From: Mobula hypostoma
Lineage: Eukaryota
DNA: 64,000 nucleotides
Reading direction: 5' to 3'
Assembly (NCBI RefSeq): GCF_963921235.1
Contig: NC_086097.1
Span: forward strand, 51,338,001-51,402,000
Below, in pieces: positions 1 to 64,000 of this stretch. The notes below the pieces were generated by a model. The model was given only the letters and a program-made list of their open reading frames with translations. It was not told the DNA's origin and did not search any database. The translations under genes were made by a program, and so were the position numbers. Every line of letters starts with the position of its first letter. Within the stretch, counting starts at the first letter, position 1.

Positions 1-329
1 CAGTACCTGCTGCAAGTCTTTCTCAGCCCTGAAGCATCCAGAAGGACAAGAATTCAGTATTTTGTGTCAAATTTGAAGTAATGGATTTCAAACTTTTTTT
101 TTCTTACCCCAATTGGCAAATTGGAGCAGTGGAAAGTTCTGCCTTTAGTTTCATTTTAAATGAGGAGTGATATGGAAAGCAGATGCAGGTGTTCCAGGAT
201 CTCAGAACAGATCTGGATTTTTAGGGGAAGAGGGTTGTGTGGTGGGGGTAGTTAGTAGAGAAACTTGGTTTTCTTGATGTTAAGTGTGAGGCCTATTCTC
301 CTGGAAACTTCAATTTAAGTTTTAGACTT

Positions 330-1130
330 TTAATGTGCACTTGATGCAAGTTAATGAACTCCACCCAATCTATGATTTTTACAACTTTACATCCCTCATC
401 TGTTCGGTCCTCAGCTGTTTTCACTTCAGAGAAAACAAACCAAGTCCATTCAACCTCGCCTCATAACTGAAGTCTTTCAATCCGGGCAATTTCCTCATTA
501 AACTCCTGTGTATGCTCTCCAGTGCAACATCATCCTTCCCACGGTTTGATGCTTAGAACTGTACATTATATTCCAAGTGTAATGTAGGCAGTGCTTTGTA
601 AAATAGCAATATAATGTCTTAACTTTCATATTGTGCCTCCTACACCAACCTATCTACTTGCATTTCAGGTCTTGAGTTTTTAGGATTCCCTGTTCTGCAA
701 CATTCCTTGGTGCCCTAGCATTTACTGTACATGTCCTACCAGTTTGACTTCTCAAAATGCATTACCGCACATTCGTCAAGATTAAATTCCATCTGCCAAG
801 GGTTTGCTTAATTTTGATCTGGTCTACATCTTACTGTAGTATTGTACAATCTTCCTTGCTATCCACAATATCACCAATTGTCATGTCATTCACAAACTTT
901 CTAATTGTACCTATGACACTTACATCCAAGTCATTAAAATATGTTATGGATAACAAAAGTCCCAGCAATAATACACGCAGGTCACAGAACTTCAATTAGA
1001 AAGGCATCCTTCAACGACTACCTTACGACCAAGCCAAATTTGAATCTGATTAGCCGAGACACATTAGATCCAATGTGCAGCTTTCCTTCTGAACCAGCCC
1101 ACCACACTGACCTTGTCAACTGGCTTACTA
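330..1130 (-). mobile_element. Highly degenerate CR1 fragment
   Basis: Residual similarity by eye to the other minus-strand CR1 copies (CTCTCCAGTGCAAC.ATCCTTCC, AAATTCCATCTGCCA). Confidence 0.6.
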
Positions 1131-1879
1131 GTATGTGACAGCATGGAGCCAAGGACACTCACATCACAAACAGCCTAGGTCGACGAGACAATTGCAGTGT
1201 TACTTCCAACAAATGCCGCCCAACCGTCTCTCTTTTGATAAACTTTCCTCCACTCTTGCCTCTTTACAGATTGTGTCCTAGGACGTTGGAGCTGGAAGTT
1301 TTAACATTATCGGAGGAGGAGCACACTTGCTTGGGCTCTTTCCATTCACCAGTTCTTTAGGTCACATTTCTTTTTGTTGGATTGCGGTCTTCGATTGCCT
1401 GAGCAACTGCTTTCTTTTTTCCTGAGTGACCAGGGCAACAGTGGACTTGTCACTAGCAATGCCAAATGGCTACCAAGGATAGGTGGTCAGACTCTTCCTT
1501 ATTGGAGACAATCAGGCACGTTTGTGGTCTGATTTTATATGTTATTCAGATCTTGCAGGCATGGACTGCTTCACTTGCACCATCCATCACAATACGATGG
1601 ACTAAATTAGGTTCTGCTCATTAACTAATCATCCAGCAACCTCAAGTATATTACACTGTTTTTAGTAAATATATTGTAGTAATGATGATAAACATAAACA
1701 TCGAAAATAAGAGGTAAGAAAAATAACATAGCTTCATCTTGAGATAGATCATGATAAGGAAGGAAGTGCAAAGCTTCACCAGTAATGTACTCATTTTGAG
1801 ATGGTAATCTGATCAGCTCAGCTGTAGGAACAGCTTGTCATAATGATGCTGTCACTCCAGACACAAAATGCGCTCTTAC

Positions 1880-2062
1880 CCTGCCAGAGAGATCTTCTTG
1901 AAGGAGAGTCTGCAGTAGCACTGGAGCAACTTCCTGTAACTGCAGCATATGACAGAGGTCAGTCAGCTCCTCGCGGCCCAGTGACCCACAGCCAATGGTA
2001 TCGAAGCTGTCAAACACCTCCTTCAGCCTCGCCTCATACTTATCTTGTTCTACTTCATCCAT
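1880..2062 (-). CDS. NIN: Ninein, first coding exon (61 codons, N-terminal EF-hand region)
   Basis: Translation MDEVEQDKYEARLKEVFDSFDTIGCGSLGREELTDLCHMLQLQEVAPVLLQTLLQEDLSGR closely resembles the vertebrate ninein N-terminus as I recall it (MDEVEQDQHEARLKELFDSFDT...). Acceptor tttcatcttttagcag| gives exon start 2086, ATG is at 2062, and donor AGG|GTAAGA follows 1880 (183 coding nt, phase 0). Later exons fall outside the window. Confidence 0.93.
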
Positions 2063-2764
2063 CCCATAGCACACGACGGGCTACACCTGCTAAAAGATGA
2101 AACAAAACCGTCAGCCAAACCTCCCCGAAAAGAAAAAGGGGAATATTTAGCATTCATGTGCAGGTGGTTCATTCATTACTAAAATTAGAGTTAAATGGGG
2201 GCAGGGGGGAGGCAAGTAACAGAATGCAGAAAGCAAAGCAGAAACAGCAGGGAAAGATTTAAAGAGATTTACTCAGACTAGCAGACTGTAGGAAATCCTT
2301 TTATCAGAATGATGATGAGTCTTCAACTTGAACTCCATTTCACCTTTTACCAATACTGCCTGAGCTGCTGAGTGCTTTGAGCATCTTTGTTCTTACTTCC
2401 TGCATCTGCACTTAAAAAAAATCTTCAGCCATAGAGGGAGGGGTGGAGACAGAGAGAGGGGGTAGTGTTGTTTGTGTTCCATAAGCTTAGTGCTGGGAAC
2501 ACAACTGCTCACCATTCACATCAGACATTTGCAAGCAGAAGTAGAGGTGCAAAACTATAGTCAGGATGTGGCAGATTGAAAATGGGATAATACAGAGGAT
2601 GACAGACGCAAATGCTCAAGAGATGAATGTACTCAAGGCTCAGATCAATATTCCCTTGGACTCAGAAGGAAGCAAGTGATACAAGCCTAGAATTAGAATT
2701 TTTAAACTATTATACAATTTCATATATGTATAAGATGCACTTTCGAGCAGGCTTTGAAGTATCT

Positions 2765-2884
2765 CTTACTATCTCTTCTTTCAGTTAGTCCTGACGAAGG
2801 GTCTCGGCCTGAAACGTTGACTGTACCTCTCCCTAAAGATGCTGCCTGGCCTGCTGCGTTCACCAGCATTTTTTCTGTGTGTTG
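2765..2884 (+). mobile_element. Short Penelope-derived 3' terminal insertion
   Basis: Matches the 3' end of the longer PLE copies; 12-bp TSD TTTGAAGTATCT at 2753-2764 and 2885-2896. Confidence 0.8.
2787..2822 (+). ncRNA. Minimal type I hammerhead ribozyme-like motif (GUU triplet)
   Basis: AGUC-CUGACGA-AGGGUCUCGGCCU-GAAAC-GUU-GACU; GUC>GUU fits CpG decay. Confidence 0.62.
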
Positions 2885-4837
2885 TTTGAAGTATCTGTGG
2901 CCATTTCCTATTGAAGTCCCACTTTTTGGAAATGCCTGCCCCAATGTATCCTCCCTCTGATGAAAACTCTATTTTCCCTGTTTCCCAAACATGACGTCAT
3001 TGGCATGGATTACTTAAATCAACCAAAAGTTTGAGAGGTCATCACTTACTGTCTTCATATTTAACTCCAAATTCAAATAGTTAATTGCTTTCAGATGAAT
3101 GGATTCTGCACCTTTTGAAATATTCCCCATTTTAATGTATGAAAGAACAAAATAGAAGTAATTTAGAATTAAACATAAAATGCTAGAAAACTTGAGGGGG
3201 CCAGCAGCACCTTGGAAAAGGGAAACACTTAACCTTGTAGGTCCAATATCCTCATCAGAACTTGGGGGGGGGGGACAATTTAAGTTGTCAGCAGTACAGA
3301 AACTGGGGTAGGGATGGGTAGAGCAAAGGAAATATCCTTGATCAGATGTGACCATATTAGCTAATACAGCAATTACAGCAGGTGTAGAAATCAGATAATT
3401 CTTCTCTGAAAATTTTATTTCATTCACAGTGGACATTTGGTACAAGTCTGTAAACCAATAGCAGGAATCTGAACTGCAGTCATGCAAGCCCAATGCCGCT
3501 GATTTTTGGAACCCCCACCAAATAACATCACATTTTTCTATTTTCTCTTCCCGTTGGCATCATCTTCGTAGCACAGATTTTAAAACTTTTATAAAAGGGG
3601 GTCAACTCATAACACTTGTTTAAAGCAACAATGTCCAAACTTTGGATTTTTTTTCTGATGACTTCTGATTTGGTGTTGGCATTAGGGGGAACCCTTTCTC
3701 AGTGAACCAGTCATCTGGGATAATTGTTGTTTGGGTAACAAAACAATTTTTAGGCAGAGAATCAGCCAAGATCTTATTGAACAGCAGAGCAGACTTGAGA
3801 GACCTAATGATATTCCTGCTCCAATTTCTTTTATACAATATGGAGAATATTAATACATTTCCAGAATGGCTGTTATTGTTAAACACCATCATTAAGGACC
3901 CCTCCCCCCCCCACCATCACCCAGGGCATGCCCTTTTCTCTTTGTTACCATCACAAAAGAGGTACAGAAGCCTAAAGTCACTTTTATTGTACTTTTGACC
4001 ATAACTGCCAGTACAGTACACACTCAGAGACTCAGGAATGCTTTTCCCCCCTCTGCCATCCGATTCCCGAATGGACATTGAACCCATGAACACTACCTCA
4101 CTTTTATTATTTTGGTTTTTGCATAACTTTTAATTTAACTATTTAATATGCATATTTATATATTTAAATTGATTTACTTATTTATTTTTCACTATATCAT
4201 CATGTACTGCATTGTACTGCTGCTGCTAAGTTAAGAAATTTCATGGCAAATGCCAGTGATATTAAATCAGAATCTGATTATTAGTAAACAAAATTTGATG
4301 CAAGTGGGAGGGGCTATATTTTGTTCATTAGAATTTGAAGATAAACATTCCTTGGAAAATGAATCCGAAAGGACTGAAGATGCACAATGATTTAACAGCA
4401 GATCAGTGGTGATGCAGGTTAATAAAGTGTTTAAAAGGGAAAACGAAGCAATTACTGGAAAGACAAAATTTAAAGCTGAGAAGTTACATTGTTTTTCTTT
4501 AACACAGCGCAGGTTCAAGTACTGTGAACAGTGCAGTACGGAAATTTGTTGTTGATCACAAATACATGCAATGTACCAACAAACATTTAGCACTCCTGCA
4601 CAAGCCATTAAGATGTCTTCAATGTGAGAATTACAATTAGTGGCTGATGTTTGACTCAAGCAAACAAAAATGAATTACTGTCCCATGCTTTCTACATTAT
4701 TAAATACAAAAAGGCTGTGGAGAAGATGCCAAAACAATCTACAAGGCCAATACCAGGTCTGAAACGTTATACTGCAACAGTACAGGGTACTCGTGAGGCC
4801 GCACCTGGAGTACTGTGTGCAGATCTAGTCTCCTTAT

Positions 4838-4970
4838 ACAACAGGAATTCTGCAGATGCTGGAAATTCAAGCAACACACATCAAAGTTGCTGGTGAACGC
4901 AGCAGGCCAGGCAGCATCTCTAGGAAGAGGTACAGTCGACGTTTCAGGCCGAGACCCTTCGTCAGGACTG
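4838..4970 (-). mobile_element. Short Penelope-derived 3' terminal insertion inside a CR1
   Basis: Same sequence family; interrupts the CR1 RT C-terminal region (..SPY|LRRDILALE..). Confidence 0.8.
4934..4969 (-). ncRNA. Minimal type I hammerhead ribozyme-like motif
   Basis: AGUC-CUGACGA-AGGGUCUCGGCCU-GAAAC-GUC-GACU: stem I AGUC/GACU, CUGANGA and GAAA boxes, short stem II, palindromic ACGU stem III, GUC triplet. Confidence 0.7.
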
Positions 4971-7900
4971 AGGAGGGATATATTGGCTTTGGAGGCAGTG
5001 CAGGGGAGGTTCACCAGGCTGATTCCAGAGATGAGAGGGTTAGACTATGAAGAGAGATTGAGTCACCTGGGACTGTACTCACTGGAATTCAGAAGAATAA
5101 GAGGGGATCTTATAGAAACATACAAAACTATGAAAGGGATAGATAAGATAGAGGCAGGAATGTTGTTTCCACTTGTAGGTAAGAGTACAGCTAGGGGACA
5201 TAGCCTCAAGATTCAGGATGGAGATGAGGAGGAACTGCTTTTACCAGAGAGTGCTGAATCTGTGGAATTCTCTGCCCAATGAAGCAAAGATATTTTAAGA
5301 CAAGGTTGGACAGTCTTTTGCATAGTAGGGGAATTAAGGGTTATGGGGAAAAGGCAGGTAGGTGGAGATGAGTCCATTGCCAGATCAGCCATGATCTTAC
5401 TGAATGGTGGAGCAGGCTTGATGGGCCAGATGGCCTACTCTTGCTCCTATTTCTGATGTTCTTATGCTCTTTTGCAAGTCTGTCACAAGCTATTGACCAG
5501 ATTATGGCTCTTTAAACAAAACAACAAACTTTTAAAGCTTTTTAAAGAGATAACAAGTTTAGAGAAGACATATCTGCATGGAGATACCAAAACAAGGAGA
5601 CATCAAGTTGTTTTAAATTACTTAACCCCATGCAAACAACCAGTGGCTAAACCAAGGATGGAATATCACACTGAGCCTGCTGAAGATAGTTAGGCTTTCC
5701 TGGGAAATTTCTGCTTTGCTGTCCTGGGACTGTAATAACCCAAAAAGGAATTCAGGAGAATATCTTCATCAAAACATTAAAACTCTCTGCCTCAGGGGAA
5801 AAATGAGGTGAACAGCAGAGAGACTTCCACAAAGAAGCTGAATAAATATGTATGGGAGCCTGGAAGAAGGATATGTTCATGCAAGTGAAATGAAGCGTGA
5901 GGCATGATCTTGATAGCACCCATTTCTGTGCTACAAATACAATGTAAAAAGCGATATCTGTTATATTCCCCTCAGCAAGGCTAAAAAAGTGTCATACACT
6001 GCACAAGTTTCAAAGCAATTGGCTACAATATTACTGTTCCAATATTTTGCTGATAAACCATATTGCAGATTCATAGGATCAACCAGATGACAAGGTGGGA
6101 TTGCTGAAAATATAACACCTGTGGTGACTGTTTGGATAACCAAACTTTATACAATAGTATAAACATGGAAATATTAAACTTTAGAAAAAACAAAAGAAAA
6201 TGAAAGCTCTCTTAATCTTAGAGCGATTACCTACCCAAAAAAGTCAAAATCAGAATCTGAATTCAACTCTTGTCATATGCCAACTATCAATATGCACACA
6301 ATAGCCTAGATTCCAATTTTTTTTTTAAAAGTTAATCATCAGCTGTGGTTTTGTGTCTAACTATATTGCTCTGCAGATTTCATTGTTTTATATGACCTGC
6401 TGGCCAATGAAAGCCAAGCAGTTCAGATCTGGAGAAAATGCTTAAAGCAGCTCCTTGTAGCATTCAGCTATTGATGCTCAGCTCTCCAGATTTGGCTGTT
6501 TTGAACAGATGCATTCAACTAGTAGGGAATTACATTGCAAACCTTTATGTTTATAGTCCAGAACGTACCCAATTTGTAATTTCTTTCTTTGTGTAAACTT
6601 TCTGTTGCTGCAGCATACAAGCTACACAGCTGTGCTGGAAACATTTCTGTGGGAATCCTAGCATGAGGCATCTCAGCTCAGCTGCAGGTAAAAGTGCCAT
6701 TAATTGCAATACAAAAAGATTGTCAGCATCAGCAGGACCCAAACTCACTTCTTGCTTGCTGTATTGATAGAATAGACTTAATAGTCCTGGCTGCAATTAT
6801 TAATGTAATCAGGGTTTGAAGAGGTTTCTAAATGACACCAGCTGCAACATAATATAGTGCTGGATACATCTGAACACCCTTCTGAATACATTAGAAGGCT
6901 ACGTGACTTAAAGTAAGTGCTGTGGGGACAACAAGCTTCCGTGCACAATACCACCTCTGTTCCCAATTTCTAATTATGACTGTGTAGGCATAGCCAGACA
7001 ACAAAGTGGAATATATACATACGGATTGTAAATGAAGTGTTGAGGAAATTATTTGGCATACATTAAAAGGGGAATAAGATCAAAGCAACAAAATGAAGTG
7101 GCAGCGTCCCATTATAAACTCAGTCATGCCTAGTGTGCACAAGGAGAAAGAGAAGAAGCAGCAAGCCATTCAGCCCCTTGTGCCTGCTCTCCCAGTTAAT
7201 AAGATTGTGGTTGAACTGCATCTTCAGGTGCATTTTCCTGTACTCATCTACCATTTCTTGTTTTACTTTACATCTAAAAATGATTAACATCTGTCTAGGA
7301 CATGCTCATCAATGACTCTCCAAAAAGGGAAAGAAACCCAAAGATTTGCTAGCCTCTGAGGAAATAAATTCTCATCTCAATCTCGAATGGCTGGACTTTC
7401 ATTCTGGGATTACGAACTATACTTCTAGACACCTTTTCTCAAGGAACATCACTCTTGAATCTAGCTGGTAAGAACTTTATAGGCTTCAATAGTATAGCCA
7501 GGGGGAACAGAATTGTGCCCATTGTTTCTGGCAAGAGGGAAAATAGTGTGGCACTCCCCCCCCCCCCAACTTTGGTAGCCCTAAAGATGTGCCCCATATG
7601 TGCTTAGGCAATCGTCTAGTCCATAAGGGGAAGACTATGTAGTCTTTGTGAGAGTCACTGTTTTAACCCTGTTATTTAAGGCCTTTTGCTCAGCTTGAGT
7701 TTGTGATATTTGTATGGTTAGTCTTAAATTTCCATGTAAACTTGAGGCACTGATGTGCTTTATTATACTGGTGTAGTAACTTTATTTAACACACTTTACT
7801 CAGTCTGATGAAAACTCAGGAGCTGTATTTTATTGAAATCTGACTTGCCTCTCCATGTACGTTTCTAACAAAACTGCTGTTTGTTCATAAAATTTGTTAT

Positions 7901-10900
7901 GACTAAACTACCTCGTCAGACTGCCTGCCTTGAAGAGGTATGGAATCTGGAATCTGCCTATAATCCCATCTCAGTGGTTACAATAGAATCACCTTATTGT
8001 TCTTTTAAACTGAAGAAAGTATAAATTCATTCCATTTAATCTCTTCTCTTGGGATAAAAATCTCCAGCAATCAATCTGGCAAGTCTTCGCACTCTTTATT
8101 GCAAGTAGATCCTTCTATAGGTCGGGAGATAAGGTCTATACCACAATGTGCCAGGGACAGTCTCACTTTTCCTCTATAATTCAGCAAAATGTCTGATGAA
8201 CATTCTTTGTCCCTGAATGTTAATTTGGTTTCTCTATTTTTTTTGCATATGCTGCCTGACCTGATTGTACTTCAGTTTTTTTAAATTTCAGATTTCCTGT
8301 ATCTGTTGTTTTGTTTTTAATTTTCAATTGGGAATTATTACACTTGGTTCTGTCATCCAAATCATTGATAAAGATTGTGAACAGCTGGGGCCCCACCATT
8401 AATCCTTACAACATCCAATTAGTCACAGCCTCCCAACCTGACAACAATCTCCTTATTCACACTTCTCTGAGTCAGTATATCACCCCCAATCCCATTTACT
8501 CTAATTCTGTTCAATTTTATCAAAGGCCTTCTGAAAGTTCAAATGTTCCACATCCACTGTTTCCCTCCCATCTAATCTGTCAGTTTTAATCTCAAACTCA
8601 CAATAGATTTGTCATCTTTTCCTCTTTTGTTAACAAACTGTATATCATCTGTTATATCCTATTAGGATATTTTATCTTCCCTGTTAATCATCAGTTCTAA
8701 TATTCCCCCGCCCACCCCCCATCATGCTAATTGACCTATGGTTCTTCATTTGTGGAAACTAATGTGGAACAGATGAAATTTTGGATAATGACAGCCAATG
8801 GATCCATTATCACCTCTCTCAAAACCTTGTGATGCAGGTTATCAGGTTAGGGGTATTTTATCAGTGATGAATTTCTCCAATATTTTCCACTGTTGGCCAA
8901 TAGGGAGTCTATCATCATTTAAACCTGTGGGTTGCCAGTCTTGGTTGTAAACGTGGATGACTATGGTTTCAAACAGAAGGCAGGGATCAGACATGCGGTG
9001 TGAACACTAGATCAGACTCCACTTAGGAGATTCAACTTCATTGAAATTAATGAACCTGAATTTTGATAAGCAGTGGGAAAAAAAATGCACCCATCTTGTT
9101 ATAACACCATGTGCATAAAACCTGAATTACTCCCACTTGGAATCCAAATCCAGATGAAGCATTACACTGTGAAAAGTCCTGAGTTAAACGTGATCACCCA
9201 GTGGTCATCCAGTGTCAAAACTTTATTTAAATCAGCATTTTTTTCTCCTTGCAATTTTCAGGACTTGGTTTGTCAGAGGCAAGCCAGCATTTATTCCCTA
9301 TCCAAAATGATCAAATAAAACCAAAGGTACTCCTTAATTCTAATGTTTTGAAATGAAGTGGATTGCAAATCAGTAGCAGGAAGTATTCACTTTAAAATAG
9401 GAAAGATTTTGACCTTAGTTGATACAGCAGGGTAATTCCAAAGTGAATCTGTTTTGTTTGAAAAGGAAGGTGCAATGTACCATTCTCTTCAGAATCTCCT
9501 TCTCACTCATACATGAACACTCAAGCATTCTCTCCCCCAGTCACACACTGACACTCCGATAAATTAGATAAAGAGAATTTGAAAATATTCAAAATGGCTA
9601 ACTCATTTGCCAGTCTAATATCTCTGTCTCATAATTACCATACTGACACACACATAAAAAGATATCCAATGTATAATGTCAGTTAAAGAATTCTTTTGGT
9701 GGGCAATCAATCAGTAAGAATGACATTTAATTGAATGTTATCTTTGAATGGGATGGGCAAAATGCAATTTTTGAGCCATATAGCAAGTTCAGACATATCA
9801 GACCTACCTCCTGCTAAGAATTTGTAACTTTCTCATTATGTACAAATTATTCACAGAGATGAATATGAAATGGAGCATGTCATGCTCTATTAGACTTTCA
9901 TGAAAATATTCAAATAGTAGTGATCATGTCAGTAGACTGGGACATGTGATTGTCCACTGACAAATTTTAAAGAAGAATTCAAAGAAGAAAGCCATGCATT
10001 TCAGACAGACGATTGTCACTTAATAGTTGGGGGGGGGTGAGAAATTGCAGTTTTTCCAGCAGTTTTAATTGAAAGATATTAAATTGTTTAAAATAATCTT
10101 ATGCAGAATGATGGCCCAAGACTAAGTATTTGCTGGAAATGTCTTTTTTTAAAATAAATGCTGCTTTTTGATCATGTGGTCTACTTAAAGAAATTTTCTT
10201 TTCCCAAGTCTAGTAAGCAATAAAGGCTCTTCCTGGCATGCTATTAAAAATAAACTACTCAGTAGGCTAGATTACTATCATTGTTTACAAGGTTAGTTCA
10301 TCAATCTGAGTGATCCAAAATCCTGAATATGCTTTTAACTGCTTCTTTAAATTATCTGTTGCTTCCTATGTTCTACATTGGAATAGATTTTGTGCGAGTT
10401 AATTACTTTTTACTTTAAGAAAATAGTTTCTAAATACTAATCTATAATTTCCTTCTTGTAGATTGTTATTTACACATTCTTTTCGAAATCTCACTATTCA
10501 GTGACAAATAAATTTCCAACTATCTTCCCTCTGTGCCCTTTGCTACCTCATATCTGTCTGCATGACTAAGTCAACTTCCCTGTAGTGGGAATACTCACTT
10601 CAGCGCCAGTGAAATTAATAAATGTTTCCAAAAGAGATCCCTTGGTCTTCCAGTGATAGAAACATTTTGGGTCATGCTATGTAAAACGTTGCAATGTTAC
10701 GTTCAACCAGGAATTACTACAAATTCACTGGAGTCAGATCAGATTTTCCTAACAACCAGAAACAGACTCAAATATCAGAACCAATTGGTTTGAATTAGCA
10801 GTTGGACCTTATCAACAGAATATTTTTGTAATCCAAACTTAAGATAAAATTTCACTGGTTATTTTGTCACTGTTTTATCAACAATCACAATATCATTTTA

Positions 10901-11369
10901 CTTACTAATTAGCTTATAGACATACCTAAAAATCACACTATAATTTGCCATCCTTATGGTTTTGGAGCACCAGCAAGATGCTTCTGCATCTTGTTTCCGA
11001 TGAAAACTAAAATAAAAGATACTGAGTTTAAAACCTTGTGTAAAATGTCTACTGGCATTTCCAAACATTAACTACAATGGGCACGCTCTGTTGGTGCCAG
11101 GAGCATTGCAACACTTTCAGGCTTCACAATACAATACTCGCCAATTTGATTTGACACAAATGATGTATTTCACTGTATGTTTTGATGCCCATGTGACAAA
11201 TAAAGCTAATCTCTTTATCTTCACTGTATATCAATTATCTCCCACAATTAATTTGCAGGAAATTGATTTTCCTTTAGATACCGCTTCAAAACTAAGATAA
11301 TATTTTTCTAGTATTTTAAACTTTTTCCAGTAACGTGTATAAATATAGAGAAGTGCTTTAGAGAAGCAT

Positions 11370-12650
11370 TCTTTCTTCTTAAATGTTGCAATCGAACCTG
11401 CATCCACCACTTCCGCTGGCAGCTCATTTCACACTCACCTGATGGAAGAGGTTCTTCCTCAAATATTTTGCCTTTCACCCTTAACCTAGGACCTGTCTCC
11501 CCCAACCTCTACAGAAAAAGCCTGCTTTCACTTACCATATAACAATTACAGCACGGAAATAGGCCATCTTGGCCCTTCTAGTCCGTGCCAAACTCTTACT
11601 CTCACCTAGTCCCACCGACCTGCACTCAACCCATAACCCTCCATTCCTTTCCTGTCCATCTAGCTGTCCAATTTAACTTTAAACGACAACATCGAACCTG
11701 CCTCAACCACTTCTGCTGGAAGCTCGTTCCACACAGCTACCATTCTCTGAGTAAAGAAGTTCCCCCTCATGTTACTCCTAAACTTTTGTCCTTTAACTCT
11801 CAACTCATGTCCTCTTGTTTGAATCTTCCCCACTCTCAATGGAAAAAGCTTATCCACGTCAACTCTATCTCTCCCCCTCATAATTTTAAATATCTCTATC
11901 ACGTCCCCCCTCAACCTTCTACACTCTAAACCTCTATCAAATTTTCCCTCATTCTCTTATGCTCCAGGGTATAAAGACCTCACCTATTCAACCCTTCCCT
12001 AAAACTCTGGTCCTCAACTCCCAGCAACATCCAGGCAAATTTTCTCTCTACTCTTTCAATCATATTGATACATTTCCTGCAGGAGGGTGACCGGAACTGA
12101 TATGCATTTAGAAGTGACTGACTCCATTCAATTTGAAAACTGGAAGCGATGAGCATCTGCACTTACGTTTTTCCGAATGCAGCTGCTGGCCACTTAGGAG
12201 ATTTTCTTGGAAGCTGACAAAGCAGCTCCTGCACTGAACCTGCAGTACTCATTACAGTTGAGGGATAAACATCCTGTAGGACTGCATCTCCACTTATAAC
12301 TTTGTACCCAATGGGAAATAGCATTTTGCATTACAGAAAATTATTGTACCGTTTTCTAGAAAGGCTACTCCTCTGTAAAACGGGGTTCATCTGCACCAGG
12401 TGATAGGGGAAAGTTAAAAGGAAAGTGTTTTTTAAAAAAAATGCCCAAGAATGTCTGGAATGTGCTGCCAGGTGAGGTGGTAGAAGCAGATATGGCAACA
12501 ACATTGAGGCTTTAAACAGACCCATGAAGTGGTAAGGAATAGAGGGACATGACCCTCGGCAGCAGATATTATTTATTTAGATTGGCACCATGGTCATCAG
12601 ATACACTGCGCTGAAAGATCTGTTCCTGAGCTAGGCCGTTCAACGTCTTT
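11370..12650. mobile_element. Cluster of CR1 3' fragments (nested minus-strand copies plus a plus-strand tail)
   Basis: MRGDVIEIFKIMRG...TRGHELRV...FFTQRMVAVWNELP on minus at 11660-11914, with adjacent related pieces. Confidence 0.75.
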
Positions 12651-15600
12651 GTTTAATTTACTTCTTACTTGAATTAAAAAATTTGTGCACAAACTTTCTA
12701 TTGATGCCTCAATGTACAGTAGTTTACAGATTTGTCACTAGTGTTAGAGTGCTGCAATTTAAAAGCACTATTTAGAACATGGTGAAGTTGTTGACAAAAG
12801 CATTTTGCATATTTCATCTCATTCAATATGTGTAGCTCATAAAATAAACTGGTTTTATTGGCAAGGATAATGTGAAACTTGGATTTGGGTCACTCAAACG
12901 CAGCATGAGCAGAACAAGCCAAAATGTTTTGTTGCCTCATTTTGAAAGCAGTACTTTGATATAATAAGCAATGGCCGGAGTTATGAAAGTTTTCATCCTT
13001 GGATAGTCACACAGTTTTGAAAAATGTAATTATCCTGACACTCATTACTCCAAACAATGAAGTGTTGATTTATTTGACTGGTTTGTTCCACCTGCAGCTC
13101 ACAATGAAATGGCCCTCTATCTAGAAGGGTTACTGTTAGTCAAGTTGAAAATTAGGCCATTTGCCTATTTAGTTTAATCTGTCACAAACAATCTTAGGCT
13201 GCATATAATTTGCATTTAACAAATAAACCCACATCTATAACCGACCTGCAGCCTCAATTGATTTTTATTGTTTTTGATTTTCACAGTAAAATTTAATTTT
13301 AGCATTGACATTTCCACCCAGCAAACAGCAGGCATCAACATTACTAGCTGGCATATTAGCAGGCTTTTGTTGCCTGATGATAACTTGCCTGATGATAACT
13401 TGTTGTTTTGACAAGAGTAGCTAGAAATTTAGCACCACTTCAAAATTTTTATCTAAGGTTCTCTTTTTATCTTGATTAAAAGAAGAGCCATTCTCACATT
13501 TAGGTCAAAGGTTTTGATGCTTTTAAGTCTCAAGGCTCAAATATGCCATTGTAAAACATCTTTCTTCATTATGTTTCGGACTCAGTGGAATTGCAATGTT
13601 TCAATTTGCAGGGTCATTCAAAGATGCTAAATCTCCCACACAGCAGGCTACCCTAAAATGATTTGGTGATGAAAAACTGCAGGTAGAAATTGGTTAATTA
13701 GTGATAATTACTAGAAGTGACCAATTTCATGAGGGACATAGAACAGCATTTGTTGTATTATTGTTCTCATACAATATGCAGATAACATGGAGTTCTGCCT
13801 AAACAGGTGTCAATGCCTTACATATGCTAATAAGGAGTTTACTATCTGATGTCCAAGCCTTTGAGAAATAAAGCTACTGTGAGTGGAAGAGACATCTGTC
13901 CAGTCAGTGTTCCTTGGCACAGATGTGGTCTGCTGAATGCCATTTTAAAACAATTAAAATTTATTTGGGGCTAGGAGGAGCTGAAGTCAATATCACTCCT
14001 GTTCTTCTCCCCTCGTTCCATCTACCGACATCTGCTGTCAATGTGACCAAATGCCAAGTTTCCCAGCTGAAATGGAAAGTGGTTAATGGGGATATGATAG
14101 GTGCTATCAACCCATTTAAATGGCCTAGATCAGGCCCAATGACAATATCAATCTGGTCCACTAAATCACCATTCTGCTGCTATCCATCCAGAATCTGGGT
14201 TTGGAAAGGTACCCTAATTAGTGCATCGAGCTTGCCAAAGTCAAGCTCAACTTAGGAAAAACAATGTTGTTTGGCTACTCCAGTTTTCAATGTGTCTATA
14301 CTGCTGCCACAGGTTTAACAGTGGATGTGACTTAAATGCTCATAGAACTGTAGTCAGGCTTCCACTGGAATAATAAATGGTTTCACATTTTCTCCGTAAA
14401 ATAAATGACTGCCTTAATGTGTTTACCATCAGTTAGTGGCCATCTTCTTCAGAGCTGTAAGGCTGTTTGAGACACCATTTACATTGCAGCCTTTAGGCCA
14501 GCAACATTGGGCTTTTCCCAAAAGGTTGTGGGGCTGCAAAAAAAATTAATATATTTTCTGTGCATGCTTTATATACAATCTTTCATCATTACTCCCTTCA
14601 CTATAAACACTTCCTTCGTTGTCAGTCACTTTTGACTGCGCCCCCTTCCCTACGAGTACAGTTCCTTTCTCTTTCATGTTCTTTGTTCTGTTCACTTAAT
14701 ACACATCTCATCTTCCAACTCAGCAGAAGAGCAATGGTTTAAGTGCCTGTATTTTCTTTTTCTTTGCCGTATGCACATTCCATTTGTAATTTGCTGCAAA
14801 ATGATTTCTGATCTCTCTCGCATTCAAGTATAGGAAAAGGAGGATTCAATAACCACCAGCAGACATGGTCTAATGGTGCACTCGGACAATGAGGTCTTCT
14901 TGACTAGTACAGGCCAGTACCAAATCATGGTAAGAACGTGAAAACATCAATTGAACCACTGAAAATATTAAAACAGAGCTAGGTAGGGAGAGCAATAAAA
15001 AAAAAAGGCCAGTTTATAATTTGTGGAATCAGGAGGAGTGGGCGCTCATTGCTGATCCTTATACCTCTAGTTTCAGTAATATACAGCAACTCCAACCACT
15101 GCACCAGTGGAACCCCTCGTGGGGAGGACTGAAAAACAAGTCTGAGCTCCAATGCATTTATCATTTGCAAGTATACTAATTAAAAACAAGGGTACTAATT
15201 AAAAACTGCCTTTGTTTTAAACTTCTACTTAAAGTATAAATAAATGACCCAATTTTAATTATGTTGAAGAGCTACCCCATTTGCCAAATCATCAGACACA
15301 CCATCAAACAGTAGCAAAGACCTCTCTCAGGAAAAGAAAATATTTCAATGGGTGACATTTCTCTCAGTAACAGGGCTACTGCTTAATATAAAGCAACAGT
15401 GACAGCAGCTATGAGGGAAGTAAATGTGACTCGGTCATCTCATTCCTTTCACATGCACCTAAAGTGATGAGGAGTGAATAAAATGAATAATTCACATCTG
15501 GCAATGGGTTTCAGTTTTTTTAAAAACTGTAAATGTTACTTCTCCTGCTCAGAAAATAACTCAACAGTATTTCTTCCCACCATTTGGAATGGATTTTGAA

Positions 15601-16430
15601 TTTTTAAAAAAATCAAAAGACTAGCTAGTAACAATGTCCTCCCACGGTATATAGACTAGCAAAAATCTTTTTGAAGTCCAATATATAGAAGAACAAACCA
15701 TGAAGCATACAGAAGAGGATTAACATGGGAAAAATAAAGCCGTGAGTACAGGTTACAAGAGCAGTAATCTAAGGCCTGAAGTAATGATCTGGAAATGTAT
15801 AAACCACATCAACAGCAGCTGTTGAATTTAAATTAGTTTAATTACATAAATTTTGAATAAAATGTTTGTGTCAGTAATGATGACCCTGAAACTACTTCAT
15901 TGACATTTAAACTAACTTGGCTCATTAATGTCATGACAAAATAACAGAGTCTAGTAAAACAGGCAAGGTTCTTCTTGTTAATATTTGGGGATTTTTGTCA
16001 AAATTGGCAGAGTTGTCCCACAGACCAATCAATGAAGAGCCGGACAAAGTTGTTCTCAGATATTGCAGTTTTTAAGCCAACATCCCCAACTACTCCAAAA
16101 CCATCACAGGAATTTCCCTGTCTCACAGATGGCCCAGGTCTACACAAGGCAGCAGTAGACTACATTGTCAGGGTGGAGATGTTCCTAGAATATTCAATAT
16201 TGATTCCAGCTCATATGAAATCCCAGTGCATCAGATCAAATTCAGCCAAAGAAAGCTTTCTCCTGACCTTCCTCAATGATGAATGAGCACTCGTCCAATA
16301 GTGAGAGTGGCAAGGACATGGGGCATAAGTGGGGCTCAGCAAAAGATGATCTTTCCAAACCCAGCCTTGAAGACACTGATTGCAAACTACTCCTGTGGCA
16401 GATATGGTGGAACGCAATAAGATGAGAAAC

Positions 16431-16690
16431 ATGATGATGACGACGTCGACTCAGACCTGAGAAGCCAGTGTCGGGCATCTTCATACCTTACAAGGCGCAG
16501 TTTGAAAGGCTGTGTGGGGCACCACTCCTCGCACAGACATTTCAGTGTTATTTTACAAGGCCGGGTTGCGAGCTCGACATCAACCCGGCGCGGATGGAGA
16601 GCACACACGGGGGCGGCCTGTCACTGGATTGAACTCGGGAACCTCCGTTCTCGAGCCCGGTGCTGATCTCACTGTGCCACCAGCTGACCT
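16431..16690 (-). mobile_element. tRNA-derived SINE
   Basis: Minus-strand head with A-box-like TGGCACAGTGAG and B-box GAGTTCAATCC; (CAT)n tail; 9-bp TSD ATGAGAAAC at 16422-16430 and 16691-16699. Confidence 0.8.
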
Positions 16691-16956
16691 ATGAGAAACC
16701 TACTTGACTCCATTCTCACTAATTTGTGGGGTGTGCCAGTACCAGGCACTCTGGAAAAAAAACTAGGTGCCAATCTCAGGAACCTATGACATGCGACCCC
16801 AAAAACAAATGAATCGGATTAAAGTCTGCCACGTCCAATCATGACTAGTAAGCAAGCAATGATGGGCAGCAGCTCAAAGAGCATCCCCTTTCAATGCTGG
16901 CAGAGGCAGCAAGTGTATACAAATGACATGCAAATTAGAAGTGTGAATTAACAAGC

Positions 16957-17059
16957 AACACACATAAAAGTTGCTAGTGAACGCAGCAGGCCAGGCAGCA
17001 TCTCTTGGAAGAGGTACAGTTGACATTTCGGGCCGGGACGCTTCGTCAGGACTAACAAG
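16957..17059 (-). mobile_element. Short Penelope-derived 3' terminal insertion
   Basis: Same family; 9-bp TSD TTAACAAGC at 16948-16956 and 17060-17068. Confidence 0.75.
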
Positions 17060-18294
17060 TTAACAAGCCTCCACCTTCACCTCAGTCACCACGATAACAG
17101 AAGTCTATCCTCAGGAAATACCATTCGTTCCTTGCAATAATGCCCCAACTGGTTTATCCAGAGAAAACTAAGTACTCCCCATCATTTTGTAAGTTGTAGA
17201 AGGATAATTTAAAAAAATCATTATTGATAAGCCTTAGAAATCAAAGAAAAAATTACCTTTCTTGATTTTGGGCTATCATGGGCCATTTCACAGACAGTGA
17301 AACCTTATGAGAAACAACTACTGTACTATAAATCTCTGGAATTCTCTGTCTTCAAGGCTGGTGGAACCAGATTTAAAGTTGAGAGAGATAAATTTTTTTT
17401 AAGATTGAGAAATGGAGCCTCAAAGAACTGGCACAAAAGAGGCACTGAGGCCAGCATACATCAGTTATGATCACATTGTACAATGCAGCAGTTTTAAAGG
17501 GCCAAGTGGCCTATTCCTTTTCCTATTTTTCTTGTGTTCTTTTCTTCTTGTTATATAGGGAAATATACCAGCCCTAATATACAGAAATCCCACACACAAA
17601 AGTGATATGGCAATTGCCCTTTTAATGAACTTGATTAGGGTTGAATATTGGCAAGAATGCAAGGACTTCTGAGAAGGGGTGAATTTAATTGTTTCCTAAA
17701 TTTTAAAAATCAGCTTTGAGAAACAAAATACCCACTGCTCCACCAAGTGATAGCAATGGAAAACAAATTCAAAAGTATCTTTGAAAGAGGCAGGAAAAAG
17801 TAAGCAAGATCTCCTTTCCCATTCTCCCCACCCCTGCCCAATGGCAGCAATGTTACAATCCACTGCTAAGGCAGTTTAGACAACAGGTTGCACTTACATA
17901 AAGATCTTCAAACTAGGAAAATATTCCAAGCCACATCAAGAGAGTACCAGAGACGTTGTACTGTACAGAGTTTTAGAAAGAATACTTAAAAAGAAAACGG
18001 ATACATATTCAAAACAGACAATAATGCAACACCATGTTAGGCAAATTAAATCAGATAGTCCAGTTGAAGAACTTAGATTGATCTAAGGGACCAATGCTTC
18101 TGGGAGCGCAAAGAGGTTCTGAATGTTCTTGGTATCCTCATTTTTAGAAAGAAATTGACACGTGAGCCCATTAAAACAGTTAAATTACAGGCTTTATGAT
18201 CAACAAATGTAGAAAGGAATCAATTTAAGTTCAATACTAGATTTAATTCATAAGCATTGCCTAGGATGCTAGGATTATTTCTCTATTCTTCTTT

Positions 18295-18645
18295 GAAGTA
18301 GAGATTTGGATCCACCTGAGAACAGGCAGGGTTTTCTTCCGTTTATTGTCTCATCCAGGTTCAGGTGCAAGTGGGTAGGTTGGTGGAAAGCAAGAGTATA
18401 GGCCCAACTGATACTCATCTCAGAAAATGTAAAACTTGACAGTTCGTTTCATGCTCACGTAAATTCATCCCATAACATTAATGATATATGCGTGGGCAAG
18501 TTTAAATTTGCCCACAAGCCACCAGTCTTCCCAGGAGTTCTCCAGTGCTGTAGCACTCCCTCAGTACTGGAGCGTCAGTCAGCCTTGGCTTTTGTGCCCA
18601 AATCTCTAGGGGGAACAATGAACACGGATCTTAGAGAGTCAGAGG
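18295..18645 (-). mobile_element. Old Deu-domain SINE fragments
   Basis: GCACTCCCTCAGTACTG...GTCAGCC and ATCCACCTGAG...GTCTCATCC resemble the reverse complement of the DeuSINE core as I recall it. Confidence 0.5.
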
Positions 18646-18839
18646 CAATTTCTATTCTTGGAGGCTCAGCTGTCAGTTCATTTGTTTATCCAGCACACCG
18701 TGCAACAGTATGTTTAGCAAACACTTGCAAATCCCATCAGCCGCGGTATACAAGAACAGACCGATAAACTCTTACAAATTAGAAACTTGGCCGCTGTATA
18801 CGGGGTGGAATTTGAGTTAGGGACAATCAAAACAGTAAT

Positions 18840-19700
18840 CATTTCTTTTACACGTGAAAGATCTAAATGAAGGTCGTCTCGCAGCGGTTACGGTCTGAAC
18901 CCGCTTCCAGAAGTTTACGTTTACCAGACAACGACACAGTTGAACACTGCACTACGAGGTAGCTCGCAGGAAGGATGATTAATCATATTGGGAGTGGATG
19001 ATGATTGCAACGTCTCCAAAACACAGATGGATGCAGGGAGGGACGTTGAATAAAACTAGCTCGCCCCAAAATGCAGGTTTCAAACAATTCAGCTTCATCT
19101 TAATTATTTTTAAAGATATTCCCTGTTTAATTAAGCATACAAACAGGAAGCTGCAATCTAGGTTAGCAAATCTAAAGGCAACACAATTGTCAGTACAAGG
19201 TAAACATCACACACCCAATAAAATATAATCAACTTTAAAGGAGATACACGTTTTCGCCCACCGTTGTGAGAAACGCCCTGACTGCCCTTGACGATCCCCA
19301 CTACCGAAAAGCAATTTCAAACGGACACTTCCTGCAGCTGTTGGTGCAAAATTCACTCCATGGTTTGAATCTCATTCAGCAGCTAAAACAACGCTTACCA
19401 ACTGCTCCCAGATTTCACTCTACTTCCCGGCCTTCCCCCGCTTGTCAGCGGTCTTCAGCTGGAGGTCAAAAGATGCCCTGAACAGCAGGAGCAGTGTCGG
19501 GGCGAGCAATCTCCCGGGCATCAGACAGGGGAGCTGATCAACCTCCCGCTCTCCCGCTCTCCCGCTCTCTTCCTTCCTCCCTCCCTGTCCTTCTGCCAGA
19601 TCTGCCCTCGCCTTGCAGCTTTTCAACGGTTTCTGTCATAGGAGGCGGCTCCTGCATAATCTCTGCGCTTTAAAACGTAAAAGGTCAGGCTTAAGCACTG
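18840..19700 (-). promoter_or_regulatory. NIN: Probable NIN promoter and non-coding first exon (exon 3' end at 19399)
   Basis: Local CpG/GC enrichment in an AT-rich, CpG-poor background, not recognisable as a repeat. Consensus donor TTG|GTAAGC on the minus strand at 19399/19398. The NIN ATG exon has an upstream acceptor, so a non-coding exon must exist. Confidence 0.55.
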
Positions 19701-19926
19701 AACCATGTGACATTCACAGATGGGCTCTTACAGGCTTTAAACAATTTTCGCTTTCTCACTATTTCAGCGCCTTCTGCAGACTGGAAGACCGATGTAGCAA
19801 ATCGCAAGGAATAAGCACAATAAGCTTGTTCTTTTTGTTTCTCTGTTCTATATTACTGTATAATAATAATGAACGTATTCTTGACTGAACAGTTTAAGGG
19901 AAAGAAAATGATCTTATGAAAATAGA

Positions 19927-20121
19927 AAACAACAGGAATTCTGCAGATGCTGGAAATTCAAGCAACATACATCAAAGTTGCTGGTGAACGCAGCAGGCCA
20001 AGCAGCATCTGTAGGAAGAGGTGCAGTCGACGTTTCAGGCCAAGACCCTTCGTCAGGACTACTACTCTTCCTACAGATGCTGCTTGGCCTGCTGCCTTCA
20101 CCAGCAACTTTGATGTATGTT
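19927..20121. mobile_element. Short Penelope-derived fold-back insertion
   Basis: 57-bp inverted arms 19964-20020 / 20065-20121; TSD TTATGAAAATAGA at 19914-19926 and 20120-20132. Confidence 0.85.
20025..20060 (-). ncRNA. Minimal type I hammerhead ribozyme-like motif
   Basis: AGUC-CUGACGA-AGGGUCUUGGCCU-GAAAC-GUC-GACU, in the loop of the fold-back element. Confidence 0.68.
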
Positions 20122-20690
20122 ATGAAAATAGATTCGCATTATTCCTATGATTGAAACACATATTAACGACTAGCTCCTCAAATGACTTAGTGTGCGCTTG
20201 AAATAACTTGGTCAATACAGGTGGAGATTTTCAAGTTTTGCTCGGTGTTGAATGAGCTGATTGTGGTCAGGTTAAATTGAACACTCTTGTCTGGGGTGGG
20301 ATGGTGGATACTGTCTAGTGTGGTAGACACGAGGCACTGCAGATATTGTAATCTGGAACATCAGACAATCCGTCCAGACGCCGGGTTTAGACTGTTGACA
20401 ATTCACCCCGCCCACAGATGCGGCTCTCAAATAAGTACCTCCAGCAGACTGTCACTATCCAGTGTTGGATTCTCATGCAGTGACGCTAAGCTGCAAGTGT
20501 GAGTGCTTGACTTCAGACAACTACAGGAATCACTGGGATAGTTCCCAGCCAGATATGAAGGCACTGTTTCACCAGGAACACAATAGAGTTTGGAGTTAAT
20601 ACTTTGAAGAGAGTAAATGGAGAAGATAAACTTGCAAAACGTTCACCTCATTAGTTTTCCAAAATCGTGACCCAATGTCAACACCTCCTA

Positions 20691-21819
20691 CAAACAAGAG
20701 AAAATCTGCAGATGCTAGAAATCTGAGCAACACACACAATATGCTGGAAGAACAGCAGGCCAAGCAGCATCTTTGGAAAAGAGTGAAGAGTCGACGTTTT
20801 AGGCCGAAACCCTTCGTCTGGACTGGAGACAAAAAGATGAGGAGTCAGAGTAAGAAGGTGGGGGAGGGGAGGAGGAAATACAAGGTCGTGGGTGATAGGT
20901 GAAACCGAGAGAGGGGGAGGGGTGAGGTAAAGAGCTGGAAAGTCAATTGCTGAGAGATAAAGGGCTGGAGAAGGGGGAATCTGATAGGAGAGGACAGAAG
21001 GCCATGGAAGAAAGAGAAGGGGGAGGTGATGGGCAGGTAATGAGATAAGGTGAGAGAGGAAAATTGGAATGGGGAATAGTGAAGAAGAAGGGGATTAGCA
21101 GAAGTTTGAGAAATGCCATCAGGTTGCAGGCTACCCAACCGACACTTCACCTGAGAGTCTGTTGGGGTCATCTACTGTATCCGGTGCTCCCAGTGTGGCC
21201 TCCTGTATATTAGTGAATGCAGATTGGAGACAACTTTGCCGAACACCTATGCTCTGTCTGCCAGTAAAAGTGGGATTTTCCAGTGACCACCCATTTTAAT
21301 TCTACTTCCCATTCCCATTCTGACACGTCAGTCCATGGCCTCCTCTGCTGCCACAATGAGGCCACACTCAGTTTGGAGGAACAACACATTATATTCAGTC
21401 TGGGTAGCCTCCAACTTGATGGCATGAACATTGATTTCTCAATCTTCTGGTAATGGCCCCCCACTCCCTTCACCATTCCCATTTCCCTCTCTCAACTTAT
21501 CTCCTTCCCTGCCCAACACTTCCCTCTGGTGCTCCTCCCCTTCCCTTTATTCCATGGCCTTCTGTCCTCTCCTATCAGGTTCTGCCTGCTCCAGCCCTGT
21601 ATCTCTCACCAATTGACTTCCCAGCTCTTTACTTCATGCCTCCTCTCCCGGTTTCATCTATCACCTACTACCTTGTAATTCTTCCTCCCCTCCCCCCGCC
21701 TTCTTACTCTGACTTCTCATCTGCTTTCTCCAGTCCAGATGAAGTGTATCGGCCCAAAACGTTGACTCTTTTCCATAGATGCTGCCTGGCCTGCAGAGTT
21801 TCTGCATCATCTTGTGTGT
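20691..21819. mobile_element. Penelope-like element with inverted structure (minus copy 20691-~21140, plus copy ~21141-21819)
   Basis: GIY-YIG remnant on plus and an inverted copy of the 3' region on the left; diverged flanking repeat GTCAACACCTCCTA / GTCGGCACCTTCTA. Confidence 0.8.
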
Positions 21820-22239
21820 GTCGGCACCTTCTAGGTGTTGGGGAAATGGGAAACAAACCCCTCCAAGGAAAGCAACTGATGTTAGACAGTAGCCTTTACT
21901 AATTGCTCTTTGAAAGTGATCCTCATTGTAGGATGTAAAGATTTGCATCTCTTGAGACTATAGCAGCTGCTAAAGAATAACGACATGGTACTCTCCATAA
22001 CTTAGTGCTGGTAGACCTACAAAAAAGTAACACTTTCAAGCATAAAACATTATTATAGGTCTATTATAATAAAAAGAAAAAAGGGTGAGAGAATGCAGCA
22101 TGTCTGGCAGTAACTGTAGGGTAGGGAACAGAGTTGATGTTTCAGTTTGATAATCTTTAATCAGACCTTATTCTGCATGTTTATTTTTATACTGCATTTT
22201 TATTATCTGTTAATATTATCTTACGTGCTGAATGTAAGG

Positions 22240-22768
22240 TACCTCCTATACCTGCTAAAGTGGCCACAGAGTGTATGTTGGTGGTCTTCTGCAGCTGTAG
22301 TTCACCTACTTCTAGGTTCGGCATAGTGTGCATTCAGAGATGCTCTCCTGCACACCTCCGTTGTAACACATGGTTGTTTGAGTTACTATTGCATTCCTGT
22401 CAGTTTGAACCAGTCTGCCCATTCTCCTCTGACCTTTCTCATTAGCAAAGCTCACTGTATTTTATTTTTTGTTTTTTTTTTGCATCATTCTCTGCAAGTT
22501 CTAGAAACTGTTGTGTGTGAAAACCCCAGAAAATCAGCAGTTTCTGAGATACTCAAACCACCCCTTCTGGCACCAACAATTAGTTCACAAAATTACCTAG
22601 AATGTATTTCTTCCCAATTTTGATGTTTGGTCTGAACAACAAGTGAACCTCTTGACCATGTCTGCATGCTTTTATGCACTGAGTTGCTGCCACATGATTG
22701 GCTCATTAGATATTTCTATTAACAAACAGTTGTACATATGTACCTAATAAATAGGCCACTGAATGTAC
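22240..22768 (-). mobile_element. Non-autonomous Tc1-like element
   Basis: Similar to 53045-53488; terminal motif TAATAAA..GGCCACTGA.TGTA. Confidence 0.65.
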
Positions 22769-25309
22769 ACAGAGGAAAGTTGTTTTGTTTCACTGTATAC
22801 ACGTATATGTTTGAATGACAATAAACTTCATCTTGAAGTTACTCTAATTACACATTCCATTGAGAGGGATGTACAGAGGCCTGTTTGATGACAGACATTA
22901 GTAGAAATTACAATCTAGTGAGCAATGTCTTGTGTCTGAATTTTTGTTTTAGTAACAAAATTAAAAGCCCTGTCCAGATTTCCTTCTGTTTGTATTATTC
23001 TTACGTTTGCTTATGAACTGAAACTGGATAGAATTTTTGGTGATGCAAAAAGGCTTCAAGGGGTTTAATCAAGTTGAGTAGTGGGCAAATACATGGAAGA
23101 TGCAACATAGAACATAGAACAGTACAGGAACATGCCCTTCAGCCACAATGTTGTGCCAAACCAATTAAATGTCCAACTAAACTAATACCTTCCGCCTACA
23201 ATATGTCCATATCCTTCCATTTCCCTCACCTTTGTGTGCCTATCCAAATGTCTCTCAAACATAGATAGATAAATGTGAAATTATCCACTTTAATAGACAA
23301 AATAGAAAGATGGAGTATTATTCATGTGGTGATAGATTGGGATATACAAAGGAGAACAAAATAATGTTACTCCTGATCCAATGCAGCAGAAACTCCGAGG
23401 AGTTTGAAACTGCTCACAGTTCCCACACTGCTGTGCCAGCAATGTAAAGGGGGATGTGAGTTGTGGGTGGTTAAGTAGTATTTAGTCAAATGCATAGAAA
23501 GCAACAGACTGATACATGGGAATAATATGGAGGTCTACGTTCCCTGTACAGGTTTGTGGGCAGAATAACAGTTCAGCATGACCTGGATGGGCCGAAGAGC
23601 ATGCTTCAATGCTGTAGTGCTTTATGACTCTATAAATGGGAACGTATTGATTACCTGGACAAGGTGGGCTGAAGAGCCTCTTTCTATGCCATATGACTCT
23701 ATCAATCAGGAAGGTTTTATTTTTGAAGAGATTGGATCAGCCAGGCCTTTGTTCACAGAGCTGGATGTTTCACCTGCCTGGGCAAAGTGCTTTAAATAGG
23801 GTTCACTAACTTTGGATACCAAATAAGCTGCTTAGGAACAAGATGAGGATTTAAAATTAAATAAAGAAAGTATATAAAATAAAAAGCATAATTAAATATT
23901 AAAAAACTTTTAAACTATGAAGAGAAAAACAAGAATACCTGATTAAATATTAGCCCTCAACTACCACTGAGAGAAACATTGGAAAGGGGAAAAAAAACAG
24001 CAGAAAATGACATTTCCTAGAGAGTTCTGTTTGGTTTGGCTTGAACTGGAAGGATTGTTGAAAATTCAAACAAATTTATTGTCAAAGTACATGTATATTA
24101 CCATATACTATCTTGAGATTCATTTTCCTGCAGACAGTTACAGGAATAAAATACAATAGAATTTCATGAAAAGTTACTCATAGACAGATGAAGACTGACA
24201 ACCAATGCGCAAAAGACAAACTGTGCAAATAAAAAATAATGCTGAGAACAAGAGTTGTAGTTGAGGAAAGACAGCATAGACACAATTTCTTGGTTTACTT
24301 GGGTCTGCAAGAACACCTGTGCACATGCAGAAAGACCTTTAAAAGTAGCATTCATATTGAGAGTATGGCTATTGGAACAAACATTACCTTGGATTTCACT
24401 ACTGAAGTAAAATATAGTAGCTGAGAGGATTAAGAAATTTATAAGATGTTGTGCGGGTCATTAATCCACTCAATTCTGGTCATCACATTATGTGCAGAAT
24501 TTTTAGAGAGAGAAATTATAATTAGTTTTTAGTGAAAAAAATAGAGAATTTAATGTGACTAAATTGCAATTGATTTAGAGTATCTGATTACCTGGATCCC
24601 AAGTTTTTTTTGTGTGGAAATGGCATTGTTCTGGGTGCTGGCATAAATTTAGCAGGTCAATTGATCTCTTTCTTTGTTGAAAGGAAATTTGAGCAATGTG
24701 AGAAAGAAGTGGCTAGTGAGACAATAGATAATCTGGTTGTTATTGTTCCTCAAAATTCTGGTATAATTCTCACAGACTGGAAAGTAGTAAAACATGTTCC
24801 CACTATTAAAAGAAGAAGGGGGAGTGAAAATGTGGTTCCACTGTCCAATTAGTTTGACATAATTAATAGGAAAAGATGTGAGAATCTATTGTTAAGAAAG
24901 TGGAAGCATAAGATTTACAAAACACTAATAGCACTGAGTACAATCAAAGTGGAATTATGTAGTGAAATCATATTTTAAAAAACTATTATACTTTTTTGAG
25001 ATTGTAACAGGCAGATAGGTAAGGGAGAAACTAGTAGATGTGGTATATTTGGACTTTCAGAAGCCCTTCAATAAAGTGCCACACAAGAAGTTACAAAACA
25101 AGCTTAGAGCATAAAGGTTTTGCAGTAGTATACCAATGTGGACTCAGGATCCATGACAGAATCATCACTCCAAGAAAACCCACCATCAAGACACAAACCA
25201 CAATTAATGCCACTTGGGTAAAATTTTGCAAGTAGATTGTAAAACTATGCTGCAAGAAGGACCAAAAACTTAGGAAAACAGATAGCTAACAAGCTCTTCT
25301 GTAAGGAGT

Positions 25310-25520
25310 CTCTGTACGTCCTCCCCGTGAAATGCGTGGGTTTCCCCCGGGTGCTCTGATTTCCTCCCACAGTCCGAAGACTACCGGGCAGTTTAATTGG
25401 TCATTGTAAATTGACCTGTGATTAGGTTAAGGTTAATCAGGGTTGTCTGGGGTTGCTGAGGTGGAAGGGCTCAAAGAGCCGGAAGGGCCTCCTCCACACT
25501 GTATTGCTAAATAAAAATTT
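25310..25520 (+). mobile_element. V-SINE (HE1-like) fragment
   Basis: V-domain-like TCCCCGTG...GCGTGGGTTTCCCCCGGGTGCTCTGATTTCCTCCCACAGTCC followed by a CR1-like tail. Confidence 0.7.
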
Positions 25521-26378
25521 AAAAACAGAAATAAATTGAATTTAATAAGTTTTCTTCCTGTGCCTGAAATATTAACAAATTAAGGAGCCAAGCTTATTAA
25601 AATTTGATAATCACCTCCTGGTGGTAACTGAAACCTTAATTATTTATTGTGGTCCATCTTAGAAATGCACTAAAATATTTCTTGATTCTTACTTAGCTCA
25701 GTGATTAACAGTGAACTGGATGCCTGCTGGTTACTTCAGATCTTGCAGAGTGGAAACTTGGCTTAGTTCAGCTCAGTAGCACCACCGTGTGTCTAAATGT
25801 AAAGTTACATTGTACATTTCATTTTGGAGGTTACAAAAACAACTTTGATCAATTTCAAAGTTCAAAGTAAATTTACTATCAAAGTATGTATACCATATAC
25901 AACCTTAAGACTCATTCTCTTGTAGGCACTTACAGTAAAACAAAGAAGCACAATATAATACACGAAAAACTCCACATATCAAACATCCAATGTGCAAAAG
26001 AGGAAAATCATACAAACAAAAACAAACAAACAAATAATAGTCATGAGCTGCAGAGAAAGTGAGTCCACAGGCTTCAGTGTTGAGGCAAGTGAAGCCAGGC
26101 TAGTAGCCCGATGGCTGCAGATTAACAGCTGCTCCTGAACCTGGCAGCATGGTACCTAAAACTCCTGCACCTACCACCCAACGATAAAAGCAAGAAGAGA
26201 GAGAAATGGGTCAAGTGCAGCTAGATGTGATGGGCTCAGGTGGGGTTTCTTGGCTGGCACGGAGTAGTGGGGCTGAACATTGATTCCTTTTCCAATCTTG
26301 GGCCTCGATGGTTTAATCTGGTTCAACACTTTAATCAGTGCTCCCTCTTTCAGCTCTCACTCTCTTGTCATTATAATA

Positions 26379-27735
26379 GTCATAGTCATACTTTATTGAT
26401 CCCGGGGGAAAATGGTTTTCGTTACAGTTGCACCATAAATAATAAATAGTAATAGAATCATAAATAGTTAAATAGTAATATGTAAATTATGCCAGGAAAT
26501 TATGAAATAAGTCCAGGACCAGCCTATTGGCTCAGGGTGTCTGACCCTCCAAGGGAGGTGTTATAAAGTTTGATGGCCACAGGCAGGAATGACTTCCTAT
26601 GATGCTCTGTGCTGCATCTCGGTGGAATGAGTCTCTGGCTGAATGTACTCCTGTGCCCAACCAGTACATTATGTAGTGGATGGGAGACATTGACCAAGAT
26701 GGTATGCAACTTAGACAGCATCCTCTTTTCAGACACCACCGTCAGAGAGTCCAGTTCCATCCCCACAACATCACTGGCCTTCCGAATGAGTTTGTTGTTT
26801 CTGTTGGTGTCTGCTACCTTCAGCCTGCTGCCCCAGCACACAACAGCAAACATGATCGCACTGGCCACCACAGACTCGTAGAACATCCTCAGCATCGTCC
26901 GGCAGATGTTAAAGGACCTCAGTCTCCTCAGGAAATAGAGACGGCTCTGACCCTTCTTGTAGACAGCCTCAGTGTTCTTAGACCAGTCCAGTTTATTGTC
27001 AATTCGTATCCCCAGGTATTTGTAATCCTCCACCATGTCCACACTGACTCCCTGGATGGAAACAGGGGTCACCGGTACCTTAGCTCTCCTCAGGTCTACC
27101 ACCAGCTCCTTAGTCTTTTTCACATTAAGCTGCAGATAATTCTGCTCACACCATGTGACAAAGTTTCCTACCGTAGCCCTGTACTCAACCTCATCTCCCT
27201 TGCTGATGCATCCAACTATGGCAGAGTCATCTGAAAACTTCTGAAGATGACAAGACTCTGTGCAGTAGCTGAAGTCCGAGGTGTAAATGGTGAAGAGAAA
27301 GGGAGACAAGACAGTCCCCTGTGGAGTCCCAGTGCTGCTGATCACTCTGTCGGACACACAGTGTTGCAAGCACACGTACTGTGGTCTGCCAGTCAGGTAA
27401 TCAAGAATCCATGATACCAGGGAAGCATCCACCTGCATCGCTGTCAGCTTCTCCCCCAGCAGAAGAGGGCGGATGGTGTTGAACGCACTGGAGAAGTCAA
27501 AAAACATGACCCTCACAGTGCTCACTGGCGTGTCCAGGTGGGCGTAGACATGGTTCAGCAGGTAGACGATGGCATCCTCAACTCCTAGTCAGGGCTGGTA
27601 GGCGAACTGGAGGGGATCTAAGTGTGGCCTGACCATAGGCTGGAGCAGCTCCAGAACAAGTCTCTCCAGGGTCTTCATGATGTGGGGGGGTCAATGCCAC
27701 CGGTCTGTAGTCATTGAGGCCGCTAGGGCGCGGCA
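26379..27735 (-). mobile_element. Rex1/Babar-clade non-LTR retrotransposon, 5'-truncated, young
   Basis: ORF 26524-27525 with FFDFSSAFNTI, PQGTVLSPFLF, KFSDD; short tandem tail (TATGAC)n at the left end. Confidence 0.85.
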
Positions 27736-28674
27736 AATGCTAATACAGAACATGAAACTTGATTAAGTTCATCCTTTACTTCAAAATGAATATATTTTTT
27801 ATCAACAACCTAAGCTATATGTAGCTCATCTAAACTGTCACACATTTATCCAGTTTATGTTCAGTTTTACCAGAATTGAATATGACAAAAACAATCTCAT
27901 ATCACTCTAAATGTTGTGGATGTCCATTAAGCCCCATAAATGTACATAACCCCAACTTGAGGTTATGACATGACAGACGAGCAATGGGAGGTGTTGCACT
28001 CCAGAATCAGAGAAGGGCCCAAAATAATTTTGAATGAACTTATGTACTTTGAAATAGAGGGAAAAATGTTGACTTGCAACACCTGACCAACAACTCTGAA
28101 AGTCAATACCTGCACGAAAAAGTCAACAACTGAAAAGCAGCTTCATTGAGTTTTTTTTTAACCAGATATTTCTATAGTCACTATTGGTAGCTCTGGCAGT
28201 AATCTAGAGATCACTAATTCTAAGGTCCTGCTTAAAAGCAACTTGCAGGTGCTATACTCATTTTCTGCGTAGGTTGTCAATACTAATGTGAACTACAACC
28301 TTTGGCTGTCCAATCTCCTCCAGAACCTTTAATTCTGGTGCCAGAGAGGGAAATGGAACGACTATTGAAATATCTGCCTGCTCTAATATCCACATCATCT
28401 CCTACAACTATTGATTTTTCTCTTCCATATCACTGAGTCACCATGGAGGTATAGTCTTGTTTTGGCTGCACTCTTTTGGGAAAAGTCTTCCACCTGTACT
28501 TGGAACTAGTTAGACTGCAAGATGCCCTTGGGAATATCCTGAAATGTTTTGCTTGACAGACAGAACAGTCTCTCTCAATTGCATACAGCTGATCCGATAA
28601 ATATGATATTCATGAAAAATAATCTCAGATTTCCGAAAATTATTCCTGCACAATGACCAAAGCTCAGTTTGCCA

Positions 28675-28910
28675 GAGCGTTGAAACCTGGACGGAAACAG
28701 AACCGACATGTATGATGACGCAGAACGTCGGAGCTAGGCTAGGGCTGGTGGACGCGACAAAGCCAAACTGTGGGGCGGGTCATAATCGGCGGAACAAAGG
28801 GTGGGGCGGGGCCAGTGGCAGTAAGCAGTGGGCGGGCTGTGATCAGGGTTGGGTCTCTACAGGAGGGTATGGCTAGGAATCGGCTCATTGCCGGGAGGCA
28901 GGGCTTCCTC
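28675..28910. promoter_or_regulatory. Small CpG-rich island with three GC boxes
   Basis: GGGCGG cores near 28773, 28804 and 28830; half-CRE TGACG near 28716; CGGAA motifs near 28692 and 28790. Confidence 0.55.
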
Positions 28911-29498
28911 TGTTTAATGAGAGTGGCATTGTTTCATGTACGTATTTTGCAATCTTAATTTTGACCTCTTCTTTTGAATATGAGGTGCTGGACTGGGCAA
29001 TTGCCAGGTTAGTTTGAAGCGGGAGAGAAAACTGCGAAACGCTGAACATGGAAAGCCCTACACCGACTTCATGAACTCATGGGTACAGGAAGGGTAACCC
29101 ATCATAGGAGTTCTTCTTGGTCATTTACCCACGGTTCCAGAGGAATCTTTCCTGTAGGTCCTATTAGCCAGCTCCACTATCTATCTCAGTGTTAACCACT
29201 GATATTGGTAACCCAGCCAATTATAAAACTATAGATATATTTGCTGCACAACAGGTTGATTGACCTATTATAATCATGTTGGTCAAAAATCGAGTGTCAT
29301 TTAATCTGCTGAAAAATAAATAAAAAAAACTGCTGACTGTGAAATAAAGAGAAAACTCTGGAAATACCAATATATCAGACATTATGTATGGAAAGAGAAA
29401 CAGAATTATTGTTTCATGTCAGAGACCTTTTTTCAAAAGTGATTCATCTCATTTTCAAGCTCTTGCTCCAAAACCCTGCAAAGCAGGTTTCTGTTTAG

Positions 29499-30375
29499 TC
29501 AAGTCATAGTCATACTTTATTGATCCCAGGGGGAGATTGGTTTTCGTTACAGTTGCACCATAAATAATAAATAGTAATAGAACCATAAATAGTTAAATAG
29601 TAATATGTAAATTATGCCAGTAAATTGTGAAATAAGTCTAGGACCAGCCTATTGGCACGGGGTGGCTGACCCCCAAGGGAGGAGTTGTAAAGTTTGATGG
29701 CCACAGGCAGGAATGACTTCCTATGACACTCTGTGCTGCATCTTGGAGGAATGGGTCTCTGCCTGAATGTACTCCTGTGCCCACCCAGTACATTATGTAG
29801 TGGATGGGAGACATTGACCAAGATGGCATGCAACTTAGACAGCATCCTCTTTTCAGACACCACGGTGAGAGAGTCCAGTTCCATCCCCACAACATCACTG
29901 GCCTTACGAATGAGTTTGTTGATTCTGTTGGTGTCTGTTACCCTCAGCCTGCTGCCCCAGCACACAACAGCAAACATGATAGCACTGGCCACCACAGACT
30001 CATAGGACATCCTCAGCATTGTCCGGCAGATGTTAAAGGACCTCAGTCTCCTCAGGAAATAGAGACGGCTCTGACCGTTCTTGTAGATAGCCTCAGTGTT
30101 CTTAGACCAGTCCAGTTTATTGTCAATTCGTATCCCCAGGTATTTGTAATCCTCCACCATGTCCACACTGACCCCCTGGATGGAAACAGGGGTCACTGGT
30201 ACCTTAGCTCTCCTCAGATCTACCACCAGCTCCTTAGTCTTTTTCACATTAAGCTGCAGATAATTCTGCTCACACCATGTGACAAAGTTTCCTACCGTAG
30301 CCCTGTACTCAACTTCATCTCCCTTGCTGATGAATCCAACTATGGCAGAGTCATCCGAAAACTTCTGAAGATGAC
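29499..30375 (-). mobile_element. Second, shorter copy of the same Rex1/Babar-clade element
   Basis: Near-identical to 26379-27250 including 3' UTR and tail; truncated just upstream of HLQKFSDD. Confidence 0.85.
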
Positions 30376-30538
30376 TTGTTGACTGCAAAATTTTATGCTC
30401 AATTGCCTTGTAAAAATTCTTTATTATGGCATGTAATTTTAAAATAAATTTTATATTTACCATTGTGGCAAGGCCAGCATTTATTTCTTATTCTATAATG
30501 CCTATTTAAAAAAATACAGCAAGTTGTTGTGTTGAACT

Positions 30539-31770
30539 GGAGACAGACTGTCCACTGATATCTTCTACAAGCCCACTGACTCTCATAACTACCTTGACTA
30601 TAACTCTTCCCACCCTCCCACATGCAAAAATGCCATTCCCTATTCCCAGTTCCTCCGTCTCCGCTGCATCTGCTCCAAGGATGAGGCTTTCCGTTCCAGG
30701 ACATCTCAAATGTCCTCTTTCTTTAAGGATCATGGTTTCCCTTCTACCGTCATCAATGATGCCCTCACCCGCATCTCCTCCATTTCCTGCACTTCGGCCC
30801 TCACCCCATCCTCCCACAACCACAACAGGGACAGTGTTCCCCCTGTCCTTACCTACCACCCCACCAGCCTCCGGATCCAGCACATTATCCTCCGCAACTT
30901 CCGCCACCTTCAACAGGACCCCACCACTAAGCACATTTTTCCCTCTTCACCCCTCTCTGCTTCCCGCAGGGATCGGTCCCTCCACGACTCCCTTATCCAC
31001 ACGTCCATCCCCACTGATCTCCCACCCGGCACTTATCCCTGTAAGCGTAAGTGCTACACCTGTCCCTACACCTCATCTCTTGCAACCATTCAGGGCCCCA
31101 AACAGTCCTTCCAGGTGAGACAACACTTCATTTGTGAGTCTGTTGGGGTCATCTGTTGCATCCGGTGCTCCCCTGCAGCCTCCTCTACATCAGTGAAACC
31201 CGACGCAGATTGGGGAACCGCTTCGTCGAGCACCTCCACTCCATCCACCGCAACAGACAGGATCTCCCGGTAGCCACCCACTTCAACTCTGCTTCCCATT
31301 CCAATTCAGATATGTCCATACATGGCCTGCTCTACTACCGTGATGGGGCTAAACTCAGATTGGAGGAGCAACACCTCATATACCGTCTAGGTAGTCTCCA
31401 GCCTCTTGGTATGAACATAGAATTCTCCAACTTCCAGTAATTCCCTCCCCCTCCCTTCCTCTATCCCTATTTCACTCTACCCCCTCCCCCAGCTCCCTCA
31501 TGGTTCCGCCTCCTTCTTCTACTACCCATTGTTTTCAGGGCTATGATGTCAATGCTTCCCCTCCCTCAACCCTTTGTCTTTCAAATTACTGGTCTTTCAA
31601 CTGAAGCTACAAGCATTCTTCAAATCCTTCCCCATCTTTCATTCTTCAGTCCTGATGAAGGGTTCCAGCCCGAAACATTGACTCATCGTTTCTGACTGAT
31701 GCTGCCCAACCTGCTGAGTTCATCCAGCGTACTGAAAGAGTTGCTTTGATCACAGCACCTGCAGGTTATT
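30539..31770 (+). mobile_element. Penelope-like element, 5'-truncated (RT end + GIY-YIG endonuclease + 3' region)
   Basis: LSTDIFYKPTDSH (RT), CKRKCYTC, ICCIRCS/LLYISETRRRLGNRFVEHL (GIY-YIG like), LGSLQPLGMN; 12-bp TSD TTGTGTTGAACT at 30527-30538 and 31771-31782. Confidence 0.88.
31648..31683 (+). ncRNA. Hammerhead-like motif, partly decayed
   Basis: AGUC-CUGAUGA-AGGGUUCCAGCCC-GAAAC-AUU-GACU in the 3' region of the PLE. Confidence 0.5.
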
Positions 31771-32449
31771 TTGTGTTGAACTATGAAAATGTTGTGGATT
31801 TAATTTGGATTGCAGTTCTGAACAATGGGTTCCTAAAAGCAGTGAATCCCAGTCCAGACAATGCTGATTAAAATTCATTTGGATGTCTGTGGTGTAGATG
31901 TGAATCAGAAGGCGTGAAGATTGCATGTGGTTTCAAAGAAAGTATTGTCCATACATTGTAAATATAGAGTTGCCCTTTGATGTTTGGCACATAAAATATC
32001 GAGCCCCATGTTGGGCCAGTGAGACCTTTTGACCAAAAGCATCTTCATATGATGCTTACCCTGTTATGTCAAATAAAGAAGCTGCTTTGTATCTACCAGT
32101 AATTTTTCCTGGTGAATTCATTCATGCAACAACACTGTATTTAATTGCCACTGACAATGAAGAAATTGATATATATCTAGGTGATGATGATGCGTGCTTT
32201 GCAGGAGAAAGTGCAATAGATGTGACCAAACTACCGATTCCATGCTTTTATTTTGGTGGTGGAAGCTGTGGGTTTGGGAGGTGTTCTCAAGTCACTGCAG
32301 TTAATTTTGTAGCTGGTACTGATTGCAGGCATGGTATTCTAATGGTAGAGGGAGTGAATAGTTTAGATCGTGGATGGACTGCTTTGTCTGGGATGTTGTT
32401 CTGTTGGAGCTGTACTTACCCAGAGAAATGTAGATGACTCTATTGTCAA

Positions 32450-32750
32450 GTCGAGTCGCTTTTTATTGTCAATTTGACGTAAAATGCTGGTACAGTACAC
32501 AGTAAAAACGAAACAACGTTCCTCCAGGACCATGGTGCTACATGAAACAACACAAAACTACACTAGACTAAGTGAGACAGCACAAGGCTACACTAGACTA
32601 CGTAAAACAACACAAAAACTACACTAGACTACAGACCTACAAAGGACTACATAAAGTGCACAAAACAGTGCAGGGCAGTACGATAAATAATAAACAAGAC
32701 AATAGGCCCAGTAGAGGACAAATTAAAATATAATAATAAATGATGTAGAT
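32450..32750 (-). repeat. Non-LTR 3' tail fragment with a ~30-bp tandem repeat
   Basis: CTACACTAGACTA-containing unit repeated 3 times at 32545-32635, beside a GTCAAGTCGAGTC...TTTATT tail motif. Confidence 0.55.
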
Positions 32751-34554
32751 CATAGGTGTTATACATCAATTTGAATAATAAATGATGCATTCTTGATTTG
32801 CGCTTTGTGAATGGTGGAAAGGCTTTGGGAAATTGGAAGGTGTCACTCACTGCTGGTTACATAGCCCTGATCTCATCTTTTGAAAAAAGATCTCAAACGT
32901 AACATCTGTAACCAGATGAATGTTGAATATAATTTTTTATTGTTAAAGTGTACTTAGGTATTCACCCTGGTAATGCTAAAACAGCTGCCTGTGCATTTAA
33001 GAGAAAATGATGATGTAAATTTTGCACGGGTGGAGTAGAAAGAAGAATTGCAAGGTTCAAGAAAGGACATCAAATGCTGGTTGTATGGTGAGGAAAGATT
33101 TTCGCGAGTAGGGTAACGGCGCTAGTTAGTGTGGTTGTGCGAAGTCCCTTACCGGCTTAGTAGGTTAGTCTCTTGTAATTTAGGCTCCAAGGCAATATAT
33201 TGTAAAAGTTTATTTTTGTCTTTATTGTTTCATGACCGAATGTGAATGTGTTAATCTGTTTACGTAGCATGAGCGAGAAGAACTTGTTTCAGGGTCTAGC
33301 TATATGTGTTTGGAAGTTGAGCATATGTGTGCCAAACTGAGTGTAACTTTCAGTTAAATGAGATGTATTTATTCATTTTTTATGTGTATGAAGTATGGGG
33401 TTGGTGGGATACTAATGTTGTTTGTATTTTTTTAGAATTGCCACCGATGTATTGCTTTTGTATATTTTGCTTTATTTATTTTCATACTGCATATGTAACA
33501 GGGATGTGGACTAAAATTAAGCTGAAATTGTAACAGCAGGAACTGTGTTTTTTTAAAATCCATTTTGTCATTTTTAATTTGATACCCTCTTTCTGCATTA
33601 AACCACCTAAATAAATTAAAGACCCGAAAAAGTATTTGTTGTCCTGCATGTGCATTTTTCCCGAGGCTACAAAACACCTATTAACATTTCTTTTATACCT
33701 AGTTGGATTTTCATAAAGTTTATACAGTAAGTATGAAATGTTTGATGTACAGAGACTTGAATCACCAGAACACAAGTCATCCAAAATATGTAGTGAGCAG
33801 AGGGAACATTTTGAGTTGTCTAACAAATGAACAAGGTTCTGGAGATTGCAATTTAACACTGGCATTGATAGTAGTTTGTGCAATTTAAGAAGTTTTAGTT
33901 GTTATACATCAATTTAAATATATTAAACAGTCCTGTTGAGTCATAGAACACCACAGCAGAAACAGGTCCTTCATCTCATCTAGTCTATGTCAAACTATTA
34001 TTCTGCCTATAGTCCCATTGATCTATACCCAGACCATAGATTTCCATAGCCCGCCCATCCATGTACCTATCCAAATTTCTCTTAAATGTTGAAATCGAAC
34101 TCACACACACCACTTCTGCTGGCACCTCATTCCCCACACTCATCACCCTCTGAGTGAAGATGTTGCCACTAATATTCCCCTTAAACATTTCACTTTATAC
34201 CCTTAACCCATGACCTCTAGTTCTAGTCTCACTCAACCTCAGTGGAAAAAGCTTGTATACACTTACCCTAACTTTAACTTCATAATTTTATATACCTCTA
34301 TCAAATCTCCCCTCATGAAGTCCAGAACGCTTCAACCTTTCCCTAAAACTCAGGTCCTCAAGTCCTGGCAACAACCTTGTAAATTTTCTATCCACTCTTT
34401 CAGTCTTATGACATCTTTCCTGTAGGTACCGCAGATAATACTGCATATAGATATTTGCAGCACAACAGGTCATTGACCTTATGATCATGCTGGTCAAAAA
34501 TGGACAGTGTTTAATCCTGAAAAATAAATTTTAAAAAACTCCTGACTGTGAGAT

Positions 34555-35070
34555 AAGGAAAAAATTAATCAAATTTGCAGATTTATTAGGTAAAGTCCGT
34601 AAAGGAGCCGAACGGTCCAAAGCTGGAGATAAACAGGTATTAAGATCTCCGCCCCAAATCAATGAAAACTCGTTCAAATTCGGAAACTGATCAAACAATG
34701 ATTTATAAAATTCCGGACAATCCATATTAGGAGCATAAACATTAACCAAAACTACTTTTTTATTAAATAATAAACCACTAACCAATAAAAATCTACCATT
34801 CGGATCAGAGATAATATCCTGTTGTATAAAAGTAACTGAGGAGTCTATAAAAATAGAGACGCCTCGAATCTTAGCATTGGAGTTCGAATGAAATTGTTGT
34901 CCCTTCCAAAATTTGAAAAAACGTAGTCTGTCCCCCCTCCGTACATGGGTCTCTTGTAAAAATAAAATTTGTGCTTTAAGTCTCCGGAACACTTTAAAAA
35001 CTTTTTTCCTTTTAATAGGATGATTAAGACCATTAGTATTCCAGGAGACAAAATAAATAATAGACTCCAT
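34555..35070 (-). CDS. L1 ORF2 N-terminal part (APE endonuclease, first ~172 aa), cut by the inversion
   Basis: MESIIYFVSWNTNGLNHPIKR...FLQETH...NVYAPN...GGDLN; ends KSANLINFFL, the same peptide that begins the plus-strand part. Confidence 0.9.
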
Positions 35071-35791
35071 AAATCCTAAAGTCAACCCATAACAAGGAGG
35101 ATTGACAATAGGCGCGACCCACAGACCCGGAGAGGAAACAGAACATACAAAAGATACCGGGGAAAAGGACGTAACCAATACTTCAATAATGTATATAGCC
35201 CAAAGAGAAACAAACTAAAACGTGAAGCCCCTCCCACCACCCCCCACCCCAGGACCCCAAGGCGAAATCTAAAGCAGACCCGCCAGAAAGAAGCAAGCGC
35301 TAAAACTACCCCCATGACTTCCGGTATACGCTCCCTAAAAAAAAGGTATAAATATGAAAAGGATCAGCTAATTGTAAAACAGTAAAAAAAATAAGTAAAA
35401 AAAAGTTAGCTCAATTAAAATACACACAGAACAGAACAAAAGCCGGAAAGTATATATTAAAAAAAAACCACAATAAACCTCAAACTCATGAATAGACACA
35501 GCAACAAAAAAAATAGGATTATTAACATAAAATGATTATAAAAAGCAAAACAGAATAAAATTTAAAAAAAACTACAAAATTTAAGGCCGCACAGGAAATA
35601 CGTAAGATGACAAAAGGGAAGTAACCACCCAGAATCCCCTGGGAAAAGAAAGAAATGACGCAGTTAAAAAGAAAGTTTAGCAGCCATATTAAGAAATCAA
35701 AAGTAAACTTTTCTGCCCAAATAGGGCACAGAAAAGTTAAAACCAACCAATTCACAGCCTCCGATCAACGGAGAAAATTAAAAAAAGGCAA

Positions 35792-36691
35792 TTAAGATGT
35801 TGAAGATGAAAGTTGATCCAGATAACTCTGGGCATCCGATGGAGAATCAAAAAAACGAAGAGCTCCATCTAACATGCGAATCCTTAGACGTGCAGGGTAC
35901 AGCAGCGCTGGTCTTAAATCCATCTTATAGAATTCCGACATCACGGATCTGTAACGGACCCGTTGGTCCCAGATTGGTTTACTGAAATCTTCCACGAATC
36001 GGAACTTAAGATCCGAAAAATCAATGAAACCTTTAGATCGAGCGAATCGAAACAGTCTCTCCTTGTCTTGAAAGTAATGAAAACGTAAAATAACATGCCT
36101 AGGTCTATCTGACCTAGACGAGTATGATGGGATTCTGTGAACACGATCCAGTAGCGGTGGTTGGTCAGGAAATACAGTAGGGAATGCATCTTTTAAAAGT
36201 TGGGAGAAATATTTCATAGGGTTGTTAGCTTCCACGGCTTCCCTGACGCCAATCATTCGTAAATTCTGCCGTCGCATTCTAGATTCCAAGTCAGAGTTTT
36301 TAAAAGTCAAAAAGTCAAGTTTCTTCTTCATTACATTAATTGTTTCTTCGACTTTCCCCATCTTAAGCTCACTTTGTTGCGCGGATTTTTGAAGACCAGA
36401 TATAGCCGACTGATGTTCCGCAATACATGTTTGCATCTTATCAATTAAGTCGGCAATTTTCTGGAACTTAGTTGAGATTTCCATATGAATCAGGTCTTTA
36501 ACAGAGCCCATAATTTCTGTACGAATCATCTCCCTAACAGAGGTTGAAATTTCCCTCTGAATTAACTCCGATATAGCTTCCAAAGTCACCGGTGATTCAG
36601 TCGGAGGGAGATCCGTAGCTTTCGGTTTAACCGGAGGTTTACCATCCTTGCCGTCTTTCCCGTTCTTAGACATAGCCGATCTCAGTATCAT
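35792..36691 (-). CDS. L1 ORF1p (coiled coil + RRM + CTD, transposase_22-like), uninterrupted
   Basis: Motifs DLESRMRRQNLRMIGVRE, LDRVHRI, PRHVILRFHYFQDKE and LLYPARLRI are typical of vertebrate L1 ORF1. Confidence 0.9.
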   Translation of the reverse strand: MILRSAMSKNGKDGKDGKPPVKPKATDLPPTESPVTLEAISELIQREISTSVREMIRTEIMGSVKDLIHMEISTKFQKIADLIDKMQTCIAEHQSAISGLQKSAQQSELKMGKVEETINVMKKKLDFLTFKNSDLESRMRRQNLRMIGVREAVEANNPMKYFSQLLKDAFPTVFPDQPPLLDRVHRIPSYSSRSDRPRHVILRFHYFQDKERLFRFARSKGFIDFSDLKFRFVEDFSKPIWDQRVRYRSVMSEFYKMDLRPALLYPARLRIRMLDGALRFFDSPSDAQSYLDQLSSSTS

Positions 36692-36794
36692 CCAATTGTC
36701 AGAGAATTCAGTTTAATTCAAAGTATTGTAAAAATTGATGCCTTAATAGTTAATTAAAGTATAGCTGACCATAGAGAGAAAAAACTCAGAGGTA

Positions 36795-39700
36795 ATGGAG
36801 CGAGTCAAAAATTTAATTAAATCTGCAAATTTGATTAATTTTTTCCTTTCTGATTCTGGGTCGACGGACATTTGGCGTTTTCTGCATCCTCAGGAAAAAG
36901 ATTTTTCCTTCTTTTCACATGTTCATCATTCCTATTCAAGAATTGATTATTTTTTCATTGATTCTCGTCTCATTCCTTCAGTGATTAAATGTGATTATGA
37001 TTCTATAACCATTTCGGATCATGCTCCACTTAAGCTTTCTATTAAAATTATGGCCAATATACCAAACAATAGACAATGGCGTTTTAATTCGCTGTTGCTT
37101 CAGGACTCGGACTTTGTTAATTTTATGAATGAACAGATTGAGCTTTTTTTTACAATTAACCATACAGAAGATATTTCGGTTAACACTCTTTGGGACACTT
37201 TTAAAGCCTATATTCGGGGTCAGATTATTTCGTATTCCGTTGCTTTGAGGAAGAAACAGAAGCAGGAGGAGATGGTAATTGTGGACAAGATTAAAGAAAT
37301 TGATAAGAAATATGTTATGGCTCCTTCTGAGGAGCTATACAAACAAAGAACTGAACTTCAAATGGAACACAGTTTACTACTCTCGTCCTCGATTGTAAAC
37401 CAATTAAAGAAAACAAGAAGTGATTTTTATGTTCACAGTGATAAAATTGGCAAGCTGCTGGCTAATCAATTGAAATCTAATTATGTTAAATCTCAAATCA
37501 ATCAGATTTATAACCAAAATGATCGATTGATATTGGATCATGTGGGGATTAATCAAACCTTTTGTGATTTTTATTCTTCTTTATACCAATCAGAGTCTCC
37601 TCGAGATTCTAAATATATGAATGATTTTTTAGATAAGTTAGACTTCCCTCTGATTTCACAGGATATGTCTTCTTTATTAGATACTTCCATTACAATGGAT
37701 GAGATTAAGAATGTTATTTTTTCTATGAATCTGGGGAAAGCTCCTGGCCCTGATGGGTTTACCGTTGAATTTTATAAATGTTTTGCTTCTTTATTGATTC
37801 CTTGGCTCTATAAGGTTTTTGAGGCTTCTTTGAAACTTGGTAAACTTCCGGAATCTTTTAATAGAGCATCAATTTCTTTAATACTAAAGAAGGATAAAGA
37901 CCCTGCTCAATGTGCATCTTATAGACCAATATCTTTATTAAATGTTGATTCTAAAGTTTTTTCTAAGTTATTAGCAAATAGACTAGAAAAAGTACTTCCT
38001 TCTATTATTTCGGAAGACCAAACGGGTTTTATTAAAGGTCGTTACTCTTTTTATAATATTCGTACATTGTTAAATATCGTTTATACTCCCTCACAAAATG
38101 TTCCTGAGTGTGTTATTTCTTTAGATGCCGAGAAAACTTTTGATAGAGTAGAATGGCCTTATTTATTTAAGGTGCTTGAAATGTTTAATTTTAGCTTGAA
38201 ATTTATATCCTGGATTAAACTGTTATATTACTCCCCTGTAGCCTCGGTTCGTACTAACTCCTTAAACTCACCTTTTTTTCCTCTCTTTCGTGGTACTCGA
38301 CAAGGCTGTCCTCTTAGTCCCCTATTATTTGATATTGCATTAGAACCTCTTGCAATTGCTATTCGAGAATCTTTAAATATTACTGGGATAACTCGGGGAT
38401 TAAAGTCCCATAAATTATCACTCTATGCTGATGATTTACTTTTATATATTTCTAATCCTGAGAGATCCATTCCTGCTGTTTTAGAGTTATTAGCACAATT
38501 TGGTCTTTTCTCAGGTTATAAATTAAATCTTAGTAAGAGTGAACTTTTTCCGATTAATAAACATCTTCCCTTATATTATAAATTTCCATTTAAATTGATT
38601 AATAATTACTTTTCATATCTTGGGATTAAAATTACTTGTAAACATAAAGATTTATTTAAGACTAACTTTTTACCATTAATAGACCATATTACTCAACTTT
38701 CATCTAAATGGTTTCCCTTATATTTAACTTTGATTGGTCGTATTAATGCAGTTAAGATGTTTTTTTTGCCAAAATTTTTATATGTGTTTCAGGCATTACC
38801 AATTTTCATTCCTAAATCTTTTTTTGATAAAGTTGACTCTAAAATTTCTTCATTTATTTGGCAGAACAAGAATCCGAGACTGGGTAAAATACATTTACAG
38901 AAAGCTAAGAGAGATGGAGGTTTAGCATTACCTAACTTTAGATTTTATTATTGGGCTATTAATATTCGACATATGAAATTTTGGTTACTTGACCGGGATA
39001 TACTATTTATTCCTAAATGGGTAGCATTGGAATTACAATCTGTTCAGGGTTATACACTTGGTTCTATTTTAGGTTCCTCTCTTCCTTTTGATTCGAAACG
39101 TCTTAAGCAGGTCTCTAACCCGATAGTTAAATATGCTTTGCGCATTTGGTTTCAATTCAGAAAATTTTTTGATCTTAATCAATTCGGGTTAGCGATTCCT
39201 ATTTTAGGTAACATATTTTTTCCTCCCTCTTTTACGGATCGCGCTTTTCAAACTTGGAAGACTAAGGGTATTTTACGGTTTTTGGATTTATTTTTAGATG
39301 GTTCCCTTATGTCTTTTGAACAATTATCTAATAAATATAACTTATCAAGAATACATTTTTTTAGATATTTACAAGTTAGAAATTTCCTAAGTACTATACT
39401 TACTTCCTTTCCAATGCTTCCTCCTATATATATTTTAGATTCGATAATTAACCTTAATCCATGTCAGAAAGGTGCATCGGCTATGATTTATAATATTATT
39501 ATGAAACTTAGGAAAGCTCCATTTGATAAGATTAGGGTAGATTGGGAACAGGAATTGGGGCTTACCATTTCTGTGGATGATTGGGGGCAGATTTTACAAT
39601 TAGTTAATACTTCCTCTATTTGTGCTAAACATTCCCTAATTCAATTTAAAGTGGTTCATAGAGCACATATGTCCAAAGATAAGTTAGCGCGTTTTTACTC

Positions 39701-40109
39701 GCATATTAATCCTTTCTGTGATAGATGTTCGGGGCAGATAGCCTCTTTAACTCATATGTTTTGGTCTTGCCCTACTTTGGAAACTTTTTGGAGAGATATT
39801 TTCAATATTATTTCTAAGGTATTAAATATAGATATCTCTCCTCACCCTATTACTGCTATCTTTGGACTACCTAAAATTTCTAGTAATCTTTCCCCTTCAG
39901 CCCGTAGAATGATTGCATTTCTTACTTTAATGGCGAAAAGATGTATTTTACAACATTGGAAAGAGCTTAATGCTCCAACTACCTTTTTTTGGTTTTCTCA
40001 GACGATTTTATGTTTGAATCTGGAGAAAATTAGAAGTAACCTTTATGATTCTTCATTTAAATTTGAACAGATTTGGGGACCTTTTATTCGATATTTTCAT
40101 TTAATGTAA
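36795..40109 (+). CDS. L1 ORF2 remainder (end of APE, reverse transcriptase, Cys-rich C-terminus), 1104 aa, uninterrupted
   Basis: SRIDY, SDH, KAPGPDG, YRPISLLN, RQGCPLSP, YADD and CxxC...HMFWSC motifs. The first ~8 residues derive from the inversion junction. Confidence 0.95.
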   Translation: MERVKNLIKSANLINFFLSDSGSTDIWRFLHPQEKDFSFFSHVHHSYSRIDYFFIDSRLIPSVIKCDYDSITISDHAPLKLSIKIMANIPNNRQWRFNSLLLQDSDFVNFMNEQIELFFTINHTEDISVNTLWDTFKAYIRGQIISYSVALRKKQKQEEMVIVDKIKEIDKKYVMAPSEELYKQRTELQMEHSLLLSSSIVNQLKKTRSDFYVHSDKIGKLLANQLKSNYVKSQINQIYNQNDRLILDHVGINQTFCDFYSSLYQSESPRDSKYMNDFLDKLDFPLISQDMSSLLDTSITMDEIKNVIFSMNLGKAPGPDGFTVEFYKCFASLLIPWLYKVFEASLKLGKLPESFNRASISLILKKDKDPAQCASYRPISLLNVDSKVFSKLLANRLEKVLPSIISEDQTGFIKGRYSFYNIRTLLNIVYTPSQNVPECVISLDAEKTFDRVEWPYLFKVLEMFNFSLKFISWIKLLYYSPVASVRTNSLNSPFFPLFRGTRQGCPLSPLLFDIALEPLAIAIRESLNITGITRGLKSHKLSLYADDLLLYISNPERSIPAVLELLAQFGLFSGYKLNLSKSELFPINKHLPLYYKFPFKLINNYFSYLGIKITCKHKDLFKTNFLPLIDHITQLSSKWFPLYLTLIGRINAVKMFFLPKFLYVFQALPIFIPKSFFDKVDSKISSFIWQNKNPRLGKIHLQKAKRDGGLALPNFRFYYWAINIRHMKFWLLDRDILFIPKWVALELQSVQGYTLGSILGSSLPFDSKRLKQVSNPIVKYALRIWFQFRKFFDLNQFGLAIPILGNIFFPPSFTDRAFQTWKTKGILRFLDLFLDGSLMSFEQLSNKYNLSRIHFFRYLQVRNFLSTILTSFPMLPPIYILDSIINLNPCQKGASAMIYNIIMKLRKAPFDKIRVDWEQELGLTISVDDWGQILQLVNTSSICAKHSLIQFKVVHRAHMSKDKLARFYSHINPFCDRCSGQIASLTHMFWSCPTLETFWRDIFNIISKVLNIDISPHPITAIFGLPKISSNLSPSARRMIAFLTLMAKRCILQHWKELNAPTTFFWFSQTILCLNLEKIRSNLYDSSFKFEQIWGPFIRYFHLM

Positions 40110-40697
40110 TATTTACCCTTCTTGTTTTTTCTTCACTGTTTTAATGGAGGTCGGGATTGAGGACGTGATTTTAAGTTTAACTCTGTTTGGTTTCAAGTTA
40201 GCCCATTGCTTTGCTTTGCTTTTAGTTAGTTGCACGGTGGGTTTTTTTTGGGGTTTTTTTTTTTTTCTTTTTTTTTCCATTGATATATATAAAATTTAGT
40301 ATACTATTATGTTATCTTGGTTTCTTATGCTTAAATTACATTGTTTGTAGTATTTTCTTTTTGGTATTGTTATCTTTTGGAATTTTATTATACTTTAACA
40401 TTGTATTAATGTTTATATGGCTTACCTTTTTTGTATACTTACTCAATAAAAAGATTTAAAAAGAAAGAAAGAAAGACTGTGAGATAAGGACAAAACCCTG
40501 GAAATGCCAATATATCAGGCATCATCTATGGAAAGAGAAACAGGGTTATTATGCCCAGAACTACACATAATACAGTATTCTAAATTTGGTTTCACCAATG
40601 TCTTATGCAACGTCAACATAACATCCTAAATCCTGTACTCGGTACTTTGATTTATGAAAGCCAATGTGTCAAAAGCTCTCATTATGATCCCAATATA

Positions 40698-42102
40698 CAG
40701 TGCCTATAAAAAAGTATTCACCCCCCCTTGAAAAAACAGATCTCTACAAAGTGATCTAAATTAATTACAAATTTAAACCACAATATAGTTGATTGCATAA
40801 GTATTCACCCCTTTTAATATGGCACACCAAATCATCACTGGTTTCAGAAGTCACATAATTAGTTAAATGAAGATTGCCTTGTGTAGTCAAGGCATTTCAA
40901 TTGATTGTAGTAAAAGTACACCCGAATCTGGAAAGGTCCAACTGCTGGTCAATCAGTAACCCCTCAAAAACTGTATCATGAAAACAAAAGAACATTCAAA
41001 CCAACTGCGCGAAAAGGTTATTGAAAAGCACAAGTCAGGAGATGGATGCAAGAAAATTTCCAAGTTACTGGATATCTCTTGGAGTAGTTAAGTCAATCAC
41101 CAAGAAATGGAAAGAATACGTCACAGCTATAAATCTGCCTAGAGCAGGCGATCATCAAAACGTGAGTGACCGTGCAAGAAGGGAACTGGTGAGGGAGGCT
41201 ACCAAGAGACCTATGACAAATCTGAAGGAGTTACAAGCTTCAGTGGCTAAGATGGAAGAGACTACGCATACAATAACCGTTGCCCAGGTGCTTCACCAGT
41301 CACGGCTTTATGGGAGAGTGGCAAAGAGAAAGCCACTGTTGAAAAAATCTCACATGAAATCTCGGCTAGTTTGTTAGAAGGCATGTGGGAAATTCTGAAG
41401 TCAGCTGGAAGAAAGTTCTATGATCTGATGAAAACAAAATTGAGCTTTTTGGCCAGCAACTAAACGCTATGTTTCGTATAAGCCAAACACCGTGCATCAA
41501 AAACACACCATCCCAACCGTAAAGCATGGCTGTGGCTACATCATGCTATGGGGATGCTTCAATGCAGCAGGCCCTGGAAGGCTTGTGAAGGTAGAGGGTA
41601 AAATGAATACAGCAAACAACAGGGAAATCCTGGAGGAAAACCTGATGCAGTCTGCAACTTGGGAGATTTGTTTCCCAGCAAGATAATGACCCAAGCATAA
41701 AGCCAATGCTACATAGGAATAGCTCAAAAACAAGAAAGTTAATGTCCTGGAGTGGCCAAGTCAGAGTCCTTTCCTCAATCCAATTGAGAATTTGCGGCTG
41801 GACTTGAACAGGACTGTTCACTCACAATCCCCACGCAATCTGACAGAGCTTGAGCAGTTTTGTAAAGAAGGGGATAAATTGCAGTGTTCAGATGTGCAAA
41901 GCTGATGGAGACCAATACTAATGCAATCAACTATTTTGTGGTTTATATTTGTAATTAATTTAGATCACTTTGTAGAGATCTGTTTCAACTTTGACAAGAG
42001 AGTCTTTTTGTGTTGATCAGTGTCAAAAAAAAAGTCAAATTAAATCCACTGTGATTCCATGTTGTAAAATAATAAAACATGAAAAATTCCAAGGGGGCAC
42101 TA
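40698..42102 (+). mobile_element. Tc1-type DNA transposon with long IR/DR terminal repeats, decayed transposase
   Basis: Begins TA|CAGTGCCTATAAAAAAGTATTCACCCC and ends GGGGGCACTA|TA. Inner repeat AAGTATTCACCCC near 40800; 40733-40798 is inverted against ~41920-41986. Frameshifted peptides GRVAKRKPLL, PTVKHGCGYIMLWGCF and [13 protein letters not shown]. Confidence 0.9.
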
Positions 42103-43901
42103 TACCTGTGATGCTAATTTCAAGGAATTATGGATCTTTATTGCCAGATCACCCCGTTCTATCACACTCCTCAGTGCTCTACTGTTCATCATTTATGTCC
42201 TAGCCTGGTTTGTCCTCCCAAAGTGCAACATCTGCATTAAATTCCACTTGTTATTTTTTAGCCCATTTTTATAGCTGGTCCAGATCCTACTGCAAGCTTT
42301 AATAGCCTTCCTCACTGTCCACTACACCCTCAATCTTAATCTGCGAATTTGTTGATCCTGTTTACCACATTATTTCTGGGTCATTGATACAGATGACAAA
42401 CAACAGACCCAGTGGAACACACTAGTCACAGGGCTCTAGTCTGAGAGGCAACCACCTACTACCTTTCTCTGGCTTCTCTCGTGAAGCTGATGTCCATCCA
42501 ATTTACTACCTCATCCTGAATGTTAAGTGATTGAACCTTCTTGATCAATCTCCCACGTGGTCCTCTGTCAAAGGCCTTGCTAAAGTCCATGTTCTGCCTT
42601 GCCTTCATCAACTTTGCTGGTAACTTCCTCAGAAAAAACCCACTCTAAAATTGGATATGACCTACCACACACAAAGTTCAAGTTTAATTGTCGTTCAACC
42701 ATACAGCTAAATGAAAGTGTTTCTCTGTAGCGAAGTTGCAAAACACGATAGAATACGGTAACAAACAGGACACAGCACATATAGTTATGACAGCACATTC
42801 AGCCACAAAAATGTTAACACAAGTTCTTGAGTGGCATTACCTGAGGATTGATGGTGCATGAGATGTTGTCCCGAAGCCATGTTTGTGCAAGAACAAGCAC
42901 ACAAAAGTTCCTCATCCTGAGCTGGGTCAGCCTCAGCTGTAGGCAATCTAACTTGTTTTCAAGGGAGTGAAGACTGGAGAGCAGCCTCGATGGGGGAGCG
43001 GGCCTGCAGGGGGCAGCCCCAAACCAGAATGGATTCCAGCATGCCTTCTGCACCTCTGTTATCTCCCATGCCACCTGCAGTGCCTCCCCAGGTGTTTGAA
43101 ACAGGTGACACCATGGTATGAGGGCCTGGTCCGTGCAATCACCAAGGCCATGTTGACTAACACTAGTCAATCTCTGTCTATTTGAATACTTATATATCTT
43201 GTCCCTTGGAATATCTTCCAATAACTGATGTCAGGCTTACTGAACTATCATTTCCCTGCTTATTCTTGAAACCTATCTTAAACAATGGAACAACATTAGC
43301 CATCCTCCAATCCTCCGGCACCTCACCCATGGCTGAGGAATTTTTAAATACCTCTGCCAGGGCCCTTGCAATTTCTGCATTAGTTTCCCACAAGGTCCAA
43401 GGGAACACCTTATCCATCCAAAATTGTTTCAAGACAGTAAACTGTATATGGTCCTCTGTAATCTGTATATGGTCCATGACTGTTTTGCCTCACTTCTATA
43501 GACTGTCTGTCTCCAAAGTAAATACAGATGTAAAAAATCTATTTAAGATCTCCCACAACTCTTTTGGCTCCATGCATAGATGACCACCCTGATCTTCAAG
43601 AGGACTAATTTTATCCCTTGCTAACCTTTTGCTCTTAATATGTCTGTGGAAGCCCTTGGGATTCTCCTTTATCTTGTCTGCTGGAGCAATGTCTTGCCTT
43701 CTTTTAACCCTCCTGATTGCTTGAATCTTAGCTGCAGTATTGATAACATACTATAGCAGCACAGATGCCATGCTTACTTTATGTCTGCCTTGAGAGAAGA
43801 ATAAAAATCTTAACCCTGGTTACACATTTGTGCCACATCTGTCTTTTTGCATTGTATAGTTAAGTGAATGAGACCAGTCTAATCATTAACTAAGCAAGTT
43901 G

Positions 43902-43907
43902 TTTATT
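43902..43907 (-). terminator. Candidate PYGL polyadenylation signal (AATAAA), implying a 3' UTR of about 750 nt
   Basis: tttatt on + strand at the end of a non-repetitive stretch downstream of the stop codon, just before CR1 sequence resumes. Confidence 0.6.
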
Positions 43908-44632
43908 TTTACATCAAATACATGAATGAACAGAGTACAACTTCCACAGCTATTTCAAATACAAAAATCAACTGCTTTAGGCCACTGTTATAATAAGCAA
44001 AAGCAACTTTGACATCAACTATTCTATTATCATGTGTCACCTGTAATTGTCACTAGTTTCTCTTCCCCCCAACCACCCCAATTCTGGATACTTAAGATTG
44101 ACTGACCATTGCCGGTGGCAGAAGACAATAGAGAAAAAATAAACAAGAATTGCCGATCAGACTCAAGAGCAAAGGGGAAAAGCTCGGGGTGAAGGAGGTG
44201 CACAGGTAAGGAAGGCTTTCAGGCTCTAGATCAAAGTTTTAGAATTAATGTACTGGAGATGACTGAGAAAGATGACTGTTTGCAGACATTGACATGAGTA
44301 AGTTGTTTACAGGCAGTAGAACTGCAAGTCAGTTTCGAAGATGAAACTCGATGAAGTGTTTAAGCAAATGATCTTAAAGCTATTAAATATGTTAGAGGAT
44401 TCCAATATACTGGCCAGATGGTCACAAAAGAAACCTGCCTGACAGGCAATAGAAATTAAGTCCTCTAAAAACTAGGTAGTTTCCAACTGTAAATAGCAAA
44501 CAATCTCAAACATTAAACAAATTCCAAGCTTAAAAAGCTATATTTGGTTTTAACAGCTTATAAAAGACAGTGAGCTTGCTGTTATTTCCCCTTTGCACCT
44601 CTTATCACAAAATATTCAAGGTTTCAGAAGTT

Positions 44633-44788
44633 CTAGGTGTCTTTTAGTTCATTAGGAAGAGGGATCTTCAATGCTTTGGGTTCTACACCCCAGACTTCAT
44701 GGGCATATTCAGTGACAGTACGATCACTAGAGAACTTCCCAGAGGAAGCAATGTTTTTTATAACCACTTTGGTCCATTCTATTGGGTT
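44633..44788 (-). CDS. PYGL: Glycogen phosphorylase, terminal coding exon
   Basis: [37 protein letters not shown]...KDT*, with the phosphorylase motif GKFSSDRT. Acceptor tctctttacag|AAC, stop TAG at 44633-44635. Isoform call rests on adjacency to NIN (PYGB sits beside NINL instead). Confidence 0.9.
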
Positions 44789-45019
44789 CTGTAAAGAGAT
44801 TTTATATACAGACATATTAAAATTGCAATATTTGGTTATGCACTTCAAAAGGGGATATATAGGTAAATATACATTACCAAATCTCCACCCCAATGAGCTG
44901 CTCTGCTCATAAATGGCTATGCCTATTACACATGCAGGCTTAATTTGAAAATAAAGTAAGATGGGACAGTTGTTTCAACGTTCCTTTCTCAGTTTTCGCC
45001 TCATATTTCTGAAGCATTT

Positions 45020-46040
45020 AAGTAGAATTCTGTGGAATTCATTGCTGCGGATAGCTGTGGAGGCCAAGTCAGCAGGGGTATTTAGGGTGGAGGTTGGTAG
45101 GTTCTTGATTAGTAAGGGCATCAAAGGTTATGAGGAGAAGGCAGGAGAATGGAGTTGAAAGGGAAACTAAATCAGTCATGATTAATATGGAGCAGACTCC
45201 ATAGGCTGAATGGCCTAATTTGTTCCAATGTCTTATGGACTAAGTATGGGAACATCAAAAAGCCAAGTGTTGGGGATTTACTTCTTCTTCATCTAGGTAA
45301 CTGAACTACAGAACTATAAGTATACACTGAGGGAGAGTATAATTAACACCAATAATTACAAACTTCTTGACTTCTTTAGACCAAATGCTTCCTAAAAAGT
45401 AAAATCTTTGATCTAATTAAATATAAACTTTAAAATTTTTTTGATAGGCTTTGATCACAAACACTCAATTTAAGCAGTTGATTTGATAATAGTCGGCCAC
45501 ATTTTTAGTCTTAGCGTTGTTAAGAATATTCTTACCGTACTTATTTGCTTAAATGAGATGGAAAAGGGGCAGATATATTGGCATTGGAGACATTCAAAAT
45601 AAATTCACTGTGCTAATGAGAATATTGTCCTAATATGGAAAGTTAAAAAAAAATAGATCAATGTTCTTTGGAATTTTGAAGAATTAGCGGTGATCTTATT
45701 AAAGCATATAAGATCCTGAAAAGGCTGGACAGAGAAGATGTTATGATATTTCCACAAGTGGGAGAATCTTGAATGAGGGGATACAGTTATAGAAATAAAA
45801 TCTGTTATTTAAAACTAAGGCATGAAGGAACTTCATCCCACAAAGGGTGATGAATCTTTGAGGGTTTTGTAGGCTAGGCCATTGCGAATATTTAAATAAG
45901 TATATAAATTCTTGAAAGCTTAGGAAATTGAAGCTATTGAGAATTGGCACAGAGAAGGAGATAAGGTCTTGGGCAGATTAGCCATGATCATATCAAATGG
46001 TGGGGCAGGATTGAGGGGCCAAGTAACCTACTCTTGCTCC
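45020..46040 (+). mobile_element. Two CR1 3' fragments in the last PYGL intron
   Basis: AATTCTGTGGAATTC...GGCCAAGTC...GATTAGTAAGGG and CAGCCATGAT/GAATGGCCTA tail motifs shared with other CR1 copies. Confidence 0.65.
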
Positions 46041-46383
46041 TTTTTAAAATGTTTTTACATACAAAATCCACTCAACAGTATATTTTGATGTTACCAAACT
46101 GGCAATTGTAGCATTATTGATTCGTAATGAGTGAACATTACTCACTTGCTACATTGGGAGCTGGTGACTCCATTCTCAACTGAGAAACAAATACGAATTT
46201 CAAACCCCACATTCTGTCTTCCCTATTAGGTTTAACTACTTAATATATTCCTTTATGACTTGCAATCTGGAAATTTTTCTCTTATCTGGTACTTTGATAA
46301 AGATTGAAAATGTAGACTGGAACAGAAGGCTAAGAAGTTAAGCCTTAGAAAAAAATAAAGATTCAAGAGTAAAATAATCTAAC

Positions 46384-46450
46384 CTGATATAACCGGTTAA
46401 CTTTCTCCTGAGTTTCCATGTATGACTGAAAATCAGCAAACACTTTGAAC
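46384..46450 (-). CDS. PYGL: Glycogen phosphorylase, penultimate exon (67 bp)
   Basis: (R)FKVFADFQSYMETQEKVNRLYQ; acceptor ttttacatccag|G, donor CAG|GTTAGA; phases join both neighbours in frame. Confidence 0.92.
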
Positions 46451-47141
46451 CTGGATGTAAAAGTAATTAAAGAGTGTTTATTTCTCAATATAAGGATAAT
46501 TGTTAATGAATTAGATTGTGAACTAGCTACAATTGTACAGCAATAACTACACTGTACTTGTAACAAATTGAGGTTGATTCTCCATCTACTATTGCTGACC
46601 ATATACTGTACTGTCTTCTGAAAAGAGGGGAATGTTTTAGCAACATTCTTGGATTCAGTTTGCATACTGATATTGATATCAATGATATTAATATAATGAA
46701 ATTGATAGTGTCATTGCGTGGAATCGGAGTGAGAGATGTAGATATGTGCACGCTTGAGGTTATTTAATATTAGGCAGAAATTATGATTGAGTATATAAGA
46801 CAGATCAGTTCTTGAGACATGAAATTTGATGATTATTCTTTGACATTAATCACCATGTGCACCTCATCTGTGTTGTTTGTGATGTCAATTTTTCAAAGCT
46901 TAAAGCCTTCCATCTCCTGCCCAAGTGGCAGTGGGAGGAAGTTAAGTAATCTAAGTTTGGCTTTGATTAGCGTTGGTTAGTTTCAGCTGGAGTTAGCCAT
47001 GTATGAAACTGGACCCTATGGATAATATCTAAGGCATTGATCAGAATTTGAATCAGGATGATGTCATTAAAGCAGAAATGTTGTGTGCATCCTGCACCAG
47101 GTGAAAAAGTAGCCAATGATTTTTAAGGTTTCAGTAATTAC

Positions 47142-47276
47142 CTATCATGGTGAAACAGCATAGTCAGAATATCTCTGAAAAGATCAGGCTGATTCGGAGA
47201 AAAATATCCACCTGCAATCTGATCGATCACCTGCTTCAATTCTGGAATCTTTTCATAAAACTCTGTGGCATTATAT
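47142..47276 (-). CDS. PYGL: Glycogen phosphorylase internal exon (135 bp; not in the ORF track)
   Basis: Manual translation (G)[44 protein letters not shown](R); acceptor ttttacag|A, donor AG|GTAATT. Confidence 0.92.
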
Positions 47277-48419
47277 CTGTAAAATTATCAACATAAATTA
47301 GGAACATGTGTTCTTGGCAGACATGTGGCAGTAAGGACCAAATATGCTAGACTACTGCAATAATAATTTGAAAAATAACAGAAATATTAGATTTTTTATG
47401 ATACCCAATTTTAAGTATCTACATATATATTTATTTTTCAGCATCAGACTTCCTAATACTATGTATTTATCAACATTCTATCACCTACCTCATAACTGGG
47501 AAGGGTTAACAGCAAAATTGGGAGGGAGCTGGGGAAATGAGGCTACAAGGTGAGCCTGGTAAAAAGTGCAGTTAACACAACAAACAAGACGACTTGTTAT
47601 TTCCACCTTTTACTTTCCAAAGGTGTACAATAAAATCTACGGCTGCAGTAAAACTGCAGTATATCTAATCTACTGTCTACACATTCTGTTTCTCTCCTAC
47701 TTGTGATTTGATTAAGCATTTATTCTTCATTCTTTTAAGAGGAGAAAGATGATGTAGAGGCATATGAGCAAATCAGGAGGCGGAAAGATATTAAAATGAG
47801 TTTCTGGACTTAGTATAAGGAACCATTTGATAAGGAATCATGGAAAATGAAGACACACTATAAATCTGAAATGCTCAGCCTGGAAGAAACATTTGGAACA
47901 AAAAGACCAAAAAGTTACAACCACATGCATTGCCCTTTTCTCTCTCCTATCTATTGCTTAAGCACCCTACTATTACAGTGGATAAATTTGAACTAAACCT
48001 TTAAAATTAAGCTACAAGAGAGAACTATTTATACAGATGATTCCATTTTTTGACTTTGATTGTGTGTGTGTGTATGTATATGCCCTATCCCCCCTTTTCC
48101 ATTTCATTTCCCGTATCCACATACCGTTAAGGAATAATGGAAAATGTATGTAGACTGTGAGGCCTGATGCCATCTCACCAGATTGTTACCATAATCTTCA
48201 CTTTAGATTGGATATTATGCACAAAACGATAAAACATTGGCTCTGTTTTGGCTTTATTTTGGCATTACCTGACCTGTTGACGTGTCCCATAGCTCTGCAA
48301 TTGGCAACCTATTTTAGCTCATCATTAAAATTTTTTTTTACCTCAAATCTCAGTATCTTTTTGTGGCACAAATTAACAGTAAAGAGAGGGCATATAATAG
48401 AGCAAAAATTAATGGGAAG

Positions 48420-49885
48420 TTAGAGGACTGGAAAGCTTTTAAAACTCAACAGAAGGCAACTTAAAAAAAGTAAATAAGAAGGTAAGGATGGAATACAAAA
48501 GTAAGTGAGCCAATAATATTAAGAGAATACTAAAAGTTTCTTCAGATACATAGTGTAAAGAGAGGTGAGAGTGGATGTCAGACCATTGGAGAGGTGGTAA
48601 TGGGGGAACAACGAAATGCCAGATGAATTGAATAAGGATTTTGCATCAGTCTTTACTGTGGAAGGCACTAGCAGTATGGTGGAAATTCCAGCTGTCAAGG
48701 GGCATGAAGTGTGTGAAACTGCCATAACTAGAGAGAAGGTTCTTGGGAAACTGAAAGGTCTGAAGGTTAATAAGTCACTTGGACCAGACGGTGTACACCC
48801 CAGAGTTCTGAAAGATGTGGCTGAAGAGATTATGGAGGCATTAGTAATGATCTTTCAAGGATCACTAGATTCTGGAATGGTTTTGCAAGACTGGAAAACT
48901 GCAACTATGTTGGTACCAATTCTTTTTATATTATATGGCAATGGTTTGGATGATGGAATTGATGGCTTTACAAAGTTTGTAGACAATATAACCAATGGTG
49001 GAGGGGCAGGTAGTTTTGTGGAAGTAGACAGGCTACAGAAGGACATAGACAGATTGGGAGAATGGGCAATGAAATGGCAGATGGAATACAGTATCGGGAA
49101 GTGTACGGTCATGTACTTTGGTAGAAGAAATGAAAGGGTTGACTATTTTCTAAATGAAGAGAAAATACAAAAAACTGAGGTGCAAAGGGACTTGGGAAGC
49201 CTTGTGCAGGGTTTCCTAAAGGTTGATTTTCAGGTTGAGTCTATGGTGAGGAAGGCAAGTGCAATGTTGGCATTCATTTCAAGAGGAATAGAATATAAAA
49301 ATAAGGATGTAATGTTGAGACCTCATAAAGCACTGGTGAGGCCTCATGTGGAGTATTGTGAACAGGTTTGGACTGCTTATCTTAGAAAGGATGTGCTAAA
49401 ACTGTAGAGGGTTCAAAAGGGGTTCACAAAAGTGATTCCAGGAGTGAATGGCTCGTCATATGAAGAGGATTTGATGGCTCTGGGACTGTATTCACTAGAG
49501 TTTAGAAGAATGAGGGATGACCTCATTGAAACCTATGGAATGGCCATGATAGAGTAGATGTAGAGAGGATGTTTCCTATCATGGGAGAATCTAAGATCAG
49601 AGGACATAGGCTTAGAATAGAGGGGTTTCCTTTAAGAACAGAGGGATTTTTTTAGCCAGAGAGTGGTGAATCTGTGGAATTCTTTGCCAAAGCAGCCGTG
49701 GAGACCAAGTCTTCAAGTACATTTAAGGCAGAGGCTGATAGATTCTTGATTGGTCAGGGTATGAAGGGATATGGGGAGAAAGCAGGAGATTGGGGCTGAG
49801 AGAAAAATTGGATCAGCCATGATGAAATGGCACAGCAGACTCAATGGGCCAAATGGCCTATTTCTACTCCTATATCTCATGGACT
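48420..49885 (+). mobile_element. CR1 LINE fragment with internal deletion
   Basis: KSLGPDGVHPRVLK...DWKTA joined directly to the downstream RT part; ALVRPHVEYC; CR1 3' UTR. Confidence 0.85.
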
Positions 49886-50519
49886 TATTAAACTGAGAAT
49901 CTGGACCTATAACTGCCCTAGTAATCCACTGACAGGACAATTTCTGCAACTTAGTTTTGCAGCAATTCTTGGCCTCACTACTTCTTTGTCTTTATGATCT
50001 AAACCGCCCCTTCACCAACTCTTCTGCTTCTACCTTCTCTGTAGTTTGATAGTAACTTGCTTGTGTTTATTCCCCCATTCGAACAAAGGGCCTACAACTT
50101 GAAGTACTAATTCTATTTTCCTTTCCAGATGCTGCCTGATGTTTTGAGTATTTCCAGCAGTTTGTGTTTTTTTCTCATTTTGTGTCAAGATTAATACTTG
50201 TAAAACACAAAGCTGATGGGTATGTGTAGTCATTAAATGATGCCTAGTACGATTATTACTAGCTGATGATGAACAGACAATAACAATGTCAATTTTAGTT
50301 AATGGGCGATCAGTCACGTAATTTCTAACGTGGGCTTTATAAACTAGGTTTGAAATGTTAAAAGATTAGTGTGGTTATTTAATTACAGCAAAGGATACTA
50401 CCATATACATTCACTACTTCACTTGTTTGCAGAGTTATTCATTGTAATAGAATCCAAACAATTTCTCATTCACTACAAATGAAACACGTTAACTCTTACA
50501 ATTGTTACTGAAAACATAC

Positions 50520-50727
50520 CCCTTCCTGTCCAGCTCCTGTACTTCGTGAATCCTCATGCCAAAAATGAACAAATTGTTTTCACCAGCTTCCTCTGCCATT
50601 TCCACATTTGCTCCATCCATAGTGCCAATAGTCAAGGCACCATTCACCATGAACTTCATATTCCCTGTGCCAGAAGCCTCTGTGCCAGCTGTTGAGATTT
50701 GCTGTGACAGGTCAGTTGCTGGGATGA
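50520..50727 (-). CDS. PYGL: Glycogen phosphorylase internal exon (208 bp) containing the pyridoxal-phosphate lysine motif
   Basis: [56 protein letters not shown] contains the EASGTGNMK signature; acceptor ttatttgcag|T, donor GG|GTATGT. No further upstream exon was recognised before 64000. Confidence 0.95.
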
Positions 50728-51749
50728 CTGCAAATAAATCAAATGAAACTGATTTAATGCTAAGGAGGATCAACTTCATTCACCATATACATTTACATGT
50801 ATTACGAATTTGCTGTGGTGTGTTACTTCAACAAGCAACAAAAACATACTCAATTACAGAGAGTAAAGAATTATATAAAAATAAGGCTTGAGGTTAAAGC
50901 ATAGATATGGAATAAAATGTGTGTAAATATAGAGGGATTGATACAGAGGGCCAGAGTGAAGTAATGATGATGGCAACTCCTTTGCTTGCATCTTCAGAAA
51001 CAGCTCTATTTCTATCTTTGATATCTCTTTTTTTCCTTTTCAAGGTTCTTTTGAAGACTCTGACCTGGAGTTACACTCTCACTTCGGTTCTTTGTGGGAA
51101 TGGGACCCACTCCCTGGGCCTCACAACCGGCTGCTTTTTGATATCCCAAAGCCGCGGCCTGGAAGGCTAGCGTGTCTTTAGGGTGCCGAATTTTTGTGGC
51201 TCTGGAGATGGGCTGATTCAAGGCCAGTGCCCCTGACTGAGGCATCGTGGGAGAACATCGGGTTAGCTGCCATGGGCTGTATGTCCAGAGACCTTAGCCT
51301 TTTTGGGGCCAACTCTCTGGGTGCAGAGCTTGGAAAATATAATGCAACAGGTTTTTAACATCATAAATCAGCGAGTTGTGTGTTATGTCTCCCCTCTTGC
51401 TGTGAAATAGGGACACCTCTTTTTCCCTCATTAGGGAGAGAGGGAGCCTGTGGTATGTTGAATTACCGGGCGAACAAGTAGTCTTTGGGGTACTGCAAGT
51501 CTGTCTTTACTGATGCTTTGCTGCATGCTTGAGTGCTTAGTGGGAAGCGCTGATGCTTTTTTGCTAGTGGGGGAAGGGGAGGTCATTGTCTTGCTGCTGC
51601 TTATGCGTGGGGGGGAGGGTCTTTGGGGTTCTAACATTTTAATTTCATTCATTCTTTGGGACACTCCTGTTTTTGTGGATGTTTACAAAGAAAAGAATTT
51701 CAGGGTGTATATTGTATATATTTATCTAACATTAAATGTACCTAAATAC

Positions 51750-52885
51750 CAGCATGTGTTTACAATGTAAACAGCATTATAAAAAGTGACAAAGTTTACA
51801 GTGCAGTGATGACGGTAACAGATAGAAGGGATGGGAGGGAACGAACTAGATTGGTTTATTAGATAACTGCCTGGGGGAAGAAATTTTTTAAGATGGAGTG
51901 AAGTTTGTTTTAATAGCTCTTAGTGTTTTCCAGAAGGGAGCTTTCGGTAAAGGTAGTCTGCTGGGTGGGTAGTGTCTAAAATTTTTTCTGCCTGCTCCTT
52001 TGTCCTGGACAGATACCAGTCCTGCAGTTATGATAATCTGCAGCAAATGACCTTTTCTGCTGACCTGGCAGTTCACTGTAGTTTTTTTATATCGTGAGAG
52101 GATGCTGCACCAAAATAGTCAGTTATGGCTGATGTGAGGATGCTTCCTATGATGGGAGTGTAGAATTGCACCAGCATGCTCTACATAAGATGTACTTCTT
52201 GCCGCAGTTGGTAAAATTACATCCTTTGCATAGCTGTCCTGTTAATGAAGGAGATTCTCTCATGAAGGATGGTTCTCCCATAATGACTTGCAAAATAACA
52301 TGGCTCAGGAATCTGAATGTTGAAATGGTGCAAACTGTAAAGTTGTTGATGAATGGCTGGAGAGGAGACACATTTTTCCTGAAGTCAACATGCAACTCCT
52401 TGGTTTCGAAGGTGTTCAGTTTCACATTGTTGTGATTGTACCAGGACAGCTACCTTGTTTACTTTCTGGTGCTACTTTGATTTGTCACCTGTGGTGACTA
52501 GTCTGATTACAGTGGTGTTGTCTGCAAACTTTATCAGTTTGACTGATAGCTCACTGGAGATTCCATCATTGGTGTATAGAGAAAATAGGAGAGGGGAGAG
52601 AACACATCCCTATGCTGAGTGCTGACTGAGTTAGATGTGGAGATGTGCTTGTCCAGCCTTGCATACTATCAGAGGGAAAGTTTGAAATCCACCTGCAGAT
52701 GGGACCTGGTACCTTAAGTTGGAGAGTTTCTCTTGCAGAAGCTTAAGGACTGTATTGAGGGCAAAATTGAAATTAACAAACAGAAAGGATTCTGACATGT
52801 GTACCAGAGGAGTCAAGGTGCTGTAGTATGAAGTCCAGACCAACGTTAACTGCAGCATCTACAGATCTGCTGACTCTGTACACAA
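51750..52885 (-). mobile_element. Degenerate Rex1/Babar-like RT fragment
   Basis: Reverse strand encodes broken LSPLLFSLYTND...KLIKFADNTT...LNTFETKELHVDFRK pieces. Confidence 0.65.
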
Positions 52886-53044
52886 ACTAAAATACACAGT
52901 GAAAGGAACTCAAACATTATTAGAACTAAAGGAAATGATGACTTAGAAATTTAATAGATCTTACCTCTGTTTCTGGCTCTTTGTGGACATCTAAACCTCA
53001 CACACTTTGTGAGATGGAATCTCTGTAGGCTCTTTTAGAACAAA

Positions 53045-53488
53045 TACACTCAGTGGTGAATTTATTAGGTACCTCCTGTTGTAACACGTGGCTAATGTCG
53101 TTACTGTCGATTTCCTGTCAGTTTGAACCAGTCTGACTATTTTCCTCTGATCTCATTCACAAGGCATTTTTGCCCATAGAACTGCTCACTGGAATTTTTT
53201 TGTTTTTTTTTTGCACCAATCTCTTTAAACTCTAGAGACTATTGTGCTTGACAATTCCTGGCAATCAGCAGATTCTGAGACACTGAAACCACCCCATCTG
53301 GCACCAATAATTATTAAGCGGTCAAAGTCAGTAAGATTACACTCCTTCCCCATTATGATGTTTGTTCTGAACAAATGAACCTCTTGAGCATGTCTGCATG
53401 CTTTTGTGCATTGAGTTGCTGTCACATGATTGGCTGATTAAATATTTGCATTAACGAGCAGATATATCCAATAAAGTGGCCACTGAGA
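53045..53488 (-). mobile_element. Non-autonomous Tc1-like element
   Basis: Imperfect TIRs TACACTCAGTGG...TTTATT / AATAAAGTGGCCACTGAG; minus strand has a transposase N-terminal remnant (MGKECNLTDFDR..IIGARWGGFSVSE). Confidence 0.7.
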
Positions 53489-53758
53489 AGAACAGACAAA
53501 AAAGAGTTTGCTCGGCTTTCCTGGCAAAGTGAATGTCTGTTCTTTTTGCCTGCTATTTCTTCTGAAATAGCATACAGATATTACATCTCATAATGTGTGT
53601 GAGGCTTAGATGTCCATGAATGCTTCCCGTGTCATTTGAATCATGATAATCCAAGCATGCATTGACAATTTCCTTGTGTCAAAGACAGTACAGTCATATC
53701 AGAAGAAGCTGATGCTTTGATCAGGGTAGATGATACAAGTTCAAAAGGGCACCTCTTT

Positions 53759-54927
53759 TGTTGCAACAGGGCATTTGGAAGCAGACCCAAGAGCAGGACA
53801 CAGATTTGTAAGAAGCATTTACAGAAGTGTGTTTATTAATAGTTGCCAGGAAAGCCGGGGAGCGAGGATAGAATGCTTACGCGGACGAGGATGCAGGACA
53901 ACAAACAGGAGGAGCTCAGACACGGAGCCTGGACTTGGACACGGATCCTGGACTTGGACTTGGACTTGGAGATGGAGCCTGGACTTAAGTCTTCGACCTG
54001 GAGCCTGGACTTGGACTTGGACACAGACACAGAGCCTGGACTTGAACTTGAATTCGGACATGGAGCCTGGACTTGGACTTGGAGCGTGGACTTGGACCCG
54101 AAGCCTGGACTTGGACTTGGACTCAGACTTGGACCTGGAGCCTGGACTTGGATTTGGACACGGAGATACAGAATACCTAACTCGGAGTAGCGGCAAACGG
54201 CCGGACCTACTCAGCTGGAAACGGAGCGACCAAACCAAACAACAACAGACAATCCATATCTTGACACGGAGTAGCACATGAAGCAGCCAACGGACGGCAA
54301 TCACTCAGCTGGACACGCAGAGACAGAATTTCCAACTCGGAGTAGCGGCAAACGGTTGGACCTACTCAGCTGGAAACAAGATGACTAACCCAACCAATGA
54401 CTGACAATACGAAACTTGACATGGAGTAGCTCATGAAGCGGCAAATGTCTGGCAATCACTTAGCTGGACACGAAGAGACAGAATTCCCAACTCGGAGTGG
54501 CGGCAAACAGCCTGACCGACTCAGCTGGAAATCAGATGACAAAAACCAAACAATGACAGTCCGTTTGTATCTTGGCTCGGAGTGGCGACAATCGGCCAGC
54601 AATCTTAGCCAGTCATGAAAACGACAAAATTCGCATCTTGACTCGGAGTAGCGGCAAAACGGCCAACAACTCAGCTGGACACGAAAACGACTGAATTCAC
54701 TAAGCAGCCACAGGCACTGAAGCAACTTAGAGTCCATGATTCTCGGCGGCTCCAGGATGAGCATAGCCGCACTGGCTATGGTGATGAACCAGCAATGAGT
54801 AGATGTAAGCCGGAGTTTTTATGCTGCTGGTTCGAATGAGGATCAGGTGCCCTACTCAAGGAGCCCAGTGGAACACGGGGAAAAGGAAATTAACTGAAAT
54901 AAGTAGTCAACGGACTGGACAGTGACA
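53759..54927 (-). mobile_element. Solo LTR-like element related to 56680-58093, with different internal repeats
   Basis: Minus strand starts TGTCACTGTCCAGTCCGT and ends CTTGGGTCTG...GCAACA, matching both ends of the other element; AATAAA on minus near 53833; no TSD seen. Confidence 0.65.
53922..54690. repeat. (GGACTT)n/GGAGCCT array followed by a longer unit repeated about 3.5 times
   Basis: 53922-54160 hexamer-based array; ACTCGGAGT.GCGGCAAAC...ACTCAGCTGGA recurs near 54180, 54335, 54490 and 54640. Confidence 0.88.
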
Positions 54928-54929
54928 TA

Positions 54930-55632
54930 AATAAGGGATGGGTGAGAACGGGAGGAGGTGCATTAATGGAAGTTAGAGAAATCAACGTTCATGCCATCAG
55001 GTCGGAGGCTGCCCAGACGGAATATAAGGTGTTGTTCCTCCACCCTGAGTGTGGCTTCATCTTGACAGTAGAGAAGGCCAAGGATAAACATATCAGAATG
55101 GGAATAGCACACGGAATTAAAATGTGTGGCCACTGGGAGATCCTGCTTTGACATATCAGAATGGGAATGGGACGTAGAATTAAAATGTGTGGGACATATC
55201 AGAATGGAAATGGTTCTCACCCCATCCCTTATTTAATTATTATTTTTTTCCTTTTTTTCCCCTCTCTCTGTCCCTCTCACAATTACTCCTGCTCTCCAAC
55301 TTCCTTTGGCACTCCCCACCCCCTTTCTTTCTCCCTAGACCTCCCGTCCCATGATCCTCTCCCTTCTCCAGCCTTGTATCCCTTTTGCCAATCAACTTTC
55401 CAGCTCTTAGCTCTATCCCTCCCCCTCCTGTCTTCTCCTATCATTTCGGATCTCCCCCTCCCCCTCCCCCTCCCACTTTCAAATCTCTTACTAACTCTTC
55501 CTTCAGTTAGTCCTGATGAAGGGTCTTGGCCTGAAACGTCGACTGTCCCTCTTCCTATAGATGCTGCCTGGCCTACTGCATTCACTAGCATTTTGCGTGT
55601 GTTGCTTGAATTTCCAGCATATTTCCTCGCGT
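54930..55632. mobile_element. Penelope-like fragments (minus ~54930-55210, plus ~55212-55632)
   Basis: Minus strand LPVATHFNS...EEQHLIFRLGSLRPDGMN; plus strand pyrimidine-rich 3' region with the hammerhead-like motif. Confidence 0.8.
55509..55544 (+). ncRNA. Minimal type I hammerhead ribozyme-like motif
   Basis: AGUC-CUGAUGA-AGGGUCUUGGCCU-GAAAC-GUC-GACU. Confidence 0.7.
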
Positions 55633-55818
55633 AACCATTTCTGTTGTTACTTTTCCCAAGGCATTAACAGTGTCATTGCTTACTCTTTCTAAAGCTACAG
55701 CAACATTTTAATCTCTCTTGTACTCCATGCAACACCATAAAATGGGAATAAAATGTATGCAAAATGATCTCCTTCTGAAATGTCTTGTTTACTTCTAGTC
55801 TCGCGAGGTAAAGGTAAC

Positions 55819-55862
55819 GTGTGTGTGTGAGTGTGTGAGTGTGTGTGTGTGTGTGTGTGTGT
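55819..55862. repeat. Interrupted (TG)n microsatellite
   Basis: Directly visible. Confidence 0.95.
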
Positions 55863-56019
55863 CTCATAGCAGGGAAAACATACAACAAATAACAAGATTC
55901 TAACCAATTATGTGTCAGAAAGGTATAAGCACTATTCTGCACATAAAATACATATTATTCTATGAACTTAGACCATTTCTTATTACTAGACAGGAGCTTT
56001 GTTTAATTGTAATATTTTA

Positions 56020-56679
56020 AAATATTTTTAAATTTTTTATTTATTACTAACAAACGAACCAAAAAAACACAAAACACACAACCATAGCAAAATCAAATTA
56101 AATACTGAGCAGCAAAAGAGAGAAAAATATAAAGGCAAAAGTAAATATACAGGCAGAGGCGCACCACATCAAAAAACCTCAATCCTCACCTTGTAAGAAA
56201 GCCAATACAGGGCCCCATATCCTTTCAAAGATGTCCCCCCTGTCATCATTACATAGTCTCAGTCTCTCCAAATGTAAAGTATTTGCCAGTTCTCTCAGCC
56301 ACAGACCGTACATATGCACAGAGTCCATTTTCCACACTTGCAGGATTACCTTCTTAGCAATCACCATTCCAAACAATACAGCCGCTTTTTCATACATATT
56401 GGCTGAAGATAGGAAGCTTGTTGCTCCAAATATTTTTCTAATGGATATCGTCAATGAAAATTCCAAAGTCATTACCCCATTTTGGACAATGTAAAGTTTA
56501 ACTGTATGAAATATGCCCTATTGGTATGATATCTTCTGAACTGTAGCAAAAGGGAGCTTTTATAGTGAACACATGAAAAGACTTAAGCTTTTTCATTGAA
56601 CATTAGATGCTGATACAGAGATATTCCAGGATAAGATACGAGTAGGGTCAGATATTATATGTTTCCCTAAATCATGCTC
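56020..56679 (-). mobile_element. Old L1-clade 3' fragment (probably continues 58098-58300)
   Basis: AKKVILQVWK...LHLERLR...IFERIWGP parallels the C-terminus of the young L1 ORF2 (AKRCILQHWK...LNLEKIR...FEQIWGP). Confidence 0.7.
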
Positions 56680-58093
56680 TGTCATGGTCCAGTCCGTGAA
56701 GTCCGTATTCTGGTTCACAGTCCGGTCCATCGATCCTTGCCCCAGGTTTTCCTGTCTACCCTGTTTCTGTTCTTCTTGAGCTAAGTGAGGCAGCTGATGC
56801 TTGTTGGGGCTGGTTGCACAAATAGCTTCAGAGACCCAGGTGTGGCTGCTGGATTGTTCTTGTCCTTACTCCTTGTATCCCTTCCTCTGCCTCCTGTTTC
56901 CTTGCCTGTAGCCCTGCCTTGTCTTGCCGGTAACTCTCGCCTCGCCTGGAGTTTTCGTCTCACCTTGCTTTGCCAGAAGCCTTGCTTTGTCTTGCCAGTA
57001 ACTCTCGCCTCACCTGAAGTTCTCGTCTTGCCTTGCATTGCCTGAAGTCTTGCCTTGTCTTGTTGGTATCTCTCGCCTCGTCTCGCCTGCAGTCTTGTCC
57101 TGGAGCCACCCTGTACCTAGCTCCCTTTCTGTCCCTTGCCTCAGCCGGGTAAGCCAGGCCGTCTCGCCGTTACCTGCGGTTGGTTCTGTGCCTTCCTGTC
57201 CCATGCCTCCGTCGGGTGGTGATCTGCACTCTGCCCAGGAGTACCGTGCCCTGCCCCGGAGGAGCCTGCCTAGCCTCGAGCCTGAAGATTCCAGCCTCCT
57301 GCCTAGCCTTGAGCCTGAAGACTGCAGCCTCCTGCCTAGCCTCGAGCCTGAAGACTGCAGCCTCCTGCCTAGCCTCGAGCCTGAAGACTGCAGCCTCCTG
57401 CCTAGCCTCGAGACTGAAGACTGCAGCCTCCTGCCTAGCCTCACCTCAAGCCTCCAGCCTCCTGACAAGCCTCGCCTCAAGTCTCCAGCCTCCTGCCAAA
57501 CCTCACCTCGTCTCCAGCCTCCTGCCAAGCCTCGCCTCGTCTCCAGCCTCCTGCCAAGCCTCGCCTCAAGTCTCCAGCCTCCTGCCAAACCTCGCCTCAA
57601 GTCTCCAGCCTCCTGCCAAGCCTCGCCTCAAGTCTCCAGCCTCCAGCCAAGCCTCGCCTCAAGTCTCCAGCCTCCTGCCAAGCCTTGCCTCGTCTCCAGC
57701 CTCCTGCCAAGCCTTGCCTCATCTCCAGCCTCCTGCCAAGCCTTGCCTCGTCTCCATCCTCCTGCCAAGCCTCGCTTCAAGCCTTGCCTCAAGTCTCCTG
57801 CCAAGCCTCGTCTCAAGCCTCCAAGTCTCCAGCCTCATCCTGCCTGTCAGCCAAGCCTCGTCCTTGCCTAGTTCTGGGGTCTGAGCCAGAGGCAAGACCC
57901 AGGCACTGGGTCCTTGTCCAGTCTCTGGCTCGGAGTCCAAGCCCGGGCTCCTAGCTCTTTTGTCCAGTCCTGTTCCAGGTTCCTGGTTTTCTTGTCCATG
58001 TTCTTGCCATCGCCCTGTATCCTAGTCCTGTCCCTACTACTTCAGTGTCTGTGTCTTGCACTTGGGTCTGTTCCTAGCCACCTCCATATGACA
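56680..58093 (+). mobile_element. Solo LTR-like element with internal minisatellites
   Basis: Termini TGTCAT...ATGACA; 4-bp TSD GCTC (56676-56679, 58094-58097); interrupts an old L1 fragment. Confidence 0.8.
57262..57860. repeat. Compound minisatellite: ~5 x 33 bp, then ~12 x 28-31 bp
   Basis: Units AGCCTCGAGCCTGAAGACTGCAGCCTCCTGCCT and CAAGCCTCGCCTC(AA)GTCTCCAGCCTCCTGC. Confidence 0.92.
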
Positions 58094-58569
58094 GCTCATT
58101 ATATTTACATAAATGATTCAATTTAATATGGTATGTGGGGAGGGGGATATTGTATATTAATATCTCCCCTGAGAATAATGAACCATTGGCATATTGTCAC
58201 CATTGCCATTGCTGGATTGTTTAATAAACAGGGCACAAGTTTGTTCTGGATCTGTTGGAATGCCTAACAGTATTTCGAATTGTGGTATAATAGCATCGCA
58301 AATTCATTTGATACTCACAAGTACACATTATGAGACATTTCAACTGGCACATTGTGAGTAAGGAAAATTGGCAAAAATATAACAACAAACAATATTGGAA
58401 TCAACTTCATAATGTCCAGTAATTGTTGACTTTGTTCGAAGTCTTCTGGCTGGTTAGTGATTTGCTCACTGTAGCCCACCAGTGTAGGCACTGAGTCAAG
58501 AGGTTACTACACTAGCATGTTAACCTCACATTTATTGTACTCGCTGGGTACCACTTTAGCTCAGTTGCA

Positions 58570-60385
58570 ATGGCTGGCATTCATCCACTTCTACTTTCAC
58601 CACTGAGATGGTAATTAACAGCACTTGATTGAGCTCCCAGTGGTTCCTGATGTGGCTTCTTAATCAGGACCCACTCACCAGGAATCAGGGTGTGTCTCTC
58701 CAAGCAGCAGAAACTTGCTGAGAAGCAGACTAGATAGTTTGAGTTACTTTCACATAGTAGATAACTAAATTGTTCCTTGATGTGTATGTCAGCCACTCTG
58801 AGATAGAGGGCTCCCAGCAGTGACACAGGACATCCTGTTATCACTTCGAATGGACTTAATTTGACTTTCTTGTTTTAAATTGCTCTGATGCTACATAAGA
58901 CCATAGGAAGAGCTGTAGGTCATGGTATACCTTATTTCCTTTCTTTTTGGCGTGTGTCTGCGTGCGTGCAGCTGCGTGCGCGTGCGTGATGATGGATTTT
59001 TCATGGCTTTTTCCAAGGCGCAGAGCGAGAGAGAGACTGTGGCGTGCCACTCCCCACACAGACACTTTCGCAGCATTTTTTCCCTCTGTTTTATGAGGTC
59101 AAGTTGCGGTCTCAACACTCAACCCAGCACAGATGGAAAATGTGCTCGGGGGCAGACCCGACTAGTTTTGAACCTGGGAACCTCCGCTCCCGGGTCCAGC
59201 GCCGATGTCGTTGCACCACCAGCCAGCCCAAGTATAGCTTATTTCTGATACTTAATCTTTGTTTGATGGTTCCATTCATTTGTTTGACTTGTTCTGATGA
59301 CTCCTGGTGATGTGGACAATGAAAACACCATTCAGTGTTCTTTCGTCAACATGATTCCTGACCAAACACTCCCAGTGAAATGCGTTCTTTGTCAGATTCA
59401 ATATGACATGGCAATCTCAATACAGTCCTTGATCAGAGTTTTTGTTGTACGTATGTGGCAATGGCTTTCCTTGCTGGAATAGCTTCCACCAATCTTGAAA
59501 ACTTGTCCGCTAATACTGGTAGCCTTGACACTTCTGCAAATAAATAAAGTCCACTTGTAAGTGTAAAAATGGACCAGCTGGGGCAGAAGCACTAAATTGT
59601 AGTAACTTTTCTGCTGCTATATATTTGTTTTCTGACATGTTATGCATCTTTCAAACATTTGTTGAGCTTGTGCCCTGAACTTTGGATTCCATCACCATTG
59701 GAAAAATCTGTCAAACATTTTTTGCACATCAATATGTCCTAAGAAGTAGATCAGCTATGCCTGATAAAGAAGTAACATACGTTTGTAGTTGGAGCTACTA
59801 GACTATGACTAGTATATCTCCAAACCCCATTACTGCTTAACTTTCTCCATTCAAAACCTCTTTTCCTGATTGGGGCATTGAGCTTGCTTTGTTTGAATAT
59901 CTTCTATGTACGTTTGTGCATAATAGAGTTTAACTCCTTTTCTATAATTCTAGTCGTTGGGCTCTTGGTACTTATTTTATGTTTTTTACTTCTTCCTGTG
60001 CTGTCCATTTTGCAATTTCATCTGCGAATGCATTTCCACAGCTTTCCATTGTAGTTATTTTGGAGTGGCTTTGAGATTTTAATACAACAACTTCTGACAC
60101 CAGTTGTATGACACCCATAATGTTCATGTACTAGTTGGCCATTCTTGATAGGGGTTCCTACTGCCATAAGCAATCCTGTTTGTCTCCATAGGTTTCCAAA
60201 GTTATGAACAACAAAAACATACCGAGAGTCAGTGTAGGTATTAGCTGATCTTCCTTCTGCCAGCTTGTAGGCTTCAATCAAAGCCTTTAGTTCTGCCCGT
60301 TGCGCTGAGGTGTCAGGAGCCATGCTTCCTGATGCCAGCACTTCAGTTCCGGAGACCACAGCCCATCCAACCATTCAAATTCCCC
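58570..60385 (-). pseudogene. Decayed retrovirus-like pol (RNase H, integrase)
   Basis: SAQRAELKAL...NTYTDSRY...WRQTGLL...GTPIKNG (RNase H); GHIDVQKM...W*WNP...RCITCQKTN (zinc finger); GPFLHLQVDFI...DKFSRLVEAIP (IN core); PGEWVLIKK and ASHC (IN C-terminus). Stops and frameshifts throughout. Confidence 0.8.
58945..59228 (-). mobile_element. tRNA-derived SINE related to 16431-16690, inserted in the ERV-like remnant
   Basis: Shared body (CAAGGCGCAG, CCACTCC.C.CACAGACA, CAACCC.GC.C.GATGGA, GGGAACCTCCG); B-box GGTTCAAAAC; (CACG)n tail. Confidence 0.75.
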
Positions 60386-60401
60386 TCATTCATTGAGGAA
60401 C

Positions 60402-61910
60402 CATAAGACATAGGAGCAGAATTAAGCCATTGGCCCATTGAGTCTGCTCCACCATTCAATTATGGCTGATCCTTTTTTTTCCCACCCTTTTCAGCCCCAT
60501 GCCCTGGCCTTCTCCCCATAACCTGTGATGCCATGTCCAATCAAGAACCTAATAAGCTCTGCCTTAAATACACCCAATGGCCTTGCCTCCACAGCTGCCT
60601 GTGGTAACAAATTCACCACCTTCTGTCTAATGAAATTTCTTCTCATCTTGGTTTTAAATGGACGCCCCTCTATCCTGAGACTGTGCCCTTTTGTCCTAGA
60701 CTCCCCCACCATGGGAAACATCCTTTTCACGTCTACTCTGTCTAAGCGTTTCAATATTTGAAAGCTTTCAATGAGATCACCCTTCATCCTTCTAAATTCC
60801 AGCAAGTACAGTCCCAGAGCCATCAAATGTTCCTTGTATGATAACCAGAGTCATCCTTATGAACCTCCTCAGACCCCTCTCCAATGCCAGCACATCTTTT
60901 CTTGGATGAGGAGCCCACAACTGTTCATAATACTCAAGGCAAGGCCTCACAAATGCCTTATAAAGCTTTGGCATCGCAGCCCTGCTCCTGTATTCTGGAC
61001 CTCTTGAAATGAATGCTAACCGTTAGGTTGTTCTGCACAAGGACTCTCAAGTCCCTTTGCATCTCAGATTTTTGGTTTTTCTCCCTGCTTATAAAATAGT
61101 CTGCACATTTATTTCTACTACAAAATGCATGGCCATGCATTTTCAACTTTGCATTTTATTTGCCACTTTCTAGCCCATTCTCCTAATCTGTCTGTCCCTC
61201 TGCAGCCTATCTGTTTCTTCAACACTACTTGCCCTCGTCCAATCTTTGTACCATCTGCAAACTTGGCAAAAAAGCCATCTTTTCCATCATCTAAATTATT
61301 GATAAGCAGCACAAATAGAACTGGTCCTAACACTGACCCCTGTGGAACACCACTAGTCACTGGCAGCCAACCAGACAAGGATCCTTTTATTTCTACCCGT
61401 TCTCTCCTACCAATCAGCCAATGCTCTAACCATGCTAGTAACCTTCCTGTAATACATTGAGCTCTTAACTTAGTAAGCAACCTCATGTGTGGCACCTTGT
61501 CAAATGCCTTCTGAAAGTTCAAATGTACAATATCCACTGCATCCCCTTTATCTATCCTACTTGTAATCTCCTCAATTAAATCCCAACAGGTTCGTCAGAC
61601 AAGATTTTCCCTTAAGGAAACCATGCTGACTTTGTCCTATCTTGTCCTGAGTCACCAAGTCCTCCATAACCTCATCCTTTACAATTGACTCCAACATCTT
61701 CCCAGCCACTGAGGTCAGGCTAACTGGTCTATAGTTTCCTTTTTGTTGCCTTCTTCCTTTCTTAGAGTGCAGTGACATATGCAATTTTCCAGTCCTCTGG
61801 CACCATGCCTGAGTCCAATGATTTTTGAAAGATCATTACTAATGCCTCCACAATCTCTACTGCTACTTCTTTCAGAACCTTAGGGTGCAGTTCATCTGGT
61901 CTGTGTGCCT
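60402..61910 (-). mobile_element. CR1 LINE fragment
   Basis: GNYRPVSLTSV, KSCLTNL, FQKAFDKVPH, SGVPQGSVLGP, AKFAD; frameshifted. Confidence 0.88.
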
Positions 61911-62724
61911 TTGGTCTCACATACTCCATTTTGTGCTCCACTGCTTTATTTATTTATTTTTTTAAATGCTCTACTAGTTTGCATACTTAATCTGTGCTAT
62001 ACCGGTTTGCCTGTGGCTCCAGCAGCTTGTATTTTGTTTTTACAAATGTTTTTTTCAAAATAGCAACACAGTAGTTTCCTCAATCATACTTCTACCTGAT
62101 GATGTATTGAAGCCAGAGCTAGGTTTTCTCTCAGACAGTTTGAAATGGAGGAAGCTCATGTGTCCTTTGTGCGCTAAACATTTCTTACTTTGTCTGCAAT
62201 TCTTCAAGGTCTTTAAAACTTCATAATTGTGCTTGCCGACTATACCAATTGTTGGATTTTGAAGTTTTTAATCCAAGGTTCTTTCAGAAGTCAGGAAAAA
62301 GGCACAAAAGTTGTTGCTTCACTATCATTTTATTAAGTGTTAACAGAACAAAGAGAGTTGGAAAATGGACAACCTACTAACTGAAGGGAGGGAGAGTGAA
62401 AAGGAAAAGGCTGAAGTCAAAATACAGTGCTCAATGTGGAGCAGCACACAGTACTGTGTATAATAACATACAATACTATGCAAAAGTATTAGGCACATAT
62501 TTATAGCTAGGGTACCTAACACTGTTGAACAACACTTATACAGTAATTTTATGTATTGCACTATACAGCTGCTGCAAAAAAATCATTACATCTGTGTGTG
62601 ATGATAAATCTGATTCTGACTTGGGTCTCTATTGTAAACTGAGGTGGGAAGGAGGCAGGGAGAGGGGGGATCATTGTTGCGGAAGAGGGGAAGGAGCGGG
62701 AAGCACTAGACAGGCATTCTGTAA

Positions 62725-64000
62725 TGAATCAGAATCAGGTTTATTATCACCGGCATGCGACGTGAAATTTGTTAACTTAGCAGCATCAGTTCAATGCAAT
62801 ACATAATCCAGCAGAGAGATAAAAAAAATTAAAACATATTAATAAATAAACAAGTAAATCAATTGCATATATTGAATAGATTTTTTTTTAAATGTACAAA
62901 AACAGAAATACTCATAATTTTAAAAAGTGAGGTAGTGTCCAAAGCTTCAATGTCCATTTAGGAATCGGTTGGCAGAGGGGAAGAAGCTGTTCCCAAATCA
63001 CTGAGTGTGTGCCTTCAGGCTTCTGTATCTCCTACCTGATGGTAACAGCGAGAAAAGGGCATGCCCTGGGTGCTGGAGGTCTTTAATTATGGACGCTGCC
63101 TTTCTGAGACACCACTCCCTAAAGATGTCCTGGGTACTTTGTAGGCTAGTGCCCAAGATGGAGTTGACTAGAATTACAACCTTCTGCAGTTTCTTTTGGT
63201 CTATGCAGTAGGCCCTCCATACCAGACAGTGATGCAGCTTGTTAGAATGCTCTCCATGGTACAACTATAGAAGTTTTTGAGTGTATCTGTTGACATGCCA
63301 AATCCCTTCAAACTCCTAATAAAGTATAGCTGCTGTCTTGCCTTCTTTATGACAACATCAATATGTTGGGACCAGGTTAGATCCTCAGATCTTGAAACCC
63401 AGGAACTTGAAGCTGCTGACTCTCTCCATTTCTGATCCCTGTATGGGGATTAGTATGTATTGCTTTGTCTTACCCTTCCTGAAGTCCACAATCAGCTCGA
63501 TCGTCTTATTGACATTGAGTGCCAGGTTGTTGCTGCAGCACCATTCCACTTGTTGGCATATCTCACTCCTGTACGCCCTCTCGTCACCACCTGAGATTCT
63601 ACCAACAATGGTTGTATCGTCAGCAAATTTGTAGATGGTATTTGAGCTATGCCTAGCCACACAGTCATGTGTATACAGCAGTGGGCTAAGCACACACCCC
63701 TGAGGTGCGTCAGTGTTGATTGTCAGCGAAGAGGATATGTTATCACCAATCTGCACAGACTGTGGTCTTCTGGTTAGGAAGTCGAGGATCCAATTACAGA
63801 GGGAGGTATAGAGGCCCAGGTTCTGCAACTTGTCAATCAGGATTGTGGGAATGATGGTATTAAATGCTGAGCTATAGTCGATGAACAGCATCCTGATGTA
63901 GGTGTTGTGTTGTCTAGGTGATCTAAAGCTGTGTGGAGAGCCCTGGAGATTGTGTCTGCTATTGACCTATTGTAAGGATAGGCAAATTGCGATGGGTCCA
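62725..64000 (-). mobile_element. Rex1/Babar-like RT fragment, different subfamily, runs off the window
   Basis: [30 protein letters not shown]; frameshifted C-terminus HPGHALFSLLPSGRRYRS; (ATTCTG)n tail near 62725. Confidence 0.8.

Follow-up and report, generated by a model that had tools for sequence, protein, structure and literature searches.

Minimal hammerhead ribozymes of Penelope-like elements were described by Cervera & De la Peña in 2014 (PMC4209133): they combine a CUGANGA box, an extra base before stem II, a pair between G10.1 and a pyrimidine, a GAAA box, a loop-less palindromic stem III, a NUH site and a short stem I, and are mostly found dispersed, as singletons left by truncated elements, and sometimes as close opposite-strand pairs. 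All of these traits are shared by the ray copies reported here. Monomers of the published ribozymes were without cleavage and dimers cleaved at a low level; cartilaginous fish are absent from Table S1 and Fig. S3 of that work. The motif of PAc, a Poseidon element of Anolis carolinensis (Frangieh et al. 2024, PMC11167929), cleaves only with the element protein, and no RNA-seq reads end at its cut site; core mutants do not affect insertion, cleavage being dispensable in vitro. The function of Penelope hammerheads has been called unclear (PMC8557442). In a 2026 preprint (bioRxiv 10.64898/2026.07.22.740005), one chondrichthyan genome was searched with canonical and minimal hammerhead models, and motifs were found.

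The window analysed here is a 64-kb stretch of Mobula hypostoma DNA, in which eight motifs, named below by their first coordinate, were found. They are very probably minimal type I hammerhead signatures, located in the 3' terminal repeat of 5'-truncated, Neptune-type insertions, with dispersed copies that are likely inert and likely decaying neutrally. The element class is already known from other animals, and the Mobula family is an additional member of it; no ray or shark description of this family was found in the literature searched.

The positions and strands assigned to the eight motifs by a first-pass annotation were all confirmed. Relative to the 4934 copy (no mismatches), 2787 and 20025 differ by 1 base, 55509 by 2, 20789 by 3, 17018 by 5, 21732 and 31648 by 7; a scan of both strands of the window, at up to 13 mismatches to the same copy, returned exactly these eight. 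An IUPAC pattern, with up to 3 mismatches allowed, matched five times in the window and never in 100 shuffles, while a descriptor built from core boxes and pairing alone recovered four of the eight (2787, 4934, 20025, 55509) and nothing else, with no match in 100 Markov controls. The number of motifs in the window is thus far above chance expectation. When contig collections from viruses, metagenomes and prokaryotes were scanned with a degenerate form of the motif, each returned 0 loci. The Hammerhead_1 search suggested by the first-pass annotation leaves the motif undetected: at E <= 1, Rfam reports five matches, none of them to a hammerhead family. With a stem I of 4 bp, a loop-less helix III and no Rfam hammerhead match, the motif departs from a canonical type I hammerhead, in which helix I has 6 bp and loop-loop contacts and helix III is capped; core boxes, stems and location in a terminal repeat all fit the minimal type carried by Penelope-like elements, as had been proposed.

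The complete boxes CUGANGA and GAAA are found in six of the eight copies; the other two carry the changes U4A and G12A. H17 is C or U in all eight. Stem II measures 4 bp, with one extra nucleotide between A9 and 10.1, and the 10.1-11.1 pair is G-C in three copies and G·U in five, as in several rows of Fig. S3 of PMC4209133. The nearest of these rows is that of an Acropora digitifera Neptune element, nearly identical in layout (4-bp stem II, 4-nt loop, CGUC). Positions 15.2-16.2, without a loop 3, read CG in six of the eight copies, UG in one and CA, a broken pair, in one. Overall, 61 of 64 stem cells are paired (95.3%), against 46.9% at most when the sequence is slid. Three copies had been graded as intact (4934, 20025, 55509), 2787 as near-intact and the others as decayed: this grading holds, and can be refined copy by copy. 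The sole change in 2787 is C17->U, with the NUH site retained; 17018 keeps every core letter, having lost one stem I pair and one stem II pair; 20789 and 21732 both feature U4A and G12A; in 31648 the stem III palindrome is gone. Four of the eight copies are structurally broken.

Non-CpG departures are found at 4 of 184 cells in core and stems, 5 of 16 in the loop and 80 of 473 downstream, a contrast drawn from eight non-independent copies, themselves found via the motif. CpG transitions account for 19 of the 28 departures within the motif, at 10 of its 36 columns (P = 1e-5). In these alignments, core and stems are conserved across subfamilies, and single copies decay mainly through CpG loss. 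None of the 8 stem pairs is altered on both sides among the eight copies, a sample too small and too uniform to reveal compensatory changes. Public contigs vary within the motif at N7, at a loop base and at 11.1 (C/U), among the 40 variants listed (99 more exist); all of these variants are tolerated.

Remnants of the element ORF adjoin four of the eight motifs (tblastn), and their homologues carry reverse transcriptase (RT) and GIY-YIG domains. The longest is a frameshifted C-terminal ORF at 30536..31437 (+), including the RT/thumb end, a CKRKCYTC linker and the GIY-YIG endonuclease: it is 77% identical to a Hypanus protein and 46% to proteins bearing PF00078 and PF01541, and aligns to residues 508-804 of one homologue, P0006 (PF00078 + PF01541). 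Three pieces of element ORF from the window gave no Pfam match at E <= 0.1. The RT core is truncated away in the window copies; neither a full-length element nor a tandem pair is present within the 64 kb, so that the 5' repeat and the RT core are unseen here. The remaining four motifs are 72–92% identical, over about 100 nt, to GIY-YIG-linked copies, the four solo copies being tied to the element ORF solely by this homology to longer ones. The linker of the 30.5-kb copy has the form CX3CxxC; a CX2-5CxxC linker between RT and endonuclease is found in Neptune and Nematis, not in Poseidon (PMC8557442). Neptune is preferred to Nematis because, in the preprint cited above, Neptune and Poseidon are the only types reported from vertebrates.

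The eight motifs correspond to seven insertion events, since 20789 and 21732 belong to opposite arms of a single insertion. Target duplications of 9–15 bp, mostly AT-rich, flank five of the seven; none convincing was found for the 4934 and 55509 events. The 4934 motif (4934..4969, minus strand, predicted cut between 4938 and 4937) opens a 132-bp solo insertion with tail (4838-4969), of which it takes up the first 36 nt; this insertion lies inside a LINE reading frame, presumably CR1-like, and shows no clear duplication, only 2–3 nt of microhomology. The tail, optional and about 36 nt long (4838..4871, minus strand), spans about +99 to +134, counted from where stem I begins; it is found in 4934, 20025, 20789 and, more diverged, 31648, and is missing from 2787, 17018 and both inverted arms. 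The 2787 motif (2787..2822, plus strand) sits in an insertion at ~2765-2884, with 12-bp duplications at 2753-2764 and 2885-2896. The 17018 motif (17018..17053, minus strand) belongs to a solo insertion at 16957-17059 between 9-bp duplications, where element homology begins about 3 nt before stem I.

Inverted arms are present in three of the seven events; two of these have a resolved duplication, and both carry the tail on one end alone. This arrangement is as drawn in PMC8557442, where an optional tail of 30–40 bp is also defined; the tail is covered in PMC11167929 as well. The 20025 motif (20025..20060, minus strand, predicted cut between 20029 and 20028) lies in a young insertion at 19927-20119, with a 13-bp duplication at 19914 and 20120. 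Its inverted arm, 57 bp at 20065..20121 (+), is identical at 56 of 57 positions to +41..+97 of the same copy and extends stem I in exact register, past a 4-nt, partly mismatched junction: arm and hammerhead are predicted to fold into a long hairpin whose loop is the hammerhead itself (-135.8 kcal/mol, z -15.9). The Rfam candidates MIR2118_2 and MIR1144, at 19947-20136, were rejected as microRNAs: they are below gathering scores and coincide with this 57-bp fold-back. The second event, an old insertion at 20691-21818 with a 15-bp duplication (3 mismatches) at 20676 and 21819, contains the two dead-core motifs, 20789..20824 on its direct arm (minus strand) and 21732..21767 on its inverted arm (plus strand), the latter downstream of a GIY-YIG remnant at 21134-21447. 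The third is the 55509 event, in which an inverted GIY-YIG C-terminal remnant (54948..55187, minus strand) lies on the 5' side; its motif, 55509..55544 (plus strand, predicted cut between 55540 and 55541), is antisense to PYGL and follows some 260 nt of 3' UTR from the element. The 30.5-kb ORF is held by a 5'-truncated insertion at 30539-31770, with 12-bp duplications at 30527 and 31771; about 210 nt past the ORF stop, its decayed motif, 31648..31683 (+), has U17 besides the lost palindrome.

A lone hammerhead is predicted to fold as an inactive rod, where G5-G8 pair with C15.2-C17: -10.0 kcal/mol, compared with -6.0 for the open-core fold, by nearest-neighbour energies that ignore the tertiary contacts of the core. 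The probability of core mispairing is 0.79 for 4934, 0.90 for 20025, 0.47 for 2787 and 0.17 for 55509. For a dimer, the predicted double-hammerhead fold reaches -9.5 kcal/mol, versus -28.3 for an inactive rod dimer. A possible natural dimer, 20025 with 20789 (same strand, 764 bp apart), was discarded: the core of 20789 is dead, 20025 is locked in its 57-bp hairpin, and both copies are upstream of the presumed NIN promoter.

The non-CpG change U4A, together with G12A, is common to both arms of one insertion and found in no other copy, which fits a ribozyme already dead when it inserted; gene conversion between the arms could also account for it. Since the inverted pair shares a dead core, cleavage is probably not needed for insertion. 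By analogy with the Anolis element (PMC11167929), the element protein would nick AT-rich DNA, reverse transcription would start within the RNA, at either of two positions lying about 100 or 135 nt past stem I, and the uncut RNA would be copied towards its 5' end; most insertions would therefore retain the whole ribozyme, cut site included. The ribozyme may be under selection in master elements, where cleavage after GUC would be made possible by another copy on the same tandem transcript, by the element protein, or by both. Like PAc, the ray family shows two 3' end positions past the hammerhead, separated by roughly the length of the tail, keeps an uncut ribozyme in its insertions and has mostly AT-rich target duplications; unlike the Poseidon element, it has a Cys linker. 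In addition, the PAc ORF starts at stem II, whereas in the ray copies no frame opened by an ATG extends across motif and tail, and N7 is mostly C.

Non-LTR retrozymes (PMC7229834 and the preprint) are also short, non-coding units with type I hammerheads, related to Penelope terminal repeats; they are tandem and mostly canonical, while the ray copies lie scattered, are of the minimal type and bear the hallmarks of retrotransposition at their edges. The preprint reports retrozymes and monomer derivatives in one chondrichthyan, tied to Penelope-like terminal repeats, and the ray copies might be monomers of such a tandem, circRNA-forming family, derived from the terminal repeat. This is highly improbable: self-comparison of the window detects no tandem array at any of the eight motifs, and the solo copies, which contain the cut site whole rather than permuted, end at the tail positions of the element, with target duplications. 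Similarly unlikely to hold is a regulatory role, by which intact sense copies, such as 4934 in a NIN intron, would cut the host pre-mRNA, either in cis or through trans pairing with one of the many other copies, and tune the output of the host gene. The first-pass annotation had placed 4934 and 17018 sense to NIN, assuming a promoter at 19.4 kb. A coding exon for the N-terminal 61 residues of ninein, 100% identical to the Mobula birostris protein, is indeed present at 1880..2062 (minus strand) and identifies host gene, strand and lineage; the promoter is plausible from GC and CpG content, and the 4934 copy is intact and on the NIN strand (2787 is antisense to it); the family is also very abundant, with 6,547 and 5,036 matching contigs in two runs guessed to be RNA. 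Yet 17018, the sole same-strand partner within the presumed intron, is structurally broken and 12 kb from 4934, the published monomer, dimer and Anolis results argue against autonomous cutting, as does the preference for the rod dimer, and the decay of the copies is CpG-like. An effect of the 4934 copy on NIN is unlikely.

A further reading, possible but held tentatively, concerns the solo copies of 100–135 bp, which could be complete copies of a short uncut RNA with its 5' end at stem I: a non-autonomous mini-element, moved by the Neptune protein. The RNA would owe its 5' end to an initiator that overlaps stem I, or to a 3' splice site there, and fold-back of the cDNA on stem I would yield head-to-head copies, in agreement with the exact stem I register of the 20025 inverted arm. 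Of the seven events, three have their start no more than about 4 nt from stem I; no start falls between +4 and +100, nor at the cut site (P between 7e-4 and 1e-5, post hoc). In all four runs, the largest pile of 5' loose ends listed is at the first base of stem I of 55509 (1374, 1014, 198 and 150 contigs), and no loose end at the cut site is found among the 24 positions listed (1,942 further ones exist). This pile, however, mixes true 5' ends with copies of another subfamily, differing from the reference in upstream sequence (pyrimidine-rich consensus, agreement 0.33–0.51), and stalling of the RT at a stable rod would explain it without a discrete RNA end; moreover, upstream 3' UTR bins reach about 40% of the motif depth in one run, so that many copies are longer. 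The initiator consensus YYANWYY, placing +1 at the A of stem I, is found in all five copies keeping element sequence upstream; by chance alone it is expected once per 78 bases.

An acceptor-like signal is present in the same five copies, at stem I or 2 nt before it. In 55509 the predicted 3' splice site (55487..55506, plus strand) consists of branch-point-like CTTAC / TACTAAC, a polypyrimidine tract and CAG, 2 nt before stem I, and is also found in 2787; for 20789, 21732 and 31648, the acceptor is predicted at the AG within stem I. Pyrimidines occupy 17–18 of the 20 preceding positions in all five; as background, a less strict acceptor filter lets through 95 of the 8,593 AGs of the window. A candidate donor, GTAAT, overlaps the ORF stop in two of four copies; no joint between ORF end and acceptor is found among the 15 listed of 284. 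In Drosophila virilis Penelope, an element of another clade and host, the 3' end of an intron likewise maps to the 5' end of helix I (PMC2377424, PMC4209133), splicing being shown in Drosophila and predicted in the ray. The broader proposal is unlikely as a whole: that stem I, not the cut site, organises the element RNA, with a transcription start or an acceptor there, a short uncut RNA giving rise to a mini-element on the order of 100,000 copies, and stem I acting as fold-back primer for the head-to-head insertions that are typical of Penelope elements. If true, the ribozyme fold would contribute structurally to replication and would be switched by splicing, through a shortening of stem I.

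Eight motifs per 64 kb (1 per 8 kb) is a density far above the 4,000–9,000 copies per genome of coelacanth and Xenopus (PMC4209133), and the ray copies are more uniform. In one same-species DNA run, 79,670 contigs match a 761-base stretch (one motif copy plus element remnants). Summed contig depth at the motif is 5.75 million, against 15–31 for unique flanks, which would suggest 2–4 x 10^5, to be taken as a sign of great abundance rather than as a copy number. The high density put forward by the first-pass annotation is borne out; the step from it to a very large number of working ribozymes is not, the copies being dispersed monomers, half of them broken.

The abundance and uniformity of the ray family mean that a genome-wide map of insertion ends could test the function of Penelope hammerheads with high power. 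Three small leads are offered by this window: stem I, not the cut site, is where insertions begin; one insertion has a dead core; and, in a parallel with Drosophila, an acceptor-like signal lies next to stem I. Through this acceptor, copies may also become part of host transcripts, a possibility suggested by three Mobula gene models.

The window contains eight copies of a 36-nt motif, starting at 2787, 4934, 17018, 20025, 20789, 21732, 31648 and 55509: all coordinates and strands reported in the first-pass annotation are correct, and a scan of the window at up to 13 mismatches yields no further copy. At 3 mismatches or fewer, the motif pattern matches 5 times, against none in 100 shuffles; a descriptor made only of core boxes and pairing rules detects 4 of the 8 motifs and no extra site, with no match in 100 Markov controls. 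In the motif, AGUC/GACU form stem I, and the core boxes are CUGA(C/U)GA and GAAA; one additional A precedes stem II, which has 4 bp and a loop of 4 nt, the ACGU palindrome lacks a loop, and the cut-site triplet is GUC. Four copies (2787, with U17; 4934; 20025; 55509) are structurally complete and four are broken. No hammerhead family is present among the matches of an Rfam search of the window (E <= 1). All the sequence features of the minimal type I hammerhead class which are open to testing are found in the motif, and its original assignment to the minimal hammerheads of Penelope-like elements is correct.

The carrier element is represented by an ORF remnant at 30536-31437, which shares 77% identity with a protein of Hypanus sabinus and 46% with unnamed proteins containing RT and GIY-YIG domains, and by endonuclease remnants detected by tblastn at 21134-21447 and 54948-55187. 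Its linker, CKRKCYTC, matches the CX2-5CxxC motif, a feature of Neptune and Nematis according to the available part of PMC8557442. Neptune is tentatively preferred to Nematis because of the host, as indicated by the accessible part of a 2026 preprint (bioRxiv 10.64898/2026.07.22.740005). The element is very abundant: in a single DNA run, 79,670 contigs align to a 761-base test stretch, a figure which does not equal copy number.

The eight motifs correspond to seven insertions, 20789 and 21732 being the two arms of a single one. Target duplications measure 12 bp for 2787, 9 bp for 17018, 13 bp for 20025, 15 bp with 3 mismatches for the joint 20789 and 21732 insertion, and 12 bp for 31648; none could be resolved at 4934 and 55509. 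Inverted 5' arms are found in 3 out of 7 events. Counted from where stem I begins, the insertions have their 3' ends in two zones, around +97 to +104 and +123 to +134, except for 55509, which ends at +112. These two zones agree with the optional 30–40-bp tail of Penelope-like elements, and with the two internal RT start sites demonstrated, in the available text of PMC11167929, for the Poseidon element of Anolis carolinensis. Several template jumps may account for the structure of the 55509 insertion at its 5' side (54930-55235), where short pieces of inverted ORF remnant are repeated and the insertion's own junction recurs in inverted form.

Other repeats share the window. The 30.5-kb Penelope copy adjoins a LINE RT fragment at 29502-30375 (-), 95.5% identical over 875 bp to another, 3.1 kb apart, at 26378-27588 (-). 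A young-looking L1-type LINE at 35792-40109 (+), in a region not depleted in CpG, has two frames, one ORF1-like of 306 aa and one of 1114 aa containing RT and zf-RVT; its endonuclease N-terminus is seemingly inverted at 34531-35214 (-). At 58900-60400 (-), short stop-broken frames, identified by eye in a six-frame listing, resemble RNase H and integrase of a putative LTR/retroviral-like element. GC-rich tandem tracts (53916-54692 and 56902-57860), composed of ~155-bp and short 24–60-bp units, generate long spurious ORFs.

At non-CpG columns, 4 of 184 cells differ in core and stems, 5 of 16 in the loop and 80 of 473 in the downstream 60 nt; the contrast hints at selection acting on master elements, short of proof because the 8 copies are not independent and were recovered through the motif itself. 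CpG transitions account for 19 of the 28 departures inside the motif, as expected from neutral decay after insertion, and no stem pair is altered on both sides in these eight similar copies. In public contigs, the variants listed inside the motif affect N7, a loop base and position 11.1, where C makes up 27% (run X2) and 66% (run X9) of the summed depth. U4A and G12A are common to arms 20789 and 21732 and occur in no other copy. This is most simply read as insertion of a template whose ribozyme was already dead, the alternative being gene conversion between the arms.

As a monomer, the motif is predicted to fold into a rod, where G5-G8 pair to C15.2-C17 (-10.0 vs -6.0 kcal/mol for an open core); for dimers, the double hammerhead scores -9.5 vs -28.3 kcal/mol for the rod, all energies leaving out tertiary contacts. 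The probability of the rod mispair is 0.79 for 4934, 0.90 for 20025, 0.47 for 2787 and 0.17 for 55509. In the class, as described in the available part of PMC4209133, the monomers assayed did not cleave and dimers cleaved weakly; for Anolis, the accessible text of PMC11167929 reports cleavage only with protein present, insertion unaffected by core mutants, and no RNA-seq reads ending at the cut site. On these predicted folds and published behaviors, the dispersed ray copies are therefore likely inert. The proposal that motif density implies many working ribozymes is unsupported, and so is regulation of NIN by these copies.

An exon at 1880-2062 (-) matches ninein of Mobula birostris at 100% identity, and exons at 44–51 kb (-) encode glycogen phosphorylase, with the liver form as best match. 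A promoter around 19.4 kb is plausible from composition (GC 0.61 at 19401-19600; CpG o/e 0.4–1.1 across 18.6–19.8 kb); 4934 and 17018 would then plausibly be sense and 2787 antisense to NIN, 55509 antisense to PYGL, and 20025 upstream of the promoter. At 19914-20132, 400–600 bp upstream of this presumed promoter, the hammerhead forms the loop of a near-perfect hairpin of 57 bp, which produces spurious Rfam microRNA matches; if transcribed, this hairpin would yield double-stranded RNA.

Three of the seven events start within about 4 nt of the 5' edge of stem I, and no fragment starts between +4 and +100, apart from the inverted arm of the 20025 event (post hoc p 7e-4 to 1e-5). In all four runs, the biggest 5' loose-end piles among those listed coincide with the first nucleotide of stem I, where copies from a subfamily that differs in its upstream sequence are mixed in; none of the 24 listed, from contigs of the four runs, lies at the cut site. 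Splicing is one candidate explanation: all five copies retaining upstream element sequence feature 17–18 pyrimidines out of 20, followed by CAG at, or 2 nt before, stem I (a looser filter is passed by 95 of the 8,593 AGs of the window), and four have a branch-point motif. The 3' end of the D. virilis Penelope intron lies at the same place (PMC4209133, available part); a promoter and an intron are described for that element in the accessible part of PMC2377424. The same bases also match the initiator consensus, weak evidence for a start site. A peptide of the repeat is present in three Mobula gene models, P0033 (uncharacterized protein), P0034 (STARD3NL isoform) and P0035 (coenzyme A synthase), suggesting either exonisation or annotation noise: P0033 enters the repeat exactly at the predicted acceptor, and P0034 is also compatible with unspliced read-through. 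A GTAAT donor-like motif overlaps the element stop codon in two copies out of four (31436-31441 and 21449-21454, +); from exactly this point on, the residues of the Hypanus gene model P0001 are unrelated. Finally, the inverted arm at 20065-20121 extends stem I in exact register, which fits cDNA fold-back on stem I; self-priming had been proposed from palindromic junctions (PMC3846280, available part).

Cartilaginous fish are absent from Table S1 and Fig. S3 of the 2014 paper (PMC4209133), and the available portions of PMC6155905, PMC7229834 and a Greenland shark preprint contain nothing on the ray family; the accessible part of the 2026 preprint reports hammerhead-bearing repeats in one chondrichthyan. 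A search of the published and preprint literature found no description of this ray hammerhead/Penelope family, which is a further case of an already known class. Splicing, start sites and fold-back priming, as read from sequence, are leads to candidate roles of stem I; that it both sets the 5' end of the RNA and primes fold-back is rather unlikely.

What the first reader, a model, noticed from the sequence alone, without database searches (positions are those of the whole stretch)
34544..40490. Twin-priming 5' inversion of a complete L1 in a probable non-mammalian genome
Seen: one 16-bp TSD encloses an inverted 5' part and a forward 3' part. The inverted part starts where the L1 sense sequence TTTTTTCCTT is complementary to the TSD 3' end (AAGGA, 5-nt microhomology). 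The 31-mer TAAATCTGCAAATTTGATTAATTTTTTCCTT is present in both parts (34555-34585 inverted, 36818-36848 forward), so the junction has a duplication, not a deletion. A short filler AAAAATTTAAT resembles the inverted copy. Established: these are the hallmarks of twin priming, best documented for mammalian L1. Unusual here: the inverted segment retains the 5' UTR, ORF1, spacer and EN, and the target does not look like TTTT/AA.
Basis: partly seen in the sequence, partly recalled or inferred. Interest (0 to 1): 0.7.

Follow-up and report, generated by a model that had tools for sequence, protein, structure and literature searches.

The report
Front-flipped L1 insertion in a ray
A young, essentially full-length L1 jumping gene landed in a ray-like fish genome with its front 2.2 kb flipped, the same copying accident that is common in human L1s, so this is a clean example of a known process in a new host, not a new process.

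Summary
The structure is real. An exact 16-nt target-site duplication encloses a fish-type L1 whose 5' 2.25 kb is inverted. That part holds the 5' UTR, ORF1, spacer and only the first half of the endonuclease. A related species carries the empty site with one copy of the 16-mer, and a deep contig from public runs shows the family collinear through a single copy of the 31-mer. The inverted arm starts on a 5-nt match to the target end, a match found at 14 of 5,874 element positions. This fits twin priming on one RNA (about 0.85). The 31-nt junction duplication is ordinary: 17% of human inversions have one, median 22 bp. The 11-nt filler may be a snap-back copy (modest support). No displayed read spans this copy's junctions, and no genome was available to count inversions. 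The host is probably a batoid (closest named ORF2 relative 70%, stingray). The scan already noted similar flips on other DNA, including an RTE in this genome (unchecked). New member of a known kind.

The parts
34544..34559 (+). Left target-site duplication (16 nt; last 5 nt shared with the inverted L1 arm)
   Evidence: single copy at the empty site, record 25
34555..34559 (+). 5-nt microhomology AAGGA, proposed second (internal) priming site; pairs with L1 sense 36844-36848 and extends to 8 of 9 nt with one bulge
34555..34585 (-). Inverted copy of the duplicated 31-mer
34555..35070 (-). ORF2 N-terminal endonuclease half (the frame runs on through the TSD to a stop at 34531; 179 aa)
35071..35791 (-). 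ORF1-ORF2 spacer, 721 nt
35792..36673 (-). ORF1, 293 aa, open; like human L1 ORF1p; no CCHC knuckle
   Evidence: (E 2e-15)
36674..36808 (-). 5' UTR, about 135 nt; a family contig aligns up to 36808
   Evidence: (record 21)
36807..36817 (+). Junction filler of 9-11 nt; 10 of 11 match to the reverse complement of 36834-36844, in register with a 4-bp stem
36795..36797 (+). ATG in the antisense 5' UTR, in frame with the forward ORF2 remnant (1,104-aa frame made by the junction)
36818..36848 (+). Forward copy of the duplicated 31-mer (end of the first-strand cDNA)
36818..40109 (+). ORF2 remainder: C-terminal endonuclease half, RT, C-terminal CX2CX8HX4C; open
   Evidence: (E 5e-160 to human ORF2p)
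40110..40457 (+). T-rich 3' UTR with AATAAA at 40445-40450
40458..40474 (+). A-rich tail, A5 then (GAAA)3; the TSD's first GA continues the repeat
40475..40490 (+). Right target-site duplication

Best explanation
One L1 ribonucleoprotein made staggered nicks about 16 nt apart and reverse-transcribed one full-length RNA from both DNA ends (twin priming). Shown: the end structure, the empty site, the collinear family, the microhomology and the duplication. Inferred steps: (1) the bottom-strand nick (…AGTC/AG) primed on the A-rich GAAA tail through a 2-nt match, and copying ran 3.66 kb to 36818. (2) The top-strand overhang ending AAGGA paired with the RNA at 36844-36848 and was extended 2.25 kb to the RNA's 5' end; the first cDNA had passed this site by 31 nt, which gives the duplication. 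(3) The cDNA ends lacked useful homology; the first cDNA end probably folded back on a 4-bp stem and copied 9-11 nt, making a T run that paired with the AA end of the second cDNA, and host end-joining closed the gap. The copy cannot move again because the endonuclease is split between opposite strands.
For: Exact TSD. Empty site with one TSD copy in organism B, 8 differences in 334 nt and no gaps (record 25); an in-window paralogue of the site also holds one diverged copy (83% over 191 columns). Family collinear with one 31-mer (X7 joint). A perfect match of 5 or more at 14 of 5,874 positions; about 70% of human inverted L1s have 2-5 nt matches, and their TSD lengths resemble those of full-length L1s, which peak at 14-16 bp (PMC2912911). 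Duplications in 283 of 1,703 human inversions, median 22 bp (bioRxiv 2024.08.27.596794). The inverted arm ends at or near the element's 5' end and carries no flank DNA. The filler matches with at most one mismatch only at the two copies of the duplicated segment within 6.2 kb, and forms 14 of 16 pairs with a 6-nt loop.
Against: No displayed contig spans this copy's junctions. X1, X2 and X7 show zero depth at the three listed left-flank positions (34435, 34446, 34468), and X1 and X2 show no contig with the window's letter at 36449 or 38136; only 15 of 229 joints were displayed. It is one copy, with no genome-wide frequency. The snap-back step is weak: shuffled-filler P = 0.05 for any nearby arm and 0.025 at the fixed register, it needs two mismatches, and the hairpin is no more stable than shuffles (z 0.12). 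Human inversions are typically also 5'-deleted, with a median inverted arm of 0.54 kb.
Confidence: 0.85

Rival explanations
1. Post-insertion inversion: a normal full-length L1 inserted first, and a later replication or repair template switch flipped its 5' part, leaving the duplication and filler.
For: Microhomology, a short duplication and a templated filler are also marks of microhomology-mediated repair (PMC5728401 passages).
Against: One breakpoint must fall within a base or two of the TSD/element border and no flank DNA is inverted. TSDs and 31-mers are still identical and the copy is about 0.6% from family contigs, leaving little time for two events.
Confidence: 0.05
2. Two RNAs of the same family were primed, one at each nick, and the two cDNAs were joined.
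For: Two-template priming at one site is described for mammalian L1 (snRNA/L1 chimeras, PMC4476161; two mRNAs at one site, bioRxiv 2024.12.14.628481). An overlap of 31 nt is easy with two templates.
Against: Independent templates would bring the two breakpoints within 31 nt of each other in 5.9 kb only about 1% of the time (my estimate). Both arms match deep contigs of one family.
Confidence: 0.05
3. Assembly artefact: a collinear copy was mis-joined.
For: Junction-spanning reads were not seen, and the family is very repetitive in organism A.
Against: A mis-join would not be expected to create an 11-nt filler, a 31-nt duplication and a break exactly at a TSD confirmed by an independent empty site. 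Both frames are free of stops and frameshifts.
Confidence: 0.04
4. Two separate head-to-head insertions of the same family at one spot.
For: The family is high-copy.
Against: The minus arm has no 3' end or tail, there is one TSD pair, and the arms complement each other to one full element with a 31-nt overlap.
Confidence: 0.01

Closest known systems
5'-inverted (twin-primed) human and chimpanzee L1 insertions (model of Ostertag and Kazazian 2001, not held, known through citing papers; PMC2912911; bioRxiv 2024.08.27.596794; PMC12350158)
   Same: One TSD of about 16 nt, inverted 5' arm, forward 3' arm with polyadenylation signal and A-rich tail, 2-5 nt microhomology at the 5' junction, short duplication at the inversion point, forward arm longer than inverted arm.
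   Different: Host is probably a ray; little or no 5' deletion; arms of 2.25 and 3.66 kb against human medians of 0.54 and 1.51 kb; first nick at GTC/AG, not TTTT/AA; tail of GAAA repeats.
Fish and frog L1 families (PMC5381506, sections 7 and 9)
   Same: 5' UTR 135 nt (fish 113-267), ORF1 882 nt (780-1,059), spacer 721 nt (311-730), total about 5,880 nt (5,380-7,293), T-rich 3' UTR, AATAAA.
   Different: The 5' end does not match the zebrafish start motif given there; the tail is not pure poly(A); that paper does not mention inversions (0 occurrences).
Snap-back synthesis at cDNA or break ends (SD-MMEJ, PMC5728401; R2 insertions, PMC11371274)
   Same: A short inverted-repeat stem at a 3' end followed by a templated inverted copy of nearby sequence.
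   Different: Here it would explain only the 9-11-nt filler, with two mismatches; it cannot produce the 2.25-kb inverted arm, which has no forward counterpart.

Membership tests
L1 clade LINE (vertebrate, fish type) | ORF1 of the L1 ORF1p type (coiled coil, RRM, CTD), without gag-like knuckles | tested here: met
   PF02994 E 4e-10; human ORF1p E 2e-15; no CX2CX4HX4C
L1 clade LINE (vertebrate, fish type) | ORF2 with APE endonuclease, RT and C-terminal CCHC | tested here: met
   human ORF2p E 5e-160 against R2 proteins E 1e-23
L1 clade LINE (vertebrate, fish type) | Short 5' UTR, long spacer, T-rich 3' UTR, AATAAA and A-rich tail, TSD | tested here: met
   against PMC5381506 Table 2
L1 clade LINE (vertebrate, fish type) | RT phylogeny places it in L1 and not Tx1 | not tested
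   no tree with named references was built; the named homologues listed are from a stingray and teleost fishes
Twin-primed 5'-inverted insertion | One TSD of 10-20 nt around both arms; pre-insertion site with one copy | tested here: met
Twin-primed 5'-inverted insertion | Inverted arm begins directly at the TSD with microhomology to the sense RNA | tested here: met
   5 nt; 14 of 5,874 positions match as well or better
Twin-primed 5'-inverted insertion | Both arms from one collinear template, meeting with a small deletion or duplication | tested here: met
   X7 joint with 31 shared letters; protein overlap. A single RNA molecule is inferred, not shown.
Twin-primed 5'-inverted insertion | Short complementarity between the two cDNA ends at the inversion junction | tested here: inconclusive
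   a 9-11-nt filler lies there; 2 nt may be shared with the L1 5' end
Twin-primed 5'-inverted insertion | First nick at the element's own endonuclease consensus | not testable with these tools
   the human TTTT/AA is absent, but this family's consensus is unknown because no other insertion sites could be fetched
Twin-primed 5'-inverted insertion | Junctions present in raw reads | tested here: inconclusive
   no displayed spanning contig; left flank uncovered in X1, X2 and X7; tables truncated

The most novel reading that the evidence does not exclude
In cartilaginous fishes twin priming is a frequent outcome for L1 and does not need a T-rich target or a pure poly(A) tail. It often runs to the RNA's 5' end and so yields head-to-head alleles that keep the promoter and an intact ORF1 pointing outward. 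Such alleles could supply ORF1p and antisense L1 RNA that regulate the family. This one could also give an endonuclease-less RT from the in-frame ATG that the inverted UTR supplies at 36795.
Probability: 0.1. Interest if true: 0.55.

Novelty: new member of a known kind. Interest (0 to 1): 0.3.

Why it matters
Cell assays found 5' inversions almost only for human L1 in human cells (none for L1 in chicken DT40 cells, one zebrafish Nimb-2 insert) and proposed that they depend on host and element (PMC4245944). A genomic example in a probable ray, with a confirmed empty site and a non-T-rich target, suggests that the pathway is old in vertebrate L1 and not tied to the mammalian target motif. One copy cannot give a rate, and the result is what the TPRT model leads one to expect for any LINE that makes long staggered cuts.

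Tried and rejected
No whole genome is held, so inverted and truncated copies could not be counted. A 24-nt 3'-end pattern found 0 matches in metagenome contigs; ORF2 patterns matched 101 stretches, none confirmed. No RNA holder is listed on record; X7 is only guessed to be RNA, so nothing is claimed about expression. The left flank had no cover in X1, X2 and X7, which proves nothing either way. The duplex-energy ranking of the priming site (9th of 381 sites with 2 or more terminal pairs) is not used: the forced terminal pair did not hold in several top rows. Folding gave no support for a stable hairpin. X7 record 24 (245 nt, depth 2.9, 27 differences) was dropped from the divergence count as a different subfamily; 7 of the 8 listed X7 pieces were counted. 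Rfam: 0 matches in the window. The ORF1 homologue search gave only 34-40% hits. Snap-back as the cause of the whole inversion was rejected because it would give an inverted duplication. Literature searches for non-mammalian twin priming listed no title or abstract start reporting it in a cartilaginous fish or other non-mammalian vertebrate genome; one search was swamped by unrelated papers, and three key papers were not held.
Full report
OBSERVATION. A 16-nt direct repeat lies at 34544-34559 and 40475-40490. It is exact, extends no further and occurs nowhere else in the window. A 31-nt perfect inverted repeat has arms at 34555-34585 and 36818-36848. Chance expectations are about 5e-6 and 1e-9. 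Between the direct repeats, the minus strand carries a 293-aa ORF1 and the first ~170 residues of ORF2, and the plus strand carries the rest of ORF2, a T-rich 3' UTR, AATAAA and an A5(GAAA)3 tail. All five tested ORF2 relatives that include the N-terminus split between the two strands at the same place; the sixth, P0026, covers only the forward arm. P0012 overlaps by ten residues, which equals the duplication.

ELEMENT AND HOST. ORF1 matches human L1 ORF1p (E 2e-15) and has no gag-like knuckle. The forward ORF2 part matches human ORF2p (E 5e-160; R2 proteins 1e-23). Part sizes (5' UTR 135, ORF1 882, spacer 721, total about 5,880 nt) fall inside the fish ranges of PMC5381506 Table 2, and the sense strand is T-rich. 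The most identical of the 120 listed ORF2 relatives is a Hypanus sabinus gene model (70% over 65% of the query); the other named hits are teleost proteins at 44-48%. A batoid or other cartilaginous fish is therefore likely; this is inference. No tree was built.

INDEPENDENT DATA. No genome is held. I laid 4 of the 23 listed runs. (a) Organism B (X9) has a 334-nt contig running 34360-34543 and then 40475-40624, with 8 differences and no gaps. This is the empty site with one copy of the 16-mer. A paralogue of the site in the window (29223-29410, 83%) also has one diverged copy. (b) X7 has a contig at depth 1,485 that joins 34586 to 36818 on opposite strands with 31 shared letters, so the family is collinear and the 31-mer was duplicated in this copy. 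(c) Seven of the eight listed X7 pieces differ from the copy at 10 of 1,301 bases (inverted arm) and 1 of 450 (forward arm); the eighth, a depth-2.9 piece with 27 differences, was left out. The copy is young, about 0.6% from the family against 2.4% flank divergence to organism B. (d) An X7 contig aligns from its second base at 36808. Neighbouring listed contigs are 200-330 nt long, so a chance break here is unlikely and the inverted arm probably reaches the family's 5' end; the true first base is not shown. Against: no displayed contig crosses this copy's own junctions. X1, X2 and X7 have zero depth at the three listed left-flank positions, and X1 and X2 show no contig with the window's letter at 36449 or 38136. 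Only 15 of 229 joints and 24 of 3,549 loose ends were displayed, and the tool warns that holes prove nothing. Whether organism A is the window's species or carries this insertion is unknown.

JUNCTIONS. 5' junction: the TSD ends in AAGGA, the complement of sense 36844-36848. A perfect match of 5 or more occurs at 14 of 5,874 element positions (0.24%), and the pairing extends to 8 of 9 with one bulge. 3' junction: the bottom-strand nick reads …AGTC/AG, not TTTT/AA, and the TSD's first GA continues the GAAA tail, a 2-nt match. Whether this target and tail are family traits could not be tested. Inversion junction: the 11-mer at 36807-36817 matches with one mismatch only the two copies of the duplicated segment in 6.2 kb. 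On the bottom strand it sits in register with a 4-bp stem already present in the cDNA, giving 14 of 16 pairs and a 6-nt loop; the next best register gives 8 of 11. Nulls: P = 0.007 for element composition, 0.04 for AT-only and 0.05 for shuffled filler in any nearby arm; 0.0002, 0.006 and 0.025 at the fixed register. The hairpin is no more stable than shuffles. Snap-back synthesis is thus plausible but only modestly supported.

MECHANISM. Twin priming on one RNA explains all three junctions (0.85). The tail-primed cDNA ran 3.66 kb and passed the internal priming site by 31 nt; the second nick primed internally and ran 2.25 kb to the 5' end; host end-joining, perhaps after a snap-back, sealed the ends. 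These steps are inferred from the end state. Rivals are post-insertion inversion (0.05), two RNAs (0.05), mis-assembly (0.04) and two insertions (0.01). Consequences, also inferred: the copy is dead because its endonuclease is split; the presumed promoter and intact ORF1 face left into the flank; the antisense UTR supplies an ATG at 36795 in frame with a 1,104-aa endonuclease-truncated ORF2. No expression evidence was obtained.

COMPARISON. In human and chimpanzee, 639 of 2,068 species-specific L1 insertions are 5'-inverted, about 70% with 2-5-nt microhomology, and their TSD lengths resemble those of full-length L1s, which peak at 14-16 bp (PMC2912911, parts 1-3 of 5 read). In tumours, 283 of 1,703 inversions carry an internal duplication (median 22 bp), arms have medians of 1.51 and 0.54 kb with correlated lengths, and a 5' deletion is typical (bioRxiv 2024.08.27.596794, passages). 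Duplications also appear in germline data (PMC12350158, passages). The duplication is therefore ordinary and the retained 5' end is the uncommon trait. PMC4245944 (passages) found inversions only for human L1 in human cells apart from one Nimb-2 insert in DT40 cells. Also seen: PMC4476161, bioRxiv 2024.12.14.628481, PMC5728401, PMC11371274 and PMC3747384 (passages); PMC5381506 (abstract, passages, sections 7 and 9); PMC5389967 (reference-list hit only). Ostertag and Kazazian 2001 and two papers on vertebrate LINE insertion sites that I recall as covering zebrafish were not held and may report non-mammalian inversions. Seven searches listed no such report; I saw only listings for most hits. No supplements were read; those of the bioRxiv preprints are closed and may hold the share of inversions that keep the 5' end.

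EARLIER SCAN NOTES. The scan has noted the same pattern on other DNA: an RTE in this genome (e1-7812926, claiming about one in ten long copies), a dinoflagellate LINE (e1-7627652) and an L1/Tx1-like copy (e1-7513827). I could not check them and do not count them as support.

VERDICT. Real and well explained: a twin-primed L1 in a probable ray, a new member of a known kind. Interest 0.3.

Noticed in passing
window 34435-34559 + 40491-40550, and 29223-29410: The L1 landed in a ~190-nt piece that has an 83% identical copy 5 kb upstream. The piece interrupts an older high-copy repeat (33979-34426, resuming near 40570); contigs of that repeat join 34428 to 40570-40596. It looks like an old local copy-paste into a CR1-like fragment (label recalled; no Pfam hit), giving three nested layers.
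   Followed up: partly
window 36795-40109: The inverted 5' UTR supplies an in-frame ATG (G at -3 and +4) for a 1,104-aa endonuclease-truncated ORF2. Probably chance; no expression data.
   Followed up: partly
window 40458-40476: The tail is A5(GAAA)3 and not pure poly(A), and the target begins with GA in register; it is unknown whether this is family-wide.
   Followed up: no
window 40697-41985: Decayed Tc1-type transposon (PF01498) with a 72-nt inverted repeat at 40734-40805 and 41914-41985 (96%). The left end begins TA-CAGTG about 35 nt outside the repeat and the right side seems to lack the matching terminus.
   Followed up: partly
window 26378-27251 and 29502-30375: Two 95.5% identical fragments of another RT-bearing LINE, 3 kb apart on the minus strand.
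   Followed up: no
window 19964-20121: A 160-nt imperfect palindrome made of head-to-head repeat ends.
   Followed up: no
window 53919-54698 and 56902-57860: Complex tandem arrays with periods of about 6-57, 155, 66, 68 and 31 nt, some giving long low-complexity open frames.
   Followed up: no
window 36482-36559 (runs X1, X2): A family variant replaces 76 nt of ORF1 with 4 nt (net in-frame loss of 72 nt) at depth 294 and 168, a possible ORF1-shortened subfamily.
   Followed up: no
protein P0026: A stingray gene model named IQ calmodulin-binding motif protein consists of 717 residues that align end to end with this L1 ORF2; probably an annotation artefact.
   Followed up: no
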